Source of the DNA: Psammoneis japonica
Taxonomy: Eukaryota
Direction of reading: 5' to 3'
Assembly: GCA_008632985.1 (NCBI GenBank)
Contig: QPGO01000272.1
Location: forward strand, 1-64,000
DNA: 64,000 bases
In this document: one piece after another, positions 1 to 64,000 of the stretch
Layout: each line of letters opens with the position of its first letter
Position numbering within the stretch: position 1 is the first letter of the stretch
Program-made: the position numbers and the translations under genes
The notes under the pieces: generated by a model
The model's input: the letters and a program-made list of their open reading frames with translations, nothing else
Told to the model about the DNA's origin: nothing
Databases searched by the model: none

Positions 1-110
1 CCCCCCCCCCATGACAGGAACAATCGCATCGTCCAACTGCCCTGTTCAAACAAGAAGCGCATTTCCCTGCGACCGTCCCAGAAGGTTGCCCCCCACGCGC
101 AACAGGAACA

Positions 111-386
111 TGACAGAAATTGAAGGCAAATGGCAAGAATTCAAACAACAACTCCTTACTGCTGTCTAAATGGCAGATGAGTCTCCGCTCAGAGACCGTC
201 ACAGGAGCCGAAAGACGTGTAAGTCGGCACAATCGGGCTACTGTCATTATTCTTGTGAGCCTTGTGGCTCGAAAGCAAACTACATCGCGCGCGAACGCGC
301 GGAACTAAAGCACACAAAACTGTGCGCGGTAAACTAAACAGCGCGCGACACTTCGCGCGCATCCAAATCCTGTTCAAATCCTGTCA
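111..386 (-). repeat. 3' LTR of the copia element
   Basis: Direct repeat of 6943-7218 with TG...CA termini. Confidence 0.95.
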
Positions 387-3300
387 CTCCCCAGTTTGCT
401 TGAGGAGCCACAGAAACAGATTCGACTTCGGATGGAATGAAGTTCCAGAACATGAGGGGGCGGAGAAGGTCCCAGATTTGGGAGCAACCCCAATGCTTGC
501 TGAGAATGTCAGCAGGGTTGCGGGAGCCTTCGATGAAGTGGAGCTCAAGGCAACCAGAGGCAATTGCCTCACGCACACGGTGGAACGACAGTGCGGTGTG
601 TCGCTTGTGTAACTTGGAGTGCGGGATGGTGGCACTGTCTACAACCGACTTGTTGTCACCGAACATGCAACCAACATTGCGGATCGGGACGCCAAGGTGG
701 CGCAGGGTGATGCGCAGGTCAACAATCTGCTCAACACAATTCCTTGCGGCAACAAATTCAGACCCGCAGGTTGCAGTCTCCACGGTGGCTTGTTTCTTGG
801 AGAACCAATCAGCCGGGAATTTGTTGAGGAAGTGGAGCATTCCCATGACAGAGCGTCCGGTGAGCATGCAATGGCACAAGTTTGCATCGACGCAGTGGGT
901 GGCAGTGACGAACTTGCCAAGGGGCGGTGGAGCGTCCTTCGGGATCATCTCTTCTGCTTCACCATGCACGGAATGCATCCATTCACAGGCCGGAGCAGGG
1001 AGATCCGAATGGTCGGGCTCTTCCGTGCGAACGCGGAGAGCACCGTGTCGCATCTTGGAGAGGTGCCCACAGACGCGTTTGGCACGATCCAAGTGGCCTT
1101 GACGGGGCGCAGCTCGGAAGCTAGAGAGTGACATGACGGCCGTGGTGATGTCAATTCGACCAAGGGACACTGCCCATTGGAGTGAACCAACAAGAGACTG
1201 GAACTTGTGAATGCCATCGGGTCCCAGCAGTTCGGAAGTGTCCAGTTCGGGGTGGTCACCCTTCTCCAGAGGTGACAGGGCGTTGGTGGCAGGTTTCTCC
1301 CCAAACAGTCGGGCGCAGCTGTCGACCATGCGCTCCATGCACTTGCGCGGAGACAGGCACAAGGTTCCGTCGGGGTCCCGGGAAAAGTCGCAACCCAGAT
1401 GGAACTCAATGGGTCCCGTGCCCTTGAGCTTGAACTTGTGCTTCTCCGTGAGAGTGTCAACGAAAGGTTGAGGGTCCTTCATGGCAATGGCGAGGTCATC
1501 CACATAAACGGCAATGCATTCACAGTGGTCGCCGTTCCTGCGCATCCAAATGTCGGGTTCGGCGCGGCAGGGGAAGAAGCCTTCAGCTCGCAGGCAGTCG
1601 GCGAAGCGTTCGTGCCAGCGGAGACCGGAGCTGCGCAGTCCATGCAGTGCCTTGTGGATGACAAGGATGTGTCCTTCGAGTTTGCCAAATTCGGGTCCAG
1701 CTGCAATGTAAAGCTTCTCCTTGGTGGTGGCCTCAAGGCAGGCATTGCCAATGTCGGTGGCCCATGTCTCCAGCTCGTTGAGTTCGGCCAGGAAAATCAT
1801 CAGCCGAAGGCCACGAAGGGAGACTGCTCCGGAGTGGACACTGTCGATGGGTGCGTCCGTGAGGTGCCCGTCGGCTGCGAGTCGTGCCTTGTGGCAACCG
1901 TCGTGTTTCACGTCGCACACCAGGTGCACTCGGATCTTCTTGTGTCCCGCAGGAGGAGTGGAAGACTTGAAGGGCCCACAGTCATGGAAGACTTCGTATT
2001 CGTCGAGTTGGTCCATCTCGAGATTAGTTGCGTCTCCCCACTTGCGGTTGCCGTTGCGTTCGTCCAGTGACATGGCGTGTTTGTAGTTCCGGGGAACTTC
2101 GCATCCGCACTTGCAGCGAGGTGCAGTGCGGAAGGAGCGAAGCTTGGCTTGGTTGGCCATGCGAAATAGTTTCTTTTGGCGCCTCGCGACAGTGCGGAAC
2201 CGCTTCCAGCCATCCGTGTCGAGGAGTCCGTTCTCTCGTGCATAGATGGCACAGGTGACGGGGTCGTCCTTGGCGATGATGGCAAGAGGCTCGGACGTGA
2301 TCTCCCCACTTTCCCGTTCAAGCATGATGTTGTAGCTTGAGCCTTTCCAGGTTGGGTCGTGAGGCTTCAGAGGTCCTTCGTGTGACACGATGCGTCGAAA
2401 TTTCCAAACAGTGGTGTCTTCGTCTTCTTGCTCAATGTGATTCATGATGTCATTGCAGGCAAGGACTTCCTCGTGTTCGTCATTGTTGACAGAGCAGACG
2501 AACTCAGTGAGCTCGGGATTGCCGTTCACTTTCCATTCGTGGTCTTCGACGGCCTTGACGATGCAAGCTCTGTGGCGTTGTCCGTCCTCTTGTGGCTGCA
2601 TGAGGAAGGTACGTCCAATGATGTCTTGCGGATCGAAAACTGGCATCTTGGGTGTCCTGATCTCCCCATCAGGAGAATCGACGGGGTTGTCGTCATGGCG
2701 AGATTTGATGATGGGTTCAGGTGGCTCCCCATCAGGAGGATCAAGACGCAGGTTGCGAACAGCAGGATCGGGGGTGGCGGAGCAAACGTTGGACCGGCAG
2801 AGGATCTTTTGAGTCTCGTCAGATAGGATCTTGAAGGTCATCTGGTGGCCGACGTGCTCAGCAATGCCAACGAAGCGTCCGCGCAACTCACGGGATTCGG
2901 ACGGCCAATCGGAGTCATCGAGGTGGAAGCACACTGGTTCCCACCAGTGAAAGCGAAGCAATGGGCTGATGTCCGGGGTGGATCCAGTGAGAGTCTCGAG
3001 GGGCGTGCGCCAGTGGAGACGTGGGGACGCTGTGTGGTTGAGTGTGAAGCACACGTGCATGAGCGCCAGCAGCCATGTGTGGGCGGGCGAACCAAAACGG
3101 TCCATGACAGTGTTCGCCATGCGCTTCACGGTCTGGCAGCGACGCTCGGCAAAGTTTTGGTGTTGCTGGTGAGGCTCACTTTGCCAGCTGGAGATGAAGA
3201 GGGCGCGCAGGATCCCGAGCACTTTGTTGCTGATCTCAACTTGAGCACGGTCGCCAATGAGTTTGGATGGGGCACCACGTTCACGGATCTGATCCTCGAG

Positions 3301-6003
3301 TGTGTTGACAAACTCTTTGTCCGTCTTAGTGCCGCAGACGTCAGTGACGGTAGACTCGGTGCCAACAAACAGTTGGGCGCTGGTGCAGCCAGAGTCGACG
3401 GCCGGGGTGTCGGCACAAACGGTGTCAGTGGCGACAGGCTCGTTGCGGCGGTGCACATCAAGGGCGGGGTTGGGTGATTTGCAGGCCTTGCGAAGGTGTG
3501 TGCCGGCGGGCATGCGGGCGTGCTGCGTGGTGCAGTCAAAAGTACGACGGACCGCATCGGCAGGCAGGAAGCCAAAGCAAGGCCAAAGAGACTCGAAGGG
3601 GGGGTCCTTGGGCTGTACAGTGCGCTCCGGAGGTGGAACGTCATCGCCCTTGGGGTCAATCGCATGCATGTGACACTCGTAGAACACGTCGTCGTTCGGA
3701 ATGAGGTGATCATCGAGGGCGGACGCGTGATCGGCAGACAAGGAAGCGGACAAGATGGTCTCGTTGACAACGACACGGTGACGGCAGTTGCCGCATTCGT
3801 CAAACAGGTTGGCAGTGGGATCGTCCTGCAGGTCAGAGATCGCGTCGCACCACTGGTCGTCGTCAGTGACAGAGTGATCGAGGACGGAAGGGTCCCATGT
3901 GTCATCACCGGTGAGGATGACATGGGGCAGGGTGTCCCATTCGGCGTCAGTGTAAGGTCGCATGGCAACATGAGGCAGGCCAGCCTTGATGTCAATGGGG
4001 ATGACATGGCCATCAGGAGTGGCGGTGCGTTGCAAGCCGTTGGGCACCTTGGCAGAGCGATCGTTGACATCCTGTTTGCACCATTCGAGCTGGCCACAGG
4101 AATGGATGGTCTTGCCCTTTCCCGTGCATGCGCACTGATGGAGGATGGCGATGACGGGACCACGCTGGGTCTCAATGACGGCACCAGTGGTGACAATGGG
4201 GATGTCCACCAATTGATGATCGTCAATGCCCTGAACGTCGACTTGGCGAGAGGTGCGTGCGATGACGCGGACGTCGTCGCCAGCAATGCCGCCGTTGGCC
4301 CCACGATCGACTAGAGCGCCAGTGCGTGTGGAGCGATGAGCAGAGGCAGAGCAAATGACATTGTGGTTGTTAACGCGGCGGCAAGTGCGGCCGTTAAGTT
4401 CTGTGTCATCTGCAGAAGCTGGCGGGGTAGAGGAAGCAGCGGATGGCCCCGGTCGACTGGCATTGGGGGCTTGGTTAGGAGACAACAGACGTTGCAGATC
4501 ACCGGGTGGCAGTGGCTTGCGCTTGGTGAGGTGCGCCAGGACAGGATTGTCCGAAATGGCGTCCACATGTGCAGCGGAGTCACCACAGTCAGCAGGAGTC
4601 GTGTTGGACAAGTTGACATCACCGTCACTCCCAAGGTGTTGGTCGTGAAGGTTGGCCGTAACAGACTCATGGCAGTTGCTGGCTCGCGGGTTGCGGGGAG
4701 GCGGACGAGAGTGCTCAAGGATGATCGCCTTGGAGGAATCGGGCAACGAATCCCAGAGCCGTTGGTGGTCGGGAGGGAGACGTCTCCATTGGACACCGGT
4801 GAGGCTGGGACCGCGGGTGCAGGCAGCATTGGCCTGAAGGACGTCAACGTCGCTGTCAATGTCGTAGAACACATCGTCGGACGGTTCCTCGGAGCAGACG
4901 TCATGTGCGTGTGTGGCGCGTCGGGGAGCTCGAGGTGTCGTCTTGGGTTGAAACGTGCTGTCGCACTGAGCTGCCGCGGAGAGGAGCAAGCCACAGCATT
5001 GATCGCATGTGAGGCTCTTGCCACTCTGCGTGCGATGCTGATCAGCTTGGTTCTTGACAGCACGGAGTTCCTCGACAGGGTGCACGGCATTCTCGAGCAT
5101 GACGCGCTTCTGTCCTTCAGAGAAGTGGTCACTGGCCGGGATGAGTGCCTCGTGCTTGCGCAACTGATCTTGCCAATGAAGGATGAACCCGTGGGTTGGA
5201 CCTTTCCAAGTGCCATCACCAAGACGCGCGGTGGTCAGGTGCGTGAGCAGGGTGGAGGACTCGACAGATGCGCGGGTGGAGGCAAGCGCGCACTCAGACA
5301 AGGAGCGGCAGACGGTCTGTGCATCAGAAGACCCCACATTTTCGCGAATGAGAGCCTTGCCCTTGTCGGTGAGAAGGATGCGTTCGAAGATGGCGAACAT
5401 GTGCTTTTGCTGTTCAGCAAAGAGCAGTTTGTCTTCGGGGCTGGTCGGTTTGTACGACGAGTCTAGAGTGCACTTGACGTCTTGGGCACGGGCTTGTGCC
5501 ACAAGTGAGGTGTGCCAAGTGCGCCACTGCTTGTCGGATTTGAGAGCCGTGAAAGCGGTGGGACCATGCTTGATGCCTCGCTTGAAGTCCCGCACCGGGT
5601 CGCGTGCCTTGGTCGGGTTGGTGACATGTGGAGGTGCAAGGGGTGAGCTGCCGATGGACACAGAAGACATGCAGTCGGGGCTGAGGCGGCAGGCAAGGAA
5701 CTCGTCATGCGTGAACAAAGAGGAGTCATTGGCAACGTCAAGACCTTTGTGTGCTTTGACAATGTACAGGCTAACTAGTGCTGCCAACATGTTCTTATAA
5801 CCACGGGGCAAAGGGATTGCATTGGTGCCGTTGTCGCACTCAAGCGAGTCGATTTGGGACGGTGTGAACGTGAACAGTTCCTGATGCGAGTCCGTGCCGT
5901 CTTGGGCCAAAGCCAAATGAAGAGGACTCCCAGCACCTTGGGCAAGCACGGTTCCAACAACGTGCTCGAAACCATCGGTTTGTTGCTGACGAGTGAGAAC
6001 CAT
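334..6003 (-). CDS. Copia gag-pol polyprotein (gag-PR-IN-RT-RNase H); open frame, probably inactivated by missense changes
   Basis: Protease LVDRGANGG; integrase ATDTV / GDRAQVE / QHQNFAER; RT KARLAADG, ALHGLRSSG, YVDD; RNase H VDAN, GSEF, FGDN, NPADILSK. First ATG is at 6003. The frame runs into the 3' LTR. Confidence 0.92.
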   Translation of the reverse strand: MVLTRQQQTDGFEHVVGTVLAQGAGSPLHLALAQDGTDSHQELFTFTPSQIDSLECDNGTNAIPLPRGYKNMLAALVSLYIVKAHKGLDVANDSSLFTHDEFLACRLSPDCMSSVSIGSSPLAPPHVTNPTKARDPVRDFKRGIKHGPTAFTALKSDKQWRTWHTSLVAQARAQDVKCTLDSSYKPTSPEDKLLFAEQQKHMFAIFERILLTDKGKALIRENVGSSDAQTVCRSLSECALASTRASVESSTLLTHLTTARLGDGTWKGPTHGFILHWQDQLRKHEALIPASDHFSEGQKRVMLENAVHPVEELRAVKNQADQHRTQSGKSLTCDQCCGLLLSAAAQCDSTFQPKTTPRAPRRATHAHDVCSEEPSDDVFYDIDSDVDVLQANAACTRGPSLTGVQWRRLPPDHQRLWDSLPDSSKAIILEHSRPPPRNPRASNCHESVTANLHDQHLGSDGDVNLSNTTPADCGDSAAHVDAISDNPVLAHLTKRKPLPPGDLQRLLSPNQAPNASRPGPSAASSTPPASADDTELNGRTCRRVNNHNVICSASAHRSTRTGALVDRGANGGIAGDDVRVIARTSRQVDVQGIDDHQLVDIPIVTTGAVIETQRGPVIAILHQCACTGKGKTIHSCGQLEWCKQDVNDRSAKVPNGLQRTATPDGHVIPIDIKAGLPHVAMRPYTDAEWDTLPHVILTGDDTWDPSVLDHSVTDDDQWCDAISDLQDDPTANLFDECGNCRHRVVVNETILSASLSADHASALDDHLIPNDDVFYECHMHAIDPKGDDVPPPERTVQPKDPPFESLWPCFGFLPADAVRRTFDCTTQHARMPAGTHLRKACKSPNPALDVHRRNEPVATDTVCADTPAVDSGCTSAQLFVGTESTVTDVCGTKTDKEFVNTLEDQIRERGAPSKLIGDRAQVEISNKVLGILRALFISSWQSEPHQQHQNFAERRCQTVKRMANTVMDRFGSPAHTWLLALMHVCFTLNHTASPRLHWRTPLETLTGSTPDISPLLRFHWWEPVCFHLDDSDWPSESRELRGRFVGIAEHVGHQMTFKILSDETQKILCRSNVCSATPDPAVRNLRLDPPDGEPPEPIIKSRHDDNPVDSPDGEIRTPKMPVFDPQDIIGRTFLMQPQEDGQRHRACIVKAVEDHEWKVNGNPELTEFVCSVNNDEHEEVLACNDIMNHIEQEDEDTTVWKFRRIVSHEGPLKPHDPTWKGSSYNIMLERESGEITSEPLAIIAKDDPVTCAIYARENGLLDTDGWKRFRTVARRQKKLFRMANQAKLRSFRTAPRCKCGCEVPRNYKHAMSLDERNGNRKWGDATNLEMDQLDEYEVFHDCGPFKSSTPPAGHKKIRVHLVCDVKHDGCHKARLAADGHLTDAPIDSVHSGAVSLRGLRLMIFLAELNELETWATDIGNACLEATTKEKLYIAAGPEFGKLEGHILVIHKALHGLRSSGLRWHERFADCLRAEGFFPCRAEPDIWMRRNGDHCECIAVYVDDLAIAMKDPQPFVDTLTEKHKFKLKGTGPIEFHLGCDFSRDPDGTLCLSPRKCMERMVDSCARLFGEKPATNALSPLEKGDHPELDTSELLGPDGIHKFQSLVGSLQWAVSLGRIDITTAVMSLSSFRAAPRQGHLDRAKRVCGHLSKMRHGALRVRTEEPDHSDLPAPACEWMHSVHGEAEEMIPKDAPPPLGKFVTATHCVDANLCHCMLTGRSVMGMLHFLNKFPADWFSKKQATVETATCGSEFVAARNCVEQIVDLRITLRHLGVPIRNVGCMFGDNKSVVDSATIPHSKLHKRHTALSFHRVREAIASGCLELHFIEGSRNPADILSKHWGCSQIWDLLRPLMFWNFIPSEVESVSVAPQANWGVTGFEQDLDAREVSRAV

Positions 6004-6931
6004 GGCAGACAAAAGTGGTGTCAGGACAATCAATTCTGGTTGGGAAGAGAAGGCAGACTCGAAACTTGGGTGAGAATAGACTTGACTTGAAATGGACTTG
6101 ACTTGAAATCTTGAACTATCTTAAAATCAGAAGTCGCCGGGCTTTGTCACCCCGTTCGTTGTCAAGTGCTAAACTTCCTGTCCGGTCCGCAGAGTTGTGC
6201 CGGCACGTCCGAACCCGCAGCCAGTGGCGCTTTGGGTTGCTTACGAGCGGAGTAGCGGGTTGTAAACCCCTGCAGGTAAGCTGACTAGAGGTGGACAAGA
6301 CCCCCGAACCGTTCTCATTTTATGTCGGTTGGATTTCCCGATCAGGCTGGCCAGTTGACGCAGGCGCCAGGCGCTGTGGACGAACGAACAAACGCGGGAA
6401 AGCACCCTCGCCCCAACACAGGCTGCAATCATGGCTGCTTGCTCTCACAGTCGTCCTCGTGGACCTAGTAGAACTGTAGAGCACCAGTAGTCCGGGGTAG
6501 ATCAGGTACAATGGACTCGGTGTGCTTGCAGAGTGGCAGCAAAACCGCAGTCCGAAGAGTGGGTACAGGTTCTTGGCCGTGAAGATATGTATATATATGT
6601 GTGTCTTCAGCGACGAAGATCCTTGAATATGTAGGGTTCTTGACCGTTAACCGATGAATAGGTATATCAAGGGATGAGGATCAAGGATAGACTTGGATAT
6701 GACCGTTGAATGTATGTCTTCAGCGATCAAAGGTAGTATAATCAATCCAGATATCCAGCGGTAAGGAGACTTGACGGTGACGTTAACTTCCTGCCGATGC
6801 CCTGGTATTGAATGCGCGTAGACTTGCCGATGTATGTAGAATATATACGGAGGTCCACGTAGAATTGAAATGGCGTCGTTGGTAAATCAACGACGACGAT
6901 GGCGGTTGCTCAATGGGTTGACAATGAGCAA

Positions 6932-6942
6932 GACTGTTAATC
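6932..6942 (-). promoter_or_regulatory. Putative primer-binding site complementary to a tRNA-Asn(GUU) anticodon arm
   Basis: Minus-strand GATTAACAGTC directly abuts the 5' LTR. Its complement GACTGTTAATC has the form of a GUU anticodon stem-loop. Confidence 0.55.
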
Positions 6943-7218
6943 TGACAGAAATTGAAGGCAAATGGCAAGAATTCAAACAATGACTCCTTACTGCTGTCTA
7001 AATAGCAGATGAGTCTCCGCTCAGAGACCGTCACAGGAGCCGAAAGACGTGCAAGTCGGTGTGATCGGGCTGCTGTTGTTGTTCTTGTGAGCCTTGTGGC
7101 TCGAAAGCAAACTACATCGCAGGCGAACGCGTGGAACTAAAGCACACAAAACTGTGCGCGGTAAACTAAACAGCGCGCGATGCTTCGCGCGCATCCAAAT
7201 CCTGTTCAAATCCTGTCA
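6943..7218 (-). repeat. 5' LTR of the copia element
   Basis: Direct repeat of 111-386, followed by TSD GAACA. Confidence 0.95.
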
Positions 7219-8495
7219 GAACAATTCGCATCGTCCACACCTTCTGCCACTGGCATGCACGGTCGTAATGCCAGTTCGACTCTTTGAACAGGGTGAAGGG
7301 CTCCTTCATCGGCCCACCTGCCATCCTCGTCATTGATGAGACAGGGATTCAGGAATGCGTTCTGGGCCAAATGCCTTGCGTGCTGTGGCGAGAAAGTCTT
7401 CTGAAGAGGAAGATGCGAGATGCTTGCTTACAATCTCTTTTGCTTTTGAATTGCGTTGCTCAATGTCATTGGCACAGCAGTGGCATGCCTCTGCTTGGAC
7501 AGGGTTGTTCACATTTGGGTGTGCCAGGAGGTCTTGGATTGACAACAACATCTCAGAAATTGAGAAATCGGTCTTCCATCGTGGGTTTGGTTTCTCTGTT
7601 GGAAATCACAGTGCCAACGCACACCATTCCAGAGCAGAAAACATTGAGGTGGTGAAACCCTCCGGAAACTTGAATGTTGGGTGCTCCTCATTTGTGGAAG
7701 ACCAAACCATGACCAAAGGAAACAACCCACCTTCCCAAGGCATGTTGGCAGGACCTTGAATTCCAAACAAAAGAGAGGGATGTGGCATCCCGCAAGTCAC
7801 AAGGATTTGGTCCGCGATGACACCGCAAGTCACAAATTGGCTGAAATCCATGGGGGTCACAAACACAAAAATCAAACAATGCATCTGGTTTGTGTCTCAT
7901 CCACCGCTGACAGAATTGTCAGCAATGCAAGTCAGCCAAACGCCGCTCAGAGATTGCGAGGATTCTCTGCTCACTTGCCTCCAACTTTTTCTCTTGCTCC
8001 CGTTCTTGGATTCTTGCATCCATCATGAGCTCCATGTGCTTTGTCATGTCACCAGCAATGTGCTTTGACATGAGTTTGTGGGGACAGCGGTGCTTGTGTC
8101 CCCCTCCACTCGTCTTTGCAGTGTGCTGCCTCCAATTGCTCATCTTTCCCGTCCAGTCACAACCCGCTTCTGCTGCTGCTGCATCATCGGGGTTTTGAAG
8201 AGTTGCAGATGAGTCATTGCTCTTGTTCGCTGACCCACATTTCACAGTCAACTTTGGCATGTGTGCATGGGGCTTCACACAAGAGCAAAGTTGTTGCGCA
8301 CAGCTTCGCAACAGGTGGGACATTCTTCCTTTTCCTCTGAGCACTGTTTCAAACAAAGACAACAGAACAAATGACCACACTTTGTCAGGACTGGCTCTTC
8401 CAAAACATCATGGCATGTGGCACAGATCCATTCGTCATCTGGTTTTGAGAAGAGTGCAACAGGAAAGCCCGTGGTGGATGGCGGTGCTGGCAGTG
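7219..8495 (-). pseudogene. RING (C3HC4) + TRAF-like Zn finger + UBC9-like E2 domain gene, frameshifted and interrupted by the copia element (3' end probably continues at 1-110)
   Basis: Manual minus-strand translation gives EWICATCHDVLEEPVLTKCGHLFCCLCLKQCSEEKEECPTC (~8290-8432), KLTVKC...GCDWTGKMSNWRQH, GIQGPANMPWEGGLFPL...FKFPEGFHHLNVFCSGMVCV and LLSIQDLLAHPNVNNPVQAEAC. Confidence 0.75.
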
Positions 8496-10619
8496 TTCAG
8501 TGCGACAAATCTTTGATCAATCATGCAGCACACAATGTGGCAACGGCTCCATTTTTCAAAAATCCTGTTCCTGTGCTAATCTGCACAAATTGGACATGTG
8601 TAGAATGCACAGCAAAATTTGCAGCAATCGATTTGAATTCACTCCGACACACACAAATGTCGTGGGCAATGATGCTGTGACGTCGCACATGACAAACAAC
8701 AACAACAGCCAAGTGGGGGGTTCTGGTGCACCAAGATGACAATCATTCTTTGCAGCTGAAGAGCTGGCTTTGCAAGACATGAACGACTTGCTGCCATGAC
8801 CAGAAATTGAAAATGGTGCCACAAGGCCGTGCAGCACTGCATGTGGAGTTGAATGACATGCCTCCTGTGATTGCAGCTGATGGGGGTGTGGATGGCAGCA
8901 GCAGAGAGCATCCCCAGTGCAAAAGGTGCAGTCATCTGTGTCTGGGCCAGACAGGCCAGGCAGAGGGGCTTTTTGCAGATGAGCAATTTTTGCCATGGAC
9001 ATGGGCGATTCTTCAGACTGTGCAAGAACGCTGCAGAGAGTGTGTCTTGGCTGAGCTTTGTGGTTGATGCACACAAGCAGAGATTGCAACCAACCCAGCC
9101 ATTTGTGCCATTAAAGACTGGCCCAAGAAGAAACAGACTCTGTCTTTGTGCCTCATGTGAAGTCAACAGCCGCCAGCGGTGGTCTCCAGCTTTTTCTTTT
9201 TCTCTTGCTCTTGCTTGCTGCTGCGCCACACTCTTTCTGAGGCAATCACCCAACCCCAAAAGTCACAGCAGCCTCTGCAGTTTGGATGTGTCCCATCTCA
9301 AGAAACAAGAGCAAAGCCAGCAAATCAGAATGGCTGGAAAAAGAAGGCACAGTGGCAGCTTTGCACCTTGTCAGTTCCCAAAACATGGGCTCCCCCCATT
9401 GCTCTGATGATGGGGTTGTTGGGTGAGGTGTGTCTGTTTCTGGTGCTGTTGTCTCACAAAAGCAGCAGCGGCGGGGCCAAGCATTGCAAAATGTGCTCCC
9501 TCCTCTTTCTTCAAAGTTCTCCCAAGCTCTTTGCTTGTTGTTGGTTCAATCACAAACAACACCCAGCTCAAGATGTGACATGCAATTTCCTTCTTCTTTT
9601 CCTTTCCCCACCCAACATTTCAATCTGAGGAGAGCAAGTGATGAGCCATCTCAATGGCAGCTCAACATGAGACAAACTGGTGCTTGTTTGCCAGGCAGTG
9701 CAGACCCAGCAGGAAAATCATCCAAAGAATTTGCCACATGAGAGCTCCCAGTGCTCGCTCTGAAGAGCTGGGCTTTGACTTGAAAACATCCTTGGTGTGC
9801 TCCCTCCCAGTGTCATGAGAAAGCAGCTGCCGCTGGCACAAAATGCACGCTAATGCACAGATTCCCTTCAGAGAGCTTCTGAGCAAATTTCGCATGGCAC
9901 AGCAACTCATTTCACAAGACCGGTCGGGCGGCAGAAAGAATCATCAGTGAGTCGTGGTCGATCCCGTTTCGCCAATCACGAGTCACATTGTCCGGGTTAT
10001 TTTGAGTCGTACCCAACCAATGAGGAGCATTTCAAATATCAGACCTTGTAGGTTCTTATAATGATTCCTCAACGGCAGGTCCGATCTGATCAGTGGCACG
10101 CCTCTTCCTAAATATATCGAGAAAGGACATTTGATGAACTAATTAATATCTTAACAATTATTAAATCTATATATTATATAATTTTAATATAAATATAAAT
10201 TTTTGGGTCTATAGATTTTGGCTTTCAGTGTCTGTTGTGTTCATCTCAACCTTCAATCTTGAATAATTATGAATAAAAGTCATACCAATAAATTTCCAAA
10301 ATTTGAATGTCACACCGCCAGCGAAAGGGAGGGGTGTCAAGGGTCACTCCGGAAAGGGATCGTATCTACGACTCAACTCAGTATGTTTTTACGCCGGACA
10401 TTGTAGCATCACGAGACACATACTAATCTTTCCCGTTCATCAGAAACAGTTCGCACATTTTGTACCAGTTCCTACGCGATCGCTACACAAAGCAAACGCG
10501 GGAAGAGCAATCTTTGCACAAAAACACATTCTCACTCACTGATTGATTCGCATCGTGCAGCCCCGTTAACCTCTCATTGCCAGCAGTCGTGGACCAGCAC
10601 ATAAAAAAACACTTGAGCA

Positions 10620-13033
10620 ATGGCAACGCCACTTCCAATGTTCACTCAAGGTCAACAGCCTTTGGTGGGAATCGAAACTCCTCATGACAACGACGTTCTG
10701 TGCGGACGCGGCGTGACGTAAGTATTCTCGAAGTGCTCTTCGATCGCTTTTTCATCTATCCACGTACTTTTTCTATCCCCAATAAGGCACTCACCTTACA
10801 ATATCGGTGGATACGTTGTAACGACGTCAAAACTTGTTTTCTCTCTGATTTTGCAGGACAAATCGGCATGGTGGGAACGAGCAGTTCAGAAGCCTTGTGA
10901 ACTGCAACAAGGTGCGTTAAGATTCCGTTAAGTTCAGATTTCTACGTATTTTTTCCCCTGTTTGGAAAGGGAATCTAGAATTCAAATCTTGACTCGGGTC
11001 CAATCCCGAAAGCTGCATACCGTTCTCCACTCTCCTACCGGTATCCTCTGCTCCGCTGTTGCACTGATGCATACCTACCTACCCTCATGTTCTCTCCCCA
11101 ACAGATATTCATGCTCTCACCCTCTCTTGCTCTACTTGCTATTTGCAGGAACTTTATGTCACAAGCACAAAGAGGCAAAAGATGACTATTTCGCGCTCTA
11201 TTGTTGATGCTGTGCGGACTCTTGATCCTCCTGGGAGATTCTGGAGAAAGACAGCACGACAGGACGATGGTATGATATTGGAGACAAGAAAGCAGTCGAA
11301 AAAACTTCGCAAGCACTGCGTGACGGAGCAGCGTGCTTACGAAAGCAACTGTCCGAAGACTTGAGTGATCCTGATTTCTTAAGTGCTGTTTTCGACATGG
11401 ACGAGCAGATGTTCAAGGACCCACCCAAGGCCAAGGCCAAGGCAACAAAAAGTAAAGGAAAGAAAGCAAAACAGACTCCAGCGAAAGGGCACCGGAGAGT
11501 GAAATCAAACCCAATGGAGAGTACAACTGCAAAGGCAAAGGCAGCCGCAGCACGGAATGCCGCAGCGAAGAAGCAGCGCGACGTTGAGTTGCCCTCCTCA
11601 CCTCGAGCTACGCAGAAGTCGCGACACACGCTCCATCTCCCACAGGTTCCTAGACCTTTGCAGTCTCCCATGTCTACGCCCTCTTCGCCTGCTGCATTTA
11701 CGAGGGGCGGGAGAGCCCATAGTTTGTCGCTCTCTGACGACTCGCCTCATTCGCTTGCCGCGCATTTAGGGGCGTCGCCGCCACAGGACAGCCCAAGATT
11801 CTTTCGTCATGGGCGCTTTACCTTTGACGGTCCAGATGGCGGCGTCAGTTCGAGTTCATCCTTTGAAATGCCACCTTCTCCCGGTGCTAGACAAAGCAGC
11901 CAGGAAATCCCTCCCCTTCCGCCGGACTCTCCCATGTCTTCTCCTCAGCGCGAGTATCAACGGCCTCCGCCGCCCCGTCCGTTTCCCTCGCCGGCGTACT
12001 CTGGACGCCACGGGCAACCGCCTATGTCTCCTTCGTCCCCATCAAGGACAAGTCGTCGTCATCATTCAGGTACACCCATGTCTCCACTGCCCTCGGGTCC
12101 TCTGCCGCCCGGCATTCATCGACTCTCGCCAGCTGGGTATCAACAGCAGACCATATCCTTACCGCCTGCAACCCACAGGACATCTCGAAACTCCCTTACG
12201 GAAGCCGTTTGTCCTTGACTCCGCGTTCATATCAGCGCTCGCCCGACAGGCAGGAGTTCAGACGCACTCCCGAGTATTCGCAGTCGCCTCGCCAAGGGTA
12301 CCGGAGGTATGGCAGTCAGTCTTCCGGTCTCTCAGTGCCCCATCTAGGCGGCGAATCACTGCGTGGTTACGATCGCCAGGGCCATCTGCCCATTTCTCCG
12401 GTGCAGTCCAGTCCGCGATCATATTTGCGACACCGTCCACAGACCACGATTCGTCCACGTCCCGAGTTCTTGCCGCCTCCACCGACGGCTTCGCCAAGGA
12501 GAGGGCAACCTGAACGTGTGATGAGCGCATCCCCTCGACCAGCCTATTCGCCAAGTCAACATGCGGTTCACCCCTTTCATCGTGATTCTGGGTACACCTA
12601 TGAAGAGTTTGATCCTCGTCAAGCTCACCAGGAAAGGCGTAGTAGTGACCAAGCTGAGCAGCGTTCAGAGACTACGCTGTTTGCAACTCCCGAGCAAGTT
12701 ATTCGGACAAAGTTTGAGAAGAACTTGGATTCCGATAGTCCGTCAGGGGTTGTAGACTCTGTGGAGGTGGTGCTAAGCTCCGAAATTGACGTGCCCAAAT
12801 CCAAGAGTCCCGTCATCCAAAGAAAGAGCTCAAAGGAAGACGACAGGGAGGAGCCAGACCTAAATCCGGCTTCTGATGGAGAAGACAACGACATGGTTCT
12901 CTCGCCTGTTCCATTCGATGGGAGCTCCTTCTTTGGAGAGAATCGTGACCAAGAGGCCTCTTCGATACTTGATTTGCCTGAAAACATATTGACTCTTCCC
13001 ATTTCCCCTTGCGGTCCCAGCGATGTTTCGTGA
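10620..13033 (+). CDS. DUF6824-type domain protein with long Pro/Ser-rich tail; 3 exons (10620-10717, 10857-10911, 11149-13033)
   Basis: Spliced translation PHDNDVLCGRGVTTNRHGGNEQFRSLV...IVDAVRTLDPPGRF(L)EKD...WYDIGDKKAVEKTSQALRD. GT-AG introns at 10718-10856 and 10912-11148. Two apparent 1-bp deletions (~11240, ~12193). Confidence 0.85.
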
Positions 13034-13446
13034 GTTTACACAAGGAATATATGTTTATGCACAAGATCTCTTGAATACATGTCCGCGGCTCTGAATAACA
13101 AGGAGGTGCGATTCATTACTCTATTTAGCGCTAGCGCATCGATGATGTATAGAATGTTTGTTTATCAGCTTGAGTGTATTACCGTAGTTATTATTGGTAA
13201 ACGGAATGAGGATCTTCGTCTTCGTTCATGCCCCTGTGTTTTTGTTCAATGGGCTTCTAGTAGCGTCGTGGTTATCTCACTCCACACATCCAGTCATTTG
13301 AGCCATGCCGGAACGTAAGAGAGTGTTCGACCCATCATCTACATTGAGGATAAAAAACAAAACGAGAAGCAAGGAACAAACGCCTCAGCAAAAGACAGCT
13401 TCAGCTAGTAGGGCTTCTCTAAAGTAGGGCTATACAGTGTTGTAGA

Positions 13447-13750
13447 ATAAGAAACATATTATATCGTTGTGCTAAGCTTTCGACAGAATTGGCTTTGGTG
13501 CGGTAGATAGCATCCACACTCTAGAGAGTAATAAGTAGAAAAATAATATCGTTGTCGCTGATAGTCTAAGCTTTCGACAAAATGGGCTTTGATAGATAGG
13601 ACTCACACTCTACTAGTAGTGCCACCTTTGGCGCGGTAGACAGCATCCACACTCTAGAGAGAAATAAGTAGAAACAGAATATCGTTGTCGCTGAGTAGTC
13701 TAAGCTTTCGACAAAATGGGCTTTGATAGATAGGATTCACACTCTACTAG
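13447..13750. repeat. ~130-bp tandem duplication (two copies plus a partial) between convergent genes
   Basis: GCATCCACACTCTAGAGAG...TAAGCTTTCGACAAAATGGGCTTTGATAGATAGGA repeated at ~13495-13620 and ~13626-13750. Confidence 0.85.
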
Positions 13751-14023
13751 AGTAGAGGTCTAGCTAGTAGAGAGAAATAAGCATCTACTACCAAGGAAAA
13801 AAAAACAAGAAGATAACTTTGGAACAAGAAAACAGGATTTTAGACTTGGTTCCGAGGAATCGCCTGAAGAAAAGCATTAATGAAGAGAAAATACTGTAAT
13901 GAAAGATCCGCGCAGCGATGACCATGAATGGCGGGCCAATCCAACAAATCTGGTTTGGACATGCTTAACAGGTATCGCCTGGACTAATTAAAGATCCGCT
14001 GCAACGACAAACGCTCGTAGCAA

Positions 14024-15736
14024 CTACCAAGAGTCGGAACATCTATTCTGTAACACCACCCTGACTCTTCTGGGAGGGGTCTTTTCCGAATCGTGGTCAC
14101 CGCCATTACTTGCGCTTCTGGAAGATTTCGGATCAATTCTGGTGGGTACATTACTCTCTTCCAAAGGTGATTTGTAGACAAAAATCATACTCAACAACGA
14201 TAGCGTCAAAACAGCCGTGTTTACCAAAAATGTTGATTCGTATCCAATCGCATCCGTCAAGTGGCCGCAGACAAGTGCGCCAACCACATAACCCATGTCT
14301 CGAACAAACCGATAAAATCCTAAAGCTAGTCCCCGATTGATTGGAGTAACCTCGTCTGCTGCTCCTGCTTGTAGAGCGGGATATGCCATGGCGGTACCGA
14401 GTCCCAAGGCAACATCAGCAACAAGCCATACTGTTACATGACGAGCATCGCCCACGACTCCCCACAAGGCATTTGGCAGTGCAAATAGGGCCATGGAAAC
14501 AGAGCACATGCTGATGCCCGTTACCAAAAATACCTTGCGCCCAAACTTGTCAGACATTGCTCCCGTAAAGGCTTGCGCAAAGCCCCAACAAAGCGGATAG
14601 AGCGCAATGAGCAAATCGGTATGGGCGTCGCTGAGCAAGTGTTCGTGCTTGAAAAAGACTGGAAAGGATCCCCAGGCAAATCCATCCTTGAAATTGAGCA
14701 CCATTCCTCCAAAGCATAACGTTACATAACTTGGATTTGTCCGCAACAAGTTGCAAAGAGTTGCCCGTGCCGAGAGATCCTTGTCAAACATGGATGTGGC
14801 GCTACTGCTGCTGACATCATGGGAACTGGAGTGTACATTGCTGTCATACAAGATCTTGCCATTTCTGACAAGCGGTGTCTTCTCCTCAGCATCAAAGTCA
14901 TGAGAGGCATCGTCGTCTTCAATATCATTCGATTTCCCGGCTTCTTCGGCACCAAAGCTTACAACAGAACCACGCCACGGTGAAACGTAGCCATCCAATT
15001 GTTTCTGTTCCATTGCGTCCAAGATACGACGACGCGTCAACTCGTCCTCCTCTGTTTTGCTTGGCTGAGTAGACATCATTCGGGCGTACTTTCTTCGTTT
15101 AGCCAATTCGGCTCGTTCGGATGCCGTTTGCTCGGCTCTTACTTGATCCAACGTATCCTCGAGTGGAATTGTAGAGAGTAGGCCAACAACCGCAAAGGCC
15201 GTCGCGACATAAAATGGAACCGGTCTGTATCCATAGACGGATGCTAACTGGCCCGCTAGTACATTGACCAAGGCCGTAGAGACGTAAATGGAGCACTCGC
15301 CAATCCCCACGGCAACGCCTCGTCTCAAGGGTCCCATGACATCAATGAGTAGAAAAAAAAGCGAGGAACCTAGCAATCCCTGAGAAAGTCCAAAGGCTGC
15401 ATTCATGAGTGTGATGGAATGCCACGACTGTGCAACGATGATAAAGGGCATGACGGGCAATCCTACAAGACATCCCAAAACGAGCGCTGGTTTTCTTCCG
15501 AAGCGATCCGCCAGAGGACCCGCAATCGCGTTGGCAATCGCCTTGGATAACCCAAACGTCGACACAAAAGCAAGACGAGTCGATGCCTTTGTCTGGCCAA
15601 AGGTATCCTTGGCCATTCTTGGTAAAAGAGAACGCTCAAAACCACAACCTGCTCCCATGCACCAGAAACCAATCAGAATCACCACAAACTGCTCGTGACG
15701 ATGCCATGTTTCGCACACAACTCCCAGACAACCCAT
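14024..15736 (-). CDS. Major facilitator superfamily transporter
   Basis: 570-aa ORF, two hydrophobic halves with a central loop, MFS motif A twice (GPLADRFGRK, GAMSDKFGRK). Confidence 0.92.
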   Translation of the reverse strand: MGCLGVVCETWHRHEQFVVILIGFWCMGAGCGFERSLLPRMAKDTFGQTKASTRLAFVSTFGLSKAIANAIAGPLADRFGRKPALVLGCLVGLPVMPFIIVAQSWHSITLMNAAFGLSQGLLGSSLFFLLIDVMGPLRRGVAVGIGECSIYVSTALVNVLAGQLASVYGYRPVPFYVATAFAVVGLLSTIPLEDTLDQVRAEQTASERAELAKRRKYARMMSTQPSKTEEDELTRRRILDAMEQKQLDGYVSPWRGSVVSFGAEEAGKSNDIEDDDASHDFDAEEKTPLVRNGKILYDSNVHSSSHDVSSSSATSMFDKDLSARATLCNLLRTNPSYVTLCFGGMVLNFKDGFAWGSFPVFFKHEHLLSDAHTDLLIALYPLCWGFAQAFTGAMSDKFGRKVFLVTGISMCSVSMALFALPNALWGVVGDARHVTVWLVADVALGLGTAMAYPALQAGAADEVTPINRGLALGFYRFVRDMGYVVGALVCGHLTDAIGYESTFLVNTAVLTLSLLSMIFVYKSPLEESNVPTRIDPKSSRSASNGGDHDSEKTPPRRVRVVLQNRCSDSW

Positions 15737-16172
15737 ACTTAATACTTCTTTTTAACTTGATGGAGTCGCGCAAGTTATGGCTCTAACATGTACCGTACGC
15801 TTTTCGTCAGAGCAATTTTTGAGCGAGGTGATTGGGCCCTACTCATTTTATGGTGTAAAAATACTTGACAACAAGGTGATCAGGCTTCTCAAAATGGAAG
15901 GGAATTTGCGCTCGTTCTGGCTCAGATTCTTCTCGTACTGTAAATCTGTAGAATGACGAGGTCGCAATTTCGCTAAATCATGACGATGTTTTCAAAAATA
16001 CTTTGTCCCGACACAATAACGGCCGCGAACACCGTTGTTGCGTTGGCGCTGCGGATTGATTTTTCTGTTGCTTTTTGTGTTCATTCAAAACTCAAACACT
16101 CAAAACCCAACCACCAAACGAAGGTCGTTGTTCTTTTGCTGGTACGGTATTGTTGCGTTTCGTGTAGTCAAC

Positions 16173-17399
16173 ATGAGTTACCGGCTTTTATGTGGCTTGC
16201 AAGAGGTTTTGGCCGAAACGAATCCGAGCACGGTTGACGCGATCAGTCTCGGAGACAATCGCGAAGGAATCAGAATCAGAAGCGGGGATGAAGGCATCGC
16301 ACAATTGTGCCGCGTCCTTCCGTCCTTTAGCAAGTTGCGGTCCCTTGACCTGTATGACAATGGCATTGGTCCCGACGGCATCAGGTCTTTGTGCCAAGTG
16401 CTGACATCACTTCGAAAGCTGAGAGACCTTTGCTTGTCAAGAAACAAAATCGGGGATGCCGGCATCGAGCAATTGTGCCGCGTCCTTCCGTCCTTTGGCA
16501 AGTTACGGTGCCTTCACCTGTGTGACAATGACATTGGTCCCGACGGCATCAGGTCTTTGTGTCAAGTGCTGACATCACTTCGAAAGCTGAGAGACCTTTA
16601 CTTGTCAGAAAACAAAATCGGGGATGCCGGCATCGAGCAGTTGTGCCGCGTCCTTCCGTCCTTTGGCAAGTTACGGTTACTTATCCTGGTTGACAATGAC
16701 ATTGGTCCCGAAGGCATCAGGTGCTTGTGTCAAGTGCTGATATCGCTTCCAAAGCTGAGAAACCTTTACTTGTCAGGAAACAAAATCGGGGATGCGGGTG
16801 TCAAGATTTTGTCACAAGTCATGCCGTCGCTTCCTCTCTTGAGAGCCATCCACCTAAGAGACATTGGCGTGGGCCCCGAAGGTGTAAAGTTATTCTTCGC
16901 AGCATTGGCACAGCACACAGGAATTGAGTATGTCCACTTTGATGACAATCCGATCGGAAACGAGGAAGCAGAGTACATTGGAGACGCACTGCTGCAGAAT
17001 TCAACGATCAAACATTTCTATTTACGACGTTGCTCCATTGAAGATGAGGGAGCCAAATCGTTGGCACGGATGCTTGAAAACAACACATCCATTGAAGCGC
17101 TCGTGCTTTGCCAGAACTCTTTTGGTGATGTTGGCAAGGCCGTACTGGTAAAAGTCGCGAAGCAGAATCCTAAAATTTCTCCTTACTTATGGAACGACAT
17201 GGATGATGAGCTGATTGCCGAAATCAAAGAGTGCCAAAACGTTTTGCGAGTGATGCGTAATCGTATTTTGCCAGTGGTCCGTGATCGTCTTGCGCCCGTT
17301 GGCATTTGGGCAGACGTGTTGGGGCGCGCTCGCAACAACCCAAACCTTATGTTCCACATTGTCAAGGAGAAAGCGGAACTATTCAAACGTGAACCTTAG
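16173..17399 (+). CDS. Ribonuclease-inhibitor-like leucine-rich repeat protein
   Basis: 28-aa repeats LxxLxLxxNxIGxxG; ~168-bp near-identical internal DNA repeats; first ATG at 16173; C-terminal WADVLGRA...LMFHIVKEK tail. Confidence 0.9.
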   Translation: MSYRLLCGLQEVLAETNPSTVDAISLGDNREGIRIRSGDEGIAQLCRVLPSFSKLRSLDLYDNGIGPDGIRSLCQVLTSLRKLRDLCLSRNKIGDAGIEQLCRVLPSFGKLRCLHLCDNDIGPDGIRSLCQVLTSLRKLRDLYLSENKIGDAGIEQLCRVLPSFGKLRLLILVDNDIGPEGIRCLCQVLISLPKLRNLYLSGNKIGDAGVKILSQVMPSLPLLRAIHLRDIGVGPEGVKLFFAALAQHTGIEYVHFDDNPIGNEEAEYIGDALLQNSTIKHFYLRRCSIEDEGAKSLARMLENNTSIEALVLCQNSFGDVGKAVLVKVAKQNPKISPYLWNDMDDELIAEIKECQNVLRVMRNRILPVVRDRLAPVGIWADVLGRARNNPNLMFHIVKEKAELFKREP

Positions 17400-17647
17400 T
17401 TCCTTCGGTGGAAGCAGCATTGCGTTTTTTTCTTTTTCCAGTTCACAGGACATTCCATCCCCGTGATTGCTGAAATGGACTCTGGACTGTACTTTCGTCT
17501 CTACCAGGATAGAGAGATAATGTTAGCATCAAATTTACACATATAACCCGCGCAATGAAGTTGCTTGACTCGATTATTCCTAGCTCTACCGTATGAAATT
17601 GAAAATGAAAATAGCATGCTAATGAGAGCGATAGAGCACTAGACTAT

Positions 17648-18490
17648 GAGATTGACGGAGCAGCTTGCTGAACACTGGCTGTATCTAGTCTAAAATGACT
17701 GTCGGTGTGGCGCATTAATGAAGTTGTTTGTAAGTTTCGTCGAGTGGCACAAAGCATTCTTGTGGGCTGCTGAAGCAAAATCTGAGTGGCCACAAAGTGA
17801 GTCCCACATCACAACATGGAAGCATGCAGGAGCACACCCACTCACTTCACATTTTTGGGTGCAGACTCCATTGGACGATGGATGGACGGTCCTGCAAAAT
17901 TGATTGGGAGGGCAGACAGGGCCAGTCTGACTGGGCCAGCCTGTCATTGTCATCAGCCAAGTTCTTGCAATCTGATGCTGGGTTGCTCTGCAAATGTGTG
18001 TTGTCAGCTTTTCTTTTTTCTCTGACAATTTTTTGCTGCATCAAAATTTTCAGCTCTGTGGCAATTGCAAGGAGGTTCAAGGTTCAAGGCAGGTTTGAGG
18101 GTGGTGATGATTTCCCTTTGCCTGCTTGTTGCTGCACATGTGTGCTGCGCCATCGCAACCAGCTCTCAATGCTGCACAGGAGGTCTGCACTTTCCCTGCT
18201 GTTTGCTTGAAACAAACAACAAGCTTTGTTGACTGCACAAGATCAAATGTTGCAAGCAAGCAAAAGCAGCAGGGGGGCTTCAAAGGGGCAAGGTCTGTGT
18301 TTCAGCCAAATCATTGTGAGCTGCAACATGGGTGCACAAGGGTGGAGAGACACAAGCACAACAATGACGTGCGCACAAATGAGCACTGATGATTTGGCTG
18401 CTGCACTTTTGATCGCCTCTCAACCAAGTTCTTTGTGTGACAGCCCAAATGTCTGCAAACAGGTGCAATGCAACATGTTGTGTTGACATG
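17648..18490. repeat. Unidentified TpA-depleted repeat downstream of the LRR gene; second copy at ~62200-62295 plus ~63280-64000
   Basis: Colinear matches such as TTGTGGGCTGCTGAAGCAAAATCTGAGTGGCCACAAAGTGAG and TTTTTTCTCTGACAATTTTTTGCTGCATCAAAATTTTCAGCTCTGTGGCAATTGCA. Confidence 0.85.
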
Positions 18491-21008
18491 ACTCACTCAT
18501 TTGTTCCTGCTCAAGTTGTGCCAGAATGCACAGCACACATGACTTTGACTTGTGACTGGCATTTTTCCCAATTTTTCTCTCTTTTCAGCTCAATTTCAAC
18601 AGCATGGATGGCCTGTTCCAGCCACAGGTGATGAGCAATTCATCACACAAGAGGCCAATTTTCTGTGCTGTTTGGCACACCAAACTCCTTCAAATTTGAT
18701 TGTTTTGAAAATCAAAAGGTGAGTGCACACAAAAAAAAAACATGAGGCATTTTTGTGCACAGCGACCCTTTGATTGGGAAAAAAACTGATTTTGAAGGAG
18801 CCCATTGTGCTGCTGGAGCTGGAACAGGCCAGACTCTTTCATCTCCAATGTTGTTGTCTCTGTCTCCACCTGCGCCATCAACATTTGAGCCACTTCTGTC
18901 CAACATGTCTGGCAACATTGTTCTGACAGCAGAGAAAGTGCAAACATTCATGGCGTTTGTTCTTGTTCAAACAAATCTTTGCTTGTGATCATCTGTCCAG
19001 TTGACAATGATGATCTTTGCTTTCCTTTTGCTTGCATGGCACATCATGAATGTTGCATTTTTGGATGAATTGCCAAACCCACTGCTGACTCTGTTTGCCC
19101 TTTCATTGGCTTGCATTTTGCATTTAAAAATTTTGCTGTGACAAGTGTGTCAATTGCAAGAGATGTGAGAGAAAACCCAAAAACGAACAACAAAAGCTCC
19201 TTCCTGCGGCTGTGCCGCTGCCCAGACTGCACATTTTCACAACTTGCACAGCAACAGCCAATGTTCTGTTTTTGCTGCCAAACCTTTCCTGCCAAAATTG
19301 CCAATGATCAGCATGCTGTGCTGTTTCTCTTTGGCAAGTGCGCCAGCGAAAAGAGAGGCACAGCAGGAAAAAACCCAAGCAAGCGAGGCAAACGCAAAGG
19401 CCCTTTGCGCGGTTTTGCCACAAGACTCAGGCTCTCAGCTCTCACAGCTTGTGCACTTCAATTTAAGTTTGCACTTGACAGATTGAAGGCTGACTTTCAG
19501 CAATCAGGTGTCAGGTTCTGCTGTCACACTGTGTCTGTGAGCAGCAGCGCCAAGGTTGCTTGGCAATCCAGCAGCCAGCTCTCTGTGAAAAATGGTTGCA
19601 AAAGGAAAGGATCTGCCTGCTGCAACACAAGAGACAAGCAATCAAGAGTGCATTTTCCTGTGGTTTGGTGTCAAAGGAAATGTGCTTGTTTGTGGTGCTG
19701 TGCTGGCAAGACCAGCTGCGAGGCACAGCCCAGCCAGCCAGCCGCTGCCAGCACAGCCAGTGGGTGCTGGCCTCCTCTCATGATGTTGGCATTGGGCCAC
19801 ATCATGCAGCTGTGCCACCACAGTCAAATGACATTTCTGCCAGCTCTGCATGAAAAAATGATTGCAAAAGGAAAGGAGCCATCTGCGGCGCAAGAGACAA
19901 GCAGCCGCCAAGCCCCCCCCCATGGTGGCGGGCTGCTTGAAGTGCTGCAGCAGCTGTGCTCTGTGCTGGCCATCCAACAGAGATGAGTGGACCACAATGT
20001 TGGCTGCAAGATGAAAGGACTGTGTTGGTCACAACTGGCACCAAACAACCGCGGGAAATTTTCCTTTCATCCGAGGGAATTTGGGGGCTGCTGAGAGAGG
20101 AGCCCCCCCATGACCCAAAACCCCGCTCATGCTCACATCTTGATTTCCCCCTCATTGGCTTGTTTTAAATGAAGAAAACAAAGAGGCTTTCCTCTTTTGT
20201 TTTGTTGCACAATGTGCACCAGATTTGCCACACCAACTTGAGCTTTTGTGGGCTTGCTTGGAGCAGATCACACTTGAAGAGACCATGGAAGCACATCTTT
20301 TTGTCCTTGAGAAAGTGCCTCCCAATGGTGTCTGCCTCACTCATTGAGTGCATTGCACAAAAAGAGGTGTTTTGGCAGCCACAGGTTCTGTGCAAATCAA
20401 CTTCTAGATGAAAGGTTCATGACGGTTGCAACCACGCATTGAATCACTAATTATTTTTTCCTTTTCTTATTTTCTTATATTTCCTTGTCTAGGAAATTCA
20501 GCGCCAAATAAGGAATTCCCTATGATCGAAAACCTATAATAATGCGGTGAATGGCACGTTGACAATGATTCCGTCTGTGGCGTCGCTATCAAATTTGTAC
20601 TGGATAACCATGTAGGTTTCTACTTGTCGCTATCAAAATGGAATTGTGTCGTTATCAAATTCTACACAAACCCTGGTACATTTCCTACACAGATAATAAA
20701 GAGCTACCTACGTACGTACTGTACCGTAGCTGGACGATTGCCGAGAGGCCTGTGAGGAGACCTTCGGGTGCGTGCGAGCGCGCGAAGAACGGTCGACGCA
20801 TAGACTCACGATGGAGAGTGGGCCGGCATGCATATTATGGCACGCACGACGCACAAGTCGCAGAAGCAATGGCGGCCATGAATGAATCATCTCATCAATC
20901 TGCATGGACCGCAATGTTATGCAACTGAGTGGAGAGCGAACGCAACGCCAAGCAACCAACCAAAAGAGGTGGAAGTTCATCTGAACACTGAATGACTCTC
21001 TCGACACC

Positions 21009-22424
21009 ATGGCGAGTAACGAAGAAGACGAGGAGAGGTTGGGCCATGCATGTTTCCAAACGTTCCGGAAACTTCCCCGACAAATTGCCGTCGCTAGCAG
21101 CTGCAAATTACGGGCGTTTTTAGGCAGTGAAACGATCCGGAAGCCCAACCGGCTGATGGTGTGGTGGATGCTGGGGGTTCTTCTCACCTTCATACCGTTG
21201 GGTCTACAGCTTGCACACATGTTGCGGAAGGCGCAAGATGGGGAGTGGGGACGGCAATGTCACGTGCAGGATATGATATGGATACGAGAAGAGGAAGAGC
21301 ACTTACAATAGCAGTGGAAAAGAGCAAGAAGCAAGAACCATTTACTCGAGAAACGCTATCAGGACACGCTCGCATGATTGAAGCGTGGCAAGAATCGGAA
21401 GCCGAAGAGTGCGCTGCTACCGCCGATGAAATTTTCGACGCTTCAACTCCATCCAATAAAGAAGGAATCAAGCATCTTCCATCCAAAGATATGATTGGTG
21501 TGGAAGAAGACACACGGTCGCTGGAGGTGTGTATGAAGCTGCGTCACAGCGAGGCTTTGAAAAGGTTTTAGAACTGTCCAACATCCGAGACATGTTTCCA
21601 GACTTGACGTTTACGCTTCTTTCAGAATGGAGTCGCGTTTGGACGGGATTTGGTATCGGAACGACTGTCTTTGAATGCTCCCACATTTGTTGGAATAATT
21701 ACAGGCTCGGCACTCGTTATGGGGTGCCGAGCGACAGTGACAATCAAAGATATCATTGTCGATGTCAATGCTGATTCCGTGTCGCCATGGAACAAGTTGC
21801 AGGGACTTGGTGTACAGAAAGCATATTATGAAATGAGCAGGTATGTTTATCTCAAAAAGCACGCCACGGATATCGTCAAGTACGTCAATGGAAAATACAG
21901 CAAGACGTCGAATCGATTCAAAAGGGATGAAACTCCCATTACTAGAGTGATTGTCACCGGATACTCTCTTGGTGGCATCGTGGATCCTTTTGGACTATAG
22001 TTGTCGGAGCGTTGAAGGACGTCGACAACAAAACCATTGCAATCTCTGCGCCCATGACAACACTCTTGGAAAGCCTTCGAGGATACTTTACGTTTTTTAC
22101 AAGACTCGATTGAACCTTAATATGAGCAACGTTGTTTTTAAAAAGCTGACGTTGTACCGAGAGGATACTCGGATGTTGAGTTATTGATGATTTTTCAATG
22201 CCTTCTAGACGATGCAACCAAGGCGTTTTCTGACGTTGCCGATCACTTTGCCAGGTCCTTTGTCAATGTGCATTTGAGTTTCTTTAAAATGAGAGGAATG
22301 ATGGAACAAGCCAAGCTCTATCGACATTTCGGTAAGCTCATGCACTTCGACAAACCGGACTCTGTACAGGTTGCTGGTTTCTGGACCAGGACTTGTAGCA
22401 AGCCCCGCTAAGTCTGTGAAATAG
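21009..22424 (+). pseudogene. Class 3 lipase-like (alpha/beta hydrolase) gene, copy 1, with frameshifts and deletions
   Basis: LVMGCRATVTIKDIIVD and nucleophile elbow VIVTGYSLGG; colinear with copies at 29.4 kb and 55.4 kb. Confidence 0.75.
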
Positions 22425-23599
22425 ATCGGAATTGTATTGTTGCAACCGCTAGTTAGGATAGGGAAATTGATACGAGTAAGAATCTACCGGTCTCTTGGTC
22501 TATGCAATCAACAAGAGCTTATGCCAGGAGTACGACTAATGGAGGAATCATAAGCCATTTAGCTCAGCACCACACAAAAACGAGACCACGACGTACAAAA
22601 GGGGTCGATTTGCGCAGGAGTAATGAGCGAGAACGTCTCGAGGAGGAAGCAGAGCAACGTAGACTCAAGCGGGAAGATTCAAGGAACTCGAAAGTCAAGT
22701 CTCCTGCTGATAACAAATACGACATCGTCGTGTAGAGCTCTCTGTGGTTACGTGAAATCCATCAAAACAAGATTGGAGTTAGTAGCTTTTTTCCTTGACA
22801 TGCTATATCTTGGACGAGACAACGAGCTGGGACACCATTCTGCAGTAAAGTAGATACCCGAAGACCCAGTGGATGTGGTCACACTGCAGATGTGGAGATT
22901 GCAAGGGAGACTTTTCATGCAGAATTGAATGTAAGTGGTCGCTCTTCTCAGGATGAGCTGCGCATCCGTGAAAAACGGTAGAAACGTAGCTGTGACACGT
23001 CGGCGCCCACAAACAAAAATGGTTCTAGTATAAGACTTGGTTTCAATGAGAGCGGTGTTGTACAACTCCATGTGTCTACGGAAATGACCAACTTGGGGGA
23101 GAAACTACCGATAAGCTTCACGATTTTGACGTCGACAGTCGAGCCAGACACTTTGCATCTGTAGATACAACAATAAGTGAGCCCGGTATCAAATTTCGAA
23201 GATCGATCCAACAGGACGCTCATTGAAGAAGGGCACGCCGCAGTCCGTCGATTAATTTCATTAGTGACATACTATGCGTGCTAAAACACCCCAGGTCACG
23301 CGACCGCACGTGGTCTCGGTCGCAGAGAAAGGGTTTCAAAAAGCTTCGCTCTCTACGGACACGACAGCTCGCTTTCTGTGGTTGGTTTATCCTTTCGGTG
23401 TGTTTTAAATCCATTCTATTGACAATGTGCGGCTTGGTAGACATAGTTGAGCAAAGAAAACTCCTTCATTATCAATTCAAAGATACAGAATATTGACTTT
23501 AGTTGCTACTTCTCAATATCCGGTAATACTCTCAAAGCCAGCATATCAAATACGAGTACGATTATTTTGCCACATCACGAAGACCAACACAGAGGCAAC

Positions 23600-24445
23600 G
23601 CAGAGTCAAAAATGCAATTATCGCTCACTTGGGAGTGTGCAAGGCTCAGAAGATGCCACCGTTGCGCTGTTGCTCCTCCAGATCGCCAGAGAGCTTGTGA
23701 TCCTCGCAGCAATACACGTGCAACTCATTATCTTCACCGATAAGGTTTTCGTCCCAGGCACAAAGGTGGTGGATTTGCTCTTTGCAATCCTCTTTGTGGC
23801 ATTCATGAGTTAGGTGTCCCGGAAACGGATGCCTGCAGTGCTCACGCAAGCAACAAAAAAAGGGAGGGTCTCACCCTCCGTTGGTGGTGCGTCTTCCTCC
23901 TCGTCACTTCTGGCCTGGTCCACCTCGCTTAGCAGCACGCCTTGGCGACGTAGTTCCGCCAAGATGCGGTCCTGCTGCGTCAAGATTCGTTCGATTCGTT
24001 CGCCTTGGCGTTCCTGTTCCGCCAAGACTCGTTCTCCTTGGCGTTCCTGTTCCACTAAGCTGCGTTTCTGCTGCGCCAAAATTCGTTCGGCCCAACCAGG
24101 AGTGCGGTCACCATTATCAGTGCTGGTTGGAGCGGCGTTGCCGTTGTAGGTGTCGCCGACGTTCATCTTTTCGGCTTGATATTGATTAATAGTAATGCTG
24201 ACCTCCTTTCCTTCACCAATACTAGTAGCCAGAAACGCAAGTAAATCATCTGAAGCGGCGCCCGTCAGTACGGTAGGAGCACCACCAGTGCGTTGTGCCG
24301 CCGTCGACTCGGAAGATGATGCCATCTGCGTGGAGTTCAATTGAGAAACGGAATACAAAATGTCACTCAGCACACGAGTGGATAGAACGCCACTAAGTAT
24401 CATACGGGGTGCATACTAAAGTGCAATATAACAGTATGTACTCAC
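23600..24445 (-). pseudogene. Coiled-coil repeat + Cys/His Zn-finger gene, copy 1 (no SUMO-like domain)
   Basis: ERILAEQERQG repeats; CCLREHCRH...HECHKEDCKEQIHHLCA...YCCEDH; GTGAGT donor at ~24445 and CAG acceptor at ~24327. Confidence 0.6.
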
Positions 24446-26349
24446 CGCCGCAACTGTAGTAACCCTCACTTCTCACTTGCTCTCTGGTATTGTATGAAAA
24501 TGACAGCAGCTAGTTGTCGTGCCGGTTGTGGCTGCCGCGGCGAGATTCAAGATTTTGCTGAAAGCGGAGTAACGATAGGAGTCTGCCCGTTGGCAAGGCA
24601 TGTCTCAAGCGCCACGTAGAGTTTGTATTGGGAACTACGTGAGTGTTCTGCAAAATGCAAACGGCTTTTTATGAACGTATGCATTACTTCTATTGTTCAT
24701 TTTTGAAATTAGACACAAAATAATCATATACCACGTTGAATACAATAAATAAGTTTGAATCGTGCGTGCGTCATCATACGATTTTGGCGCGCTCACAAAT
24801 TCATTTTACTGTAACACAGAATCGCAGATGCCCCGCCACCGCCTCGGCTTGGCTACAACCCCGATGACATGACACAGTGCACAGCTGCCGATTGGCCACA
24901 ACAATTCATGTGGTGCGCCGCTCAGGTGGCAGCTGGAAAACAGGGAACAAATGTCTGCAGCTCCAGCTCCATCCAATTTGTTCCCCAACACTGTGCAAAC
25001 AGACCACCTGCTGGCTGCAGATGCATCGGAGGCACAAGAGGAGCCAGCCAGAAACAAGAAAATGGAATTGAAGCTGCAACTCATGAGCTGAAGTCAGGCG
25101 ATGAGCAGAGAGCATGCATCTCAAGTGGGGGAGCATGCTGCAAATGCCAAAAACTGCAATGGTTGGCAGTGTCAGAAAAACAATCAACCAGAAAGCTGGC
25201 TGCCATCATCCAAATTGAACACAATGAAATGGCAGATGAAACACACAGAATGGCAAACATGCAACAAAATTGAAATTTTGAAAAGCAACAAAAACCAGCA
25301 GAGGAGGTGGGGCATGGCCGCAGAGCGGGGTCAAGAGCTCTGCATTGGCGATCCTCCAAAAGAGTGGAGTTCCTGAGGTGGGCCAAGAAGAAGGCCGTTG
25401 ACTTCCATCACAAGAGCCATCAGATGGACTGTGCACTGAAGCTCCAACACATGAAGGGAATGAGCGGGCCAATGTGAGAGTGCCTTCTCATCCCTGACAG
25501 GATGAAGGTGGGCTGACAAACTGTTGAGGTGACTTCACACATGTCGTCCTCTGTCTCCTTGGAGGTGACAAGCTGAACATCTCCACCTGCTGGTCCACAG
25601 ATGGAAAGCGGGGTGGTGGTTTCATCCCCACACCACAAACACAAATGAGCCGCTTGATGTTGCAATGCGCGGGCTTGATCAAGTCAAGACCACCACACTG
25701 GAGGTTCAAAGTGAAGAGTTTCTCCTCTCCACTGTCTCTGTTCTTCTGTGTGAGCCAGCACAACCACATCTTCTCATGGAAGAGACAGGAGCCAACAAAA
25801 TTTTGGCACCAGCAAGGCATTGGCAGTTTGGCCAGTCTTGATTTAGATGCCATCAAGACACCATGCACAAGCACCACCCTTGGAATCAGCAGCCAGACAA
25901 GCCAGGTGATTTTTTTTGTGCTAAAAAATCAGTTTGACACAGCAAAACTTTGTTTGCACACAAAATGTGTTGCCAGTTGTTCTCTTTTCTGACGATTTTT
26001 TGCTCCATTGGGATGTGTGTCACAAACTTCCTTGGCAGACTCAATGCTGATTGTGCGTCAGTCCACCCCTCACTGAGATTTCTTTGCAGGCAGAAAACCT
26101 GCCAAGCAGCATCGTGGAAAGACACACTCAGGTGACACCCAAGTGACGGCAACAATTTTGTCAAATGTCATCTGTTGTGTTGTGATTCATTCATCGCAAT
26201 GAAAAACATGGACAGCACAATGACAACAACATTGCAGCACTCACACGAGTCTTGTCAGTGTTGCAAAACATTCAAATTTGAACAAATCTGCGCTTTTGGT
26301 GGTGAAAAACCGTTCGTGAGTCAGAGACCACGCAAAAATTGTGCAATTC

Positions 26350-26685
26350 ATGCACAAGCTCCGCAGTGCAAGAATTCATTTGATGGATGTGTTTGTCTTC
26401 AACATCAAACAAACAGCCAAGTTTGTGGTGCAATTGTGCCTCATGCCTCTCAACGTTTTTGCAAGTGCGCCTGCCCCACGCAATTCTCAGGACATTGTAG
26501 AATTGTGCTGCAACAAAAAATGTCAAAAGTTGTTGGACGGATTGCTCAACAAGTGTGCCACAAAATGATGCAAAATGTTGCAAAAATCACGCAGAAATCT
26601 GCGTGCGCAACACACGACGCAATTCAAAAAACTGTCGATGTCACAGCTCAGCAGTGCGAGGTCCCACCTGGACCTGGAACGCATC
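26350..26685 (+). mobile_element. Terminal fragment of an element related to the 36-37 kb MITE, abutting the LRR pseudogene
   Basis: GAGGTCCCACCTGGACCTGGAACGCATC resembles the MITE end GAGCTCCCACCTGGGGCTGGAACGCGTC; left end not found. Confidence 0.5.
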
Positions 26686-27570
26686 GGGCCCTGAAGGTGC
26701 AAAGTTGTTCTTTGCAGCATTGGGCGCAGCACACACAAGCTGAGCATGTCCACTTTGGTGACAACCCAACCACAAATGAAGAAGCAGAGTGCATTGGAAA
26801 TGTGCTGCTGCAGAACACCATGGTCAAATGTCTCCATTTGCAATGTTGCTCCACCCAAGATGAGGGAGCCAAATTTTTGGCACAGAAGCTTGAAAACAAC
26901 ACATCCATTGAAAGAATTTATCTGCAGGCAAATGGTGCTGGGGTGAAGGTGCAAAAAAGCAATTGGGGAGATGTTTGCACAAAACAACAAACTTGCCAAC
27001 ATTTGGCTCTTGTCCAAAACTCTTTTGACAAAGTTGTTGAGGCCACTCTGGCAAAAGGCACAAAGCAGAATCTGGCTGTTCACACCCTTGCTTCTTGTGG
27101 AAAAATGTGGATCATGAGCTGACAGCTGAAATCAAAGAGTGCCAAAATGTTTTGCCAGTGGTGCGTGATTGGTTGGTGCCCAGTGGCATTTGGGCAGATG
27201 TGTTGGGGCAAGCTTGTGACAACCAAAACCCAATGTTCCACATTGTCAAAGAGAAATTGGAACTTTTCAAAGGTTGACATCAGCCCCTTTGGTGGAAACA
27301 GAATTGCTTTGTTTCTTTTTTCCAGCTCACATCCCATCCCATCCCCATGAGTTCTGAAACAGACTCTGGGCTGTGCTTTCAAGACTTTTCTGTGATGTCA
27401 GAATCAAATTTGTGCACGCACCCTGCCCACACAGCTTGGTTGCTCCCATCAATTCCTGGCTCTGCCATGTGAAGTGAAGTTGGTGTGCTCATGCATGAGA
27501 ACAACAGAACACTGAAAGATTGAGGGGACAGCTTGTTGAATGCTGGCTGCATGTCCAGTCTAAAATGACT
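26686..27570 (+). pseudogene. Degenerate duplicate of the 3' half and 3' flank of the LRR gene
   Basis: Colinear with 16872-17700 (GIWADVLGQACDNQNPMFHIVKEKLELFK); many TA->CA/TG and CG->TG/CA changes. Confidence 0.9.
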
Positions 27571-29449
27571 GTGCACATGCTGCCACCTGGAATGAGCAAC
27601 AAAGTGGTTTGCAGGTTTTTGGAGGATTGAGGTTGCTGCTCAGTTTTGTTGCTGGTGGTGAGACACAAATTGCTGCTTTGATTGTGCCAAAGGCAACAAT
27701 CTCCCACATGGTTTTGTTGGTCAGGGCCATTGCAGCATCTCCCATGTCTTGACACAAGGGTGAGGACTTGGAAGAAATGCATGTCAAATGTGCAAGAAAG
27801 CTGCAAAACAGTGGCAATGTTTTGCTTTGTGATGGAGCTGTTGTTGAATTGTGACAACTCTGTGGGAGTTGAGCTGTCAAAGAGTGGCCGGCTTGGACAA
27901 ATGTGAGCGCTTGCATTGAGGTTGTGGCAAAAAGGAACAGGTCAGAACTGACAGAATGGAAAGAGGAACACCTGACAAAGCGAGGAGTTGAAAATGTGCC
28001 TGGAGCAGTTGGAGCACTGTGGAATCCACAGGCAACATGCTCTCCAGTCAGCAGTGCCCAGCTTCGATGCCCTCTCATGCTCTCGGTTTTGCAAGCCCTG
28101 AAAGTTGCCAGGAAGCCAAATCTCTGCTCAAACTGTCACTTTCCATTGGATGGCTTCAGCATGCCGCCAGCAAACTTCTTGTCATCATCTGGCTGCAATT
28201 CCCACTCCTTTTGTCCCTTGTCTGCTTTGCAGCAGGGGTGCTCCAAGATGAGTCCGTTGCTGGCTGCTGGCTGCACAGAGAAACAATCCTCTGCATTGAA
28301 ATGCAGCCAGCTCATCCTGCTCCTTGTCTTCAGCCAAAAACTCACCCTGTGCTCATGAAAAATGATGTTCCAGCTGACGAAAGTGCCCAGCCAGTCTTTG
28401 GTTTTAACTCCGCCAAAGGCAAGGCCGTGTGTCGCTGGTCTTGAGTGACGATGAGCAAGAGCCAAGCTTTCTCCCCACACCATCACGTTCGCCATCATGT
28501 CTGCCATTTTGTTCAAAACACAGTCAATGAGTTTTCACTTGGTTGCTTTGTTGTTGTTTGGATCTGTGTCAACACACAGTCAGAGGAGCACCCCGGCTGG
28601 CTCTTTTGCCCCCCCCCCCTCCTGTGCCATTGACAACGGCGCGGCTGTGTGTGTCTCGTCTTTTTGACATTGCGCTTCAGAGGTTGAGCTGCTGGGTTCT
28701 CTGTGTGGCTGGCTTTGTCTGCACTGTCAACAGCAAACCTTGCAACAGAGCCAGGCCCAGCAGCGTGGGAGAGAGGAGCTGCCGGACGAGAGGGTGCCGC
28801 ATCGCTTGTTGTGAGGAGAGAAAAGGCTGAGCTGGCTTGAAGAACCCTTTTTAGATGACACTTTGGAAAAGTCAAGTGCAAATCCATCTTGAAAAGCAAA
28901 GCTGCATTCTTTCATTGCAAAGAAGCTGCCACGTGTGCCGGGATTGATGCTTTTCAGAGCATGTGGCCCTCTCCCTGCTGAGCTCCTCTCCACAGCAGCG
29001 CTCAAAAAAGCTGACTTTGTTGGCAAGGCAAAAGCTCTTGGACATGAAAGCGCAAAAAAAAGCACATTATCCTGTGAAAAGAAACCATCTGAGCAAAGCA
29101 AAAGAGCATGGACCATGGTGCGTTGATTTCGCTGGTTCGTCACGGTCGCGATTCGCGTCGTGCGTCGCACTCGGCCCTTCGGGGGTGTGCGCAAGCGCGC
29201 TCGAAAACGGTCGACGCATCGACTCACGATGGACGGACAGCGCGTGCGTGCGCGCCGACGGGACCAAAAATGAAAAATCCGCAATCCGCAAGCATGCGAA
29301 CACAGAGAGCACGGCAATGGCGGCCATGAATCAATCTGCATGGACCGTCATGTCTGTCATGCAAGTGCATGGAGAGCGAACGCAACGCCAAGCAACCAAC
29401 CAAAAGAGGTGGAAGTTAATCTAAAACTGAATGACTATCTCTCGACACC

Positions 29450-30886
29450 ATGGCGCGAGTAACGAACAAGACGAGGAGAAGTTGAGATTGGGCCATGCAT
29501 GCATGTTGCCAAACGTTCCGGAAACTTACCTGAAAAAAAACACCTTGTTTGTAGGGAAAGTGCCGTGTTTGTAGTTGGTGAACCTATCCGGTAACCTAAC
29601 CGGCCGATGGTGTGGTGGATGCCATTCTGCGGAAGGCGCAAGTTGGGGAGTGGGGAGCACAATGTCACGTGTCAGGATGTGAAACGAGAAGAGGAAGAGC
29701 ACTTACATCAGAAGTGGAAAAGAGCAAGAAGCAAGAACCATTTCCAGGCATTTCTTTTGCTCTAGCACTTTGCTTGTTGAATCCGAGAAACGCGAGAGTC
29801 ACAAGAGCAGCACCAAAAGGCAACTAGAAACAAGAATCGGACGACTACATGGTGGTACTCGAGAAACGCTATCAGGACACGGCTCGAAAGATTGAAGCGT
29901 GGCAAGAATTGGAAACCAAAGAGTGCGCTGCTGCCGCCGCTGAAGTTTTAGACGCTTCTACTCCAATCGATATTGAGGGAATCAAGCATCTTTCATCCAA
30001 GAATTTTTTGGTGTGGAAGAAGACACACGGTCGATGGAGGTGTTTATGAAGCTGCATCGCGGCGAGGCTTTGAAAAGGTTTTAGAAGAGCCCAACGACCG
30101 AGATACAGGGACTTGGTGTTCAGGAAGCATACAATGAAATGATTAGGAATGTCTATCTCAAAAAGCACGCCAAGGATATCGTCAATTACGTCAACGGAAA
30201 GTACAGCAAGACCCAAATCGATTCAAACGGGATGGAACTCCCATTACTAGAGAGTGATTCTCGCCGGATACTCTCTTGGTGGAGGGTTAGCTCAAGTTGC
30301 ACACCTTTGTACAAGAGCTCCGCCGGATCATCGTGGATCCTTTTGGACTAAACTTGTCGGAGCGTTGAAGGACGTCGATATCATAGCCATTACAATCTCT
30401 GCGCTCGTGACGACAGTCTTGGACAAGCCTTCCGAGGATACTTTAAGCTTTTTACATGACTCGATTGAACCTTATTTTCGCAACGTTGTGTTTAGTGCTG
30501 ACTTTGTACCAAGAGGATACTCGGATGTTGAGTTTATTGATGACTTTTTGAATGCCTTCCTGGACGATGCAACCAAGGCGTCGTCTGACGTTGCCGATCA
30601 GTTTGCCAGGTCCTTCGTCAATTTGCATTTGAGTTTGTTTAAAATGAGAGGAATGATGGAACAAGCCAAGATCTATCGACGTGTCGTTAAGCTCATTTAT
30701 TACGACAAACCGGTCTCTGTGCCGGTCTTGTATGTGGATAGTTCAAAAGAAGCGGATGAGAAGACGCGGTTTCGAAGCATAAGATATGGACCCAAAACCA
30801 AAGTGGCAGATATCGCGTTGGAAAATCACATTATGTTGGTTTCTGGACCAGGACTTGTAGCCAGTCCGGCTACGTCTGCGAAATAG
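29450..30886 (+). pseudogene. Class 3 lipase-like gene, copy 2 (internal deletion, frameshifts)
   Basis: ILAGYSLGGGLAQVAHL, NVVFSADFVPRGY, ENHIMLV; nearly identical to 55370-56000. Confidence 0.78.
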
Positions 30887-31456
30887 ATCAATGATAATGT
30901 TGCATCCGCTAGTAGTTAGTAGAGGGAGGTTGATACGAGTAAGAATGATAAAGGGTATTCATTTTACGTCTACCAGTCCCTTGGACAATACAATCAACAA
31001 GAGTTTATGCCAGGACTACGACTCATATAGGAACCGAATAAGACTTCGTGCCATTTAGCTCAGGGCCATACAAAAAACGAGATCACGACGTACAAATGGC
31101 ATCGATTTGCGCAGGAGAGTAATGAGTGACGACGTCTCGAGGAGGAAGCGGGACGACGGCAATGGCACGCCCAATGCCACTCCCGCCATCGATAATGCTA
31201 GCTCAGTTTCTGTGATCGGCTTATCCTTTCGGAGTGTTAAATCCATGCTATTGATAGTGTGCAGATTGGTAGACAGCGTAAGAAAATAGACTCATTTCGT
31301 TTTCAATTCAAAGATACAGAATGTTGACTTTAGTTGCTATTTCTCAAAATCAAGTAGTACTCTCGAACGCCAACATATCAAATACGAGTACGATTATTTT
31401 GCCACATCACGAAGACCAACACAGAGGCAACGCAGAGTCGAAAATGCAATTTTCGC

Positions 31457-34120
31457 TCACTTGGGAGTGTGCAAGGCGCAGAAGAGGTCCCCTTCACATT
31501 TGGGTCTGAATTTATTTTTGCAGCGACGATGCCCGTCCTTGATGTTCGCCGAGCATTGGATCGTCGCCGAGCCAGCTTGGGCATCTCGAGAACCTGCAGT
31601 GCCAGCAGCGTCGCCATCGCCACTCGGCTTCGCATCACCCTCAGAGGCACCATCATCTTCTCTATCGACGCTCACACATACCTCGTCGACGGGTCCACTA
31701 TCGACGTTCGTATTCTTGAGCAAAGCAATCACAGCAAAGACAAAAGCATTTGATTAGGGGGTGTAGTGTTTGAGAATGAGAAAAATATGAAAAGAAAACC
31801 ACATACCACATTGACGGGCGTGCTAGAATTCGAACTCGAACGGAGCTTCGGATCTACATCAAACGTAGGCTGCATTGCAGCGACAAGGCGACTGTCATTT
31901 CCAGCCACCGCTGCTGCTCCATAGACAACATCAGCAAGACTGTCTGCCTTTGGCTTGTTTTCGGAAGACTGCTGTTGCTCCTTGAGCTCACCGGAGATCT
32001 GGTGCTCCTTGCAGCAATGGGCGTGATTCTCATTTTGACCGAGTAGCTTTTCCTCAAGGGCGCAAAGGTGGTGGATTTGCGCTTTGCAACCCGTTGCGTG
32101 GCATTCGTGAGGGACATGGCCTGGACGATTATGCTTGCATTTGTCACGCAAGCAACAAAAAGGAGGGAGGGTCTTATCCTCCGTTGGTGGTGCGTCTTCG
32201 TCCTCGTCGTCCTCATCACTTGAAAGCTCAATGGGCGCGTCTTTGTAGACGCCTTTCTTCAATTCCACATCAATGACGAATCCGTCTTCCATGTCTAAGC
32301 TTCTTGGTGTTTCGGTTGGTTCGATTTCGCGTCCGTCATACTTGAAGATGAACTTGTCCACCTTAACATCAATTCGCCCTTTATTGTACCGGTGAAAAAC
32401 GCCTTGAAATTTGTCATCGGGATGAACCGCGATAGGGGTTTCCATCTCCTTCTCCTGAAAGACCAACGTAATCTCGTCGTATTCCAGCTTCGTCCGAGCG
32501 GCCGGTTCTTCGCGGACGCTGCTCCGATGGGGCACCGAGGGCTCCTCCTTGCGCCTGCCAAAACCACATGAGAAACAAGCAAGTCACAAAAATTAATGAC
32601 AGTAATCGCAAAATGACAAAAAGAAACAATCTCGGAAACTTACTGTGGAGAAGATACATCATTTTGGTACCGTGAAGTATCTTCACAGGGGTACGATGGT
32701 TGTAGCGACTGGCACTAGCAGGCGGCTTCTTGGTAGTCGCCTGTTTGTGCACCTCGCTTAGCTGCACGCCTTGGCGTTCCTGTTCCGCCAAGATTCGTTC
32801 GCCTTGGCGTCCCTGTTCTGCCAAGACTCGACCCTGTTCCGCCAAGATTCGTTCGCCTTGGCGACCCTGTTCCGCCACGATTCGTTTGCCTTGGAGTTCC
32901 TGTCCCTCCAAGATTCGTTCCACCCAACTAGGAGTGCGGTCACCACCGTCGGTGCTGGATGGAGCGGCGGTGCTACCGTCAGTACTGGATGGAGCGGCGG
33001 TGCTACCGTCAGTGCTGGATGGAGCGGCGTTGCGACCGTCAGTACTGGTTGGAGCGGCGTTGCCGTTGTAGGTGTCGCCGACGTTCATCTTTTCGGCTTG
33101 ATATTGATTAAAAGTGATGTTGACATTTCCTGTTTGGCTAACCCTGGCCATGGCAGACTCAAATACATTGTTTGAAGTGGCGCCCGTCAACACGGTAGGA
33201 GCACCAGTGCGTTGTACAGTCGCCGACTCGGAAGATGATACCGTCTGCGGGGAGTTTAATTGAGAAACGGGACACAAAATGAATAAGCCAGCAAACAAGT
33301 GGATAGAATGCCACAGAGCATCATACGGCGTGCATGCTAAAGTACGATATAACAATGTGTACTCACCGGCAACTCTTCATTGTCGGTACCAGGAAGCACA
33401 CGAGGTTCTTGTACCCGTGCCGGTACGTCCGTCCGCTGTGTAGCAGTTGCCGCGGGACGACGCTACAGATGAGGAACAAGTTGCAAGGAACGAAAACAAG
33501 GCGTTAGATAAAACAACAAGTTAGAAAAGCATAGAAACACACAGTGTCATGTCATTTGAACAAATTCACATGCGCGTGTGCTTGCTTCCTTCTCCCTGTC
33601 CTTGATGATGTTGACCTGTCTTTTCACTTCCTTCTTGCACTCACCGTTCAACCACTTTTCTGCAACTTGAGCTTGGATGTTGGCAACGTGAGTTTCAATG
33701 TGTGAGCCGAACTCTCTTTCACAATTGTTTTTTAATCCCGCGACATTGCCTTGATCGTCGCGAGGCATCCATTCCGCGGGGTCTTTCATGATGGCCTTCA
33801 TCAAGTCTTCGCAATCCCCGTCCTCGATGGATGAACACCTTCTCCATTTTAACACTGCCTTTTGTTGCTTTCTTTGCAACCACACGCTCATCACCATTCT
33901 CGTCCGTGTGAATAAAAGTGTGCCTCATGATCAGAGGCACAGCGATCGATGCTCGGAGTTCCGCACGCTTGTGTGCCGGCAATTTGAAAGCCCGCCTCAA
34001 CTGCTTTGCGTCGAGGCCAGTGTGAGCTGGATCACACCAGTTTTCCACGAGTGATGAGTCCTTTGCGAGCTTCTCGAGGTCCTCACATGAAAAGGAAGAG
34101 ACAAGTCCTCGTTTGACCAT
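31457..34120 (-). pseudogene. Multi-exon gene, copy 2: coiled-coil repeats, SUMO/ubiquitin-like domain, two Cys/His fingers; putative first exon TpA-mutated
   Basis: EITLVFQ...FIFKYDGREIEPTETPRSLDMEDGFVIDV (SUMO-like); CCLRDKCKH...CKAQIHHLCA; CSANIKDGHRRCKN...FCALH; 30-bp repeats encoding AAPSSTDGST. Introns inferred near 33464-33545 and 33244-33365. Confidence 0.65.
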
Positions 34121-34499
34121 GGTGGCAAGAAGAGTTCTTCACTTGCTTGGATGCTTTGTGAACAATGAGCACTCTGTTGTTGTGTCGTTTGCGGCTGTGC
34201 GGCCGCGGGATTTTGCTGGGCAAGTGCGCGGAGTGTGCAAGTCTTCTGCGTGAGAGACCAACGTGCGCACACGCTCGGAAACCAGCAACAGTTGTTTTTG
34301 AGGTTCCAAATGACTGCATGCTTCATTTTGGGTGACAAAGAGTGAATCATTTGTGGCAATGAACATGAGGAATGCATTTGAATCACATGCGCACGTCACC
34401 AAATTGTGTGTGCCGGCACAAAAACATTGCGGTTCAAACTCCATTCTTGTTTGCAGCTGGCTCTAGCCTGGCTGGAGCAGAGGCCCTCTCTAGAGTCAA

Positions 34500-35950
34500 G
34501 CCAGTGGAGAGAGCTCAAGGCTGCTGTGCTTGTTCTCCAGAAAACAATGTCTGGATGCACAGTTTTGCACTCTAGCGCGGTGGTGACCAAGGCACAGTCT
34601 CAGACAACCACTTCTCCAGACACTTCGATGCAATCCTCTTCTCTCTTTTGGCTGGCTCTCCAGCTCCTCATCACAGCCACAACAGCACAGCAGTTCATTT
34701 GTCCTGGCAATGATCAACAGCCCGGCACCAACCCAGGGAGATGTGCGCAGCCAGCCCTGAAGCGGTGCAGTCTCAGAAAAAGAAAGGTTGTGAAAGCCAC
34801 ATTTTCCTGCAGCATGACAACAATGAACAGGATGCCCTGATGCAGTCGCAGTGCTGCCCAACTTGACAGCTGCCTCCTGATCCAAGCAGCCCTTGAGAAT
34901 TGTCTCCTCCTTGATGTCACAGCCATTGTTGTTTCCATGCCTCCTTTTGTCCCAAGCCCTGCCCCTGATGACATGTGCTCCAACCAATGCATTTGGCATC
35001 ACGGGATCCACGGGAACACTTCCACAGAGCTCTTCATCCTTTTTGAACCCTTGAGAAACCCAGATCCAATGCAAGCCTATCTTGGAGTCCAGAGTCTCCT
35101 GACAGCTCTGAAATTAAGAGATTGGTTCAAGAGCACATCCTGTTTTTGGAGCATCAAGGGTTGGGGGAAGGACAAAAGGGAAATCTTTGCAAAAGGTTTG
35201 GCTGCATGGAGACTCGTTTTGCTTGATGCATCATCCCACTTGGTGGCTTCAATGACCTGTTCTACATTTTTGCAGCAAATGCTGGAAGATGTGGCACCCA
35301 AGTGACCAGCCTGCAGATCTTCTGGTCTCATGTCAATCAGCGCCTCATTCCCCAACTTAACAAGATGAGCCGTGCCCTGAGGACATCCAGAGAAGACAGA
35401 GTGGACAATGCATTGTCAGCATCATTGCCAGCCTTGAAGAAACCTTACAAGATCAGCAAAGATTTCCTGAGGTCAACTTGATTGAGTTGCTTCATGACAC
35501 TTTCACAAGCTGTCTTGACAGCAACAAGCTCCGCATGCAAGCGTGACATGTCTTGGTCAGCACTTTGCACAGAAAAAGCAGGGCCATCCAAGTCATCACT
35601 GTTTGCAACACCGTTCTGCAGAGGGTCTCGAGCAAGAGACAAGAGTGAGAGATCCCAGCTCCATTGATTTGGCCAAGATGCCTGAGACCCACCAAGGTCA
35701 TGGGCAAGAGCAGCAGTGTCAGCAGCAAAAAGCAGCTCTGCTGTGTGTTGGAGCAGCAAGCAGCCAGAGCAACAACAACAAAAAGAAAGGATGAAAAGAG
35801 CAGAAGTTTGCAGGCATGCAGCATCTGAGGTGGCCAGAAATGTCTCCAGCATGTGCCAGCGCAAGACAAGCAGCGGCAAAAGCAGGGTGAGAAAACAAAG
35901 GCTTGCTTTGATGAGGATGGCATGGGGGCAAAGTCAAGAAGCAGCACAGA
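34500..35950 (-). pseudogene. Degenerate coding region with a possible MIB/HERC2-like segment (~34770-35010)
   Basis: LVGAHVIRGRAWDKRRHGNNNG...AAGKCGFHNL resembles VGxRVxRGxDW...GxxGxYDL after restoring Tyr/Arg. Confidence 0.3.
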
Positions 35951-36061
35951 GAGAAGCAAGCCAACTTGGTGGAGTCTTGGCACCAGGTGGTGGCTCAAGA
36001 GTGCACGTCATTGTGCAAAGCTGCTGCTTGTGAGGCGCCAACCAAGAGCAGCAGCAGTGGT

Positions 36062-36458
36062 GACGCGCTCCAGACGCAGGTGGGAATCCGTGTGACATTG
36101 GGCCCGCAGAATTCTGCGTGCGAGCTCCGCAGCAAAATTGTGCAGCAATTAGAGTGTCAATGTTCGCCAACAGAAAATGAGGCAATTTTGCGAACGCACA
36201 AACTCGCACATGATTGAAGTGCATCATTTTTTACTTGGCCAGTTGCATTCTTCAGACATTGAAGAATGCAACTGGCGCACTGCTGTTTCCACAAATTCGT
36301 CATGTAAAACGTCTGGGGCTTCGCAAAACAGCGAGTCTGGACAATTTTTTTTTAAATGTTACACGTAGAAATGTGCGTGCAAAACATGCGACGGATGATA
36401 AAAATTGTTTGTGTCACACGTCAGTGCTGCGAGCTCCCACCTGGGGCTGGAACGCGTC
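36062..36458 (+). mobile_element. ~397-bp MITE, TpA-mutated copy
   Basis: TIRs GACGCG(C/T)TCCAG...CTGGAACGCGTC; 4-bp TSD TGGT (36058-36061, 36459-36462). Confidence 0.88.
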
Positions 36459-36817
36459 TGGTGCTGGCCAGCTCCCAGGAGCTGCCAGAGCTCAGCCGGT
36501 CTCTTGCATTGCCAACTCAGAACACTTTGTGGCACAGCTGAAAAGCAAAATGCTTTGATCATTGTGTGTGGCATGTCAGCAGGAAGGAAGTGGGTGAGAC
36601 AAGCTTGAAGTGCTGGGCGAGACAAGCTTGCTCTCTTCCACTGCAAAAAGAAGAAACAACAACAGAGAGACAGGAAGCAAGCAACAGCTGACAACAGCAA
36701 TTCTTTCTGCTTGGAATGCCATCACATTTTCTGTGTTCACTGTCATGGTTGCTTGCGTTAGACTGGCGACATTTGTGCCACAAGATCCATCTTCTCCATG
36801 CGCACTGCCGCATGACG

Positions 36818-37213
36818 GACGCGTTCCAGCCCCAGGTGGGAGCTCGTAGTACTGACGTGTGACAACAATAATTTTTATCATCCGTCGTATGTTTCGTACG
36901 TAGATTTCTACGTGTGATATTTAAAAAAAATTGTCCAGACTCGCTGTTTTGCGAAGCCCCAGACGTTTTATATAACAAGTTTATAGAAACAATAATGCGC
37001 CAGTTACATTCTTCAATGTCTGAAGAATGTAACTGGCTAAGTAAAAAATGATGTACTTCAATCATGTGCGAGTTTGTGCGTTCGCAAAATTGCCTCATTT
37101 TCTGTTGGCGATCATTGACATTTTAATTACCGTATAATTTTACTACGGAGCTCGCACGTAGAAGTCTACGGGCCCAATGTCACACGGATTCCCACCTACG
37201 TCTGGAACGCGTC
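36818..37213 (-). mobile_element. Same MITE family, opposite orientation, largely unmutated copy
   Basis: Reverse complement of 36062-36458; TIRs GACGCGTTCCAG...CTGGAACGCGTC; 4-bp TSD GACG (36814-36817, 37214-37217). Confidence 0.9.
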
Positions 37214-38626
37214 GACGGCGGTTTAAAGCTGTCTTTGACTGGCTTGACTAAAATGACAAAGGGCAATGTGTGATGACTCAAAAAAGTCAAGCAAGCAAAA
37301 ATTCGCCTCTGTGTGCGGCACAACCTTGTTCCTTGTTGCGTCCTCCGTTTTGTGCATGGCATGAAATTTGCACCGCACATGGGGCACAATTGCTCAGAAG
37401 ATGACCTTCCACATCAGCGTTGTCGTCATGCACGGCATCCCACACTGTTTGACGACCTGCCACTGAGATGGATCTTGCAGCCAAGACTCCAAGCCAAGCA
37501 AGGAGAGGACCTCCTTGACTGGACCGAGAGTCACTGTGCGAGTGCAGCAGCGAAACAGGTTGAAGGACGGATGGTGGACGAGACGAGTGGAAACGAGGCC
37601 AGCCCAAGGGATCCCTCATTGTCTGGCAGGACAGGAGACACCACGGTGCTGCCGAGGCATCTCCAAGGAGATGCCAATGATGAAAATTGAAAGGTGTCTT
37701 TCTCCTCCCTGTCAGTCCATGCTGAAAATCCCTGACGTGGTCTGCCTGTGCAGTCGGGAGTGTCTCGTGCATTCGCGCTGTTGTTGCCACGCCATCTTGG
37801 TGCCATGATCCTGTGGGGATGCACCTCCCACCTTTCCTCTGTCAATGCTGACTAAGGTCACACCATTTTTGGTGCCATGACATGTGGGCATTGCCCCAAA
37901 TCCTGATTGGGTCTGCTTGCAGTGGGGACCGCTTCGGCAGCCGGGGATTGTCTCGCACTCTGGCCTGCTTTGCCACACCTCTCAATGGTGCCTCTTTCTC
38001 ACAAGGAGTGCACCCTCATGCATGCGGCCCAAGTGCCATCAAAGTCCCACATGGGCAATGTCAGTGTGGCTTTTCAGTTCATTTGCTGCTCTTTTTTCAC
38101 AAGCGCCCATGTTGGCCCCTCTTTTCACCGCTTTGCGGCCCATGGTCATCACCTTTCCTCTCGGCGTGTCCAATTTTCCTCCTCTCGCTGAGACACAGCA
38201 TGTGTGGATGCGTGTGTTCACATGCTGCATTGCACTGGGAATGTCCCAGCCATCTGGCCAACACTGATCACACGTGTGCATGTGCATCCTCGGGAGGGTT
38301 TGGTCAAAATGAAAATTGCCACCATGTTTTCAGAGTTTTCTCATTTTTCCCGCGACATGCACGCAGTCACGATGATGAATGGTGATGGAAACCAACCCGT
38401 CACATGTGGGACCAAACACCAGATTCATCCTTGTCTTCATTCATTGGATGAGCACAGGAATCAGATGGGGTCACATTCTTGGAGCCGACATGACATCGGT
38501 CAATGCGCTTGTCGTTCCTGAGCAATTTCACATGCTGGTCACCTTCACTTCCCAGCGTGTTTGCTCTCACTTTTCCTTTTTAGAGATTGGACAAGCCTTT
38601 GCTTTCTGACATTCTGTTGTTCCACC

Positions 38627-40900
38627 ATGAGCCAAGCCCATGTTGCTGCCATCAACCGTGGCAAGCTGTCTGCTGCCAAGCAGTTCTCTGCCTCTTTGCC
38701 CTCCTCTGCGGGTGTGATCAAGTCCATCTCAACAACGGTCCACCGTGACACCCAGAAGGAGCTTCGTGACCATGTTTTCACAACTTTTTGCCTTTTTTTA
38801 CATGGTCTGTAATTGCAAGATCGCGGTTGTGGTGAAACCTTGCCCCAGGCAGCATGCTGATGGGAACTTGAGGTGGATTGGGAGCTTCTCGGATGCGATC
38901 GGTGAGGCTGTCCCAATGTCCGGCCATTGGACTCGTTTCCAAGGCCATGTCACCACTTCAGTTCCCCAAGGTGCCATGGATGCTTGCCACCTGCCCAAGT
39001 GCGAACCAAGCCCTGACAAAATTGGTGGTCCTGTCGGCAACGACGGCACCAGCAAACCAGCATTGATGGGTTGTCTCCATTTTGGGAATCCCACTGGACC
39101 GGCTGATCGCCCTGCCATTGTTGTGCTCCTGCTTTTCCCACCTGTCCCTGCAGGCATCACTCTTCTCATTGACTCTAACCCAGCAAACCACCCAGCATCC
39201 CTTTCTTCTAACTTTTTGCTCAGAGCGGTGTGGGCCAAGGGCATGGACTGGTTGCTGCAGCACAATGCTTCTGTCTCCGTTGCGGAAGGCGGCCCTGTGT
39301 TTGAGCAGACTGGCTTTGCTGTCGTTGATGAATTTGCAGGCCTGGAGGTCTGCAATCTTGATGATGATGATGTGCAGATGCTCCAACCTCTCATGGATTG
39401 GGTGCACTCTAGTCAAGGGCACGATGGATGCCTTTGCGAATGAGACCTGGAGGCAGCTTGGTGGTGACGAGCCTGCGCAGGCGCAATCTCCCGCCACTCC
39501 AGCCCAGGGTGCCAACTGTCTGGTCCCGAGCCATGCCATCAATGTCCCTTGCCAGGATTCAAAGAAGGAGTTGGATCAGAAGTTGAGGGCGCATGACATT
39601 GGTTGCCGCTGGTCTCCATGTGCGTTCTGAGCGACTGCTGGCACTGGTCCTGAGGACCTGCCCATGATCATTGTCAGCAAGCTTGCAGACCATGCAGCCA
39701 AGATCCTACAAGACACTTTGGCTGCCAACACCAACCAAGACCTTGCGGACCTTGTTAAGATGGCTGTTGTTGCATCGGCTCAGGGTGATGGCAGTCTTGA
39801 TGCTGGAGTGGACTGCAAGCACACGGTCGTCAACAAAGCCTGTGCAGATTGTTTCCGCGGCTTTGACGTGGCTGCGGAGCCTCCACAGCACAGCCAGGCT
39901 TCTTGCCACACAAAGCCATCAATCCTCCCCTTTCTTCCGCCAAAGACTGCATCATCTTCTTTTGCTGGCCTTGAGGAGGAAGGGAGGATGCTCCATCGGG
40001 TGCTTGCTGACGGATCGGACTGCAAGATTCCCGACGAGACGTGAAGGCGAGTGACCTTTACATCCAAGGGAGGATGGATGCCGCTGGCAATCTGTGGTCA
40101 GCACTGTGCAACTTTCATTGTGTCTTCAGTTGTTGGATCAAAGACTTTGACAATGCTGAGTCATGGAAATCGTTGGATGCACGTGCAAAGGTTCTTTGGT
40201 CGCATCCAGGCCTCACGTGGCTCAAGAATCTCAAGGACCCAAAACCAGTTGTTGCCAGCATCCTGGATGATTTCCAGACCATCATCAAGGTCCATTTTGA
40301 GATTGGGGACTCTCCATTGTACCGCCAGGCGGTTGAAACCGAGCACCCACTGAGCTGTCAGATTGCAAAGGATGCTCATGCTTTAGTTGAGTCCCTCATC
40401 GCGGATCTCAACACGGCGATCACACGGGGTGAGCCTCTCGCCTTTGCCGAAGCATCTGCATTGGCCCTTGTCCCTCTGGGTGGCTCTGTGTTCCCCCCTC
40501 CTGGAGAAACAAAGAATGCTGAGACCAAGTCTGGTCAACCTCCTAAGAAGAAGCCGCGTGCAGAGGACACTGCTGACAGTGCGGCCAAGCTCTGCAAGGC
40601 AATGGGCATGCTCACTTTTTTGGGAATGAGGCGCCCTCCTGCCTGTCCAGTTTTTTATAAGAAGAATGGATCAGACCAGGAAGAACGTGTCTGCATGCAT
40701 TTCTGCACCAAGGGACACTGCTGCAAGTTCCCCAACTGTCCAAAACCACACCCATTGCAGGCATTCAAGATTCTGGAGGCAAAGCGAGAAGCCTTTTGCC
40801 AATTCATCAGGGATGCTCAGGGTCTCAAATTTGTCCCTGGCAAGGGCCCAGATGGTGCGTCCCAAACAAATTCGAAGCCTCTGGTCTTCTGCACTGTCCC
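38627..40900 (+). pseudogene. Putative gag-like ORF1 of the YR element
   Basis: Position upstream of RT; broken frames ending in CMHFCTKGHCCKFPNCPKPH (CCCH-like finger). Confidence 0.5.
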
Positions 40901-41164
40901 TCATTGCGCCACCAATGCAGTGTTGCTTGAACTGTTCTGTCAATTTTTGATTGGTCTGTGTCATCCCGGACAGGTCGGTCCATCTCATCGCAACGGATGT
41001 CAACAATGACAGCGATCCGGAGCATGAGGTCACAGATGCAGAGCCAGAAGAGACTGGGATGAGCATTGGAGATGCGATCCCAGCTGCAGATGCTGCACTC
41101 ACCATGTCTGTGACGGAACCACACCCGAGCCCATGCTGGTGCACTGTCACGCCACAGCCACCAG

Positions 41165-44100
41165 TTGATGAAAACGACCACATTTGAGCTGTTCCCAACA
41201 TTTTCCATGGTCCATGAGAAGAAGGGAACGGATTTGATTCCCACAACAATCAACAACGGCTTCAATGAGGCCGCTCATGAGCACTTTGCCAATGCGGAAC
41301 TTTCGCTGGGCGTGCATGCCAAATTGGACCAAAAATTTGGCAAGGAAAATTTGAACCAATGTTTTTTGTTGGAAATGTGTTTGCGTCATGTGCTGCCACC
41401 ACTGTTGAAATCAGGTCATTTGTTGCCACCAGAAAACTTCGTGAGTGACTTGTCCACACAAATCGTCTTCAGTGACGATTGGGAGAACTTTGGCGTGGCT
41501 GTCCCGGAAGCAGCCAAGTTCATGCGCCTCATCCGAGAGCATGGCAACACCAACTTCAACACTCTGCAAGGCTGTCCCGGCCCAAGGGATGGCAAAAGGA
41601 GACAGTGGTCAACAGCGAACAAGCTGCGATGACAACTGCCGCACTGCTGCATTTTGATCGTGACCCTGCAAACCTGGTTCGTTGGGTTGGCGGACCTCAT
41701 GTCAGTGAACACCGGCACACGGAGAAGATGCTCCATTTCATGCAAGGTTGTGCACCAGAAAATGTGGTCCAACACGTCTGCCGCATCTTCCAGGACGGGG
41801 CACCAGCAAAATGCAACACTGGCATTTTGGAAGCAAACTTCCAAGCAGTGATGCAATGCAGCAACCACAAGACTGTGGATGCCGTGCCTGAAAAAACATT
41901 GGCAGCAGTCGCCAAAGACAATCGGAAGGGATTTACACCATCATTCAATCAGCGCCTTGCACCGCGCTTGCTGAATTGCCTCCCAACCCCACAAGGGATG
42001 GTGGATCTTGACAAGAAACACAAGAACCCCCACCCCATCTTCAACAGCATGATGCATGCCATGCCGGGTGGCACGGCAATTGACGACACACTTGATCTGA
42101 AAAATGAACCACCAATCACCTTCCCATCAGCAGAAATGGACTTCATGGTGTGGTTGTGGAACATGAGAATCTCTTGCCCAAACGAGGAGATCTGTCTTGG
42201 CAATGATGATGTGAGTGGGGCCTTTTGAAACATGAAACACCACCCGAACCTTGTTGGAATGCATGCCAGTGTCCAATGCAGACTCGGGGTCCTTCAGACG
42301 GGTTGCACCTTTGGCGGCAAGACCAACCCAAGCAACTGGGACGCTGTTGTGAATGCAAGACAATGCCCAGCTCAGTGCTTTTGGCTTGTCCCTGACGTTG
42401 TGGAGCTCGCTTGTCAGTGCTTGCCGACGACGTCATTTGCCGACAAACCTGCTGCCAAGGAGATTGCATCCTTCAGTCCAGCGGAAGCCAATGCCATCAA
42501 TCCAGGAGTTTTCATCGATGGCAACAATTTTCATTGCATGGACACATGCGACTTGATGAACCACACTGTCACAGCAAGTGCTTTGGTGGCATGTGTCCTG
42601 TTGGGGTTCCCATGAGATGAAACTCCAGATTTTCTCAGCAAAGAGAAGCTGGGCACATTGTGCTTGCACCTGCGGCGAGCCCTTGGAAGATGCTTCAACT
42701 CCAGAGTGCTCTGGGTGGGCATGCTCCCCTGCAAGCGAGAGCAGTTCCTTGAAACTCTGCGAGAGTGGCTCGACAAACAACGCTGCACACTTTTAGATGC
42801 AGCGACCCTGAGTGGACAATGTGAACTCCACACAAGGCATTGTCCGTGGGCTCAGCCAAATTTTTTTGCACTCCAAAACTAACTCCATGCATCGGGCCAT
42901 GGTCATCCAATGTGCCGTTGTCAAACGCATCATGGAGAGATGAAATTTCAAATTAAATTTTGAAGCTCAACTGCTGAGTCATCTCCGGAACAGGCTGCCA
43001 AGCTTGCTTGCACATGCCCAGGCTCAGCTCATCTGCAAGCTGAATCGAGATTCTGATGACCTCCGATGTGATGGATGTGATCAAGGACACTGCACCCCAC
43101 ATTGAATCAACACCGGAGCCACAGACAGCGCCGATTGGGTGTGTCACACCACGGGTGCCCCATTGCCAAGCAATTGGAGATGCTGCTGGCAATGTGGGTG
43201 GAGGTTTTGGTTTGCATTTCTCTGGGGACCAAAAATCACAAAAGGACTGTGGATGCGGAAGTGCAACACACAGCCACCAACAAGAGTCAACGCATCACGG
43301 CAACGTGTTGCAGCCTTTAAATGTCACAAAGGGCGTGACAAAAGTGACCTTTTGTCTGCATGCATGCTGCATCATGAATTCACAGTGGAGTGGTTCATCG
43401 CAACCATCAGGCAGGAGGCCAGGGGTTCGAAACCCTGAGTGGGAGTTGTCTGCAGCAACGTTGATCACTGTCGAACGCGCAAAACTCTGTGCAGTTCTGC
43501 ATGTTCCTTCGTACGCACCCACACTGTTCCACCAAAACCGTGCAGTGTCAGCACATGCCAGTAAAGAGCCGCACGGACGCGTGACACATGGGGAGGAGTG
43601 CAATGTGCAGCTGCCAACAAGAGCCAATGCATCACGACGATGTGTTGCAGCCTTCAAATGTCACAAAGGGCATGACAAAAACAACCTTTTGTCTGCATGC
43701 ATGCTGCAGAAGTCCTCAGACCCGGACCACGTCCATGTCAATGCTGCAGAGTTCATTGTCATCATCCTCAAGCTTGCAGCTGCAATTGTTTGCATGGAGA
43801 CTGTGAGCCCTGAACGGGCACGCGAGTTCTTCCGGGACGGTGTTGTCCCGTTGCACCTGGTCATCCGGAGTTGCTCCGATGACATGGCATCGGCGAACAG
43901 ATTGAACAAAGCCACATCAAAGTCACCACAGGGGCAACGATTTATTTGGGTTTTTTGTGAATTGCTGCTTCGAGCGCGTGCCAACTTCAATGGCGACCAT
44001 GTCTTTGGTGACAAAAATTTTGTCACTGATGACATCTCACAACCTTCTGTTTTCACCTTGATCTCGAATTACAACCATTCTGAACAGCTGTTTTGGAAGC

Positions 44101-44264
44101 ATCCTTTTCTGAAGACCTGGGGCTGTTTCCAGCCAAGCCAAGAGCTGCTGCAGCCCCTCTCCTCTCAGCTGTCTGCCAAGCACAGAATGGCACCCCAGAT
44201 CCCAAGCGACTTGGGACAGCTCGTTCCCACCGAGTCCATTTCCTCTGCTTTCACAAGAGTGTGA
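41165..44264 (+). pseudogene. Reverse transcriptase + RNase H of the YR element
   Basis: WLWNMRISCPNEEICLGNDDVSGAF..HHPN...GCTFGGKTNPSNW (RT); GDAAGNVGGGF, HVNAAEF, SDDMAS, HVFGDKNFVTDDIS (DIRS-type RNase H). Confidence 0.8.
43262..43708 (+). mobile_element. 447-bp TRIM-like miniature LTR element inserted in the RNase H region
   Basis: 110-bp direct repeats 43262-43371 and 43599-43708 with TG...CA ends; PPT GGGGAGGAG before the second repeat; 4-bp TSD GAAG; excision restores GLWMRK-SSDPDHVHVN. Confidence 0.85.
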
Positions 44265-44265
44265 G

Positions 44266-45345
44266 GTGGCACCTGGGGGATCCAGACATGACTGTGGTTG
44301 GCAAGGACCTCAAGCATTGTCAACTGGTGCTGGCTGTGTGTGCATTGCATCCAGCTGCCGCGGCGCCACCCTCCACTGCAAAAACATCTCTGCTGGTGCC
44401 ATCAATGAGCACATCCACAACATCTCTGTGTTTGTGTCTTTGTTTGGTTCCACCTGCCGGGACGTCCGCAAGGATGACAGTGTGGACACAAAAATGGGGT
44501 GGATCCTCAGGGGAGCATTTGATGAGCTCCAATGGTGCGACAAGGTCCTGGAGCGATGCGAGTCATGCACATTGCTCATGCAACAACGTGCAAGTTTGAC
44601 AGCAGCAGACATGCAAGAAACAGACCCCGGCACAATTGAGGTGGTCCTCGCTGACTGCTGGTTTGAGATCGGCCTGATGGCAGGATTGCGCAGTGTTGAG
44701 TGGGCACAGCCCAGTGACCACTCAGACCTGGAGAATCCCAGGCCCAACATCTTCAAGGAGACACATGCATTCTGCCTCAATGACATGTGCGTCAAGACCA
44801 AGGACAAGTGCCGACACACTGGGGCTGGTTGCCTTGCCCCCCAGCAAGATGACATCAAGAGCATGCATGTCAGGTTTCGAGCCCAGAAGAACTTGCAACA
44901 TGGCGAGGAGCGCCAGTTTGCCTTGAACATCATGGGCACACACGACTTGGTCAAGCCGATGCTTCACCTGATCTGACGCTTTGTGCGGACATGCAGAAAA
45001 GAGGACAAAACTTGCCCTCTTGCCCTCCATTTCAATCCCAAGGAGAGCGAGTGTCGCCTTGTGACATCCAAGAAAATTGAGGCCCACATGCACTGGATTG
45101 CTGCGGAGGTGCACCACCTCAACCCAGCAAAGGATGAAAAGGCGGTCAGCAAATGGCCAGTGCATTCCCTCCATGTTGGAGCCTGTGACATCCTCCATGA
45201 GATGAATTTCAGTGCTGAGCAGATCAAATGGCTGCCAAGATGGCAATCCGATGCCTTTGTGGCGCACCTCCACAACTGCTTGGGTCTTTTTCAGGCCCAT
45301 TGCCGAGCCCTCGACATGGCAGCACCTGTGCCATTCTTCGATTGA
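44266..45345 (+). pseudogene. Tyrosine recombinase of the YR element
   Basis: AGLRSVEW, FRAQKN, HSLHVGA (HxxR box with R->H), RWQSDAFVAHLH (catalytic Tyr position reads His). Confidence 0.85.
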
Positions 45346-46674
45346 TTTGCTTTCTTGCTGTTTGCACACATCTGCTCCACATTTGTCCTCTCTGTGCAGC
45401 GTCATTTGCCACACTGTCGTCTTTCTGCATCGGACATTCCAAAATTGAAATTTCAAAATTTCATTCTGACTGGCACATGAGTTGAAAATGCGCATGATCA
45501 AGAGGAACATTTGTTTGTCCCTCATGTCCAAAAATGATCATTTTTTTCCGGTTGGCTCTGCCTCCAATGACACGGGCACTGTTGCAATGCTTGCAGCATT
45601 CCGCGTCAGCAGCATGGTCTGTGGTGCTCAGTGAAAAAGGGAGCCAATTGCTTGGCACCGGCAATTCCAAGCCTGGCCCCACACCCCAATTGCTCCAACT
45701 GCTGGTGACTGTTTTCATCGTGGCAAATGCTGTGAGTCTGCACACGGCCATGAACATCGTGCACGCACTGGACGACCTCCATGTGATTGCATCGATCGAC
45801 AAGAGACACTTCCACTGTGCCACGTCATCAGAGTTCAGACAGCCAAGGCGGAGGTGGGGAATCCATGGGATTCTCGTAGCCAAGACTCCAAGCCAAGCAA
45901 GAAGAGGACCTCCCTGACTGGACTGAGAGTTGCCACGTGAGCGCAGTGGCAAAATGGTCTGGCACAGGATGGGAGACACCATGGTGCTGTCGAGGCATCT
46001 CCAAGGAGATGCCAACGATGAAAATTGAAAAACCCACCTCCCCCTCCCCTGCACACAGTGAAAAAGGGAGCCAGTTGCTTGGCACTGGCGATTCCAAGCC
46101 TGGTCCCATGCCCTGGTTGCCCCACCTGTGCCAGCGACTGTCTTCATCGTGGCAAACACTGTGAGTCCACACATGGCTGTGAACATTGCACATGCACCAG
46201 ACAACCTCCATGTGATTGCATTGATCAACAAGAGACGCTTCCACTGTGCCATGTCATCGGAGTGCAGACAGCCGAGGCAGAGGCAGGGAATCCGTGGGAT
46301 TCGGATCGCCGGATCGACTCCTTCACAACCCATTAAAATGTTGGTCCATCGAGTCAAAAAGTTGATCCGTGGCCTTCGTCGGACTGCACCCCTGAGCAGG
46401 AGGGTTCTTGTGTCAATTGGTTGGGTGTGCAGTGCTTGGTTGATTGCATGCAATGGTTCGAATTGTCTGTGCAGCGCTTGCACGCTCGCAATGCAGACAC
46501 TCGGATTTTGTGGGTGTGTTTCAGTCGCTTTGAGATTTCCGAGAACCCCCCCACACCGCGACAACTCTGCGCACGGTCAAACCATTTCAACTTTTCGCAA
46601 GCTGCCGCCAATGCGGCCAACAACAGAGAAGCACTGTTTGAAGTCCCTTTTCCCTCATCTTTTACAAGACAACC

Positions 46675-49600
46675 ATGCCTCCAAAGAAGAACAGCCACAA
46701 GAAGTTGCACCAGCCTGAAAAAGAGCAAATCAAAAGGCAAGTCGCTCGCCAGAAGCGAAAGAGAGAATCAACTGTAGCTGAGCGTGAGAAGGAAAGGAAG
46801 AACTCGAAAAGGCGGTCAAGCAGGACTTCTTGTGCCACTGGAGCATCTCTTGTTGCCACATCCCTTACAAACACCTTTCGCAAAATGAGAGACAATGGGA
46901 AAAGCAACCTGTCGTCTGTGATGAGAAAGATTCATCACAATTTTGACGTGCATTGGAATCAACAGCAACGGCAAGATGGAAGAACCAAGCCAAGGAGATC
47001 TTCTCATCTGTCGAATGAAACCAAGGACACGCAAGAGTCTAAAGACAGGAGTGGCACCCCTGCAGTCCCCACTTCATGGCGAAGAATGGTCACAGAAGAG
47101 ATCATGATGCTGCCGGTCAAAACACCCGTCCTCATCAAGGTTCCAAACAATCATCCATCTTTGAAGGTTGCGAATTCAGCCATCAGGTCGACTGCAGATC
47201 ATGACAGTGCCAAAGTTGCATTTCGTGGTCGTGGAAGCTCCTGCCACGAGCTGTCTGGAGCAGTGCGAACAAATCCTCAACAAGGTTCAGCAGTCAAGCG
47301 GCAAATGCCACCGCAGCAGATGAATGAATGTGTTGCAAAAGGAGAAGGACTGACACTTTCCTTTCTGGGGATTCCGCATGACGTTCAACTCAAATGGACG
47401 GACTTTCATGCATTTGGTGACGACCCCATTGTCAGACTGGAGCTGTGGTGTGATGCCAACAATCCCACCCTGGTGAGCTTTTTTGAAAGCTTTAAAAATG
47501 AGAATGCCAACAGACGCGACGCTCTGCACAGTGCACTCGCTGAGGAACTAGACGGCAACCGACTGTTGCTGTCACTGTTGTCTCTTGACAAAGTTGGAGC
47601 CGACCATCATGCTGCAGAAAGTGACCTTAGAAAGCTACAAGCAAAAGAAGAATTTCTTCGAGCATCGCTGGCAGGTCCCGATGTGATGAAAGTGCCAGAC
47701 AAGGTGAACGAAACATGCAGGTCTGCTTTGGAGCAAAGCCATGGAAACCATGTTGTGCTGTCAGAACCCATCTTGTCACTCTCTCAAGTGGACAATCTGG
47801 CATCATACCTTCGGACAACAGCTGCTGCTGCTCACGCCGCAATTTCACGACTTCTTGGGTTCGACATCCGGAAGAACAATGCTCGCAAGCAGCTGCGATG
47901 TGGAGCAGAGCAAAGAGCTGTTCTTTGTTGCTTCCTTGCAATGTGCCGTGTCTGCAACAATTCAAGTGCAGTGTTCTGGGCAGCAATCCGTCATGCCGCT
48001 GGACTTGCTAGATCAGAAAGTGATGCTGTCAATCGATTCGAGTCATTCTTTGGAACGTCAATCACAAAGACCACTTGGGAGCAGCGAACAAAGGAGTTTG
48101 CAGACTCGCATGCTTCACGATTGTCCGCGATGCTCCGGGAATCCAATCGTTGCATGTTTGCATTCGACAACTCCCAGGCGGGAGAGAAGAAGAAGGATCA
48201 GCATGAAGGTAGCTCAAGCTCATTCTGGGAGGCAACGACAGAGGTTCTGAAGAAAATCCATGCACACATGGGACCCGAGTGCCTGGATCAGATGCATGAC
48301 AGACCGGAGCTTGCACATGTCGATCAAAGCATCCCGTCACCACTGGGCATGCCTCCCCATGAGAAAGTCAATGGAAGTGACGAGATGGTTGCGGTTCTAA
48401 CGGATCCAGCAAAGTGGGAGGGATGCGAAGAATGAATGAGCGCTGTCGACAGCTCGGGGAATCGGATGGAAGCCCACATTCGATTGCTGCGAACTGCCCA
48501 GATTCTGACCTCGATCCATCAAAAGGGCTCGCTTGAAGACAAAGAATGGGCTCACATGCCAAAGGAGCATCTCGAAAGTGAAGAGCGCCGAGCAATCGTC
48601 AAGTCATTCCATCAGATGCGAGTGGGGTTGCTGTCTGCAGCAGCGAAGTTTCAGCAAAGGACGGTCTGTTCGTGGAATGAGTTCGAAGAACTGGCCGATG
48701 CGTTTGCCATTCTGCCGCTCTCGTCACGAATCGAGGGAACAACATTTGGGGCCGGCACCATTTTGCTTGACTTTCTTGTTCTTGCAGGTCTTCTCATCAA
48801 GGAAAAGGACACCACGACAGGGCATGTCTCATGGAAGGCGGCACCAAACACAGAAGAAAAGTGGGTCTATGTTGTTGGTGATTCACTGAGTTTGGACAAT
48901 CTGACGGCCTTCATCAAAATGCTGCACAAGTCAAAAGTGACGTTTGATGAGTGCCACTGCCAGATCCTTGAATTCGAGCGAGCCCTGGCAAGGATTGTTC
49001 CCGCACCTGGGGATTTGCATGTTGAGTTTCACACGCTTGGTCCAATGTTCCGATTGTTCTGTGGAGGATTCTTGCAACCGACACAGACCACTCTTGGGTG
49101 GAAGCGAATGAAACTCAAAGCAGCTGAGTGTTTCCAGCTTGCGGACAAGCTTTTCATGCTCGTCATGGGCGAAGTAGAGCGTTTGATGCTAGACACCTTC
49201 GAGGTGGAAAGGGGGGCCACGCTGGTGTCAGTGCTGTCACGTCTTGGGACGGAGAGATTTGCCATGTGCTGCACTCATCAATTTGATGCATGGTTGAAAC
49301 ATGTGCAGGAAACGTCGGATGATGAGATTTGGAAATTGCTGATTAACTTTGCTCACCTTGGATGGCAGTGCAAAATGCTTTCATCAGCACTTCGTTGTGG
49401 CAACAGCTGCACGACAGAACACCAGATTCAGTGGTGGGCACCAGTGTGGCTCAATCTTGGCAAGCATCGGCACTTCAAGCTGAGTCCATCACAAGCCGAG
49501 ACGCTGCACCGAGACCTGCCATTCGCCCTCCTGCAAGAAGTGCACACCAACCGAACGGCCAGGTTTTACGTGGGATGTGATAGAGACGGTCAGTCCACTC

Positions 49601-52600
49601 ACCGACGTGAGCTGGGTGACGTTGTAGAAATGGTCAATGGGTGGCAAGAAACGTCTGCTCCAGCAGGAAAGACCGCAAAGGCTCGCCAGCGCAGCTCTTG
49701 TCATCTTGCAGCATCGAGGCGAGCTCTTCAATGCATTGACATGGTCTTTCGTCAAACAAGCTCTCCAAAACGGAACAAAGACGTGGGGAACAAGAAAGCA
49801 AAGACGAAGCATCCAAGTGTGAAGCGAGAGCAATCTCTTGTCTGTGAAATGCCAGTGCTCCTTGGTGCTGGCAGAGTGAGCGAAGGGCAAAAGATGACAG
49901 ATCGCACCATCTGGAACACTCTCGCACAAACTGCCACCGACTTGAAGAACCCAAAGAAGCAGCAAAACGAGTGCAGTGATCCGAAACCGGATCTCATTGG
50001 TGCTGCCGCAACTGAAGCGTTGTCGCCAGAGGAGCAGAAAGAGAGTGAGAAACCTGTTGATGAAACCAACTGCATCGAGGACGACGAGGCTTGCTTGGAT
50101 GGCAGCAAAGAAAACGGCACGAGCAATGGTGGCATTGGTGATGCATGTGTCGTCATTGACCATGACGGGAAAGGCGATCCAGATGATGGAGAAAACCTTG
50201 CTGATGAGTTCGAGAAGAGTGACGGAGACATCGAGAAATCTGATTGTGAAATGGAAGTTCTTGTTTCAGGATTGCAATCAAGTGCAGGATCTGGCACTGT
50301 AGAGGAGCCAGATGCTGATGGTGTGTCCAATGAAGCCGCAGAAGAAATGAAAGCAGACGGGCCTCTGGAAACAACGGAGGAAACGACCAAGGACATTGCA
50401 GAGAGCGGAGCCACCGAGACCCTGGAAGAGACAGAAGGGGACATTGAATCGGAATTGCTGGTGAGCGAATCATCAGCAATGGTTCCACACAACAAGACAA
50501 CCATGAAATCTTCAAACTCACCGTTGAGTTTGAAGCCAGGATCAACAATCACGACAAAAAGCGGCAGAAAGATCCGGCTTCCGAAGAAGCTACATCCCTT
50601 GCACAAGAAGGCCTTGGCAGACGTCCACAGCAATGGCACTGAAAACATGAGGCGAATGGACCTGTTGGCTGTTCGGAAGAGTGCTGATTGCAGAGGAAGG
50701 CGACAGCGTCAAGTCGAAAAGAAGCTCTGCCATCACAAGGGAACGTCGTCGTCGCTGTCAACAGAGATTGCTCTGATCCGCAAGGACGCATCCGCTGCAT
50801 TGTCGCCCAATCATCACCTGTCTCAACAACTGTCTTTTGAAAGGGCAGATTGGACACATTTGGACTCATCCATTGATCAAGAGATGATGTCGGCATGGGG
50901 GCACGAGCCGCATGCATTCCAGCGTGATGCCGTTGGAAAAATCGTGCGAGTGCATCTGCCGTCCAACCACGGCCAACGCCTCACAGTTGGCACTGCCACA
51001 GTTGTCCAGCCAACGTCTGGTGGAAAATCGGCAGTTGTTCAATGCACTGGAAGCATTCTCAGGGGCGCAACACTGACAGTCGTGCCACTTCTTTCTGTTG
51101 GTGCTGATCAAGAGGCAAAGACAACCAACCAAGTAGAGGAAATCAATCGGATTGGAAGACGGACAGGATCAATCGTTGCGGCTCATCTTGATGAAGTGAA
51201 GCAGCCTTCCACAAAGTCGTCAATCACTTCGGCCCTCCTGGGACTGTCCCGCACAACAACCGTGTTCGTTTTTGCGTTGCCGCAGGCAATGCTGAAAGAA
51301 GAATGGCAATCTGCACTGAAAGAGATTGTAAAACGAAAACAGCTGAGATTGGTTGCCTTTGATGAGGTGCATCTGCACGCAAACTTTGGACTTGCCTTTC
51401 GTCGTGATTTTGCCAAGTTGAAAAACACATTGTTCCAATGGATGTGCAACGGGACGCAGCCGAACGGAAGCAGGGAGCTGCGAGCACCCATGCTGATCAT
51501 GACGGCCACGTGGGATCTCGATCTGGTGAAGATGTTTCCATCGATGACATCAGTTTCCCTTGATGAGAGCCTGTGCATTTGGGCTGACACAAGAGACATG
51601 CAAAGACGCCAGCTGAGAATGAGAACGGTTGCAGCACAGAAGAAGGGAAACAAGTTGAAGGATCGGTGCCGAAATCTTCTTGAGAAAAACACGAAAGAAA
51701 AGGCTGTCACATGTGGCAACTCTCGCAAGGCTGTCACAACGATCACCGGTGGCCTCAATGATTTTCTAGATCACGAGAACATGCCAGGGGATGCGGTCAA
51801 AATCAATGGGGAGCTGTTTCCGGAACAGAAATTCTTCTGTGCCCATCTCTTTACAGAATCTCATGCCAACACAGGAGACACAGATGAAGAGGATTGCAAT
51901 CCTCGGATTTTGATTGCAGCCGCTGGCACAGCAGGGGCCGGCCTTGATTCTTCAGATGTTCACTTGGTGCTTTGCGATGGCATCCCGACGTCAATTCTTG
52001 ATTTCATGCAGGAGCTCAGACGAGCAGGACGCAGAAAGAATGCAACCCCAGATGCGGGCGAGTTTGTGACCATGTTCTTGTTGCATGACTGCCTGCATCT
52101 GTTGCGACGAATCCACGAGAATGATTGCGGCAAAGAGGAATCAAGAGACGGCGGTGAGGACATTCTTCTGACGAAAGAAGTCATCAACATGGAAGTCAGA
52201 CGACTCAATGAACTCACCTCACGTCTTTGTCTCCGCTGCGATTGTCTCAACGCAGAGCTCGAAAGGCACAGCAGCAACCCTTTTGACAACAACATCAATG
52301 AGAAAATCGAGCCATGTGGGAATGCATGTCCTCACTGTACAAACGATTTTGGGAGCATGTTTCCGCCAGTGAAACAAGACGGAGTTGTCAAATTCCTTGT
52401 CCAAAATGTGGCTCGGAACACTCAAGGGGATCATGCCGCAACTGAACTTGTCACCCTGTCATCACAGTGCAAGGATGTTGGACAAACAGTGCACTCCAGA
52501 CCACGAAGCAACAAGAGCCCTGACTCTACAATGGTGGGACTCACCGTCCTTCAATGGACAGCATCCGGTGTCTTGGATGCGTGCGTGAAGAAGGGGGCGG

Positions 52601-52731
52601 ACGGCAGATACGAAGTGTTCGTGAGAGCAGGATGTGATGACAATGCACAATTTCACTTCAATGATGACTCACATTGGAACAGAATCACAACGGCACAATG
52701 TCCCGCGTTGAACCAATTCTGGGTCAAATGA
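46675..52731 (+). pseudogene. Giant single-frame ORF (one in-frame TGA at 48433-48435): DUF6589-like putative DDE transposase followed by a RecQ-like SF2 helicase
   Basis: FAFDNSQ, YVVGDSLS, PAPGDLHVEFH, DVVEMVN. Helicase motifs AFQRDAV, QPTSGGKS, VVPLLSV, FDEVH, FGLAFRRDF, MTAT, AGAGLD, QELRRAGR, CGNACPHC. Confidence 0.7.
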
Positions 52732-55369
52732 AACGCAACCAGCGTGTTCAATCCACAGAGCTTGTCGTCGATGCCGCCAACCATGGCATTGTCATCCAGA
52801 TCTGCCCACACCAATCACACCATGGCAAGTCCCATCATTCCCACAACACACTTTGTGACAGGCAATCGTTGAGAGTCCGCACTGCTGTCCAGCGGTCCAT
52901 GCACCAAACCTCGAATTGCTTCTGTGCACAATCTGGATGGCTTTGAAGGATCGCATCGGTGCACTGTTTTTTTGGTGCCCCCCACCCCTGTCTCAACAAT
53001 TGAGGGAGCAGAACATCATCAGCTCTGGTTGATGTAGCCACAGAAACCCTCTGAGAGATCAATTGCTGACCCAAAGTTTCGCCGCGCGGCGCACCGGTGG
53101 CAAATCTGCTTGCTCCGTGAGACAAGACAATTGTCCACAATAAAATCCTCACACTTCATGAAGTGGATGCATCCACAGCATTTTCTTGCATGACACAGAG
53201 TGAGCCACATGTTGCCTTTAGGGGGAAACAAACAATGAATGAGAAATTTGGCATGAACGCTGTCGCAAGAACCATTGTCATCACCAGACTCGCCGAATCT
53301 CACCAACTCAATGTTTTGGAACAACCGATGAATTCCCCTCAAACCAGTGGCACAGTGTTCTCATGTGCAACTTGCAGCAAAGGTGTGTGCCCCTGCTTTC
53401 TAAGGAAGAGGGAGAGCACAGTCAGAATGGCCCATCAGGTGAACATCATCAATGAACCGCGGTGTTTGTGTGGTGCGATTTGCGTTCTGAGCAGCGAAAT
53501 GGCTTGACAGTGCGTAGAGTTGTCGCGGTGTAGGGGCCTCTACGCAAATTCAGTTCCAGGGTATTTCATATATAATCATGTTGATAAATTATCTTCGTAT
53601 GTGTGTCTAATGTGACGAAGATAAGATACGAGCACGCCCAACTCCTTTTTCACATTCACCCCTCGGCGTAATTCACACGGCCAAATGTTTGCGTAGAGGC
53701 CCTTGCTCAGGGGTGGTCGGACTGCGATGACTGATGAATCATCTATGGCTCCAACTTCGTACTGAAAGACCCCATCATAAAATATATACAACATGAATAT
53801 TTAAGATAAATTTTCTGCCGACTAAGAAATAATCGGCTTCATTCGCTCTCGCCACTCGGCGCTGTCATCACAATCAACCCGAAACATCAATGCAACGATA
53901 TAAGGAGAAGATGATGAGCAACGGGCACCGAGAGACTAAAACGCCACCGTAGTTAACACGGTAGTAACAAGGTAAGTGTAGGTAGAAGAGGATTATTTTT
54001 TCTTCAGTGCCACACATTAAATGTCAGTGGACGCACAGAGGACGAAATTTTTTAGAAGAACTTGTTTGTATTGATGCCAATCCTGCTGCTGACACTCCTT
54101 CCGTTTAACCCCTCGTATTGTTCCAGGAGAATAGTTTTTAACATAGCAGTATTTCTCCTGGTTGGAGCCCTTGGGTATGGAGCTCAAGATCAACTCTGAA
54201 CTCGAAATGCTTCTTCTCGTCAAGCTTGAACAGTTGGCCTTGTCGTTTGCTCGTTGAGTTTGTTGAGAAACGAGTACGTGGCCCAGATCAAATCCATCCA
54301 GCACAACTTGCGACAAACCAAACGCGACATAGGGTGGAGAGTAGCATTCTCGAAGTACGACTGTACCAAGTGACGAGCGGCCTGTGCCACACAGTGCTTT
54401 TGATGCTCTAGTTTGTTCTCAAGCTTCCAACATTTGGAACCTTACAGTACGGCATCAAGCAAGATGCAACCATAAACCCCGTCCACCCTTAGACGGTTCT
54501 ACAACCAGATAAACCAAACTGAAGTAATGCAAACAATGCTAACATTCCATTGTGACAAAACTCATTATAGTCTTAACTAGCAACTGGTAAAAAATTCAGT
54601 TCTTACTCCTTATTGTCACCCACTTCAGCCGCCCCGGAGGAGGTGCACTTCTTGGCGGCACGTTCAGGAGAACCTTGTCCATAGGGGCCATGCCATTGGC
54701 CGAAACGTGAATTTGCTCTTCACTCAACGTGAGCACATTGTTGAAAGAGGGCACGCAGCAAAGTTCATGTTTTGACAGCGCACTGCAAAACGTTCCCACT
54801 TTACATGATGATAGAGAGTTACAAAGGTGAAAAAAAACGTCAAATCGAATACGTCGGAGCCTATATTCTATCTTCCTTCCATCGATCTTGCATGGCATCA
54901 TCGTTTGACGCGTCGACGAAGGCGTGAAGGCATCACTGTAAATCGTCATTTCTTCGTCAATTCGGTTCAGTAGCTCGACAAATTACTATAATTTGACGTG
55001 TCTTAGTATGCTTGATTCGTTTTTGATGATTTGTCGAGCTACTGAGACGTCGTTGTTGAGCAGGTCGCAGCGGAACGATGTTTCGCCATTGTCGCGATGC
55101 GCAAACAACACGAAGAAGCACGCGCCGAGGCAACCAAAAACGGAGCAGTCCAACTAGTCAAGTCTTTGCGAACACCCAAATTTATATGTTATTTAGTCTT
55201 TGATAAAATTTATGTTTGAGGTCTTTCTACGGGAAGTTGGAGCCATACCGGTAGAATCAATCTGTCATGTCATGCAAGTGCATGGATAGAGAGCGAACGC
55301 AACGCTTACTAGCAACCAACGAAAAGAGGTGGAAGTTCATCTAAAACTGAACGACTGTCTCTCGACACC

Positions 55370-57468
55370 ATGGCGCGAGTAACGAACAAGACGAGGAGAA
55401 GTTGAGATTTTGCCATGGATGTTGCCAAACGTTCCGGAAACTTACCTGAAAAAAAACACCTTGTTTGTAGGGAAAGTGCCGTGTTTGTAGTTGGTGAACC
55501 TATCCGGTAACCTAACCGGCCGATGGTGTGGTGGATGCCATTCTGCGGAAGGCGCAAGTTGGGGAGTGGGGAGCACAATGTCACGTGTCAGGATGTGAAA
55601 CGAGAAGAGGAAGAGCACTTACATCAGAAGTGGAAAAGAGCAAGAAGCAAGAACCATTTCCAGGCATTTCTTTTGCTCTAGCACTTTGCTTGTTGAATCC
55701 GAGAAACGCGAGAGTCACAAGAGCAGCACCAAAAGGCAACTAGAAACAAGAATCGGACGACTACATGGTGGTACTCGAGAAACGCTATCAGGACACGGCT
55801 CGAAAGATTGAAGCGTGGCAAGAATTGGAAACCAAAGAGTGCGCTGCTGCCGCCGCTGAAGTTTTAGACGCTTCTACTCCAATCGATATTGAGGGAATCA
55901 AGCATCTTTCATCCAAGAATTTTTTGGTGTGGAAGAAGACACACGGTCGATGGAGGTGTTTATGAAGCTGCATCGCGGCGAGGCTTTGAAAAGGTTTTAG
56001 AAGAGTCCAACATCCGAGACATGTTTCCAGACTTGACGGTACGCTTCTTTCAGAATGGAGTCGCGTTTGGACGGGATTTGGTATCGGAACGACTGTCTTT
56101 GAATGCTCCCACATTTGTTGGAATAATTACAGGCTCGGCACTCGTTATGGGGTGCCGAGCGACAGTGACAATCAAAGATATCATTGTCGATGCCAATGTT
56201 GATGGGGTGTCGCCATGGAAACAAGTTGCAGGGACTTGGTGTACAGAAAGCATATTATGAAATGAGCAGGTATGTCTATCACAAAAAGCACGCCACGGAT
56301 ATCGTCAATTACGCCAATGGAAAATACAGCAAGACTCAAATCGATTCAAACGGGATGGAACTCCCATTACTAGAGAGTGATTCTCGCCGGATACTCTCTT
56401 GGTGGAGGGTTAGCTCAAGTTGCACACCTTTGCACGAGAGCTCCGCCGGATCATCGTGGATCCTTTTGGACTAAACTTGTCGGAGCGTTGAAGGACGTCG
56501 ATATCATAGCCATTGCAATCTCTGCGCTCGTGACGACAGTCTTGGACAAGCCTTCCGAGGATGCTTTAAGCTTTTTACATGACTCGATTGAACCTTATAT
56601 GCGCAACGTTGTGTTTAATGCTGACGTTGTACCAAGAGGATACTCGGATGTTGAGTTTCTTGATTACTTTTTGAATGCCTTCCTGGACGATGCAACCAAG
56701 GCGTCGTCTGACGTTGCTTCCGATCAGTTTGCCAGGTCCTTCGTCAATTTGCATTTGAGTTTCGTCAATTACGTCAACGGAAAGTACAGCAAGACCCAAA
56801 TCGATTCAAATGGGATGGAACTCCCATTACTAGAGATTGATTCTCGCCGGATACTCTCTTGGTGGAGGGTTAGCTCAAGTTGCACACCTTTGTACGAGAG
56901 CTCCGCCGGATCATCGTGGATCCTTTTGGACTAAACTTGTCGGAGCGTTGAAGGACGTCGATGTCATAGCCATTGCAATCTCTGCGCTCGTGACGACAGT
57001 CTTGGACAAGCCTTCCGAGGATACTTTAAGCTTTTTACATGACTCGATTGAACCTTATATGCGCAACTTTGTGTTTAATGCTCTGACGTTGTACCAAGAG
57101 GATACTCGGATGTTGAGTTTATTGATGACTTTTTGAATGCCTTCCTGGACGATGCAACCAAGGCGTCGTCTGACGTTGCCGATCAGTTTGCCAGGTCCTT
57201 TGTCAATTTGCATTTGAGTTTCTTTACAATGAGAGGAATGGTGTAACAAGCCAAGCTCTGTCGACATGTCGGTAAGCTCATTTATTACGACAAACCGGTC
57301 TCTGTGCCGGTCTTGTATGTGGATAGTTCAAAGGAAGCGGATGAGGAGCGGTTCTGAAGCTTAAGATATGGTCCCAAAACCAAGGTGGCAGATGCCGCCT
57401 TGGAAAATTACATGGTGTTGGTCTCTGGACCGCGACTTGCAGCAAGCCCGGCTACGTCTGCGAAATAA
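55370..57468 (+). pseudogene. Class 3 lipase-like gene, copy 3, with an internal ~460-bp tandem duplication (56302-56761 / 56762-~57220)
   Basis: GYSLGGGLAQ segment present twice; in-frame stops and frameshifts. Confidence 0.78.
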
Positions 57469-58769
57469 ATCAGAAGCGTAATGTTGCATCCGACAGTTAG
57501 TAGAGGGAGGGTATTCATTTTGCTTCTACCGGTCCCTTGGGAAATGCAGTCAACAAGAGCTTTTCCCAGGACTGCGACTCATGGAGGAAATGAATAAGTC
57601 TTCGTGCCGTTTAGCTCAGGACCATGCAAAAACGAGACCACGACGTACAAAAGGCATCGATTTGCGCAGGAGAGCAACGAGAGACAACGTCTCGAGGAGG
57701 AAGCGGAACGACGAATGCCCAAGCGGGAAGATTCAATCCGTGATGAACTTGAATTGGCGAAAGTCAAGTCTTCTTTGGACAACAAAACACGACATCGTCG
57801 TGTAGAGCTCTCTGCGGCTACGTGGAATCCATCAAAGCAAGATTGAACTTAGTGGCTTTTTCCATAGCACTGTTTGTCCTGGACGAGACGACGAGTTAGG
57901 ACACCCTTCTGCAGCAAAGTAGATAGACTACACGAAGACCTAGTGGATGTGGTGGAGATTGCAAGGGAGACTTCTCATGCAGGATTGAAAGTAAGTGGCC
58001 GCTCTTCTCAAAATGAGCTGCACATCCATGAAAAAACAGTTGAGGCGAAGCTTTGACTCGTCGACGCCCTAAAAGAAAAATGGTTCCAGGCGAAACCGTG
58101 GCAAAAAAAGTAGAGGCGTAGCTTTGACTCGACGGCGCCCACAAAGAAAAATGGTTTCAGTCGAAACCTTATTTGGTTCAATGAAGTGGTGTCATTCCCG
58201 TTGATGAAGAGGACAATGGCTTTCTGTCGACAAGCGACGACCACTGGGCAGATTGGATGACTCCACACATCTACGGAAATGGCCAACTTGGGAGAAGCCA
58301 CCGAATGGCTTCACGATTTTGTCGTCGACAGTTGAGCTGCCGGCAGACACTTCGCCTCTGTAGATGCAACAAGGGGTGAGCCCGGCATCAAAGTTCGAAG
58401 AGCGATCCAACAGGACGCTCCGACGCCACAGCAGGAAAACAACATTGAAGAAGGGCACATGAACGACAATGGCATGCCCAATGCCACTCCCGCCATCGAC
58501 AGTGCTAGAACTCGGTTTCCGTGATTGGTTCATCGAAAGGATAAACGGTTTGTCCTTTCGGGGTGTTAAATCCGTGCCATTGACAGTGCGCGGCTTGGCA
58601 GACAGCGTTGAGCAAAAAGACTCATTTCGTTTTCAATTCAAAGATGCAGAACATTGACTTTAGTTGCCACTTCTCAATGTCAGGCAATGCTCTCAAAGCC
58701 AGCATGTCAAATACGAGTGTGATTATTTTGCCACATCACGAAGACCAACACAGAGGCAAGCAGAGTCGA

Positions 58770-60470
58770 AAATGCAATTTTTGCTCATGTGGGAGTGTGC
58801 AAGGCTCAGAAGATGTCGCCGTTGTGCTGTTGCTCCTTGAAATCACCAGAGAGCTTGTGCTCCTCACAGCAACACACATGCAACTCATTGTCTTTGCCGA
58901 TGAGCTTTTCGCCCCAGGCACAAAGGTGCCAGTGGATTTGCTTTTTGCAATCCTCTTTGTGGCATTCGTGAGGCAGGTGTCCCGGAAACGGATGCTTGCA
59001 GTGCTCACGCAAGCAACAAAAAGAAGGGAGCGTCTCATCCTCCGTTGGCGGTGCGTCTTCCTCCTCATCACTTCTGGGACACACGGCATTTTGTCGCATT
59101 TGGCAACATTTTCTTAAAAATGAATTGATGGTTTGTCGTGAAAAGACGCGAATTGCGACAAAATGTCTGGGTTGGCGACAAACGGGACAGAAACATTGTT
59201 CAACCAAGTTGCAAAATGATCAATGTCATCATTTGCAAACAACCTGAATGTTTGGCGATGTCGTTTCAACAAGTGGGGCAATTGACAGAATTTGGCGATC
59301 GACGTCATCGACGAAAATTCATCCGACAAAATTTGTCGTGTGCCACAAAATTTGTCGCACCTGACAAATTTTGTTGGATGTCCGACAAATTTTGTCGGCA
59401 TGCGACACGACATGACACGACAAGACAAGACACGACAAGACACGACAAGATGCGGCGCGACACGACGACTCACGAATGAAACACCCACGCCCCCCGCACA
59501 CGCCAACCGACCGCTGACGTCTCCGTTGACACTGCCGGTGTGTCTCTTTTGCACGATGATGCAAAGCAACGATCATGCTGCTCTCGGCGGTCTCCATGCT
59601 CTCGTCAATGCTGGGACAACATCGCACGCTTCTACATGGTGCAACGGAATGTGCCGGCATGCGTTGTTGCGCTGCACCTTTTGTCAGTGCGACTGGGCAC
59701 TTCTGAATGTTGGGGAGCATTGCGTCATCGGCATGTCGCAAACGTCCATCTGTCGGCGTTTGTCGGCTCTTGTCGGTGTTTGTCGCACGTTGTCGGGGTT
59801 TGTCGGATGCGACAAAATTTGTCGTGCATCCGACAAAATTTGTCGCACGTCCGACAAAATTTGTTGCATCTGACAAAATTTGTCCTGTCCGACAAAATTT
59901 GTCGCACGTGCGACAAAATCGCCAAAACATCAGTTGATGAGTGCAGTCTTCGCCGAAAGCCAAACTCATCATGTGGCGCTGCAGTTGACACAACGTCTGT
60001 GTTTGGGACACGCCATCGCCAATTAAATGATGATTTTGTCTTGTTTGTCGCCAACGGCCAAAATTTGTCTCAAAGGGCGTTTTTCACGACAAATCGTCCA
60101 GCTCATTTGTGGGAATGTCGCAATTGGCGACAAAATGCCGTGTGTCCCTGCCCTGGTCCACCATGACCCAACCGCAGGGTCGCTGCCGTCAGTGCGTGCT
60201 GGTTCGAGCGGCATTGCCGGTGCAGGTGTCGCCGACGTGGAAGTTTCGTCCAGAAACGCAAGCAAGTCATTTGAAACGGCACCCGTCAGTGCGGAAGGAT
60301 CGCCAGTGAGTTGCGCCGCCGTAAACTCGGAAGATGATGCCACCTTGAATCTGTGTGGAGTTCAATTGAGAAACGGAACATAAAATGTGAGTCAGCACAC
60401 AAGTGGACAGAACGCCACCAAGCGCCACACGGTGTGCATGCTAAAGTGCAACATGACAGCATGCACTCAC
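58770..60470 (-). pseudogene. Coiled-coil/Zn-finger gene, copy 3, disrupted by a MITE and TpA-mutated
   Basis: Colinear with 23600-24445 on both sides of the 59077-60147 insertion. Confidence 0.75.
59077..60147. mobile_element. ~1.07-kb non-autonomous TIR element, PIF/Harbinger-like
   Basis: TIR GGACACACGGCATTTTGTCGC / GCGACAAAATGCCGTGTGTCC; 3-bp TSD CTG; empty site visible in copy 1 (~23908 TTCTGGCCTGGTCCACC); internal arrays of the palindromic CGACAAAATTTGTCG motif. Confidence 0.85.
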
Positions 60471-60764
60471 CCGCAACTGCAGCGACCCTCACTTCTCACT
60501 TGCTCTCTGGTGTGAAAATGACAGCAGTTGTCAGGAGCACGTCATCAGTTGTGGGTGCTGCAGCAACAGATTCAGCAGATTTGGCTGCAAAGCCAGTCTC
60601 CCGTTGGTGTTTTGCTTCTTCGCAGGGCGCCGGCAAGCGATGAGCGCCAGCCACATGCACAATCCTGCAAACAACTGGCGAGAGCAAGCAACAGCTGAAG
60701 CCAACCGTCACCGGCCGAGGACATTTTTGATCGGCTGAAGGACAAGTCTCAAGGCGCCAACCAT

Positions 60765-61000
60765 CTGCTGCAAACTTTTCGAGGACAACTCGGCTGCACT
60801 CGCAATCGTGAAGGTGCGCCTGAGATGCATCCAAGAACGCGTCACATCGACAATGTCTGTCACCATTTTTGCTCTGAAGTTGCCAACAGAAGCCTGCTGA
60901 TTGAGGCTGTTGGCTCCAAACTCCAGCAAGTGGACTTCCCAATGAAAATGCCGGACCTGTCGTTGTTCATCCACCGTTGCCTGTCTGTGCAGGGATGGCA
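60765..61000 (+). mobile_element. Fragment of a second copia lineage (RNase H C-terminus)
   Basis: CKLFEDNSAALAI...MHPRTRHID..CHHF.SEV...QGW matches the copia FEDN...RTKHI..YHHFR motif. Confidence 0.7.
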
Positions 61001-62699
61001 ACAACTCGGACATTTTGGCGTGTGAGAATGTGTGCACTCCCGTGGTGTGCATCATCATGCCACCAAGTCCTGTGTGCCACAATGACCCTTCAGAAACTGC
61101 CATCAACTGCCATCAACAACTCGCCCAATCAGAGATCAAGAAATGAATGAGATCGGAGGTCTGGGGTGCAATCGAGAACAGAGCCTCACCTCCATTCTTC
61201 TTTTGTGCAATCATCAAGAACTTTTTGTTCTGGGTGAGTCTTCACACCATGTTCATCTGTGTTGAGTTTGGCACAAATCACTTCTTGTTCTCTGCAAATT
61301 CTTGTTGGTTTCCAAGTGGAGTGGTTTTTGTTCTCACAATTTGGTGACTGGTCAATTCGCAACTCCCAGGTTGTCCACTTTGCCATTTCCATCTCTGCGG
61401 TGCAAACTGATGCATTCCCACACAAGAAATGCCATCAAGCTGGGAGTGATGGAGAACATCATTTTGCCATCATTCCACAAAAGGAAACTGTGGAACAGCA
61501 CAGCTGATGAGTGCAATGATGGCGGGAATGTGGCCAGAGAGCAGTGCCTCATTTCCAGAAATCTGCAAGATTGGCTGAAAAGAAACAAAAAAAAGAGATG
61601 CGCGCGCATTTGAGTCTCAAGCTCAAATGAGATTCTGGACAAAAAAGCGCAGCTCAGACAAAACATAAACTGCAGCACACATTGGATGCCAGACAGAGTT
61701 CCAGTCCATCAGAGTGTAAACTGGGCAGACACGCTGCACGTGCAACTGCAGTCAAAATCGAGCCAAAGCAGATCACCTCTTTGTCATTTTTGGGTCGATT
61801 GATTGAGTTCCCAGAAATTGCATCCCAGCACCAACCACCATCTTGGGGTGGATTGGATGGCTTTTTCAAGTGTCACCTCAAGATTTTGCAAAGTTCGCTC
61901 CCTTGCTGAACTTCATGTTGGTCCCACCTTTGTTGCAACAGAGCTTGTTTGCACAACACACAGTGGTTTCATTTTGTGGAAGCTGAAATTTTTGTGTGAG
62001 CATTTGTCAGCTGCTGTGCCACAGTTGTCAGTGGCACATCATTGCAACAGGCAGAGGCTGGGTGTCGGGAATCCAAATGTGCATTGACGTGCAATGCTGT
62101 CTTTGCATGCCAGGCACCCTGCCCGGTGATTGGCTGCAGGGCGCTTTGCTGTCCCCGTCCCCGGGTGCGAATGCACGCGCGGTTGTTGTCCCGGCATCTG
62201 AGATTGACGGTGCAGCTTGCTGAGCACTGGCTGCATCTGCTGGTCTAAAATGACTGCCAGTGTGGTGCACAAATGAAGTTGTTTGTGAGCTTCACTGCTG
62301 GTGGCAAGACACATCACAATGCTGCATGATCTGCCCTCTCCAGATTTTCTTTTTTCTGGTGCTTTTCCACATTTGTGAGCACATTTTTTCATCATGAGCA
62401 CGCAATGGCATTCAAGTGGGATGTGGCACCACAACCGTGTGACAGTGATGGTGCTTTGGCTGTCTTGATGCCAGATGTTGAGGTTGTCTGGGAGCAGGTG
62501 GTCAACATTTGGTCCAGGAATTTGGAGCGCAGCTCAAGCAGGGCTCATTTGGAGTGTGGTGCAAAGGGGCAGACCAGCACCATCCTCCTCCCACTGGGGG
62601 TGCCTGGAGCTGATCTAAGACAAAGGGATGCATGATCCCCTCAGGCAATGATGAGTTGCCTGTGACTCTCAGCATGGCTTTTGCCATTTGTCAGCCAGC

Positions 62700-63193
62700 C
62701 ATGCACTTTGTCAAGCAACACACCACCCTCTTGTTCCGCCATGTGCGAGAGGCGATTGCCTGCAGTTTCCTCAAGTTTCATTTCATTGAAGGTTCCCACA
62801 ACCCAGCTGACATCCTCAGCAAGCACTGGAGCCACTCCCAGGTCTGGAACTTTCTTCATCCTCTGATGTTTTGGAGTGTCAATCCCAAGGCTTTCAACTG
62901 ATCCGATTTCAAATCTGTTGCTGTTGACCCCTCAAGCAAACTGGGGAGTGACAGGATTAGAAAGAGATTTTGGTTTGCCACATGTGATTGTGTGTGCTCT
63001 CAGTTTTGCGTGCAGTGCGCAATGCAGTTTGCTTTCAAGCCACATGGCTCACAAGAACAACAACAGCAGTGCCGGTGTCATGACACCAGTCTTTCTTCTC
63101 CTGAAATGGTCTCAGCACAGAGACTCATTTGCCACTTAGACAGCAGCAAGGAGTCATTGTTTTCTTCCACCCACTCATCTTCAATTTCTGTCA
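62700..63193 (+). mobile_element. Truncated relative of the 111-7218 copia family: RNase H end, PPT and 3' LTR (62949-63193)
   Basis: FRHVREAIA...FIEGSHNPADILSKHW; CCTCAAGCAAACTGGGGAGTGACAGGA identical to the first element; ends TTCAATTTCTGTCA. Confidence 0.88.
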
Positions 63194-64000
63194 TGAGGTC
63201 AGGACGCAGAGTCTGAAGGTTCATTGCAAGTGTCTCCTCACACATCTTGGCTTTCCTGTTGGCTGCTTCATGTTTCACTTGGCACAAAACATCCTTGTGG
63301 GCTGCTGAAGCAAAATCTGAGTGGCCACAAAGTGAGCCCCACATCACATGGAAGAATGCAGGAGCACTCACTTCACATTTTTGGGTGCAGACTTCATTGG
63401 ACAAAGGATGAATGGTCCTGAAAATTTGATTGGGAGGGCAGACAGGGCCATTCTGTGGCTGTCATCAGCCAAGGTCTTGCCATCTGATGCCGGATTGCTC
63501 CGCAAATGTGTGTTGCCAGTTTTTCTTTTTTCTCTGACAATTTTTTGCTGCATCAAAATTTTCAGCTCTGTGGCAATTGCACAAGGAGGTTCAAGGTTCA
63601 AGGCAGGTTTGAGGGCAGTGAGTGGTGATGATTTCCCTTTGCGTCTGCTTGTTGGCGCACATGTGTGCTGCACCATCGCAGCCAGCTCTCAACACTGCAT
63701 GGGAGGTCTGTCCTTTCCCTGCCGTTTGCTTGAAACAAACAGTGAGCTTTGTTGACTGCACAAAATCAAATGTTGCAAGTGCAAGCAAAAGCAGCAGGAG
63801 GGCTTCAAAGGGGCAAGGTCTGTGTTTTGGCCAAATCATTGTGAGCTGTGACATGGATGCACAAGGGCAAAAAGAGACACAAGCACAACAATGATGTGTG
63901 CACAAATGAGCGCTGATGATTTGGCTGCTGCACTTGATTGCCTCTCAACCAAGGTCTTTGTGTGACAGTGGAGGTGCAATGCAACATGTTGTGTTGGCAT

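Follow-up and report, generated by a model that had tools for sequence, protein, structure and literature searches.

More than half of the 64,000-bp stretch of DNA analysed here (hereafter the window), mostly transposon and repeat DNA, has had nearly all of its TA dinucleotides turned into TG or CA. With a mask defined as fewer than 1.2 TA per 100 bp, the TA-poor part amounts to 37,654 bp with 114 TA (3.0 per kb, obs/exp 0.05), against 1,022 TA in the TA-normal remainder of 26,346 bp (38.8 per kb, obs/exp 0.58). At the host rate, the masked TA count has a Poisson probability of numerically 0. The obs/exp values of TG and CA are 1.62 and 1.63 in the masked part and 1.18 and 1.17 in the remainder. 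An initial annotation had described nearly TA-free blocks, which this mask-based count bears out, and its block limits match the recomputed ones within about 100-200 bp. Per kb, TA obs/exp is 0.00-0.22 inside the blocks named below (0.02-0.12 for near-saturated blocks) and 0.3-0.9 outside them. TA counts in 250-bp bins change abruptly at the block limits, and most blocks have step-like edges. Host genes and spacers keep their TA, as had also been noted, and the loss affects transposons, repeats and host-derived DNA that is either captured or adjoining. We consider that this pattern probably results from a locally confined mutational process that converts TpA into TpG or CpA in silent, mostly transposon-derived DNA, of the kind found in Bigelowiella natans.

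The first block is included in a copia (Ty1-type) element on the minus strand (positions 111-7218). Its LTRs are a 276-nt direct repeat with 94% identity (3' LTR, 111-386; 5' LTR, 6943-7218), and its gag-pol frame of 1,928 aa (337-6120, minus strand; RVT_2, E 2.7e-21) has 45,874 homologues. Between about 400 and 5700, TA obs/exp is 0.12 and CpG is intact at 0.91. The TA-normal part (5750-7218, TA obs/exp 0.67) comprises the first ~120 codons, a leader of ~0.8 kb and the 5' LTR. The 3' LTR keeps 9 TA in 276 bp; 6 TA are common to both LTRs and 4 are lost in one copy. Overall, 20% of TA are lost in the LTRs versus ~80% in the interior, where 10 of the 28 residual TA are located in Tyr codons of the gag-pol frame. 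The tyrosine counts made by eye in the initial annotation were right (13 in the 1,928-aa copia frame, 3 in a 1,431-aa frame described below and 14 in the 575-aa MFS transporter). Conserved tyrosine columns were defined as those with Y in at least 70% of 20 copia homologues. At these 16 columns the window reads Y in 3, C in 7, H in 5 and F in 1, while other conserved copia residues are kept at 60-100%. The homologue consensus sequences GNAYLEA, KALYGL and ATYGSE carry C, H and C, respectively, in the window, so the replacement of conserved Tyr by Cys or His had been correctly recognized. Since invariant tyrosines are lost, this copia copy is not under selection.

Six other blocks are TA-depleted. 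The block 7250-9900 (TA obs/exp 0.04, CpG 0.33) has no Pfam match in its ORFs of at least 110 aa. The repeat 17745-20404 contains 3 TA in 2,651 bp (CpG obs/exp 0.20); the last TA before it is at position 17731 and TA is dense again from 20405. The word depth in the sequencing run X1 is 370-2,080 over this repeat versus 66-134 over host genes (10.0-16.7 kb). The repeat belongs to the same family as 63280-64000, and the comparison of 17745-18489 with this copy shows that both have the same TG/CA outcome at 152 sites and opposite outcomes at 5. The shared losses therefore predate the separation of the copies and need not have arisen at this locus. The block 24855-29416, with 9 TA in 4,451 bp, includes a captured copy of the 3' part of an LRR gene (26686-27572, aligned to 16871-17702), in which the TA of the host gene read TG or CA. 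The block 33600-36700 ends in the arm a of an inverted repeat (36062-36458), the arm b of which (36818-37213) is located in a TA-normal island (36759-37249). At 24 sites with TA in arm b, arm a displays TG or CA; the reverse is observed at 1 site, and 24 CpG are common to both arms. The 16-kb block 37350-53400 (plus strand, TA obs/exp 0.05-0.08) carries, on the plus strand, a 597-aa ORF (46642-48432) and a 1,431-aa ORF (48436-52728; RecQ-like helicase, C-terminal half; Bloom/RecQ helicases E 9e-8, Helicase_C E 0.015). This block with its helicase ORF is probably a large DNA element. The 16 Y of the one homologue of the 1,431-aa frame (P0123, 58% identity) align to C (8), H (4), F (2), K (1) and V (1). 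Within the same block, the segments 45629-45873 and 46056-46302 have discordant TG/CA at 9 sites. The last block (58250-64000) contains host-paralogue-derived DNA (58270-59077 and 60250-60593, with an undiminished CpG of 1.03 as far as 60.7 kb), a depleted LTR-like copy (62712-63195, minus strand) and the repeat copy 63280-64000 mentioned above. Among the window ORFs of at least 110 aa, a Pfam transposon domain was detected in only one of the seven blocks (copia), which indicates that TpA-erased domains hide transposons from profile searches. Confinement is clear over the 64 kb; a mobile origin is clear for copia and the high-depth repeat and likely for the helicase element, and host-derived DNA is also affected. 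LTR, YR and TIR elements as well as duplicated host DNA had been listed as targets: this holds for copia and host-derived DNA, but no tyrosine-recombinase element was found within the window.

The host genes (10000-17731, TA obs/exp 0.62) were identified by Pfam matches and comprise DUF6824 ORFs (11226-13033, plus strand), the MFS transporter (14027-15751, minus strand), whose best named relative comes from the diatom Odontella aurita, and the LRR protein (16020-17396, plus strand). Contigs of the run X2 over these genes show 0-1 differences, with GT..AG skips. Intra-window repeats define two host paralogue segments with normal TA, A (20450-24800, TA obs/exp 0.67) and B (29350-33532, 0.59, with a Rad60-SLD ORF on the minus strand at 31732-32583), which are 81-97% alike over kilobases. 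The paralogue segment C (53450-58200) undergoes a graded TA loss toward the next block: ancestral TA are kept at 18 of 20 sites in 56.77-57.23 kb, 17 of 30 in 57.26-57.68 kb and 6 of 16 in 57.71-58.09 kb, then, beyond the segment, at 6 of 29 in 58.27-58.72 kb and none of 5 farther on. Duplication alone is no trigger, two of the three host paralogues and one inverted-repeat arm being spared. The name "reverse RIP" initially given to the phenomenon is apt for its direction (RIP makes TpA from CpA, whereas TpA is removed here) and misleads on its trigger, because repetition alone is insufficient. The similarity with fungal RIP lies in a dinucleotide-specific storm of transitions in transposons and in sharp compositional blocks. 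Fungal RIP, in contrast, needs duplication, mutates both copies and creates stop codons, which the process described here cannot do.

The direction of the change was determined from seven alignments, each pairing a TA-normal copy and a depleted one (3,412 columns in all). They contain 111 TA-removing transitions in the depleted copy versus 7 TA-creating ones. The other A>G/T>C changes (109) are about as numerous as the other C>T/G>A changes (98), so that there is no general GC bias. These aligned copies support a directional loss of TpA to TpG/CpA, as initially proposed, rather than an inherited composition. In all the intra-window HSPs, 7 of 89 TA remain (TG 35, CA 30); the share kept is 78% for AA and 8% for TA. 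Among 156 TA sites compared, 51 read TG and 45 CA; both outcomes are about equally frequent in every block and are interleaved along the sequence. The mutated A has a T on its 5' side: after T the frequency of A>G per A reaches 111/317, compared with 52/543 after A, 52/508 after C and 31/455 after G. The 3' neighbour also matters. When only one A of the TA is followed by C, that A is mutated in 36 cases versus 11 (p 0.00035), whereas an A that alone is followed by A is mutated in 9 cases versus 27. A separate set of sites, the 24 lost Tyr codons, gives 13 cases versus 2 in favour of the A followed by C. TGC/GCA are increased by 12.2 per 1000 and the other TGN by 4.2-6.3. The converted A would thus be found preferentially in 5'-TAC-3', A>G in TAC being inseparable from T>C in GTA on the opposite strand.

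CpG is lost 71 times and gained 26 times in the paralogue alignments. Its obs/exp is 0.20-0.70 in most TA-poor blocks, and CpG depletion is absent from some of them. Deamination of 5-methylcytosine at CpG likewise yields TpG/CpA and is seen in most of these blocks; however, it cannot remove TpA, and some blocks are TA-poor with intact CpG. TA loss is therefore separable from CpG decay, and independent of it: it left CpG intact in the regions 400-5700 and 58250-60700 and in arm a of the inverted repeat.

The signature has already been described in B. natans, where integrated viruses undergo it live, and the window would represent a further case, in a diatom-like genome. In mutation-accumulation lines of this species sequenced with Illumina, 231 mutations were recorded in two viral regions, of which 230 are A>G or T>C, all 230 at TpA; in some lines the rate per site and generation was ~1e-7 to 1e-6 (Mettrop et al., bioRxiv 10.64898/2026.01.13.699255, April 2026). 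According to the same preprint, windows poor in TpA and rich in CpA+TpG form clusters in that genome that are enriched in RT and DDE domains, and an ADAT2-type deaminase is proposed. The initial annotation knew of no described diatom pathway that does this; the view that no pathway of this kind has been described no longer holds, since TpA-only hypermutation of foreign DNA has, according to that preprint, been measured there. Going by its account, both cases share A>G/T>C changes restricted to TpA. In B. natans these changes are confined to integrated DNA of NCLDV and virophages in an otherwise ordinary genome, and over the 64 kb seen here they keep to delimited regions that are probably silent and in part of mobile origin. 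The hosts differ, B. natans being a chlorarachniophyte (Rhizaria) and the present organism a diatom-like stramenopile, as do the targets, which are viral insertions at 3.3% TpA in the preprint and transposon or repeat blocks near saturation here. The rates were measured in B. natans, whereas here the signature is read from sequence. The main text of the preprint mentions neither a preference for a 3' neighbour nor a graded edge nor a link with CpG decay, and our literature search found no report of TpA hypermutation in diatoms.

The 5'-TAC-3' preference is a new detail and corresponds to a TadA-like context. Bacterial TadA edits mRNA within UACG, where the Tyr codon UAC becomes Cys (PMC11472039). 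TadA and ADAT2-3 have a 5' U/T before the target A, and bacterial TadA also a 3' C; here the 5' T is obligatory and the 3' C is preferred, but, unlike in the UACG core, a G at +2 is not (13 of 44 sites). The natural substrates of TadA and ADAT2-3 are moreover tRNA and RNA loops, not chromosomal DNA.

In the process that we propose, A:T to G:C transitions would hit TpA at its A, on whichever strand it lies, with A in 5'-TAC-3' as the favoured target, and would arise singly, without strand coordination. The mutation would act on chromosome-resident DNA, spread over ~2 kb into neighbouring host-derived sequence, and outpace CpG decay while being independent of it. Action in place is suggested by the graded edge in paralogue C, by the 24:1 ratio in arm a with CpG untouched and by the discordant TG/CA between copies. 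By the genetic code, Tyr codons become Cys or His, ATA Met or Thr, and GTA Ala, and the stops TAA and TAG are removed. As no new in-frame stop can arise, the dead elements display very long open frames in several phases. The agent may be a DNA-acting adenine deaminase of TadA/ADAT2 type, to which we give somewhat less than an even chance; such an origin, already suggested in the initial annotation, is compatible with the 5'-T and 3'-C context, and no CDA-fold deaminase is encoded within the 64-kb window. The mutator may be aimed by chromatin state and not by homology, and it may serve as a defence rather than being a by-product of silent chromatin.

Among the other explanations, a thymine-side chemistry is unlikely. 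A TET/JBP-like enzyme would alter the T of TpA, for instance to 5-hydroxymethyluracil, and mispairing or faulty repair would then lead from T to C in the motif 5'-GTA-3'. GTA>GCA fits the strand-choice counts as well as TAC>TGC, and the 597-aa ORF gives a weak Atlas lead to DUF6589 clusters, DUF6589-type fungal transposon families being linked to TET/JBP genes. Hydroxymethyluracil is also enriched at TpA in dinoflagellates. On the other hand, 5hmU:A pairs are only weakly mutagenic, no TET/JBP domain was found in the window ORFs of at least 110 aa, and the analysis turned up no sign of such a base in diatoms. It is improbable that the elements were already depleted, TA having been lost in transposon lineages or in extrachromosomal or pre-integration DNA, with an inactive locus. 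The step-like edges of most blocks and the 152 concordant versus 5 discordant sites of one copy pair are in agreement with this explanation, as is the copia interior, far more depleted than the LTRs although the latter date the insertion; the TA-keeping copia LTRs and leader run against the in-place model. The 10 Tyr codons among the 28 residual copia TA hint at selection during the loss, yet the invariant tyrosines are lost and the copy is not selected. Pre-depletion is further disfavoured by the host-derived LRR fragment and paralogue C, both affected and the latter with a graded 2-kb edge, by the 24 TA losses that distinguish the inverted-repeat arms, by the discordant sites between copies, and by the mutations that, in the preprint's account, appear in resident single-copy DNA of B. 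natans (bioRxiv 10.64898/2026.01.13.699255).

An artefact, with miscalls of a modified TpA base turned into TG/CA by consensus polishing, is very improbable. For neither the assembly nor run X1 is the platform recorded, and strand-specific miscalls could yield a strand-symmetric mix of TG and CA. However, X1 contigs of 767 and 616 bp match the TA-free sequences 25288-26054 and 28527-29142 with 0 differences (word depth 28-32), X1 being probably the sample behind the assembly. The same replacement of Tyr by Cys/His was moreover observed in 3 of 80 related metagenomic copia loci (L047, L075 and L065), which come from three further assemblies; the TAC rule does not hold in L047 (3 versus 5). Of 150 copia protein cluster representatives, 3 are nearly devoid of Tyr. 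An assembly artefact is unlikely, since contigs from a public run repeat the TA-free stretches exactly and metagenomic loci are damaged alike. The 3'-C rule and the graded 2-kb edge are also unexpected from miscalls, and the process is live in the B. natans Illumina data, as the preprint presents them (bioRxiv 10.64898/2026.01.13.699255).

Error-prone patch repair of silent chromatin by a Y-family polymerase of Pol eta type (WA to WG), the other mechanism of the initial annotation, is just as hard to retain. The mutation motif of such polymerases is WA, which includes an A preceded by T, but the alternative fails because ApA (52/543) is mutated no more than CpA (52/508) or GpA (31/455), far from TpA (111/317), and AA is retained at 78% versus 8% for TA. 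ADAR-like A-to-I hyperediting of transposon dsRNA followed by reverse transcription into DNA is the least credible, despite a 5' U preference given as typical of ADARs in the same preprint (bioRxiv 10.64898/2026.01.13.699255) and a retrotransposon (copia) as the best-identified block: such editing should leave clustered A>G on one strand of retroelements, whereas the equal and interleaved TG and CA show that the two DNA strands are both targets. The damage also extends to fragments of host genes, to one arm of the inverted repeat and to the helicase-bearing element, and the edge of paralogue C is graded.

If TpA is indeed removed by a locally confined mutational process, a second major algal lineage would have TpA-specific hypermutation of mobile DNA, here saturated over most of 64 kb, and a single-species preprint observation would become a possibly widespread eukaryotic mechanism. 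Such domains confound gene finders, because of their long spurious ORFs in several frames. To our knowledge, deamination of adenine in chromosomal DNA is not an established activity of any natural enzyme, and adenine base editors had to be evolved from TadA; a natural DNA adenine mutator preferring TAC would therefore be of interest for both genome defence and engineering. Only tentatively, and with the odds rather against it, do we extend this to the idea that diatoms and chlorarachniophytes possess a natural, chromatin-aimed DNA adenine deaminase with a TadA-like 5'-TAC-3' preference that slowly erases TpA in silent mobile DNA. It would thereby disable Tyr codons and presumably TATA boxes and AATAAA signals, stop codons never being created, and would constitute a second, RIP-independent class of mutational defence that is widespread in SAR algae.

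The window contains 1,136 TA dinucleotides, whose number per 250-bp bin switches between 0-2 and 5-27. In the blocks that the initial annotation had described as nearly devoid of TA, the observed/expected ratio (obs/exp) per kb is 0.00-0.22, against 0.3-0.9 in the rest of the window. After division of the window by a TA-density mask, the depleted part (37,654 bp, 59% of the window) displays 114 TA (obs/exp 0.05) and the remaining 26,346 bp display 1,022 (obs/exp 0.58). TG and CA are jointly elevated in the depleted DNA (obs/exp 1.62 and 1.63), where the CpG obs/exp is 0.57 compared to 0.99 outside the mask. The trinucleotides TAA and TAG represent 1.2 and 0.9 per 1000 in the depleted DNA and 9.2 and 8.7 outside. 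The TA positions reveal that most block edges are step-like: TA breaks off at 17731 and is dense again at 20405, a second pair of edges lies at 24854 and 29417, and further steps are found at 33532 and 53515.

One depleted block corresponds to a copia-type LTR retrotransposon (RVT_2 at E 2.7e-21), whose LTRs (111-386 and 6943-7218) share 94% identity. In the 16-kb block, homology and profile searches identify the C-terminal half of a 1,431-aa frame as a RecQ/Bloom-like helicase. The stretch 17745-20404 is a repeat with a second copy at 63280-64000, as indicated by self-comparison of the window and by word depth in the public sequencing run X1 (370-2,080, against 66-134 across the host genes at 10.0-16.7 kb). 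Self-alignment detected two depleted stretches of host sequence, namely a duplicate of the LRR gene's 3' portion (26686-27572) and, at 58.3-60.6 kb, the distal portion of the third of the three host paralogue segments arranged in tandem. No Pfam family was detected in the other blocks (109 ORFs of the window, E up to 0.01), and the proposed tyrosine-recombinase element was found neither in this search nor in a search of 10 ORFs with E up to 5.

In the region 46642-52728, a 597-aa ORF without detectable homologue is directly followed by the 1,431-aa ORF containing the RecQ-like helicase half. The shorter ORF has no homologue among proteins of near length, and the Atlas search gave only a weak lead to fungal DUF6589 clusters, below the usual level of recognition. 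This region could represent a large DNA transposon that carries a helicase and belongs to an undescribed type. Within another depleted block, 26009-26675 is a very high-copy repeat, with a summed X1 word depth of 68,035, compared with values of about 45-2,080 for the other bins. The host genes resemble those of diatoms (DUF6824 domain; the best named relative of the MFS protein comes from Odontella aurita), with best identities of just 57-60%. The LRR gene contains internal tandem repeats at 16272-16798 (period of ~168 bp, 85-91% alike). The three paralogue segments (20800-24800, 29250-33560 and 55200-58200+; 77-97% alike in parts) include a lipase-class-3-like ORF (21608-21997) and a Rad60-SLD ORF (31732-32583, reverse strand); only the third runs into a depleted block. 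In contigs of a second public run, X2, 139 and 237 bases bounded by GT..AG are missing at 10717-10857 and 10909-11147; both gaps resemble introns, which would belong to an expressed gene lying upstream of the DUF6824 ORFs. This run, although recorded as 'DNA?', thus looks like cDNA; the TA-free blocks are nearly without X2 contig cover, which is not a measure of expression.

Two X1 contigs, covering 25288-26054 (767 bp) and 28527-29142 (616 bp), show 0 differences from the TA-free sequence; the first stretch contains 2 TA versus 75 TG and 86 CA, and the second 2 TA versus 68 TG and 48 CA. Since X1, for which no platform is recorded, probably derives from the sample used for the assembly, this identity rules out a consensus artefact, not every read-level artefact. 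A metagenome survey yielded 80 related copia loci with a median TA obs/exp of 0.70. Among them, locus L047 has 3 TA in 2,766 bp, and of its 23 conserved tyrosine positions one is still Tyr, 11 are His and 5 Cys; loci L075 and L065 keep 5/21 and 12/23. These three loci stem from three assemblies other than that of the window; L047 is saturated across its whole length, with more His than Cys, and the depletion of L075 lies chiefly in its first 1.2 kb (1-1180). Three of 150 copia protein cluster representatives (P0206, P0261 and P0240) are nearly Tyr-free. The metagenome loci and these representatives are independent support against an artefact. In Bigelowiella natans, a TpA process was caught arising in Illumina-sequenced lines (bioRxiv 10.64898/2026.01.13.699255). 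Comparison of the host genes with X1 contigs gives 12 differences in 633 positions (12407-13039) and 9 in 544 (14149-14692), and with X2 contigs 0-1. The X1 contigs identical to the TA-free blocks have a depth of 28-32, about half of the 57-121 observed on the X1 host-gene contigs. These differences and the halved depth suggest high heterozygosity or haplotype-specific blocks.

The direction of change was determined from seven alignment pairs, each composed of a TA-normal copy and a depleted or part-depleted copy (3,412 columns). They were selected from 48 HSPs, and two more overlapping pairs were excluded to avoid double counting of depleted sites. The transitions in the depleted copy remove TA 111 times and create it 7 times, which bears out the directional change from TpA to TpG/CpA claimed initially. 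There is no general GC bias, because the other A>G/T>C changes (109) are about as numerous as the other C>T/G>A changes (98). CpG shows 71 losses and 26 gains in the same pairs. In all the intra-window HSPs, 7 of 89 TA are kept, 35 are now TG and 30 CA; the seeming losses of AT, AC and GT in this tally result from neighbouring TA. To polarise the changes, the TA-normal copy was taken as ancestral, an assumption backed by the 16:1 asymmetry and by a thin three-way parsimony on the paralogues A, B and C. In the latter, CA or TG replaced 7 of 24 ancestral TA in lineage C, 0 of 19 in lineage B and 3 of 25 in lineage A; with 855 usable columns this analysis is too thin, and the pairwise asymmetry was therefore used.

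The coding frames carry the same mark. A recount gave 13 Tyr in 1,928 aa, 3 in 1,431 aa and 14 in the 575-aa MFS protein, in agreement with the counts made by eye. Tyr represents 0.7% of the copia frame, against a median of 3.8% in the best 150 copia homologues. Tyr is shared by at least 70% of 20 copia homologues at 16 columns; there the window retains Tyr three times and shows Cys seven times, His five times and Phe once, so that conserved tyrosines do read Cys or His as noted. Among the other conserved residues, P, E, K, S, H and Q are 100% kept and the remaining classes 60-97%. Apart from the specific removal of TA-containing codons, the copies are therefore well preserved. Relative to its single homologue (P0123), the helicase frame keeps none of 16 Tyr, which are replaced by 8 Cys, 4 His, 2 Phe, 1 Lys and 1 Val, and displays the changes V>A (13), I>M (6) and I>T (4), which is what TA loss would produce in GTA and ATA codons. 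A change of TA to TG or CA can never create an in-frame stop and removes TAA and TAG, which accounts for the long frames that overlap one another on both strands. That the copia depletion coincides with the stop-to-stop frame 337-6120 is circular, as stops return where TA returns, and no inference was drawn from it.

Both strands are equally affected, and TG and CA outcomes alternate site by site along the alignments without processive tracts or strand runs; the events are therefore single. Along ~2 kb toward the depleted block, paralogue C keeps 18/20, 17/30, 6/16, 6/29 and 0/5 of its ancestral TA. In the 397-bp inverted repeat, 24 sites are TG or CA in arm a (36062-36458) where arm b (36818-37213) has TA, and 1 site shows the opposite. 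Two pairs of copies have 9 and 5 discordant TG/CA sites. The graded edge, the difference between arms and the discordant sites show that the process acts in place. Part of the TA loss predates the separation of copies, one repeat pair having 152 concordant versus 5 discordant sites. Duplication or repetition alone does not act as the trigger, since paralogues A and B and one arm of the inverted repeat retain TA. TA loss is independent of CpG decay, as three stretches show the former only: the copia interior (TA obs/exp 0.12, CpG 0.91), 58250-60700 (0.09 and 1.03) and arm a, which shares 24 CpG with arm b. The other depleted blocks lost both. The copia LTRs and a 0.8-kb leader (5750-7218 and 111-386) keep TA; about 20% of LTR TA was lost since insertion versus roughly 80% in the interior. 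The 490-bp island 36759-37249, which holds one arm of the inverted repeat, is also spared. Such TA-normal islands in transposon territory are either protected by something or younger.

The change A>G affects 111 of 317 adenines after T, 52 of 543 after A, 52 of 508 after C and 31 of 455 after G. Where C follows just one adenine of the TA, this adenine was converted 36 times versus 11 (p 0.00035), and a TA adenine followed by A is avoided (9 versus 27). The 24 lost Tyr codons (TGC 11, TGT 4, CAC 5, CAT 4), which are separate sites, follow the 3'-C rule 13 versus 2, and in bulk composition TGC/GCA gains 12.2 per 1000 versus 4.2-6.3 for the other TGN. The rule holds in L075 and L065 together (10 versus 3) and is not followed in L047 (3 versus 5); the +2 position shows no preference. 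The preferred site is readable as TAC>TGC or GTA>GCA, and the data do not tell the attacked strand.

The best-supported explanation is a DNA-level, domain-restricted mutator that would act on the A:T pair of TpA. Its agent could be an adenine deaminase of the TadA/ADAT2 type acting on DNA, a tentative attribution to which we give somewhat less than an even chance; it fits because the 5' T is obligatory and the 3' C preferred. Bacterial TadA is described as editing mRNA within UACG, changing the Tyr codon UAC to Cys (PMC11472039), and ADAT2 was proposed by the B. natans authors (bioRxiv 10.64898/2026.01.13.699255). A route to TpA loss through modification of thymine appears improbable. The WA>WG signature of a Pol eta-type polymerase, also considered in the initial annotation, is excluded by an ApA rate far below that of TpA and near that of CpA. 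As to the targeting of the TpA mutator, the gradual edge in paralogue C and the repeats left untouched lead us to infer that it would follow chromatin state rather than homology.

The signature in the B. natans preprint is that of the window in chemistry, dinucleotide and confinement; its main text mentions neither diatoms, flanking context nor CpG (bioRxiv 10.64898/2026.01.13.699255). The non-subscription literature searched yielded no description of diatom transposons depleted in TpA, and a 2025 diatom transposon preprint (10.1101/2025.10.24.684338) does not contain the words dinucleotide, TpA, hypermutation, RIP or deaminase. TpA hypermutation is already known from B. natans, to which the window adds a stramenopile host, the saturation of transposons, the TAC rule, the independence from CpG loss and the spread into host-derived DNA.

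Follow-up and report, generated by a model that had tools for sequence, protein, structure and literature searches.

Our analysis of the window, the whole 64-kb stretch of DNA presented above, points to a chromosomal, domain-targeted hypermutation that changes TpA to TpG or CpA on both strands in near-saturated, bounded blocks, and the differences between the two LTRs of one retrotransposon are very probably a local read-out of it. The direction of the change, its specificity for the dinucleotide and for the +1 base, its symmetry, its arrangement in blocks and its timing after integration are all observed in the comparisons reported here. An ADAT2/TadA-like DNA adenine deaminase would be the likeliest agent of this process, which may serve as a genome defence.

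The LTR pair and its carrier element

The pair frames an element on the minus strand, made up as follows.

106..110, no strand: left copy of the target-site duplication GAACA, the identical 5 bases beside both LTRs
111..386, minus strand: LTR (3' LTR of the minus-strand element), 276 nt, 9 TA left
334..6033, minus strand: open frame P0001, 1899 codons, a copia-type gag-integrase-RT polyprotein, functionally dead
6034..6942, minus strand: 5' untranslated part of the element, TA about 0.6-0.9 of expectation, with mutated flanks on both sides
6943..7218, minus strand: LTR (5' LTR of the element), 276 nt, 7 TA left
7219..7223, no strand: right copy of the target-site duplication GAACA

The LTRs are direct repeats of 94% identity with TG...CA ends, and because the 5-bp target duplications are identical both belong to one insertion; the pair and the GAACA duplication together are a single LTR-element insertion. 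A match of P0001 to the Pfam domain RVT_2 (E 2.7e-21) makes the element copia-type, while the order of integrase before RT was judged by eye from the translation and not from a domain match. TG..CA LTRs, a 5-bp duplication and RVT_2 in a single polyprotein, the marks of Ty1/copia elements, are all present, and a search with the polyprotein returned 1192 homologues at E <= 0.001, the best of them 71% identical.

Observed over expected TA is 0.05-0.24 in the P0001 frame, and G+C is 57% in the element versus 49% in the rest of the window. The frame stays open despite the loss of most of its Tyr codons because a process acting at TpA makes no stop codons and removes TAA and TAG. The copia family is highly repeated, its summed contig depth (which is not a copy number) being 70,000-185,000 over the element and about 60-150 over the unique flanks, and its majority contigs differ by only about 2% from the copy in the window. 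Run X2 does not cover the element and no RNA data set was listed for 5001-15000, two results to which we attach no weight. Part of the TA loss in P0001 may predate the insertion, having been inherited from an already mutated source copy.

Differences between the LTRs

A gap-free alignment of the LTRs has 17 mismatches in 276 positions, of which 16 sit in alternations among TA, TG, CA and CG and the remaining one is a transversion. The preliminary description had counted about a dozen sites, all but one of them such alternatives, and the example stretch that it quoted matches the alignment exactly. Five sites have CA opposite TG, three TA opposite TG, and one each TA opposite CA, CG opposite CA and CG opposite TG; at all five of the CA/TG sites it is the left LTR that carries CA and the right that carries TG. 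If TA was ancestral, the TpA-type changes that set each LTR apart from the other would number 6 in the left (5 CA, 1 TG) and 8 in the right (7 TG, 1 CA), with each LTR changed on both strands. This pattern is not chance. When 17 random substitutions, 80% of them transitions, were placed in each of 20,000 simulations, the number of positions in such alternations averaged 7.0, and not one of the 20,000 reached 16 or gave five CA/TG sites.

TpA-type differences account for 14 of the 17 positions and other differences for 3, and LTR divergence drops from 6.2% to 1.1% when the TpA-type positions are left out. LTR-divergence dating is inflated about 5.7-fold here (17 versus 3 differing positions), which supports the earlier warning that it would overestimate the age of the insertion.

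TA-free blocks in the window

TA-free blocks with sharp bounds number seven, the copia element among them, and together occupy more than half of the 64 kb. They contain 0-2 TA per 500 bp, and their edges are sharper than 500 bp; TA stands at 0.00-0.1 of expectation and CA/TG at 1.4-2.0 within them, as against a TA of 0.4-1.0 in normal blocks. The other blocks, and the features within and between them on which the comparisons below draw, are listed here.

7430..9850, no strand: TA-free, CpG-poor block, 0-2 TA per 500 bp, CpG 0.21-0.44 of expectation, unique-sequence depth
17732..20165, no strand: TA-free, CpG-poor block; its repeat 17745-18489 is 86% like 63280-64000
24855..29416, no strand: TA-free, CpG-poor block, with the decayed paralogue 26686-27572 of the LRR gene 16871-17702
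33914..36400, no strand: TA-free block whose edge extends into inverted-repeat arm 1 (36062-36458)
36818..37213, no strand: inverted-repeat arm 2, unmutated, within an island of spared DNA (about 36400-37250) flanked on both sides by TA-free blocks
37250..53400, no strand: 16-kb TA-free block that includes P0122, a 1431-codon frame at 48436-52731, RecQ-like helicase
57400..58730, no strand: transition zone of gene-family copy C; paralogues A (20866-24600) and B (29314-33400) served to polarise it
58725..64000, no strand: TA-free block that continues to the last letter of the window; CpG is normal over 59000-60500 and reduced from 61000 onwards
62712..63195, reverse orientation, within block 58725-64000: third, more decayed LTR and the start of a related copia element

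The affected sequences include the copia element, the second, decayed copia-like LTR and start, the RecQ-like frame and paralogues of host genes at block edges. Foreign DNA is established as the target for the copia element only, the 62712-63195 fragment and the RecQ-like frame being leads. The homologue search with P0122 found a single relative (P0243), and the RecQ-like clusters in the protein atlas are no more than a lead for this frame, whose origin is uncertain. Most of the block frames scanned against Pfam gave no family match, with nothing below the cut-offs.

The loss of TA reaches beyond at least one block edge. In copy C it rises over about 1.5 kb towards the edge, where the TA sites kept fall from 15/29 to 4/11 and then 4/17, while further to the left they number 12/13, 18/20 and 10/12. 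Repetition alone is probably not the trigger, because the duplicates 29351-30103 and 55263-56019, 97% alike over about 750 bp, are almost untouched (11 differences, with one site of TA opposite TG). We also observed that the spared stretches 6034-6942 and about 36400-37250, both lying between mutated DNA, are not predicted by a simple model in which a silenced domain is affected as a whole.

Polarised tests of the ancestral state

Four independent polarised tests, one on conserved Tyr columns and three on paralogues or repeats of the window, in which TA to TG or CA is almost the sole change, show TA rather than CG as the ancestral dinucleotide. At the protein level, we considered the 55 columns in which Tyr is present in at least 60% of 59 aligned full-length homologues. 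P0001 has Cys at 25 of these columns, His at 15, Tyr at 8, Phe at 6 and Trp at 1, versus 0-3 Cys plus His and 44-49 Tyr in each of the homologues, so that the replacement of Tyr by Cys or His is absent as a signature among these 59 relatives (0-3 of 55 columns). When the threshold is raised to at least 80% Tyr, 37 columns are left, and in these the counts for P0001 are 18 Cys and 11 His. Its Tyr content is 0.63%, against a lowest value of 2.86% among the 120 homologues listed. When P0122 was compared with P0243, none of 15 Tyr was kept (Cys 8, His 4, Phe 2, Lys 1), and Ile was replaced by Met 7 times and by Thr 4 times.

Comparisons at the level of DNA have the same direction. Gene-family copy C has TA at 64, CA at 23, TG at 19 and other letters at 12 of 118 sites that are TA in the reference, while the control copies keep TA at 48/60 sites (B) and 54/69 sites (A), with TG or CA at 5/60 and 7/69; in a first three-copy alignment, the reverse change occurred at 1/44 sites for CA to TA and at 0/42 for TG to TA. 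At the 30 TA sites of inverted-repeat arm 2, arm 1 has TG at 15, CA at 9 and TA at 6, amounting to 24 of 30 changed, with a single reverse change. The LRR paralogue has TG at 10, CA at 7, TA at 1 and other letters at 3 of 21 sites that are TA in the gene, with no reverse change. The read table, with 34 rows in the element, records TA in other copies at 7 single-change sites where the window copy has CA or TG (46-99% of depth), CA/TG swaps at 7 further dinucleotides and CG at 3 sites. The third LTR-like copy (reverse complement of 62712-63195) was considered as an outgroup and set aside, since its own mutations leave it unable to polarise the LTR sites. The preference of the preliminary description for TA over CG as the ancestor finds support in the Tyr codons, in the polarisation by paralogues and in the other family copies that have TA.

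Sequence context and strand behaviour

The strand that is changed is set by the base after the A, with TAC and TAT favoured over TAG and TAA. Sorted by the base 3' of the changed A in the sets other than Tyr, the strand-sites gave 31/44 for C, 15/34 for T, 8/27 for G and 4/35 for A, and in head-to-head contests between 3' neighbours C beat A by 10:0, G by 9:1 and T by 5:2. The TA dinucleotides that survive in TA-free blocks (123 in 38.6 kb) lie in a YTAR context in 44% of cases versus 19% of 950 in normal blocks. At the +2 position, no preference for TACG, as found in the tRNA-Arg anticodon loop, was seen among the strand-sites (TACG 11/15, TACA 9/11, TACC 5/5, TACT 6/13).

The idea that mutation runs processively along one strand, which the preliminary description had put forward, finds no support. 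Three runs tests gave P values of 0.98, 0.22 and 0.88, with no clustering, and neighbouring events sorted by distance were concordant in 44 cases and discordant in 51. CA and TG outcomes are interleaved, the pattern that the description itself had named as speaking against its proposal, and strand-coordinated runs are not supported. Since the 3' base picks the strand, independent copies will often end alike, and no processive run is needed to bring this about. TG and CA per kb are symmetric, the standard deviation of z being 1.14 across the 36 windows of TA-free DNA and 1.41 across the 28 of normal DNA. All that speaks for the strand idea is a weak orientation bias of the CA/TG sites at the level of sequence pairs, for which the +1 context rule does not account: 29/37 share the commoner orientation (P 0.01, or 0.048 when the LTR pair is left out). 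What remains of the earlier interpretation is TA ancestry, chromosomal change and inflated dating, without the strand runs.

Proposed process and alternative explanations

In the process that we propose, TpA would be changed to TpG or CpA (A:T to G:C at TpA only) on integrated DNA, with the two strands treated alike. It would run to near saturation within sharply bounded blocks of transposon-like or otherwise silenced sequence and leak 1-1.5 kb into adjoining sequence on at least one side. The 3' base would select the strand, pyrimidine over purine (TAC and TAT over TAG and TAA), no stop codon would be created while TAA and TAG would be removed, and the loss of TpA would precede CpG decay in time. 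As for the chemistry, the sequence context suggests, tentatively and with somewhat less than even confidence, that adenine in DNA is deaminated to hypoxanthine by an ADAT2/TadA-like enzyme that may be recruited to silenced DNA.

The same phenomenon might have another chemistry, in which the attack is on the thymine of TpA (e.g., through its hydroxylation to 5-hydroxymethyluracil and subsequent misrepair) or repair patches are filled by an error-prone polymerase. We regard this as unlikely, while noting that TpA is self-complementary, so that the sequence cannot tell attack on A from attack on T, and that the +1 rule read on the complement becomes a purine before T. Thymine in dinoflagellate DNA is preferentially replaced at TpA, and polymerase eta makes A-to-G errors at WA motifs. 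The WA signature of polymerase eta should change AA as well, yet AA is unchanged at 43 of 44 sites, and this candidate was rejected. The hierarchy of TAY over TAR, moreover, resembles that of TadA-derived DNA editors, and we know of no route by which a modified thymine would lead to a clean T-to-C transition.

It is rather improbable that the LTR differences reached this copy from other, differently mutated members of the abundant family through gene conversion or recombination, although the depth of that family relative to the unique flanks, and the alternative states that other copies have at the same dinucleotides, would allow for it. Unequal recombination between elements is excluded by the identical 5-bp target duplications, and the donors of any converted tract would still need to have been mutated on the chromosome, leaving the main conclusion in place.

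Editing before integration, whether A-to-I editing of the transcript by an ADAR-like or ADAT-type enzyme or editing of the cDNA, with the LTR differences then arising through reverse transcription, is very improbable. In its favour, editing of cDNA, as reportedly by APOBEC3G on HIV, can in principle leave two LTRs unequal. The strands are nevertheless hit about equally, with the 25 Cys in P0001 requiring A to G on the coding strand and the 15 His requiring T to C, TG and CA are symmetric per kb, and each LTR is changed on both strands. DNA outside retroelements is also affected (the gene paralogue, one arm of the inverted repeat and the block of unique depth), and in copy C the change fades across the block edge. 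The same observations uphold the earlier claim of a chromosomal, post-integration change. Known RNA editors do prefer U 5' of the edited A, as reported in the preprint on Bigelowiella natans discussed below (bioRxiv 10.64898/2026.01.13.699255).

We give equally little credence to an artefact of sequencing or assembly, in which a modified base in silenced DNA would have been misread and TA called as CA or TG. The blocks do resemble modified heterochromatin, and the runs that contain the sequence are all from one sample, probably the source of the window's assembly, with no library on record, so that read support is not independent. Contigs derived from k-mers of the reads of run X1, at a depth of about 57-60, nonetheless match 7219-10608 except at 1-2 letters in each 0.5-1.9 kb, whereas strand-dependent miscalls would leave two competing variants per site. 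The graded edge, the +1 context rule and the age structure (blocks with normal and with decayed CpG) also argue against an artefact, and the same spectrum is reported to have arisen de novo in Illumina-sequenced B. natans lines.

Least probable of all is CpG decay, in which the CA/TG sites were CG at insertion and deamination of methyl-cytosine gave TG or CA: CA opposite TG is what CpG decay classically leaves behind, and such decay is present in the window (2 of the 17 LTR differences, as CG opposite CA and CG opposite TG; CG in other copies at 1896, 2761 and 2784, where the window copy has CA; CpG at 0.1-0.5 of expectation in older TA-free blocks; 25 CpG lost from the LRR paralogue 26686-27572), but as the main cause it is refuted by the Tyr-column and paralogue tests, Cys or His having replaced Tyr (TAY) at 40/55 columns against 3/57 conserved Arg columns (Arg to Cys 2, Arg to His 1) and the polarised comparisons giving TA to TG or CA directly. 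Each LTR also retains 19-22 intact CpGs, at 1.1-1.3 of expectation, which rules out heavy CpG decay, and 5 double-hit versus 2 single-hit CpG sites would demand the decay of about 90% of CpGs.

Implications

If this result stands, TpA-targeted DNA hypermutation has been met twice independently, the second time in the window, in another organism, at saturation and on an LTR retrotransposon family. The broader reading is that TpA editing also takes place in a distant lineage, probably a diatom, in which most transposon-rich DNA has been rewritten to saturation and the preference for TAY over TAR is the fingerprint of a TadA/ADAT2-like enzyme on chromosomal DNA; we consider this plausible, at a little under even confidence. 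Were it true, such editing would be a genome defence in wide use among marine protists, a 'reverse RIP' in which elements are killed but no stop codon is made. A DNA adenine deaminase would then be expected to exist in nature, and it would be of interest to base-editing research. The details that the window adds are the pyrimidine rule at +1, a pointer to an enzyme of the TadA/ADAT2 kind, the equal treatment of the strands, the spread of about 1.5 kb into adjoining genes and the loss of TpA before CpG decay.

There would be practical consequences too. LTR insertion dates, transposon-age landscapes and counts of 'intact elements' based on open frames would be systematically wrong in such genomes, and a long open frame would not indicate an active element, since stops are never made by the process and TAA and TAG are removed by it. 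Mutated proteins that have lost Tyr and gained Cys and His would escape family searches, which may explain many of the unannotated genes in genomes of this kind.

Comparison with known systems

Our literature search for TpA hypermutation found a sole precedent, the preprint on B. natans (Mettrop et al. 2026, bioRxiv 10.64898/2026.01.13.699255). For two viral regions integrated in the genome it reports 231 de novo mutations, of which 230 were A to G or T to C, and it states that the GC-biased mutations were all on TpA and that there are 124 TpA-depleted clusters; ADAT2 is proposed as the agent. As described there, the likeness to the window is close: the change is A:T to G:C and restricted to TpA, with TpG or CpA as the product according to the strand, and it is confined to regions of the nuclear genome with TpA-poor, CpA- and TpG-rich clusters, some of them with reverse-transcriptase and transposase domains. 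The window likewise has A to G and T to C changes restricted to TpA, in discrete TpA-poor, CpA- and TpG-rich regions. B. natans is a chlorarachniophyte, whereas the window appears to come from a different organism: protein look-ups, with best hits of 57-71% identity and a diatom protein as the sole close relative with a name, show that it is not from the reference strain of that work, while an atlas search with the MFS protein returned no informative taxon. The TpA depletion reported for B. natans is far from saturation (Rho 0.45 in an NCLDV region), in contrast to the 0.00-0.1 of expectation in the window blocks. The evidence in the preprint is direct and in real time, from mutation-accumulation lines, while that from the window is comparative only. 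In the text of the preprint that was searched there are no LTR pairs serving as a post-integration clock, +1 rule, strand-run test, leakage into flanking genes or co-occurring CpG loss. For diatoms, a search of text of Maumus et al. 2009 (PMC2806351) for the terms hypermutat, RIP and deamin had no hits, and DNMT4 is described in Hoguin et al. 2023 (PMC9998398) as related to fungal RID and of unknown function.

Fungal RIP shares with the window the hypermutation of a single dinucleotide in integrated DNA, on both strands, with transposons inactivated, sharp limits and leakage into flanks. Its direction is the opposite, RIP making TpA from CpA and TpG and lowering G+C, whereas the process in the window destroys TpA and raises G+C; the polarised comparisons, with CA to TA at 1/44 sites and TG to TA at 0/42, reject RIP as its identity. 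RIP also creates stop codons, which would be impossible here, and its dependence on repetition is not seen in the window, where a block of unique depth is mutated and the 97%-identical duplicates are nearly untouched.

With APOBEC3 the window has in common a deaminase-type hypermutation of LTR elements, governed by dinucleotide context and inflating apparent divergence. APOBEC3 changes C to U in minus-strand cDNA, before integration, on one strand and within the element only, whereas the window has A:T to G:C changes on both strands, after integration and beyond the element. Cys 25 beside His 15, the symmetry of TG and CA and the differences between the LTRs of one insertion rule out cDNA editing of the APOBEC type.

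In the natural tRNA substrate of ADAT2-3 and TadA, the edited A34 is preceded by U. Among the TadA-derived editors, ABE3.1 is reported to prefer YAC, and ABE8e-YA to favour YAY over YAR (PMC12528748). The context in the window, where TA is changed and TAC and TAT are favoured over TAG and TAA, matches that of TadA and ADAT2. TadA and ADAT2-3 are tRNA enzymes, and base editors are engineered and guide-targeted; the agent in the window, in contrast, would be a putative natural enzyme.

Results

The LTR pair and the single open frame between its members make up one inserted LTR retrotransposon of the copia type, with the following parts.

106-110 and 7219-7223: flanking 5-base duplication GAACA, alike beside both LTRs
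111-386 and 6943-7218: LTR direct repeats, 276 nt each, 94% identical
334..6033, minus strand: P0001, the sole open frame between the LTRs, 1899 codons

Each LTR opens with TG and closes with CA. P0001 contains a reverse transcriptase domain of the RVT_2 family (E 2.7e-21) and has 1192 homologues at E <= 0.001, with a top identity of 71%. In the source sample this family is highly abundant; summed contig depth over the element is 70,000-185,000 against about 60-150 on the unique flanks, a depth that is not a copy number. The two LTRs differ at 17 positions with 0 gaps, and the preliminary description of these differences as alternations among TA, TG, CA and CG holds as written for 16 of the 17, the last being a transversion. 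CA faces TG at five sites, TA faces TG at three, and the pairings TA/CA, CG/CA and CG/TG occur once each. When 17 random substitutions, 80% of them transitions, were simulated 20,000 times, a mean of 7.0 positions fell within such alternations, and neither the observed 16 nor the five CA/TG sites were reproduced in any simulation (0/20,000 in each case). Fourteen of the differing positions (14 inferred changes) are TpA-type, that is, TA to TG or CA, as against two that are CpG-type, despite the presence of more CpG than TA sites.

The LTR pair by itself does not discriminate between TA and CG ancestry, and four polarising tests were therefore applied, which together uphold the earlier claim that the ancestral dinucleotide was TA. 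The first set P0001 against 59 full-length homologues, which lead, in order of id, the 87 with at least 1800 residues among 120 listed. At the 55 columns with Tyr in at least 60% of homologues, P0001 has Cys at 25, His at 15, Tyr at 8, Phe at 6 and Trp at 1, while individual homologues (n=59) have 0-3 Cys plus His and 44-49 Tyr. The 37 stricter columns (at least 80% Tyr) hold 18 Cys and 11 His in P0001, and the 57 conserved Arg columns two Cys and one His. These counts are compatible with TAY changing to TGY or CAY and incompatible with CGY ancestry. The second test used a further frame, P0122, which is unrelated to P0001 and lies in a different block, and its homologue P0243, alongside which we list the members of the third, the paralogues within the window.

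48436-52731: P0122, 1431 codons, RecQ-like helicase C-terminal half (homology lead)
20866-24600: copy A of a gene family with three paralogues in the window
29314-33400: copy B of the same family
55263-60650: copy C of the same family

P0122 has one relative (P0243, 50% identity) among 5.8 billion proteins and three Tyr left. At the 15 aligned Tyr of P0243 it has Cys at eight, His at four, Phe at two and Lys at one, with none kept, and Ile is replaced by Met seven times and by Thr four times. At 118 TA sites of the reference copies, copy C has TA at 64, CA at 23, TG at 19 and other dinucleotides at 12; as control targets, copies B and A keep TA at 48/60 and 54/69. In the first three-copy alignment reverse changes are rare (TA replaces CA at 1 site in 44 and TG at 0 in 42), and 43 of 44 AA sites are unchanged. 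An inverted repeat behaves similarly: where arm 36818-37213 has TA, arm 36062-36458 has TG at 15 sites, CA at nine and TA at six, with one reverse change. At the 21 TA sites of the LRR gene 16871-17702, its decayed paralogue at 26686-27572 has TG at 10, CA at seven, TA at one and other dinucleotides at three, with 0 reverse changes.

The fourth test drew on contigs from four read runs of one sample, compared over 1-20000, through the 40 variant rows with the best support among 936, a choice biased towards sites at which the window's copy is the odd one out; 34 of these 40 lie inside the copia element. Among them, other family copies carry TA for the window's CA or TG at 679, 1340, 1703, 1877, 2065, 3255 and 3459, with TA supported by 46-99% of depth, and at seven dinucleotides they carry the other product, CA for the window's TG or the converse. 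The same 40 rows show CG in other family copies at 1896, 2761 and 2784, so that ordinary CpG decay is also present, yet it is the minor process: 19-22 CpG per LTR survive (1.1-1.3 of expectation), and five double-hit against two single-hit LTR sites would need roughly 90% CpG loss.

Segmentation at 500-bp resolution, comparing observed with expected TA, divides the window into normal blocks (TA at 0.4-1.0 of expectation) and seven nearly TA-free ones (0-2 TA per 500 bp, 0.00-0.1 of expectation) that sum to about 38.6 kb.

about 500-6033: TA-free block 1
7430-9850: TA-free block 2
17732-20165: TA-free block 3
24855-29416: TA-free block 4
33914-36400: TA-free block 5
37250-53400: TA-free block 6
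58725-64000: TA-free block 7

The recognisable genes of the normal blocks are an MFS transporter, an LRR protein, DUF6824 and a SUMO-like protein. CpG is also low (0.1-0.5) in most TA-free blocks, though not in the copia frame or at 59000-60500, which suggests rapid TpA loss followed by slow CpG decay. Within the last block, 59000-60500 has normal or high CpG (1.0-1.4 of expectation) and 61000-64000 is CpG-poor (0.16-0.4), two states that may reflect age since conversion, or CpGs newly made by TA double hits. Positions 59077-60250 are an insertion that copy C has and copies A and B lack, in which a short motif around ACAAAATTTGTCG is repeated throughout in both orientations; this insertion may be a small DNA transposon and the seed of the mutated block.

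Two segments retain TA amid mutated DNA. An 850-bp island at about 36400-37250, between two TA-free blocks, has normal TA content and holds arm 2 and the centre of the inverted repeat, of which arm 1 is 80% converted; the block to its right starts abruptly at about 37250, and spreading here seems one-sided. The 5' untranslated part of the copia element, 6034-6942, keeps TA at about 0.6-0.9 of expectation (15 and 34 per 500 bp), hot TAC contexts included, between an open frame about 85% converted and an LTR with eight TpA-type changes. Its boundary lies near the frame start, and its summed read depth equals that of the rest of the element. These two spared segments argue against a uniform domain model.

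The claim that mutation was chromosomal and followed integration is supported by three observations. Block 7430-9850 has unique-sequence depth, the inverted-repeat arms are in unlike mutation states, and TA retention in copy C falls from 12/13, 18/20 and 10/12 over 55263-57400, through 15/29, 4/11 and 4/17 toward the block edge (57400-58730), to 0/4 and 1/12 within the block. Because of these, the TpA process is, on the sequence evidence, one that acts on integrated DNA. Part of the TA loss in the copia frame may have come from a source copy that had itself been mutated before. Family majority contigs are only about 2% different from the window's copy, although near-saturation together with context-set outcomes would yield a similar figure. 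A consensus artefact is ruled out by read-derived contigs (about 57-60x), which match block 7430-9850 but for 1-2 letters in every 0.5-1.9 kb, a support that is not independent since the runs are from a single sample, probably the assembly source.

The further proposal of processive hits on one strand finds no support outside the LTRs. Runs tests gave no clustering in the Cys/His order along P0001 (25 runs against 19.8 expected, P(runs <= observed) = 0.98), in the inverted-repeat arm (10 against 12.3, P 0.22) or in the LRR paralogue (11 against 9.2, P 0.88). Neighbouring events in four pooled sets were concordant 44 times and discordant 51 times, with no short-range excess of concordance (8 against 8 within 6 bp, 5 against 6 at 7-15 bp). 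The balance of TG and CA per kb is equally symmetric in TA-free and normal DNA (sd of z 1.14 in 36 TA-free windows, 1.41 in 28 normal windows). Only orientation within pairs speaks for the strand idea: at opposite-product sites in five pairs, some of them old and poorly aligned, it agrees more often than expected by chance, at 29/37 (P 0.01), at 24/32 without the LTR pair (P 0.048), and at 5/5 in the LTR pair alone (P 0.06).

Direction, TG or CA, is set by local context and not by strand runs. By the base 3' of the changed A (+1), the strand-sites changed in the non-Tyr sets were 31/44 for C, 15/34 for T, 8/27 for G and 4/35 for A, and in head-to-head contests C prevailed over A 10:0, over G 9:1 and over T 5:2, and T over A 7:2. 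Among the 123 TA that survive in TA-free blocks, 44% are YTAR, against 19% of 950 in normal blocks; ATAT accounts for 0/123 there and for 70 in normal blocks.

Other features of the window were recorded alongside. A read run from the sample used for the contigs, coded X2, behaves like RNA, with two GT..AG joints at 10717-11147, one skipping 10718-10856 and the other 10910-11146, and with high depth across 11340-13340. Together these mark an expressed gene with two short introns that includes the DUF6824 match. Gene structure looks intron-poor, as exons longer than 1 kb come after the two joints. A tandem array at 16270-16830 (three 168-bp units, 82-92% alike) lies within the LRR_6 gene 16020-17399.

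Discussion

Our findings bear directly on how such elements are dated and annotated. LTR divergence is 17/276 (6.2%) and falls to 3/276 (1.1%) once TpA-type positions are removed; as 14 of the 17 differing positions are of this type, LTR dating is inflated about 5.7-fold, the overestimate of age that had been anticipated. The 1899-codon frame is no evidence of activity, because the process makes no TAA, TAG or TGA from sense codons and erases existing TAA and TAG; 19 open frames of at least 100 codons overlap 1-7400. TpA-mutated proteins also escape family searches: P0122 falls below the Helicase_C cut-off (16 against 23.5 bits) and its homologue P0243 lies above it.

The sequence shows a process that is specific for one dinucleotide and for the +1 base, runs in one direction, treats both strands alike, is confined to regions with a gradient on one side, and acts after integration. 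As its chemistry we infer adenine deamination in DNA, in which the resulting hypoxanthine would pair with C. Thymine-directed modification may be at work instead, since TpA is self-complementary and the sequence gives no distinction between attack on A and on T. Repetition alone seems insufficient as the trigger: duplicates 97% alike are nearly untouched by TpA change, and mutation has reached a block of unique-sequence depth. An ADAT2/TadA-like enzyme is a possible agent, though we stop somewhat short of calling it probable. The natural tRNA substrate of TadA/ADAT2-like enzymes presents a U-A context, which resembles the window's hierarchy of TAY over TAR. A similar likeness is found in TadA-derived editors, where ABE3.1 prefers YAC and ABE8e-YA prefers YAY over YAR (PMC12528748).

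A process of the window's kind is described by a preprint of Mettrop et al. dated 2026-04-14 (bioRxiv 10.64898/2026.01.13.699255). The window does not seem to derive from the Bigelowiella natans reference strain of that work: its top protein matches are 57-60% (MFS transporter) and 71% (copia) identical, the sole named close relative among them comes from the diatom Odontella aurita, and gene structure looks intron-poor. A diatom is the tentative source. In the preprint, mutation-accumulation lines of B. natans show two integrated viral regions changing about 1000x as fast as the remaining genome. Of 231 mutations in these regions, 230 are A to G or T to C, and the GC-biased ones are, per the authors, all at TpA. 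The genome holds 124 TpA-poor, CpA+TpG-rich clusters, enriched in reverse-transcriptase and transposase domains, and an ADAT2-like DNA adenine deaminase is proposed. Within its available text, a term search finds no retrotransposon, diatom or CpG, and the four uses of 'motif' concern TpA, a zinc-finger and the deaminase active site, none of them the +1 base. The phenomenon in the window is real and its extent striking; its kind is published only as this 2026 B. natans preprint, and we read the window's process, from its sequence signature, as the same kind of TpA hypermutation in another organism.

Follow-up and report, generated by a model that had tools for sequence, protein, structure and literature searches.

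A likely case of TpA hypermutation acting on transposons, probably in a diatom

Why should two copies of one short transposon, lying within a few hundred base pairs of each other, differ so strongly in their content of a single dinucleotide? The window analyzed here, a 64-kb stretch of DNA, contains a 397-bp MITE-like element with terminal inverted repeats (TIRs) at 36062..36458 on the plus strand and a 396-bp copy of the same element at 36818..37213 on the minus strand. The left copy is TA-depleted, with 7 TA dinucleotides and an observed/expected ratio (o/e) of 0.26, and the right copy is near-pristine, with 30 TA and an o/e of 0.90. The 359-bp spacer between them (36459..36817) is part of a TA-depleted host repeat and holds 1 TA; in the public sequencing run X1, further copies of that repeat vary from the window at TA-derived sites. 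As read from the sequence, the left copy is flanked by the target site duplication (TSD) TGGT (36058..36061 and 36459-36462) and the right copy by GACG (36814..36817 and 37214-37217). An earlier, sequence-only reading of this locus had described an inverted pair about 360 bp apart that inserted independently, and it was correct in coordinates, orientation, spacing and the separate TSDs; every string that it quoted is found in the alignment of the two copies.

The TIRs are 24 nt long and 88% complementary within each copy. A search with the TIR pattern gave five matches in the window and none in 100 shuffles. Four of the matches are the ends of the two copies; the fifth, with 2 mismatches, is a degenerate end at 26662-26685, part of a third related element whose TA-less end (26588..26685, plus strand) shows 75-77% identity over 98 bp. 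Loose ends of other element copies in run X1 stack exactly at 36818 and 37213, and an X1 contig joins 36813 to 37214, omitting 400 bases (396 + 4) in the pattern of an empty site; this joint comes from one contig, placed at 80% likeness, whose intervening sequence is not known. Two TA-free cores of the element gave no matches to further copies in metagenome contigs and genome contigs. Both copies go back to separate insertions of a single non-coding TIR transposon that is present in high copy number, and TIRs, differing TSDs with a fitting empty site, short length, lack of coding sequence and many copies agree with a MITE-like, non-autonomous DNA transposon.

The left and right copies align over 397 columns with 89.9% identity, and 30 of the 40 differing columns have G/C in the left copy and A/T in the right. 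At the 30 TA sites of the right copy, the left copy has TG at 15, CA at 9 and TA at 6. Taking the right copy as the ancestor, the differences comprise 24 TA-site transitions, six other A>G/T>C changes, four G>A/C>T changes, five transversions and one indel. It had been claimed that the pair by itself fixes the direction of change; the pair is symmetric, however, and an outgroup is needed, which the comparisons below supply. The symmetry leaves room for the opposite polarity, a process like fungal repeat-induced point mutation (RIP) that began from the TA-poor state of the left copy and added TA to the right copy through C-to-T changes at CpA/TpG: 30 of the 40 differences are CA/TG versus TA, and both arms of a palindrome at 36238-36276 differ concordantly, which is automatic under CA/TG>TA. 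We nevertheless find this polarity barely credible, and the first reason lies in the transposon family.

In run X1, 2010 pieces of collapsed contigs match the right copy with at least 80% likeness, and in this placement the family differed from the right copy at 71 places (A>G 23, T>C 18, G>A 10, C>T 6, transversions 14). Among the best-supported places listed, all 17 A>G/T>C places inside the element fall in a TpA of the right copy, which thus has TA at every one of these polymorphic positions. At site 36850/51, CA accounts for 55% and TG for 32% of the depth, and at 37054/55 the values are 43% and 29%. Because CA and TG variants both occur at single sites, only an ancestral TA is parsimonious, which contradicts a gain of TA by the right copy. 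Run X1 may be the window's own assembly data and is not independent support.

A trio of paralogous units outside the element polarizes the change directly. The distal part of unit C (58463..60593, plus strand) is TA-depleted, and its paralogues A (23366-24565) and B (31156-33374) are unmutated. On the TA-poor branch, A>G changes occurred at 15/39 TA, 0/80 AA, 2/68 GA and 8/86 CA positions, in contrast to 0/10 at TA on the two TA-normal branches, and AT>GC change outside TA is at background level. The trio therefore assigns the change to the TA-poor branch, against the RIP-like polarity, and it is at odds with a WA signature, which had been suspected from a minor AA>AG class. In the element pair, AA>AG and TT>CT together amount to 5 over the 77 AA+TT of the right copy versus 24/30 for TA, and mutated blocks show no depletion of AAN trinucleotides (ratio 0.86-0.98). 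A further paralogue, at 26686..27572 on the plus strand, is TA-less (o/e 0.00-0.02). Its counterpart at 16871-17702 consists of the normal-TA 3' part of an LRR gene and the sequence downstream.

The same polarity is recorded in proteins. A Copia-like retrotransposon (RVT_2) occupies an open frame of 1928 codons at 334..6120 on the minus strand, with a TA o/e of about 0.15. The protein was aligned with 15 homologues, the first of the 90 that are 1800-2000 residues long. Of the 45 columns that are Tyr in at least 80% of the 15 homologues, the window keeps Tyr in 6 and has Cys in 22, His in 13 and Phe in 4, and all other conserved residues are retained at 76-100%. The Tyr content of this frame is 0.7%, versus 2.86-4.95% across 120 homologues. 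A giant frame related to Helicase_C (46642..52731, plus strand; 597 + 1431 codons with one TGA between) lies inside a TA-less block, and the 16 Tyr columns of its sole homologue are there occupied by Cys (8), His (4), Phe (2), Lys (1) and Val (1). Conversion of conserved Tyr to Cys/His in two unrelated frames is not what a gain of TA would produce.

The long terminal repeats (LTRs) of the Copia-like element, at 111..386 (3' LTR) and 6943..7218 (5' LTR), both on the minus strand, place the mutation in time. Of their 15 ancestral TA sites, both LTRs retain 6, another 4 survive in a single LTR, and 5 are gone from both; each of the five doubly lost sites is CA in one LTR versus TG in the other, again the reverse of RIP. 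Ancestral TA sites account for 14 of the 17 differences between the LTRs; expressed by site-lineage, 14/30 changed at TA versus 3 changes across the remaining 246 columns of the two LTRs, and expressed by base, 14/60 versus 3/492, an approximately 40-fold difference that serves as a proxy for rate excess. Because the differences are concentrated at TA sites, mutation post-dates integration. Family contigs, paralogue trio, Copia-like frame and LTR pair all agree with the earlier proposal that TA is the ancestral state: the A:T pair formed by the A of 5'-TA becomes G:C, whichever strand carries that A. A RIP origin is refuted by the reversed polarity in the family, trio, Tyr and LTR comparisons.

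The depletion is confined to domains. Of 128 bins of 500 bp, 72 are depleted (TA o/e <0.2), 42 normal and 14 intermediate, and the element pair is surrounded by TA-poor DNA, as had been noticed. Mutated blocks have a TA o/e of 0.0-0.2 and a CA/TG o/e of 1.5-2.1, the reverse of the RIP pattern. Normal blocks have a TA o/e of 0.4-0.9, and mild TA under-representation of this kind is common to many genomes. The Copia-like element, the MITE copies and the helicase repeat all lie in depleted blocks, and genes for MFS, LRR, DUF6824 and SUMO-like proteins in normal ones; within this window, depletion is limited to kilobase-scale transposon-bearing domains, and adjoining gene blocks are normal. The MFS host gene in an adjacent block encodes a protein with 2.4% Tyr; comparison of this protein returned generic MFS clusters only. 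The one host-gene relative with a name is from the diatom Odontella aurita, no protein match reaches 100%, the window genes are intron-poor, and DUF6824, which has a match in the window, is presumably diatom-linked.

Duplication as such is not the trigger, since paralogous units of 534-998 bp with 87-97% identity are unmutated, at a TA o/e of 0.43-0.74; under RIP, duplicated units up to 97% alike would not have been spared. Within the Copia-like element itself, the leader of about 800 bp (6100-6940) has normal TA although the flanking frame and LTRs are mutated, and a search of this leader for the TIR of a nested insertion found none. Thirty frames in depleted blocks, including those flanking the element pair, matched no Pfam family, a blank rather than proof. 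It had been suggested that the right copy might sit in a protected promoter; with no gene or Pfam family beside it, that suggestion is without support.

Could the pattern have arisen with no directed mutagenesis at all? Selection against TA, through a TA-cutting nuclease or the instability of UA-rich RNA, prolonged neutral drift or biased gene conversion would be in keeping with the mild TA deficit that normal blocks already show. We judge this most improbable: the replacement of 35/45 conserved Tyr residues by Cys/His is protein damage and not adaptation, the LTR changes are concentrated on TA site-lineages far beyond the other columns, AT>GC change outside TA stays at background, and neighbouring host genes are normal. 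A technical artefact, in which modified bases at TA in heterochromatin were systematically miscalled in the assembly, is comparably hard to credit. No sequencing platform is recorded for the assembly or for run X1, which leaves it some room, but X1 contains 74% of the sampled 31-mers of 33000-39000, a region of mostly TA-less DNA (with the reservation that X1 may be the source data), and the X1 contigs themselves show TA, TG and CA variants. X1 was the only run to contain this region; runs X2 and X3 have almost none of it, and the listing gave no RNA run for it.

The best explanation of the difference between the two copies is that this genome hypermutates mobile and repeated DNA at TpA, yielding TpG/CpA, and we hold it with considerable confidence. 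On this reading the hypermutation takes place at the DNA level, and it acts after integration. An additional sequence preference is present. On the edited strand, the five comparisons pooled give change at TAC 36/57, TAT 25/56, TAG 10/39 and TAA 8/48, and the contrast of TAY versus TAR has an odds ratio of 4.5 (p 2.3e-6). The TA left over in depleted blocks is concordant, with a ratio of 0.0 for ATAT and 0.21 for both TTAA and CTAA. The extra context thus lies 3' of the A, in the order TAC > TAT > TAG > TAA, and is not a 5' WA context. Strand coordination of the changes is seen in the LTR pair only (p 0.026) and not in the six other series, which gave p 0.22 for the left copy and p 0.40-1.0 for the five paralogue and Copia-like Tyr series. 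Strand-coordinated runs are what would be expected of a processive single-strand deaminase.

It is conceivable that the changes were made in RNA, by ADAR- or ADAT-like editing of transposon transcripts, and fixed in the genome by reverse transcription. ADARs favour a U preceding the edited A, as cited in a recent preprint (10.64898/2026.01.13.699255), and the Copia-like frame (o/e about 0.15) is more depleted than its own LTRs (0.41-0.54). We consider this route highly improbable: the MITE-like element, with its TIRs and TSDs, belongs to the DNA transposons, the LTRs, identical at integration, now differ at 9/15 TA sites, and paralogues outside transposons are mutated as well. Moreover, the inverted pair could fold as a long hairpin RNA, yet one arm alone has changed.

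A second chemistry on DNA deserves more weight, although we regard it as unlikely. The T of TpA could be modified, for example by TET/JBP-type oxidation, and miscopied as C, so that the motif would read RTA. Because T>C and A>G are complementary, the family, trio, pair and context data fit it equally, and dinoflagellate DNA carries hydroxymethyluracil preferentially at TpA. On the other side, the tRNA-Arg(ACG) deaminase acts on an A preceded by U and followed by C (U33-A34-C35 in the TadA substrate), a context that TAC > TAT parallels, and nothing in our analysis supports a thymine modification in this organism. A review (PMC13109818) mentions one engineered TadA-derived editor that prefers YAC, and the authors of the preprint favour, from sequence and model only, an ADAT2-like deaminase for the process that they describe (10.64898/2026.01.13.699255).

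Of the agents considered for TpA hypermutation, a TadA/ADAT-like adenine deaminase working on DNA in silenced domains, and generating inosine that is read as G, would account for the pattern. Here the motif alone points to the candidate, and our confidence in it is about even. Three layers are distinguishable at the locus: a host repeat that is nearly TA-free, a left copy that has lost 24/30 TA, and a right copy with no detectable loss, whose ends are also the borders of the TA-rich island within TA-depleted repeat DNA. The right copy is not brand new, as it has at least 2 private substitutions (36979, 37164) relative to the X1 contigs. The layering suggests a process that is repeated or continuous, with the right copy probably arriving after the last bout at this locus; that the right copy was simply never targeted is possible but the less favoured account. 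The left copy could have been mutated before it inserted, and mutation in situ is demonstrated instead for the LTRs and the paralogues. Taken together, a natural DNA adenine-deaminating defence in a diatom-like alga, which reads 5'-TAY-3', is aimed at silenced mobile domains and not at duplications, and was repeatedly active until recently, is a tentative proposal, in our judgement slightly more apt to need revision than to stand in full.

The closest known system is that of the chlorarachniophyte Bigelowiella natans, a rhizarian, in which mutation-accumulation lines undergo A>G/T>C hypermutation at TpA only, directed at integrated NCLDV and virophage DNA and independent of repeat number, and in which long-term TpA depletion with a gain of CpA+TpG is seen elsewhere in the genome, enriched for reverse-transcriptase and DDE domains, as the main text of the preprint reports (Mettrop et al., 10.64898/2026.01.13.699255). 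As described there, the likeness lies in almost exclusive A>G/T>C change on TpA, giving TpG/CpA, within regions of foreign origin, and in this window too the changes are mostly A>G/T>C, on TpA and restricted to mobile regions. The differences are that the organism is another one, that mutations were measured in B. natans whereas a fossil footprint is described here, and that the targets here comprise a MITE-like DNA transposon and a Copia-like element, together with a repeat that bears a helicase frame and with paralogues that have become pseudogenes. Saturation is also greater, at a TA o/e of 0.0-0.2 in 72/128 bins versus the Rho of 0.45 given in the preprint's main text for an NCLDV region, and the 3' preference found here has no counterpart in that text, which uses none of the words trinucleotide, downstream and diatom. 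In the literature searched, TA>TG/CA hypermutation is not described for diatoms or any other stramenopiles, and the preprint was the sole relevant paper.

Other systems share parts of the pattern. RIP, in Neurospora and other fungi, likewise riddles transposons with context-specific transitions in sharp-edged domains from which nested young copies escape. It acts by C>T at CpA, generates an excess of TpA and mutates all duplicates above approximately 0.4 kb and 80% identity. RIP thus adds TpA at the expense of CpA. In this window the polarity is the opposite, TpA being lost and not gained, and 534-998 bp duplicates were spared. APOBEC3 (C>U in DNA) and ADAR (A>I in dsRNA) resemble the process in making deaminase-type, context-dependent clustered transitions in mobile or foreign nucleic acid, and ADAR additionally in preferring U/T before A; however, APOBEC changes C and not A, and ADAR requires an RNA target or intermediate to carry the changes, whereas the sequences affected here include a DNA transposon, LTRs that changed after integration, and paralogues that are not mobile. 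TadA, ADAT2-ADAT3 and TadA-derived editors share the A>I chemistry and, with it, a fit to the TAC > TAT motif. To our knowledge, no natural TadA or ADAT is established as a genome-wide DNA mutator, and deamination of adenine in genomic DNA is not established for any natural enzyme; a tRNA enzyme had to be evolved to obtain the adenine base editors used in the laboratory.

This looks like a second case of TpA hypermutation, more saturated than the first, acting on transposons and probably in a diatom. Its occurrence in a further genome, probably of a different major lineage, would speak for a widespread mechanism and not a curiosity. If true, TpA editing of invading DNA would be an old and widespread eukaryotic immune mechanism, and such genomes would be a source of natural DNA adenine deaminases. 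The present genome offers a signature near saturation over most repeat DNA, in which pristine and mutated copies of a high-copy transposon adjoin, together with internal calibration from the family consensus, LTR pairs and nested insertions and a sharpened motif by which candidate enzymes may be judged. The depletion also affects annotation. The 64-kb window contains 79 open frames of at least 150 codons, and very long spurious open frames arise because TAA and TAG vanish in TA-depleted DNA; the Tyr-less pseudo-proteins predicted from them mislead.

The window holds TA at 0.29 of expectation and both CA and TG at 1.44, and over its 128 bins of 500 bp the observed/expected ratio (o/e) of TA has two peaks, lying below 0.1 in 56 bins and between 0.1 and 0.2 in 16, with a second mode at 0.4 to 0.7. 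The depleted blocks (approximately 1–6, 7–10, 18–20, 25–29, 34–53 and 58–64 kb) contain a Copia-like retrotransposon (RVT_2, E 2.7e-21), copies of a small element with terminal inverted repeats, and a helicase-related giant frame; no Pfam family was found in 30 other frames of these blocks. Blocks of ordinary TA content encode an MFS transporter, an LRR protein and proteins of the DUF6824 and SUMO-like kinds, each in an uninterrupted frame. The window's genes are intron-poor; over the length of the MFS frame no match exceeds 60% identity, and the one named relative comes from the diatom Odontella aurita. The source organism is therefore probably a diatom. There are 79 frames of at least 150 codons in the window, and because TAA and TAG are almost missing from depleted DNA, long open frames exist there by default; an open frame inside depleted DNA does not indicate that a gene is live. 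The o/e of CG is 0.1–0.5 alongside TA depletion at 18–20, 25–29 and 61–64 kb, and shows no such drop in other TA-depleted blocks (0.83–1.0 at 1–6 kb, 1.35 at 59–60 kb); nor does CpG loss accompany TA loss in the Copia element or in the left copy of the small element. Since CpG loss goes with TA loss in some blocks only, one decay can be separated from the other, and that of TA seems to be the faster.

The left copy (36062–36458, forward) and the right copy (36818–37213, reverse complement), separated by 359 bp, are one element, as the sequence-only reading had observed, and all the strings that it quoted are found in their alignment. Both carry terminal inverted repeats of 24 nt, the pattern of which has five matches in the window versus none in 100 shuffles, namely the four ends of the two copies and a degenerate end at 26662–26685. 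The left copy is flanked by TGGT and the right copy by GACG. From the public sequencing run X1, 2010 contig pieces align to the right copy with at least 80% likeness, and the loose ends of other copies stack precisely at 36818 and 37213. One X1 contig, again at 80% likeness or better, joins 36813 to 37214 with 400 bases (396 + 4) missing, as would be expected for an empty site, whether allelic or in another copy of the host repeat. We read the element as a high-copy, noncoding, MITE-like DNA transposon. Aligned over 397 columns, the copies are 89.9% identical, and 30 of the 40 differing columns have G/C in the left copy and A/T in the right. TA occurs 30 times in the right copy (o/e 0.90) and 7 times in the left (o/e 0.26); the 30 are represented in the left copy by TG (15), CA (9) and TA (6). 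CpG counts of the copies are essentially equal (26 and 25).

By itself the pair is symmetric: TA>TG/CA change in the left copy and RIP-like CA/TG>TA change in the right copy fit equally. The earlier claim that TA is ancestral therefore stands as to direction, although not on the pair; judged by sequence comparison, the ancestral state is TA, decided by four independent outgroups (element family, paralogue trio, protein and LTR pair), and the converse, a consensus matching the TA-poor copy, was checked and is not what these outgroups give. In the family, X1 contigs differ from the right copy by A>G at 23 places, T>C at 18, G>A at 10, C>T at 6 and transversions at 14, a comparison of collapsed contigs in which the places listed leave out 35 rows; each of the 17 A>G/T>C places listed within the element belongs to a TpA that the right copy has. 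Both outcomes occur at the TA sites 36850/51 (CA 55% and TG 32% of X1 depth) and 37054/55 (CA 43%, TG 29%), and CA and TG at one dinucleotide are linked by single steps only via TA. The host repeat near the right copy has TG at 36746/47 here versus CA in seven X1 contigs. X1 is possibly the source data of the assembly.

The second outgroup is a trio of paralogous units, A (20866–24565), B (29314–33374) and C (55263–60593), which are 72–97% alike and of which C is TA-poor in its distal part only. Scored where A and B agree, A>G on branch C affected 15 of 39 A in TA context, 0/80 in AA, 2/68 in GA and 8/86 in CA; on branches A and B it affected 0/10 at TA. CpG>TpG was also higher on branch C (11/61 vs 3/43 and 3/53). 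The remainder of unit C and all of units A and B are unmutated, so duplication alone is not the trigger and does not choose the domain. RIP is excluded: four outgroups place TA as ancestral, the composition of the mutated DNA is the reverse of that left by RIP, and duplicates of 534–998 bp with 87–97% identity are unmutated. The edge of the TA-depleted domain cuts unit C at approximately 58.2 kb. At 59100–60250, unit C has a TA-free insertion that units A and B lack; it is crowded with short GACAAAATTTGTCG-like palindromes and probably represents a further small foldback element. Elsewhere, 26136–27572 is a TA-less (o/e 0.00–0.02) paralogue of 16020–17702, which covers the LRR gene's 3' part and DNA downstream; this copy of the gene is pseudogenised by TA>TG/CA changes, and the other has stayed normal.

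The Copia frame (334–6120, minus strand, 1928 codons) was aligned with 15 homologues, the first 15 of 90 with 1800–2000 residues among the 120 listed of 1183 proteins at E 0.001 or better. At 45 columns with Tyr in at least 80% of these homologues, the window copy has Tyr 6, Cys 22, His 13 and Phe 4 times, and the remaining conserved residue types are 76–100% kept; Tyr is encoded by TAY, Cys by TGY and His by CAY. Tyr content is 2.86–4.95% in all 120 listed homologues versus 0.7% in the window copy, and 2.4% in the neighbouring MFS host gene. The 276-bp LTRs (111–386 and 6943–7218) differ at 17 positions, 14 of which lie in 9 of 15 ancestral TA sites: four sites were lost in one LTR, five in both, each time as CA versus TG, and six are kept in both, with only three differences outside TA sites. 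By arithmetic on these counts, changed bases are in approximately 40-fold excess at TA (14/60 vs 3/492). Because LTRs are identical at integration and these now differ at TA, the pair shows that the mutation took place post-integration, on DNA. RNA editing, as the source of the changes, cannot explain this LTR divergence, nor a DNA transposon or non-mobile paralogues.

The helicase-related giant frame (46642–52731, forward, 597 + 1431 codons with a single TGA between) is likewise TA-less and Tyr-stripped. It is related to a Helicase_C protein bearing a DEVH-type box, and may be a gene of an undescribed mobile element; a search of 5.8 billion proteins returned one homologue, P0241, at 50% identity. 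Where P0241 has Tyr (16 columns), the frame at 48436–52731 carries Cys 8, His 4, Phe 2, Lys 1 and Val 1 times, and Tyr never. Within the Copia element, a leader of approximately 800 bp (6100–6940, from 5' LTR to ORF) has normal or high TA (5–9 per 100 bp) and is surrounded by a depleted ORF and LTRs; this leader may have inserted into the element later, but no terminal inverted repeat was found there. A second Copia-like fragment, an ORF end plus LTR at 62712–63195, is fully depleted (o/e 0.06) and 70–79% identical to the copy at 109–607 and 6943–7120.

Pooled over five polarised comparisons, change affected TAC at 36/57, TAT at 25/56, TAG at 10/39 and TAA at 8/48 (TAY vs TAR, odds ratio 4.5, Fisher p 2.3e-6), and in the element alone TAC at 15/20. 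There is thus a 3' context effect on the edited strand, with TAY preferred, and the TA surviving in depleted blocks agree with it (depleted/normal ratio 0.0 for ATAT, 0.02 for ATAC/GTAT, 0.21 for TTAA and for CTAA/TTAG). The hint of a WA signature in the sequence-only reading did not survive: if the right copy is taken as ancestral, AA>AG and TT>CT changes together affect 5/77 AA+TT against 24/30 TA, AA is untouched in the trio (0/80), and AAN is undepleted in mutated blocks (ratios 0.86–0.98). Strand coordination appeared between the LTRs only (5 CA:1 TG vs 1 CA:7 TG, p 0.026); six other series gave p 0.22–1.0.

Comparative evidence of this kind shows that the A of TpA, on either strand and preferentially in TAY, undergoes a transition that takes place on DNA, after insertion, and is restricted to domains. 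The agent would be an enzyme, and the best candidate a TadA/ADAT-type adenine deaminase that works on DNA and yields inosine, which is then read as G. In the tRNA substrates of TadA/ADAT the edited A follows a U and, in tRNA-Arg(ACG), precedes a C, a context that matches TAC > TAT. A passage in one review mentions a TadA-derived editor with YAC context (PMC13109818). A thymine-modifying route, in which a modified T is miscopied as C, may be the alternative, its footprint in sequence being identical to that of adenine deamination.

A literature search returned, as the sole relevant match, a 2026 preprint on Bigelowiella natans (10.64898/2026.01.13.699255), which reports 231 of 302 new mutations within two integrated viral regions, nearly all A>G/T>C there, with the GC-biased ones all on TpA, limited to some lines and at approximately 1000 times the background rate. 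It also describes TpA-depleted, CpA+TpG-enriched clusters and coding sequences, with reverse-transcriptase and DDE domains enriched, and names an ADAT2-like candidate (10.64898/2026.01.13.699255). The window, which is not from the B. natans genome, adds a case to this phenomenon newly reported from a rhizarian alga. It is a footprint, whereas the B. natans work is a measured rate; depletion in the window is much deeper, its footprint is shown on transposons, and the 3' context is an addition to the preprint, whose main text contains none of the words "trinucleotide", "downstream" and "diatom". TpA hypermutation probably occurs in a second major lineage, at near-saturation, which makes the window a strong lead to a natural DNA-acting adenine deaminase or equivalent chemistry.

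Three layers are present at the locus of the pair: a host repeat that is nearly TA-free (the 359-bp spacer between the copies has one TA), a left copy with 80% of its TA lost, and a right copy forming a TA-rich island whose outermost TA lie at most 35 bp from the element ends. The simplest reading is a recurrent or continuous process, with the right copy the last to arrive. The sequence-only reading had the right copy either younger or in a protected promoter; we favour younger, and the 30 depleted-block frames that yielded no Pfam family lend no support to a promoter. The right copy may instead simply not have been targeted, since in B. natans some foreign inserts are hit and others spared (10.64898/2026.01.13.699255). 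The left copy might already have been mutated when it transposed. In favour of a younger right copy, the 307 of 2010 aligned pieces that are at least 99% like it fit a recently active subfamily; against it, the copy carries at least two private substitutions (36979 and 37164).

What the first reader, a model, noticed from the sequence alone, without database searches (positions are those of the whole stretch)
58200..60520. Hypermutation spreads from TE-rich DNA into duplicated host sequence
Seen: copy 3 of the triplicated unit keeps TA from 55.25 to ~58.2 kb, then loses it over ~0.9 kb approaching the 59077-60147 insertion and beyond. Copy 1 reads GCTACTTCTCAATATCCGGTAATACTC and copy 3 reads GCCACTTCTCAATGTCAGGCAATGCTC. 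Copy 1 CAATATAACAGTATGTACTCACC corresponds to copy 3 CAACATGACAGCATGCACTCACC. Inference: targeting follows a spreading chromatin or methylation domain seeded by TEs.
Basis: partly seen in the sequence, partly recalled or inferred. Interest (0 to 1): 0.8.

Follow-up and report, generated by a model that had tools for sequence, protein, structure and literature searches.

The report
TA-erasing hypermutation leaks into host pseudogenes
In a probably diatom genome, a mutation process that rewrites TA steps to CA or TG in repeat-rich DNA has crept about 2 kb into one copy of a triplicated host segment beside a transposon insertion, showing that it works on the chromosome by position and not by repetition.

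Summary
Both quoted string pairs exist, and 59077-60147 is a true MITE insertion: 21-bp perfect inverted ends, a 3-bp CTG target duplication, and copy 1 as the empty site.

With copies 1 and 2 as outgroups, copy 3 keeps ancestral TA at 19/20, 32/35, 13/18, 8/14, 3/7, 4/13, 0/1 and 1/11 sites from 55.26 to 60.59 kb. A smooth slope (about 2 kb wide, centre about 58.1 kb) or two steps fit better than one step.

Losses are TA to CA or TG, strand-symmetric, independent per site and favour RTAY. Branch length does not explain them. The three dead, duplicated lipase copies keep their TA, so duplication is not the trigger.

The reading is only partly supported. Seven of nine domain edges in the window are steps, so spreading is an exception. 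Chromatin or methylation guidance is untested; CpG decay rises in the same zone.

The scan has already noted this hypermutation on other pieces of this genome. The closest published case is Bigelowiella natans.

The parts
55263..60593 (.). Copy 3 of the triplicated host unit. The left 2.1 kb is TA-normal; the right part is progressively TA-erased.
   Evidence: Self-BLAST and pairwise HSPs; polarised TA fates.
20866..24565 (.). Copy 1, a TA-retaining reference. It carries the empty site for the MITE near 23.91 kb.
   Evidence: TA o/e is 0.49-0.75.
29314..33374 (.). Copy 2, a TA-retaining reference. It has an extra 538 bp (32209-32746) encoding a Rad60-SLD/SUMO-like domain that copies 1 and 3 lack.
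55771..57438 (+). Class-3 lipase (PF01764) pseudogene of copy 3. It has 3 in-frame stops and frame changes. TA is retained.
   Evidence: Homologues P0001-P0003 carry PF01764. tblastn mapping and stop counts are. Copy 1 has 7 stops; copy 2 lacks aa 120-186.
56302..57222 (+). 460-bp tandem duplication inside the copy-3 lipase pseudogene (96-97% identity), without TA loss.
57300..58800 (.). Graded zone. TA retention falls from 13/18 to 4/13, and kept and lost sites are interleaved.
   Evidence: Spearman rho is -0.32, p=0.021, within the zone.
58815..60477 (-). Copy-3 remnant of an orphan minus-strand gene (Cys/His-rich C-terminal part and N-terminal part). The MITE splits it, and it lacks about 200 bp that copy 1 has.
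   Evidence: tblastn of the copy-1 and copy-2 ORFs; alignment. An exhaustive protein search found only low-complexity matches.
59077..60147 (.). MITE of 1071 bp. It has 21-bp perfect terminal inverted repeats (GGACACACGGCATTTTGTCGC), a CTG target-site duplication at 59074-59076 and 60148-60150, repeated palindromic CGACAAAATTTGTCG units, 3 TA where about 43 would be normal, and CG o/e 1.34.
   Evidence: Summed k-mer depth is 1650-3090 against about 31-39 for exact unique contigs.
60594..64000 (.). TA-free, CpG-poor flank beyond the unit. It includes a Copia-LTR-like piece (62712-63195) of very high k-mer depth.

Best explanation
Shown. The right-hand 3 kb of copy 3 (57.4-60.6 kb) has been mutated in place by the TA-erasing process that has stripped the neighbouring repeat-rich DNA. 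This stretch is a spacer plus an orphan gene copy killed by a MITE. The changes are TpA to CpA or TpG. They fall on either strand, one site at a time, and favour RTAY over YTAR. Their frequency rises from under 10% to over 90% of ancestral TA across about 2 kb, as a slope or a two-step staircase. Target choice goes by position on the chromosome, not by duplication.

Inferred. The mutator is a TpA-specific DNA adenine deamination (A to inosine, read as G), as proposed for Bigelowiella natans. It is confined to a silent chromatin domain. Most borders of that domain are pinned and sharp. This one lost its pin when the MITE disrupted the bordering gene, so exposure to the mutator now declines gradually toward the lipase pseudogene.
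For: Direction of change.
- At 13 sites in 58550-58800 where copies 1 and 2 both have TA, copy 3 keeps 4. In 60148-60594 it keeps 1 of 7.
- Copy 3 has no private TA in 58200-59077 and 2 in 60148-60594.

Specificity, right of 58250.
- TA kept 8/35.
- AA 64/71, TT 56/61, GC 50/58, CA 65/70, TG 62/69.
- AT, AC and GT fall only as neighbours of TA.

Not explained by branch length. Changes private to copy 3 are listed as [TA loss, CG loss, other transitions, transversions]:
- three left bins: [0,0,1,3], [1,0,1,3], [1,0,2,3]
- 58463-58821: [11,2,3,1]
- 60196-60479: [9,4,5,6]
- TA loss against other changes in the three right bins is 21:21 for copy 3 and 5:65 for copy 2 in the same columns (Fisher p=3.5e-7).

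Shape of the decline.
- A logistic beats one step: 2dLL 7.9, p about 0.005, n=119; strict set 5.0, p about 0.025.
- Kept and lost sites are interleaved.

Strand symmetry and independence.
- 21 CA against 13 TG, with 17 runs observed against 17.06 expected.

Sequence context.
- Across 33.5 kb of TA-free DNA, 98 TA survive. ATAT is 0 against 68 in normal DNA and GTAT 0 against 51, but TTAA is 17 against 39 and CTAA 14 against 39.
- In copy 3, RTAY is 5 kept and 28 lost, YTAR 8 kept and 6 lost (p=0.0098).

Duplication is not the trigger.
- The three lipase pseudogene copies have TA o/e of about 0.45-0.7.
- A 460-bp tandem repeat at 96-97% identity is untouched.

Domain character.
- CpG decay appears in the same zone: 0/93 against 19/90, p=4.7e-7.
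- The ratio of CG loss to other changes is 9:21 in copy 3 against 6:65 in copy 2, p=0.011.

Precedent.
- In B. natans mutation-accumulation lines, TpA-only A-to-G/T-to-C mutations were confined to two integrated viral regions. The larger one is single-copy and transcriptionally silent. The authors propose ADAT2-type deamination. I read the Results and Discussion.
Against: - Seven of nine domain edges in the same window are steps, so a general spreading rule fails. Why this edge differs is inference only.
- By composition alone the slope beats a step only weakly (2dLL 3.0-3.6).
- A two-step model (0.93, 0.61, 0.21, with breaks near 57.38 and 58.36 kb) fits as well as a smooth slope.
- The unit has a mosaic history. 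Identity between copies 2 and 3 falls from 97% to 75% along it. Non-TA changes private to copy 3 are 0.6-1.0% on the left against 1.5-4.5% on the right. Part of the contrast may therefore reflect time.
- A 397-bp MITE copy at 36818-37213 keeps 30 TA although it sits inside TA-free DNA. Lying in such a domain is therefore not sufficient at all times.
- No enzyme, chromatin, methylation or expression data were available, and no whole genome is held.
Confidence: 0.6

Rival explanations
1. Age mosaic or gene conversion. The left part of copy 3 was copied from, or homogenised with, copy 2 recently. It has therefore had less time to lose TA, or had its TA restored. On this view the apparent slope reflects where copying tracts ended, not a spatial gradient of the mutator.
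For: - Identity between copies 2 and 3 is 97%, 95%, 89%, 82%, 77% and 75% from left to right.
- On the left, copies 2 and 3 share a short branch and copy 1 is distant. On the right the three are about equidistant.
- Non-TA changes private to copy 3 are 2-4 times denser on the right.
Against: - TA loss per ancestral TA is about 8% on the left against 69-86% on the right (strict sites). That is roughly a 15-25-fold difference in hits per site, against a 2-4-fold difference in the clock.
- In 58463-58821, copy 3 has the shortest non-TA branch of the three (4-6 changes, against 12 and 16) yet 11 TA losses.
- Kept and lost sites are interleaved rather than in tracts.
Confidence: 0.15
2. Protection decays outward from the lipase transcription unit, rather than silencing spreading from the MITE. 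Transcription or its chromatin marks would shield DNA from the mutator. Read-through past the lipase 3' end fades over 1-2 kb and leaves a graded shield. In copies 1 and 2 the convergent minus-strand gene is whole and shields the remainder.
For: - The first drop in TA retention lies between 57367 and 57393, next to the end of the lipase reading frame at 57438.
- Copies 1 and 2, whose minus-strand gene is not interrupted, have step edges outside the unit.
- The larger hypermutable region in B. natans is transcriptionally silent.
Against: - All three lipase copies are pseudogenes, so their transcription is unproven.
- No RNA run was available.
- This rival differs from the main explanation only in which side sets the border.
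Confidence: 0.2
3. Editing before integration. An RNA- or cDNA-level A-to-G editing of transposon intermediates (ADAR-like) would mean only mobile sequences arrive already TA-poor.
For: - Most edges are steps.
- The MITE itself is TA-poor, with 3 TA in 1071 bp.
- ADARs favour a 5' U (as cited in the Discussion of the B. natans preprint).
Against: - The mutated 57.4-59.08 and 60.15-60.59 kb are contiguous host sequence with TA-bearing paralogues, not part of the mobile element.
- A host LRR-gene tail has a TA-erased paralogue at 26686-27572.
- Two copies of one segment (17745-18489 and 63280-64000) resolved 5 sites differently, CA in one and TG in the other.
Confidence: 0.03
4. Reverse direction. 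Copies 1 and 2 gained TA by RIP-like C-to-T change at CpA, and copy 3 keeps the original state.
For: Pairwise comparison alone cannot tell the direction.
Against: - It needs parallel gains at the same 9 of 13 sites in two copies.
- TA o/e of 0.45-0.75 in copies 1 and 2 equals that of ordinary gene DNA at 10-17.7 kb, whereas 0.0-0.1 is the abnormal state.
- Copies 1 and 2 show no excess of C-to-T changes.
Confidence: 0.02

Closest known systems
TpA-specific regional hypermutation of integrated viral DNA in Bigelowiella natans (Mettrop et al., bioRxiv 10.64898/2026.01.13.699255; Results and Discussion read)
   Same: - Changes are almost only A-to-G/T-to-C at TpA, giving TpG and CpA on either strand.
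- They are confined to particular chromosomal regions.
- Single-copy DNA can be a target.
- The long-term trace is low TpA with high CpA+TpG.
- Mutations accumulate singly.
   Different: - The organism here is probably a diatom. The best named relative of the window's MFS protein is from Odontella aurita.
- TA erasure is near-complete (o/e 0.0-0.1), against Rho 0.45 for the B. natans NCLDV region.
- Targets here are repeat-rich and dead host DNA, not viral inserts.
- The preprint's main text does not contain the words flank, boundary, spread or gradient (0 occurrences each).
- Nothing here measures a live mutation rate.
Leakage of repeat-induced point mutation (RIP) from repeats into adjacent single-copy genes (Neurospora; Leptosphaeria maculans, Rouxel et al. 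2011, PMC3105345; one Discussion passage read)
   Same: A repeat-associated hypermutation overruns its target into neighbouring low-copy host sequence and degrades or diversifies genes embedded in repeat-rich DNA.
   Different: - The chemistry is opposite: RIP makes TpA from CpA, whereas this process destroys TpA.
- RIP needs duplication. Here, triplicated dead DNA is spared.
- By codon logic, TA-to-CA/TG changes cannot create a new stop codon. RIP, as I recall, does.
Family-specific spreading of heterochromatin from transposons into flanks (maize; Eichten et al. 2012, PMC3521669; abstract read)
   Same: - The scale is similar: marks are enriched within 800-1,200 bp of insertions.
- Only some elements spread while most do not, which parallels one graded edge among mostly sharp ones.
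   Different: That work measured DNA methylation and H3K9me2. Here only a mutational footprint is seen, and no marks were measured.

Membership tests
TpA-specific regional hypermutation (B. natans type) | Mutations are A-to-G/T-to-C at TpA only | tested here: met
   Right of 58250, TA is kept at 8/35 sites, against 86-93% for AA, TT, GC, CA and TG. TA loss accounts for 21 of the 51 changes private to copy 3 in the right bins, against 5 of 76 for copy 2.
TpA-specific regional hypermutation (B. natans type) | Confined to delimited chromosomal regions | tested here: met
   Domains have TA o/e of 0.0-0.1. Seven of nine edges are steps.
TpA-specific regional hypermutation (B. natans type) | Both strands hit, giving TpG and CpA | tested here: met
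   21 CA against 13 TG, with runs as expected by chance. CA o/e is 1.64 and TG o/e 1.68 in the domains.
TpA-specific regional hypermutation (B. natans type) | Elevated de novo rate measured in living lines | not testable with these tools
   Only assembled contigs of one sample were available.
TpA-specific regional hypermutation (B. natans type) | Targets are foreign (viral) DNA | tested here: not met
   The mutated stretch is a host spacer and a host gene remnant with TA-bearing paralogues.
Repeat-induced point mutation (RIP) | C-to-T transitions, mainly CpA to TpA | tested here: not met
   The direction is the reverse, polarised with two outgroup copies.
Repeat-induced point mutation (RIP) | Triggered by sequence duplication | tested here: not met
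   Triplicated segments at 81-97% identity and a 96-97% tandem repeat keep their TA.
Heterochromatin or methylation spreading from transposons | Silencing marks decline with distance from the element | not testable with these tools
   No methylome or ChIP data. The only proxy is CpG decay, 0/93 left of 57.3 kb against 19/90 right of it.
ADAR-type editing of RNA intermediates | Acts on transcripts of the mobile element before integration | tested here: not met
   Contiguous non-mobile flanks are mutated in place.

The most novel reading that the evidence does not exclude
Diatom nuclei run a TpA-specific DNA adenine deaminase that is aimed by chromatin position. Its borders are normally pinned by live genes. 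When a transposon kills the bordering gene, the border advances and the mutator permanently erodes the neighbouring host DNA. The 2-kb slope in copy 3 would then be a fossil record of a silent domain on the move. Transposon insertions would cause heritable, directional mutation of their neighbours, a mirror image of RIP leakage.
Probability: 0.35. Interest if true: 0.85.

Novelty: new variant of a known kind. Interest (0 to 1): 0.64.

Why it matters
- The three-copy comparison turns a compositional oddity into a polarised, site-by-site record. It shows that the TA-eraser acts on chromosomal DNA in place and chooses targets by position rather than by repetition. It hits either strand one site at a time and has a measurable context preference (RTAY over YTAR).
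- Host genes next to transposons can be drawn in. This gives a route to rapid gene death or diversification, like RIP leakage in fungi but with opposite chemistry and without creating stop codons.
- Mostly sharp edges with one graded edge give a concrete, testable link between the mutator and chromatin borders.
- In four full-text searches aimed at the process, only the B. natans preprint describes it. None describes it in diatoms.

Tried and rejected
- No whole genome is held for this window. A genome-wide metaplot and a search for deaminase genes were therefore impossible.
- Sequencing runs: only three DNA entries of one sample were found, all kept as contigs, and no RNA holder was listed. 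Laid at 90% likeness they mix paralogues. The 'other letters' at 58646-58719 are the TA-bearing states of copies 1 and 2, so they give no allele information. 245 further differences were not shown. Exact contigs cover 57953-58298, 58730-59102 and 60123-60733, but they are probably from the sample that was assembled and so are not independent.
- Summed contig depth does not track TA state. It is 126-363 over most of TA-normal copy-3 DNA (one bin at 94) but only 36-44 over some TA-free stretches. This is too rough to count as copy number.
- The MITE sequence matched no other window of the scan.
- Homologue searches for the minus-strand gene found nothing or only low-complexity matches (9 hits on a Ser/Thr/Ala-rich repeat).
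- Pfam scans of 22 long ORFs from TA-free DNA gave no match above its curated cut-off. Two large ORFs at 46642-52731 also gave none.
- The 3-bp target duplication is CTG in copy 1 as well, so it does not date the insertion relative to the TA loss.
- The MITE family could not be assigned.
Full report
**What the window is.**
- It is eukaryotic DNA, probably from a diatom.
- It carries an MFS transporter gene, an LRR_6 gene, a DUF6824 match and a Copia reverse transcriptase.
- The best named relative of the MFS protein is from the diatom Odontella aurita (70% identity over 34% of the query). Closer hits are unnamed.
- In 1-kb bins the window is a mosaic. Ordinary DNA has TA observed/expected (o/e) of 0.45-0.93.
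- Blocks at 7-10, 18-20, 25-29, 34-36, 38-53 and 58.8-64 kb have TA o/e 0.0-0.1, CA and TG o/e 1.35-2.15, and usually low CG.
- Pooled, 33.5 kb of such DNA holds 98 TA (o/e 0.05), with CG o/e 0.51. By comparison, 20.3 kb of ordinary DNA holds 863 TA (o/e 0.62), with CG o/e 1.02.
- The scan has already noted this TA-erasing signature on many other pieces of this genome.

**The triplicated unit.**
- Self-comparison gives copy 1 at 20866-24565, copy 2 at 29314-33374 and copy 3 at 55263-60593.
- The plus strand carries a class-3 lipase gene. Database relatives P0001-P0003 all carry PF01764.
- All three copies look dead. Copy 1 has 7 stops. Copy 2 lacks residues 120-186 and changes frame. Copy 3 has 3 stops and a 460-bp internal tandem duplication.
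- The minus strand carries an orphan gene with a repetitive middle and a Cys/His-rich end. Copy 2 alone also has a Rad60-SLD domain.
- Searches found no informative relatives for this gene.

**The insertion.**
- 59077-60147 is a 1071-bp MITE with 21-bp perfect terminal inverted repeats.
- With it removed, copy 3 matches copy 1 apart from one extra CTG. CTG is therefore the target-site duplication and copy 1 is the empty site.
- The MITE splits the minus-strand gene.
- Its summed k-mer depth in the public contigs is 1650-3090, against about 31-39 for exact unique contigs. The family is therefore abundant, though this is only a rough measure.
- It has 3 TA where about 43 would be normal, yet its CG o/e is 1.34.

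- Both quoted string pairs are at the stated places.
- I projected copies 1 and 2 onto copy 3 and scored only sites whose ancestral TA is supported. Supported means TA in both copies, or TA in the only aligned copy.
- TA retention in copy 3 then runs 19/20, 32/35, 13/18, 8/14, 3/7, 4/13, 0/1 and 1/11 from 55.26 to 60.59 kb.
- From 57300 onward the products are CA 21, TG 13, CG 1 and other 9.
- Because copies 1 and 2 share the TA, copy 3 lost it. The reverse, RIP-like reading would need parallel gains and is rejected.

**Specificity.**
- Right of 58250, TA is kept at 8/35 sites.
- AA, TT, GC, CA and TG are kept at 86-93%.
- AT, AC and GT fall only because they overlap TA.

**Is it just age?** Partly, but age is not enough.
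- The unit is a mosaic. Identity between copies 2 and 3 falls from 97% to 75% along it.
- Non-TA changes private to copy 3 are 0.6-1.0% on the left and 1.5-4.5% on the right.
- Yet in 58463-58821 copy 3 has the shortest non-TA branch of the three and 11 private TA losses.
- Over the three right-hand bins, TA loss against other changes is 21:21 for copy 3 and 5:65 for copy 2 (p=3.5e-7).

**Shape of the edge.**
- On the polarised sites, a logistic (centre about 58.0-58.1 kb, 10-90% width about 2 kb) beats a single step. 2dLL is 7.9 (p about 0.005, n=119) and 5.0 (p about 0.025, n=71) for the strict set.
- A two-step staircase fits equally well. Its levels are 0.93, 0.61 and 0.21, with breaks near 57.38 and 58.36 kb. 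AIC is 110.2 against 110.6 for the logistic and 116.5 for one step.
- The first break lies next to the end of the lipase reading frame (57438).
- Kept and lost sites are interleaved, not in blocks.
There it beats a step only weakly.

**Other edges.**
- The same composition fit gives steps of no measurable width at 10.0, 17.74, 20.40, 24.85, 29.41, 33.53 and 53.51 kb.
- It gives a weak 430-bp slope at 7.17 kb.
- Graded spreading is therefore the exception. Earlier notes on other pieces of this genome also report mostly sharp edges.

**How the mutator behaves.**
- CA and TG outcomes are balanced and randomly ordered in copy 3: 17 runs observed against 17.06 expected. Two other before/after pairs behave the same way. 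This points to single, independent hits on either strand.
- Surviving TA are biased. RTAY contexts are almost gone (ATAT 0 against 68, GTAT 0 against 51), while YTAR persists (TTAA 17 against 39, CTAA 14 against 39).
- The polarised copy-3 sites agree: RTAY 5 kept and 28 lost, YTAR 8 kept and 6 lost (p=0.0098).
- A first-stage note on the neighbouring stretch makes the same point. I saw that note only.

**Trigger.**
- Duplication is not the trigger. The three dead lipase copies and the 96-97% tandem repeat keep their TA.
- Mere location is not always sufficient either. A 397-bp MITE at 36818-37213 keeps 30 TA inside TA-free DNA. Its inverted twin at 36062-36458 has lost 24 of those 30 while keeping 24 of 25 CG.
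- TA loss therefore runs ahead of, and apart from, CpG decay.
- CpG decay does rise across the copy-3 border: 0/93 against 19/90 (p=4.7e-7). The ratio of CG loss to other changes is 9:21 in copy 3 against 6:65 in copy 2, p=0.011. This fits a shared silent domain.

**Mechanism.**
- Shown: mutation is in place, set by position, TpA-specific and strand-symmetric, and it leaks about 2 kb into host DNA.
- Inferred: adenine deamination in DNA, aimed at silent chromatin, with this border unpinned when the MITE killed the bordering gene.
- From memory, not from a call: TadA/ADAT enzymes act on A34, which follows the invariant U33 of tRNAs. That would suit a TpA rule.
- Rivals are listed separately. 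The main ones are an age mosaic, and protection that fades downstream of the lipase unit.

**Comparison with what is known.**
- The closest match is the B. natans preprint. It reports TpA-only A-to-G/T-to-C mutation confined to two integrated viral regions, with ADAT2 as the candidate enzyme.
- Its main text does not discuss flanks or borders.
- RIP leakage (one passage of PMC3105345) is the functional analogue, with opposite chemistry.
- Family-specific heterochromatin spreading over 0.8-1.2 kb in maize (abstract of PMC3521669) matches the scale and the exception-not-rule pattern.
- Four full-text searches aimed at the process found no account of it in diatoms. Two further searches looked for the spreading and RIP-leakage comparators.

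**Verdict.** It is unproven on what seeds or guides the process, and wrong if taken as a general distance rule.

Noticed in passing
window 36062-36458 and 36818-37213: Two inverted copies of a 397-bp MITE lie 360 bp apart. The left copy has lost 24 of 30 TA (15 to TG, 9 to CA) but keeps 24 of 25 CG. The right copy keeps its TA although the DNA around it is TA-free. This suggests that timing or episodes matter, and that TA loss outruns CpG decay.
   Followed up: partly
window 16871-17702 vs 26686-27572: The tail of the LRR gene has a paralogue inside the 25-29 kb TA-free block. There, 22 of 35 TA became TG or CA and 25 of 40 CG became TG or CA. This is a second case of host-type sequence rewritten.
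   Followed up: partly
window 17647-18489 vs 62199-62293 + 63280-64000: A duplicated segment is cut by the step edge at 17.74 kb. The part right of 17745 is TA-free in both copies, with 5 sites resolved as CA in one copy and TG in the other, which indicates independent erasure. The 62-kb copy carries about 986 bp inserted exactly at the point that matches the edge. Its k-mer depth reaches 54,345.
   Followed up: partly
window 111-7218 (minus strand): A Copia-type element has LTRs at 111-386 and 6943-7218 (94% alike) and an open 1928-aa frame. The coding part has TA o/e 0.09-0.18 but CG o/e 0.82-1.0. The stretch at 6.2-7.17 kb keeps its TA.
   Followed up: no
whole window, e.g. 46642-52731: The window has 79 stop-free frames of 150 aa or more, many of them overlapping in TA-free DNA. 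By codon logic, TA-to-CA/TG changes cannot make a new stop and they remove TAA and TAG. Long open frames there are therefore not evidence of genes. The two largest gave no Pfam match.
   Followed up: partly
window 32209-32746: Copy 2 alone carries 538 bp encoding a Rad60-SLD/SUMO-like domain. Copies 1 and 3 share its absence, so in this part of the unit copies 1 and 3 group together.
   Followed up: no
window 59322-59936: The MITE holds at least eight copies of a perfect 15-base palindrome in two clusters near its ends, possibly transposase-binding subterminal repeats. The 3-bp target duplication recalls PIF/Harbinger or CACTA elements (from memory). The family was not assigned.
   Followed up: no
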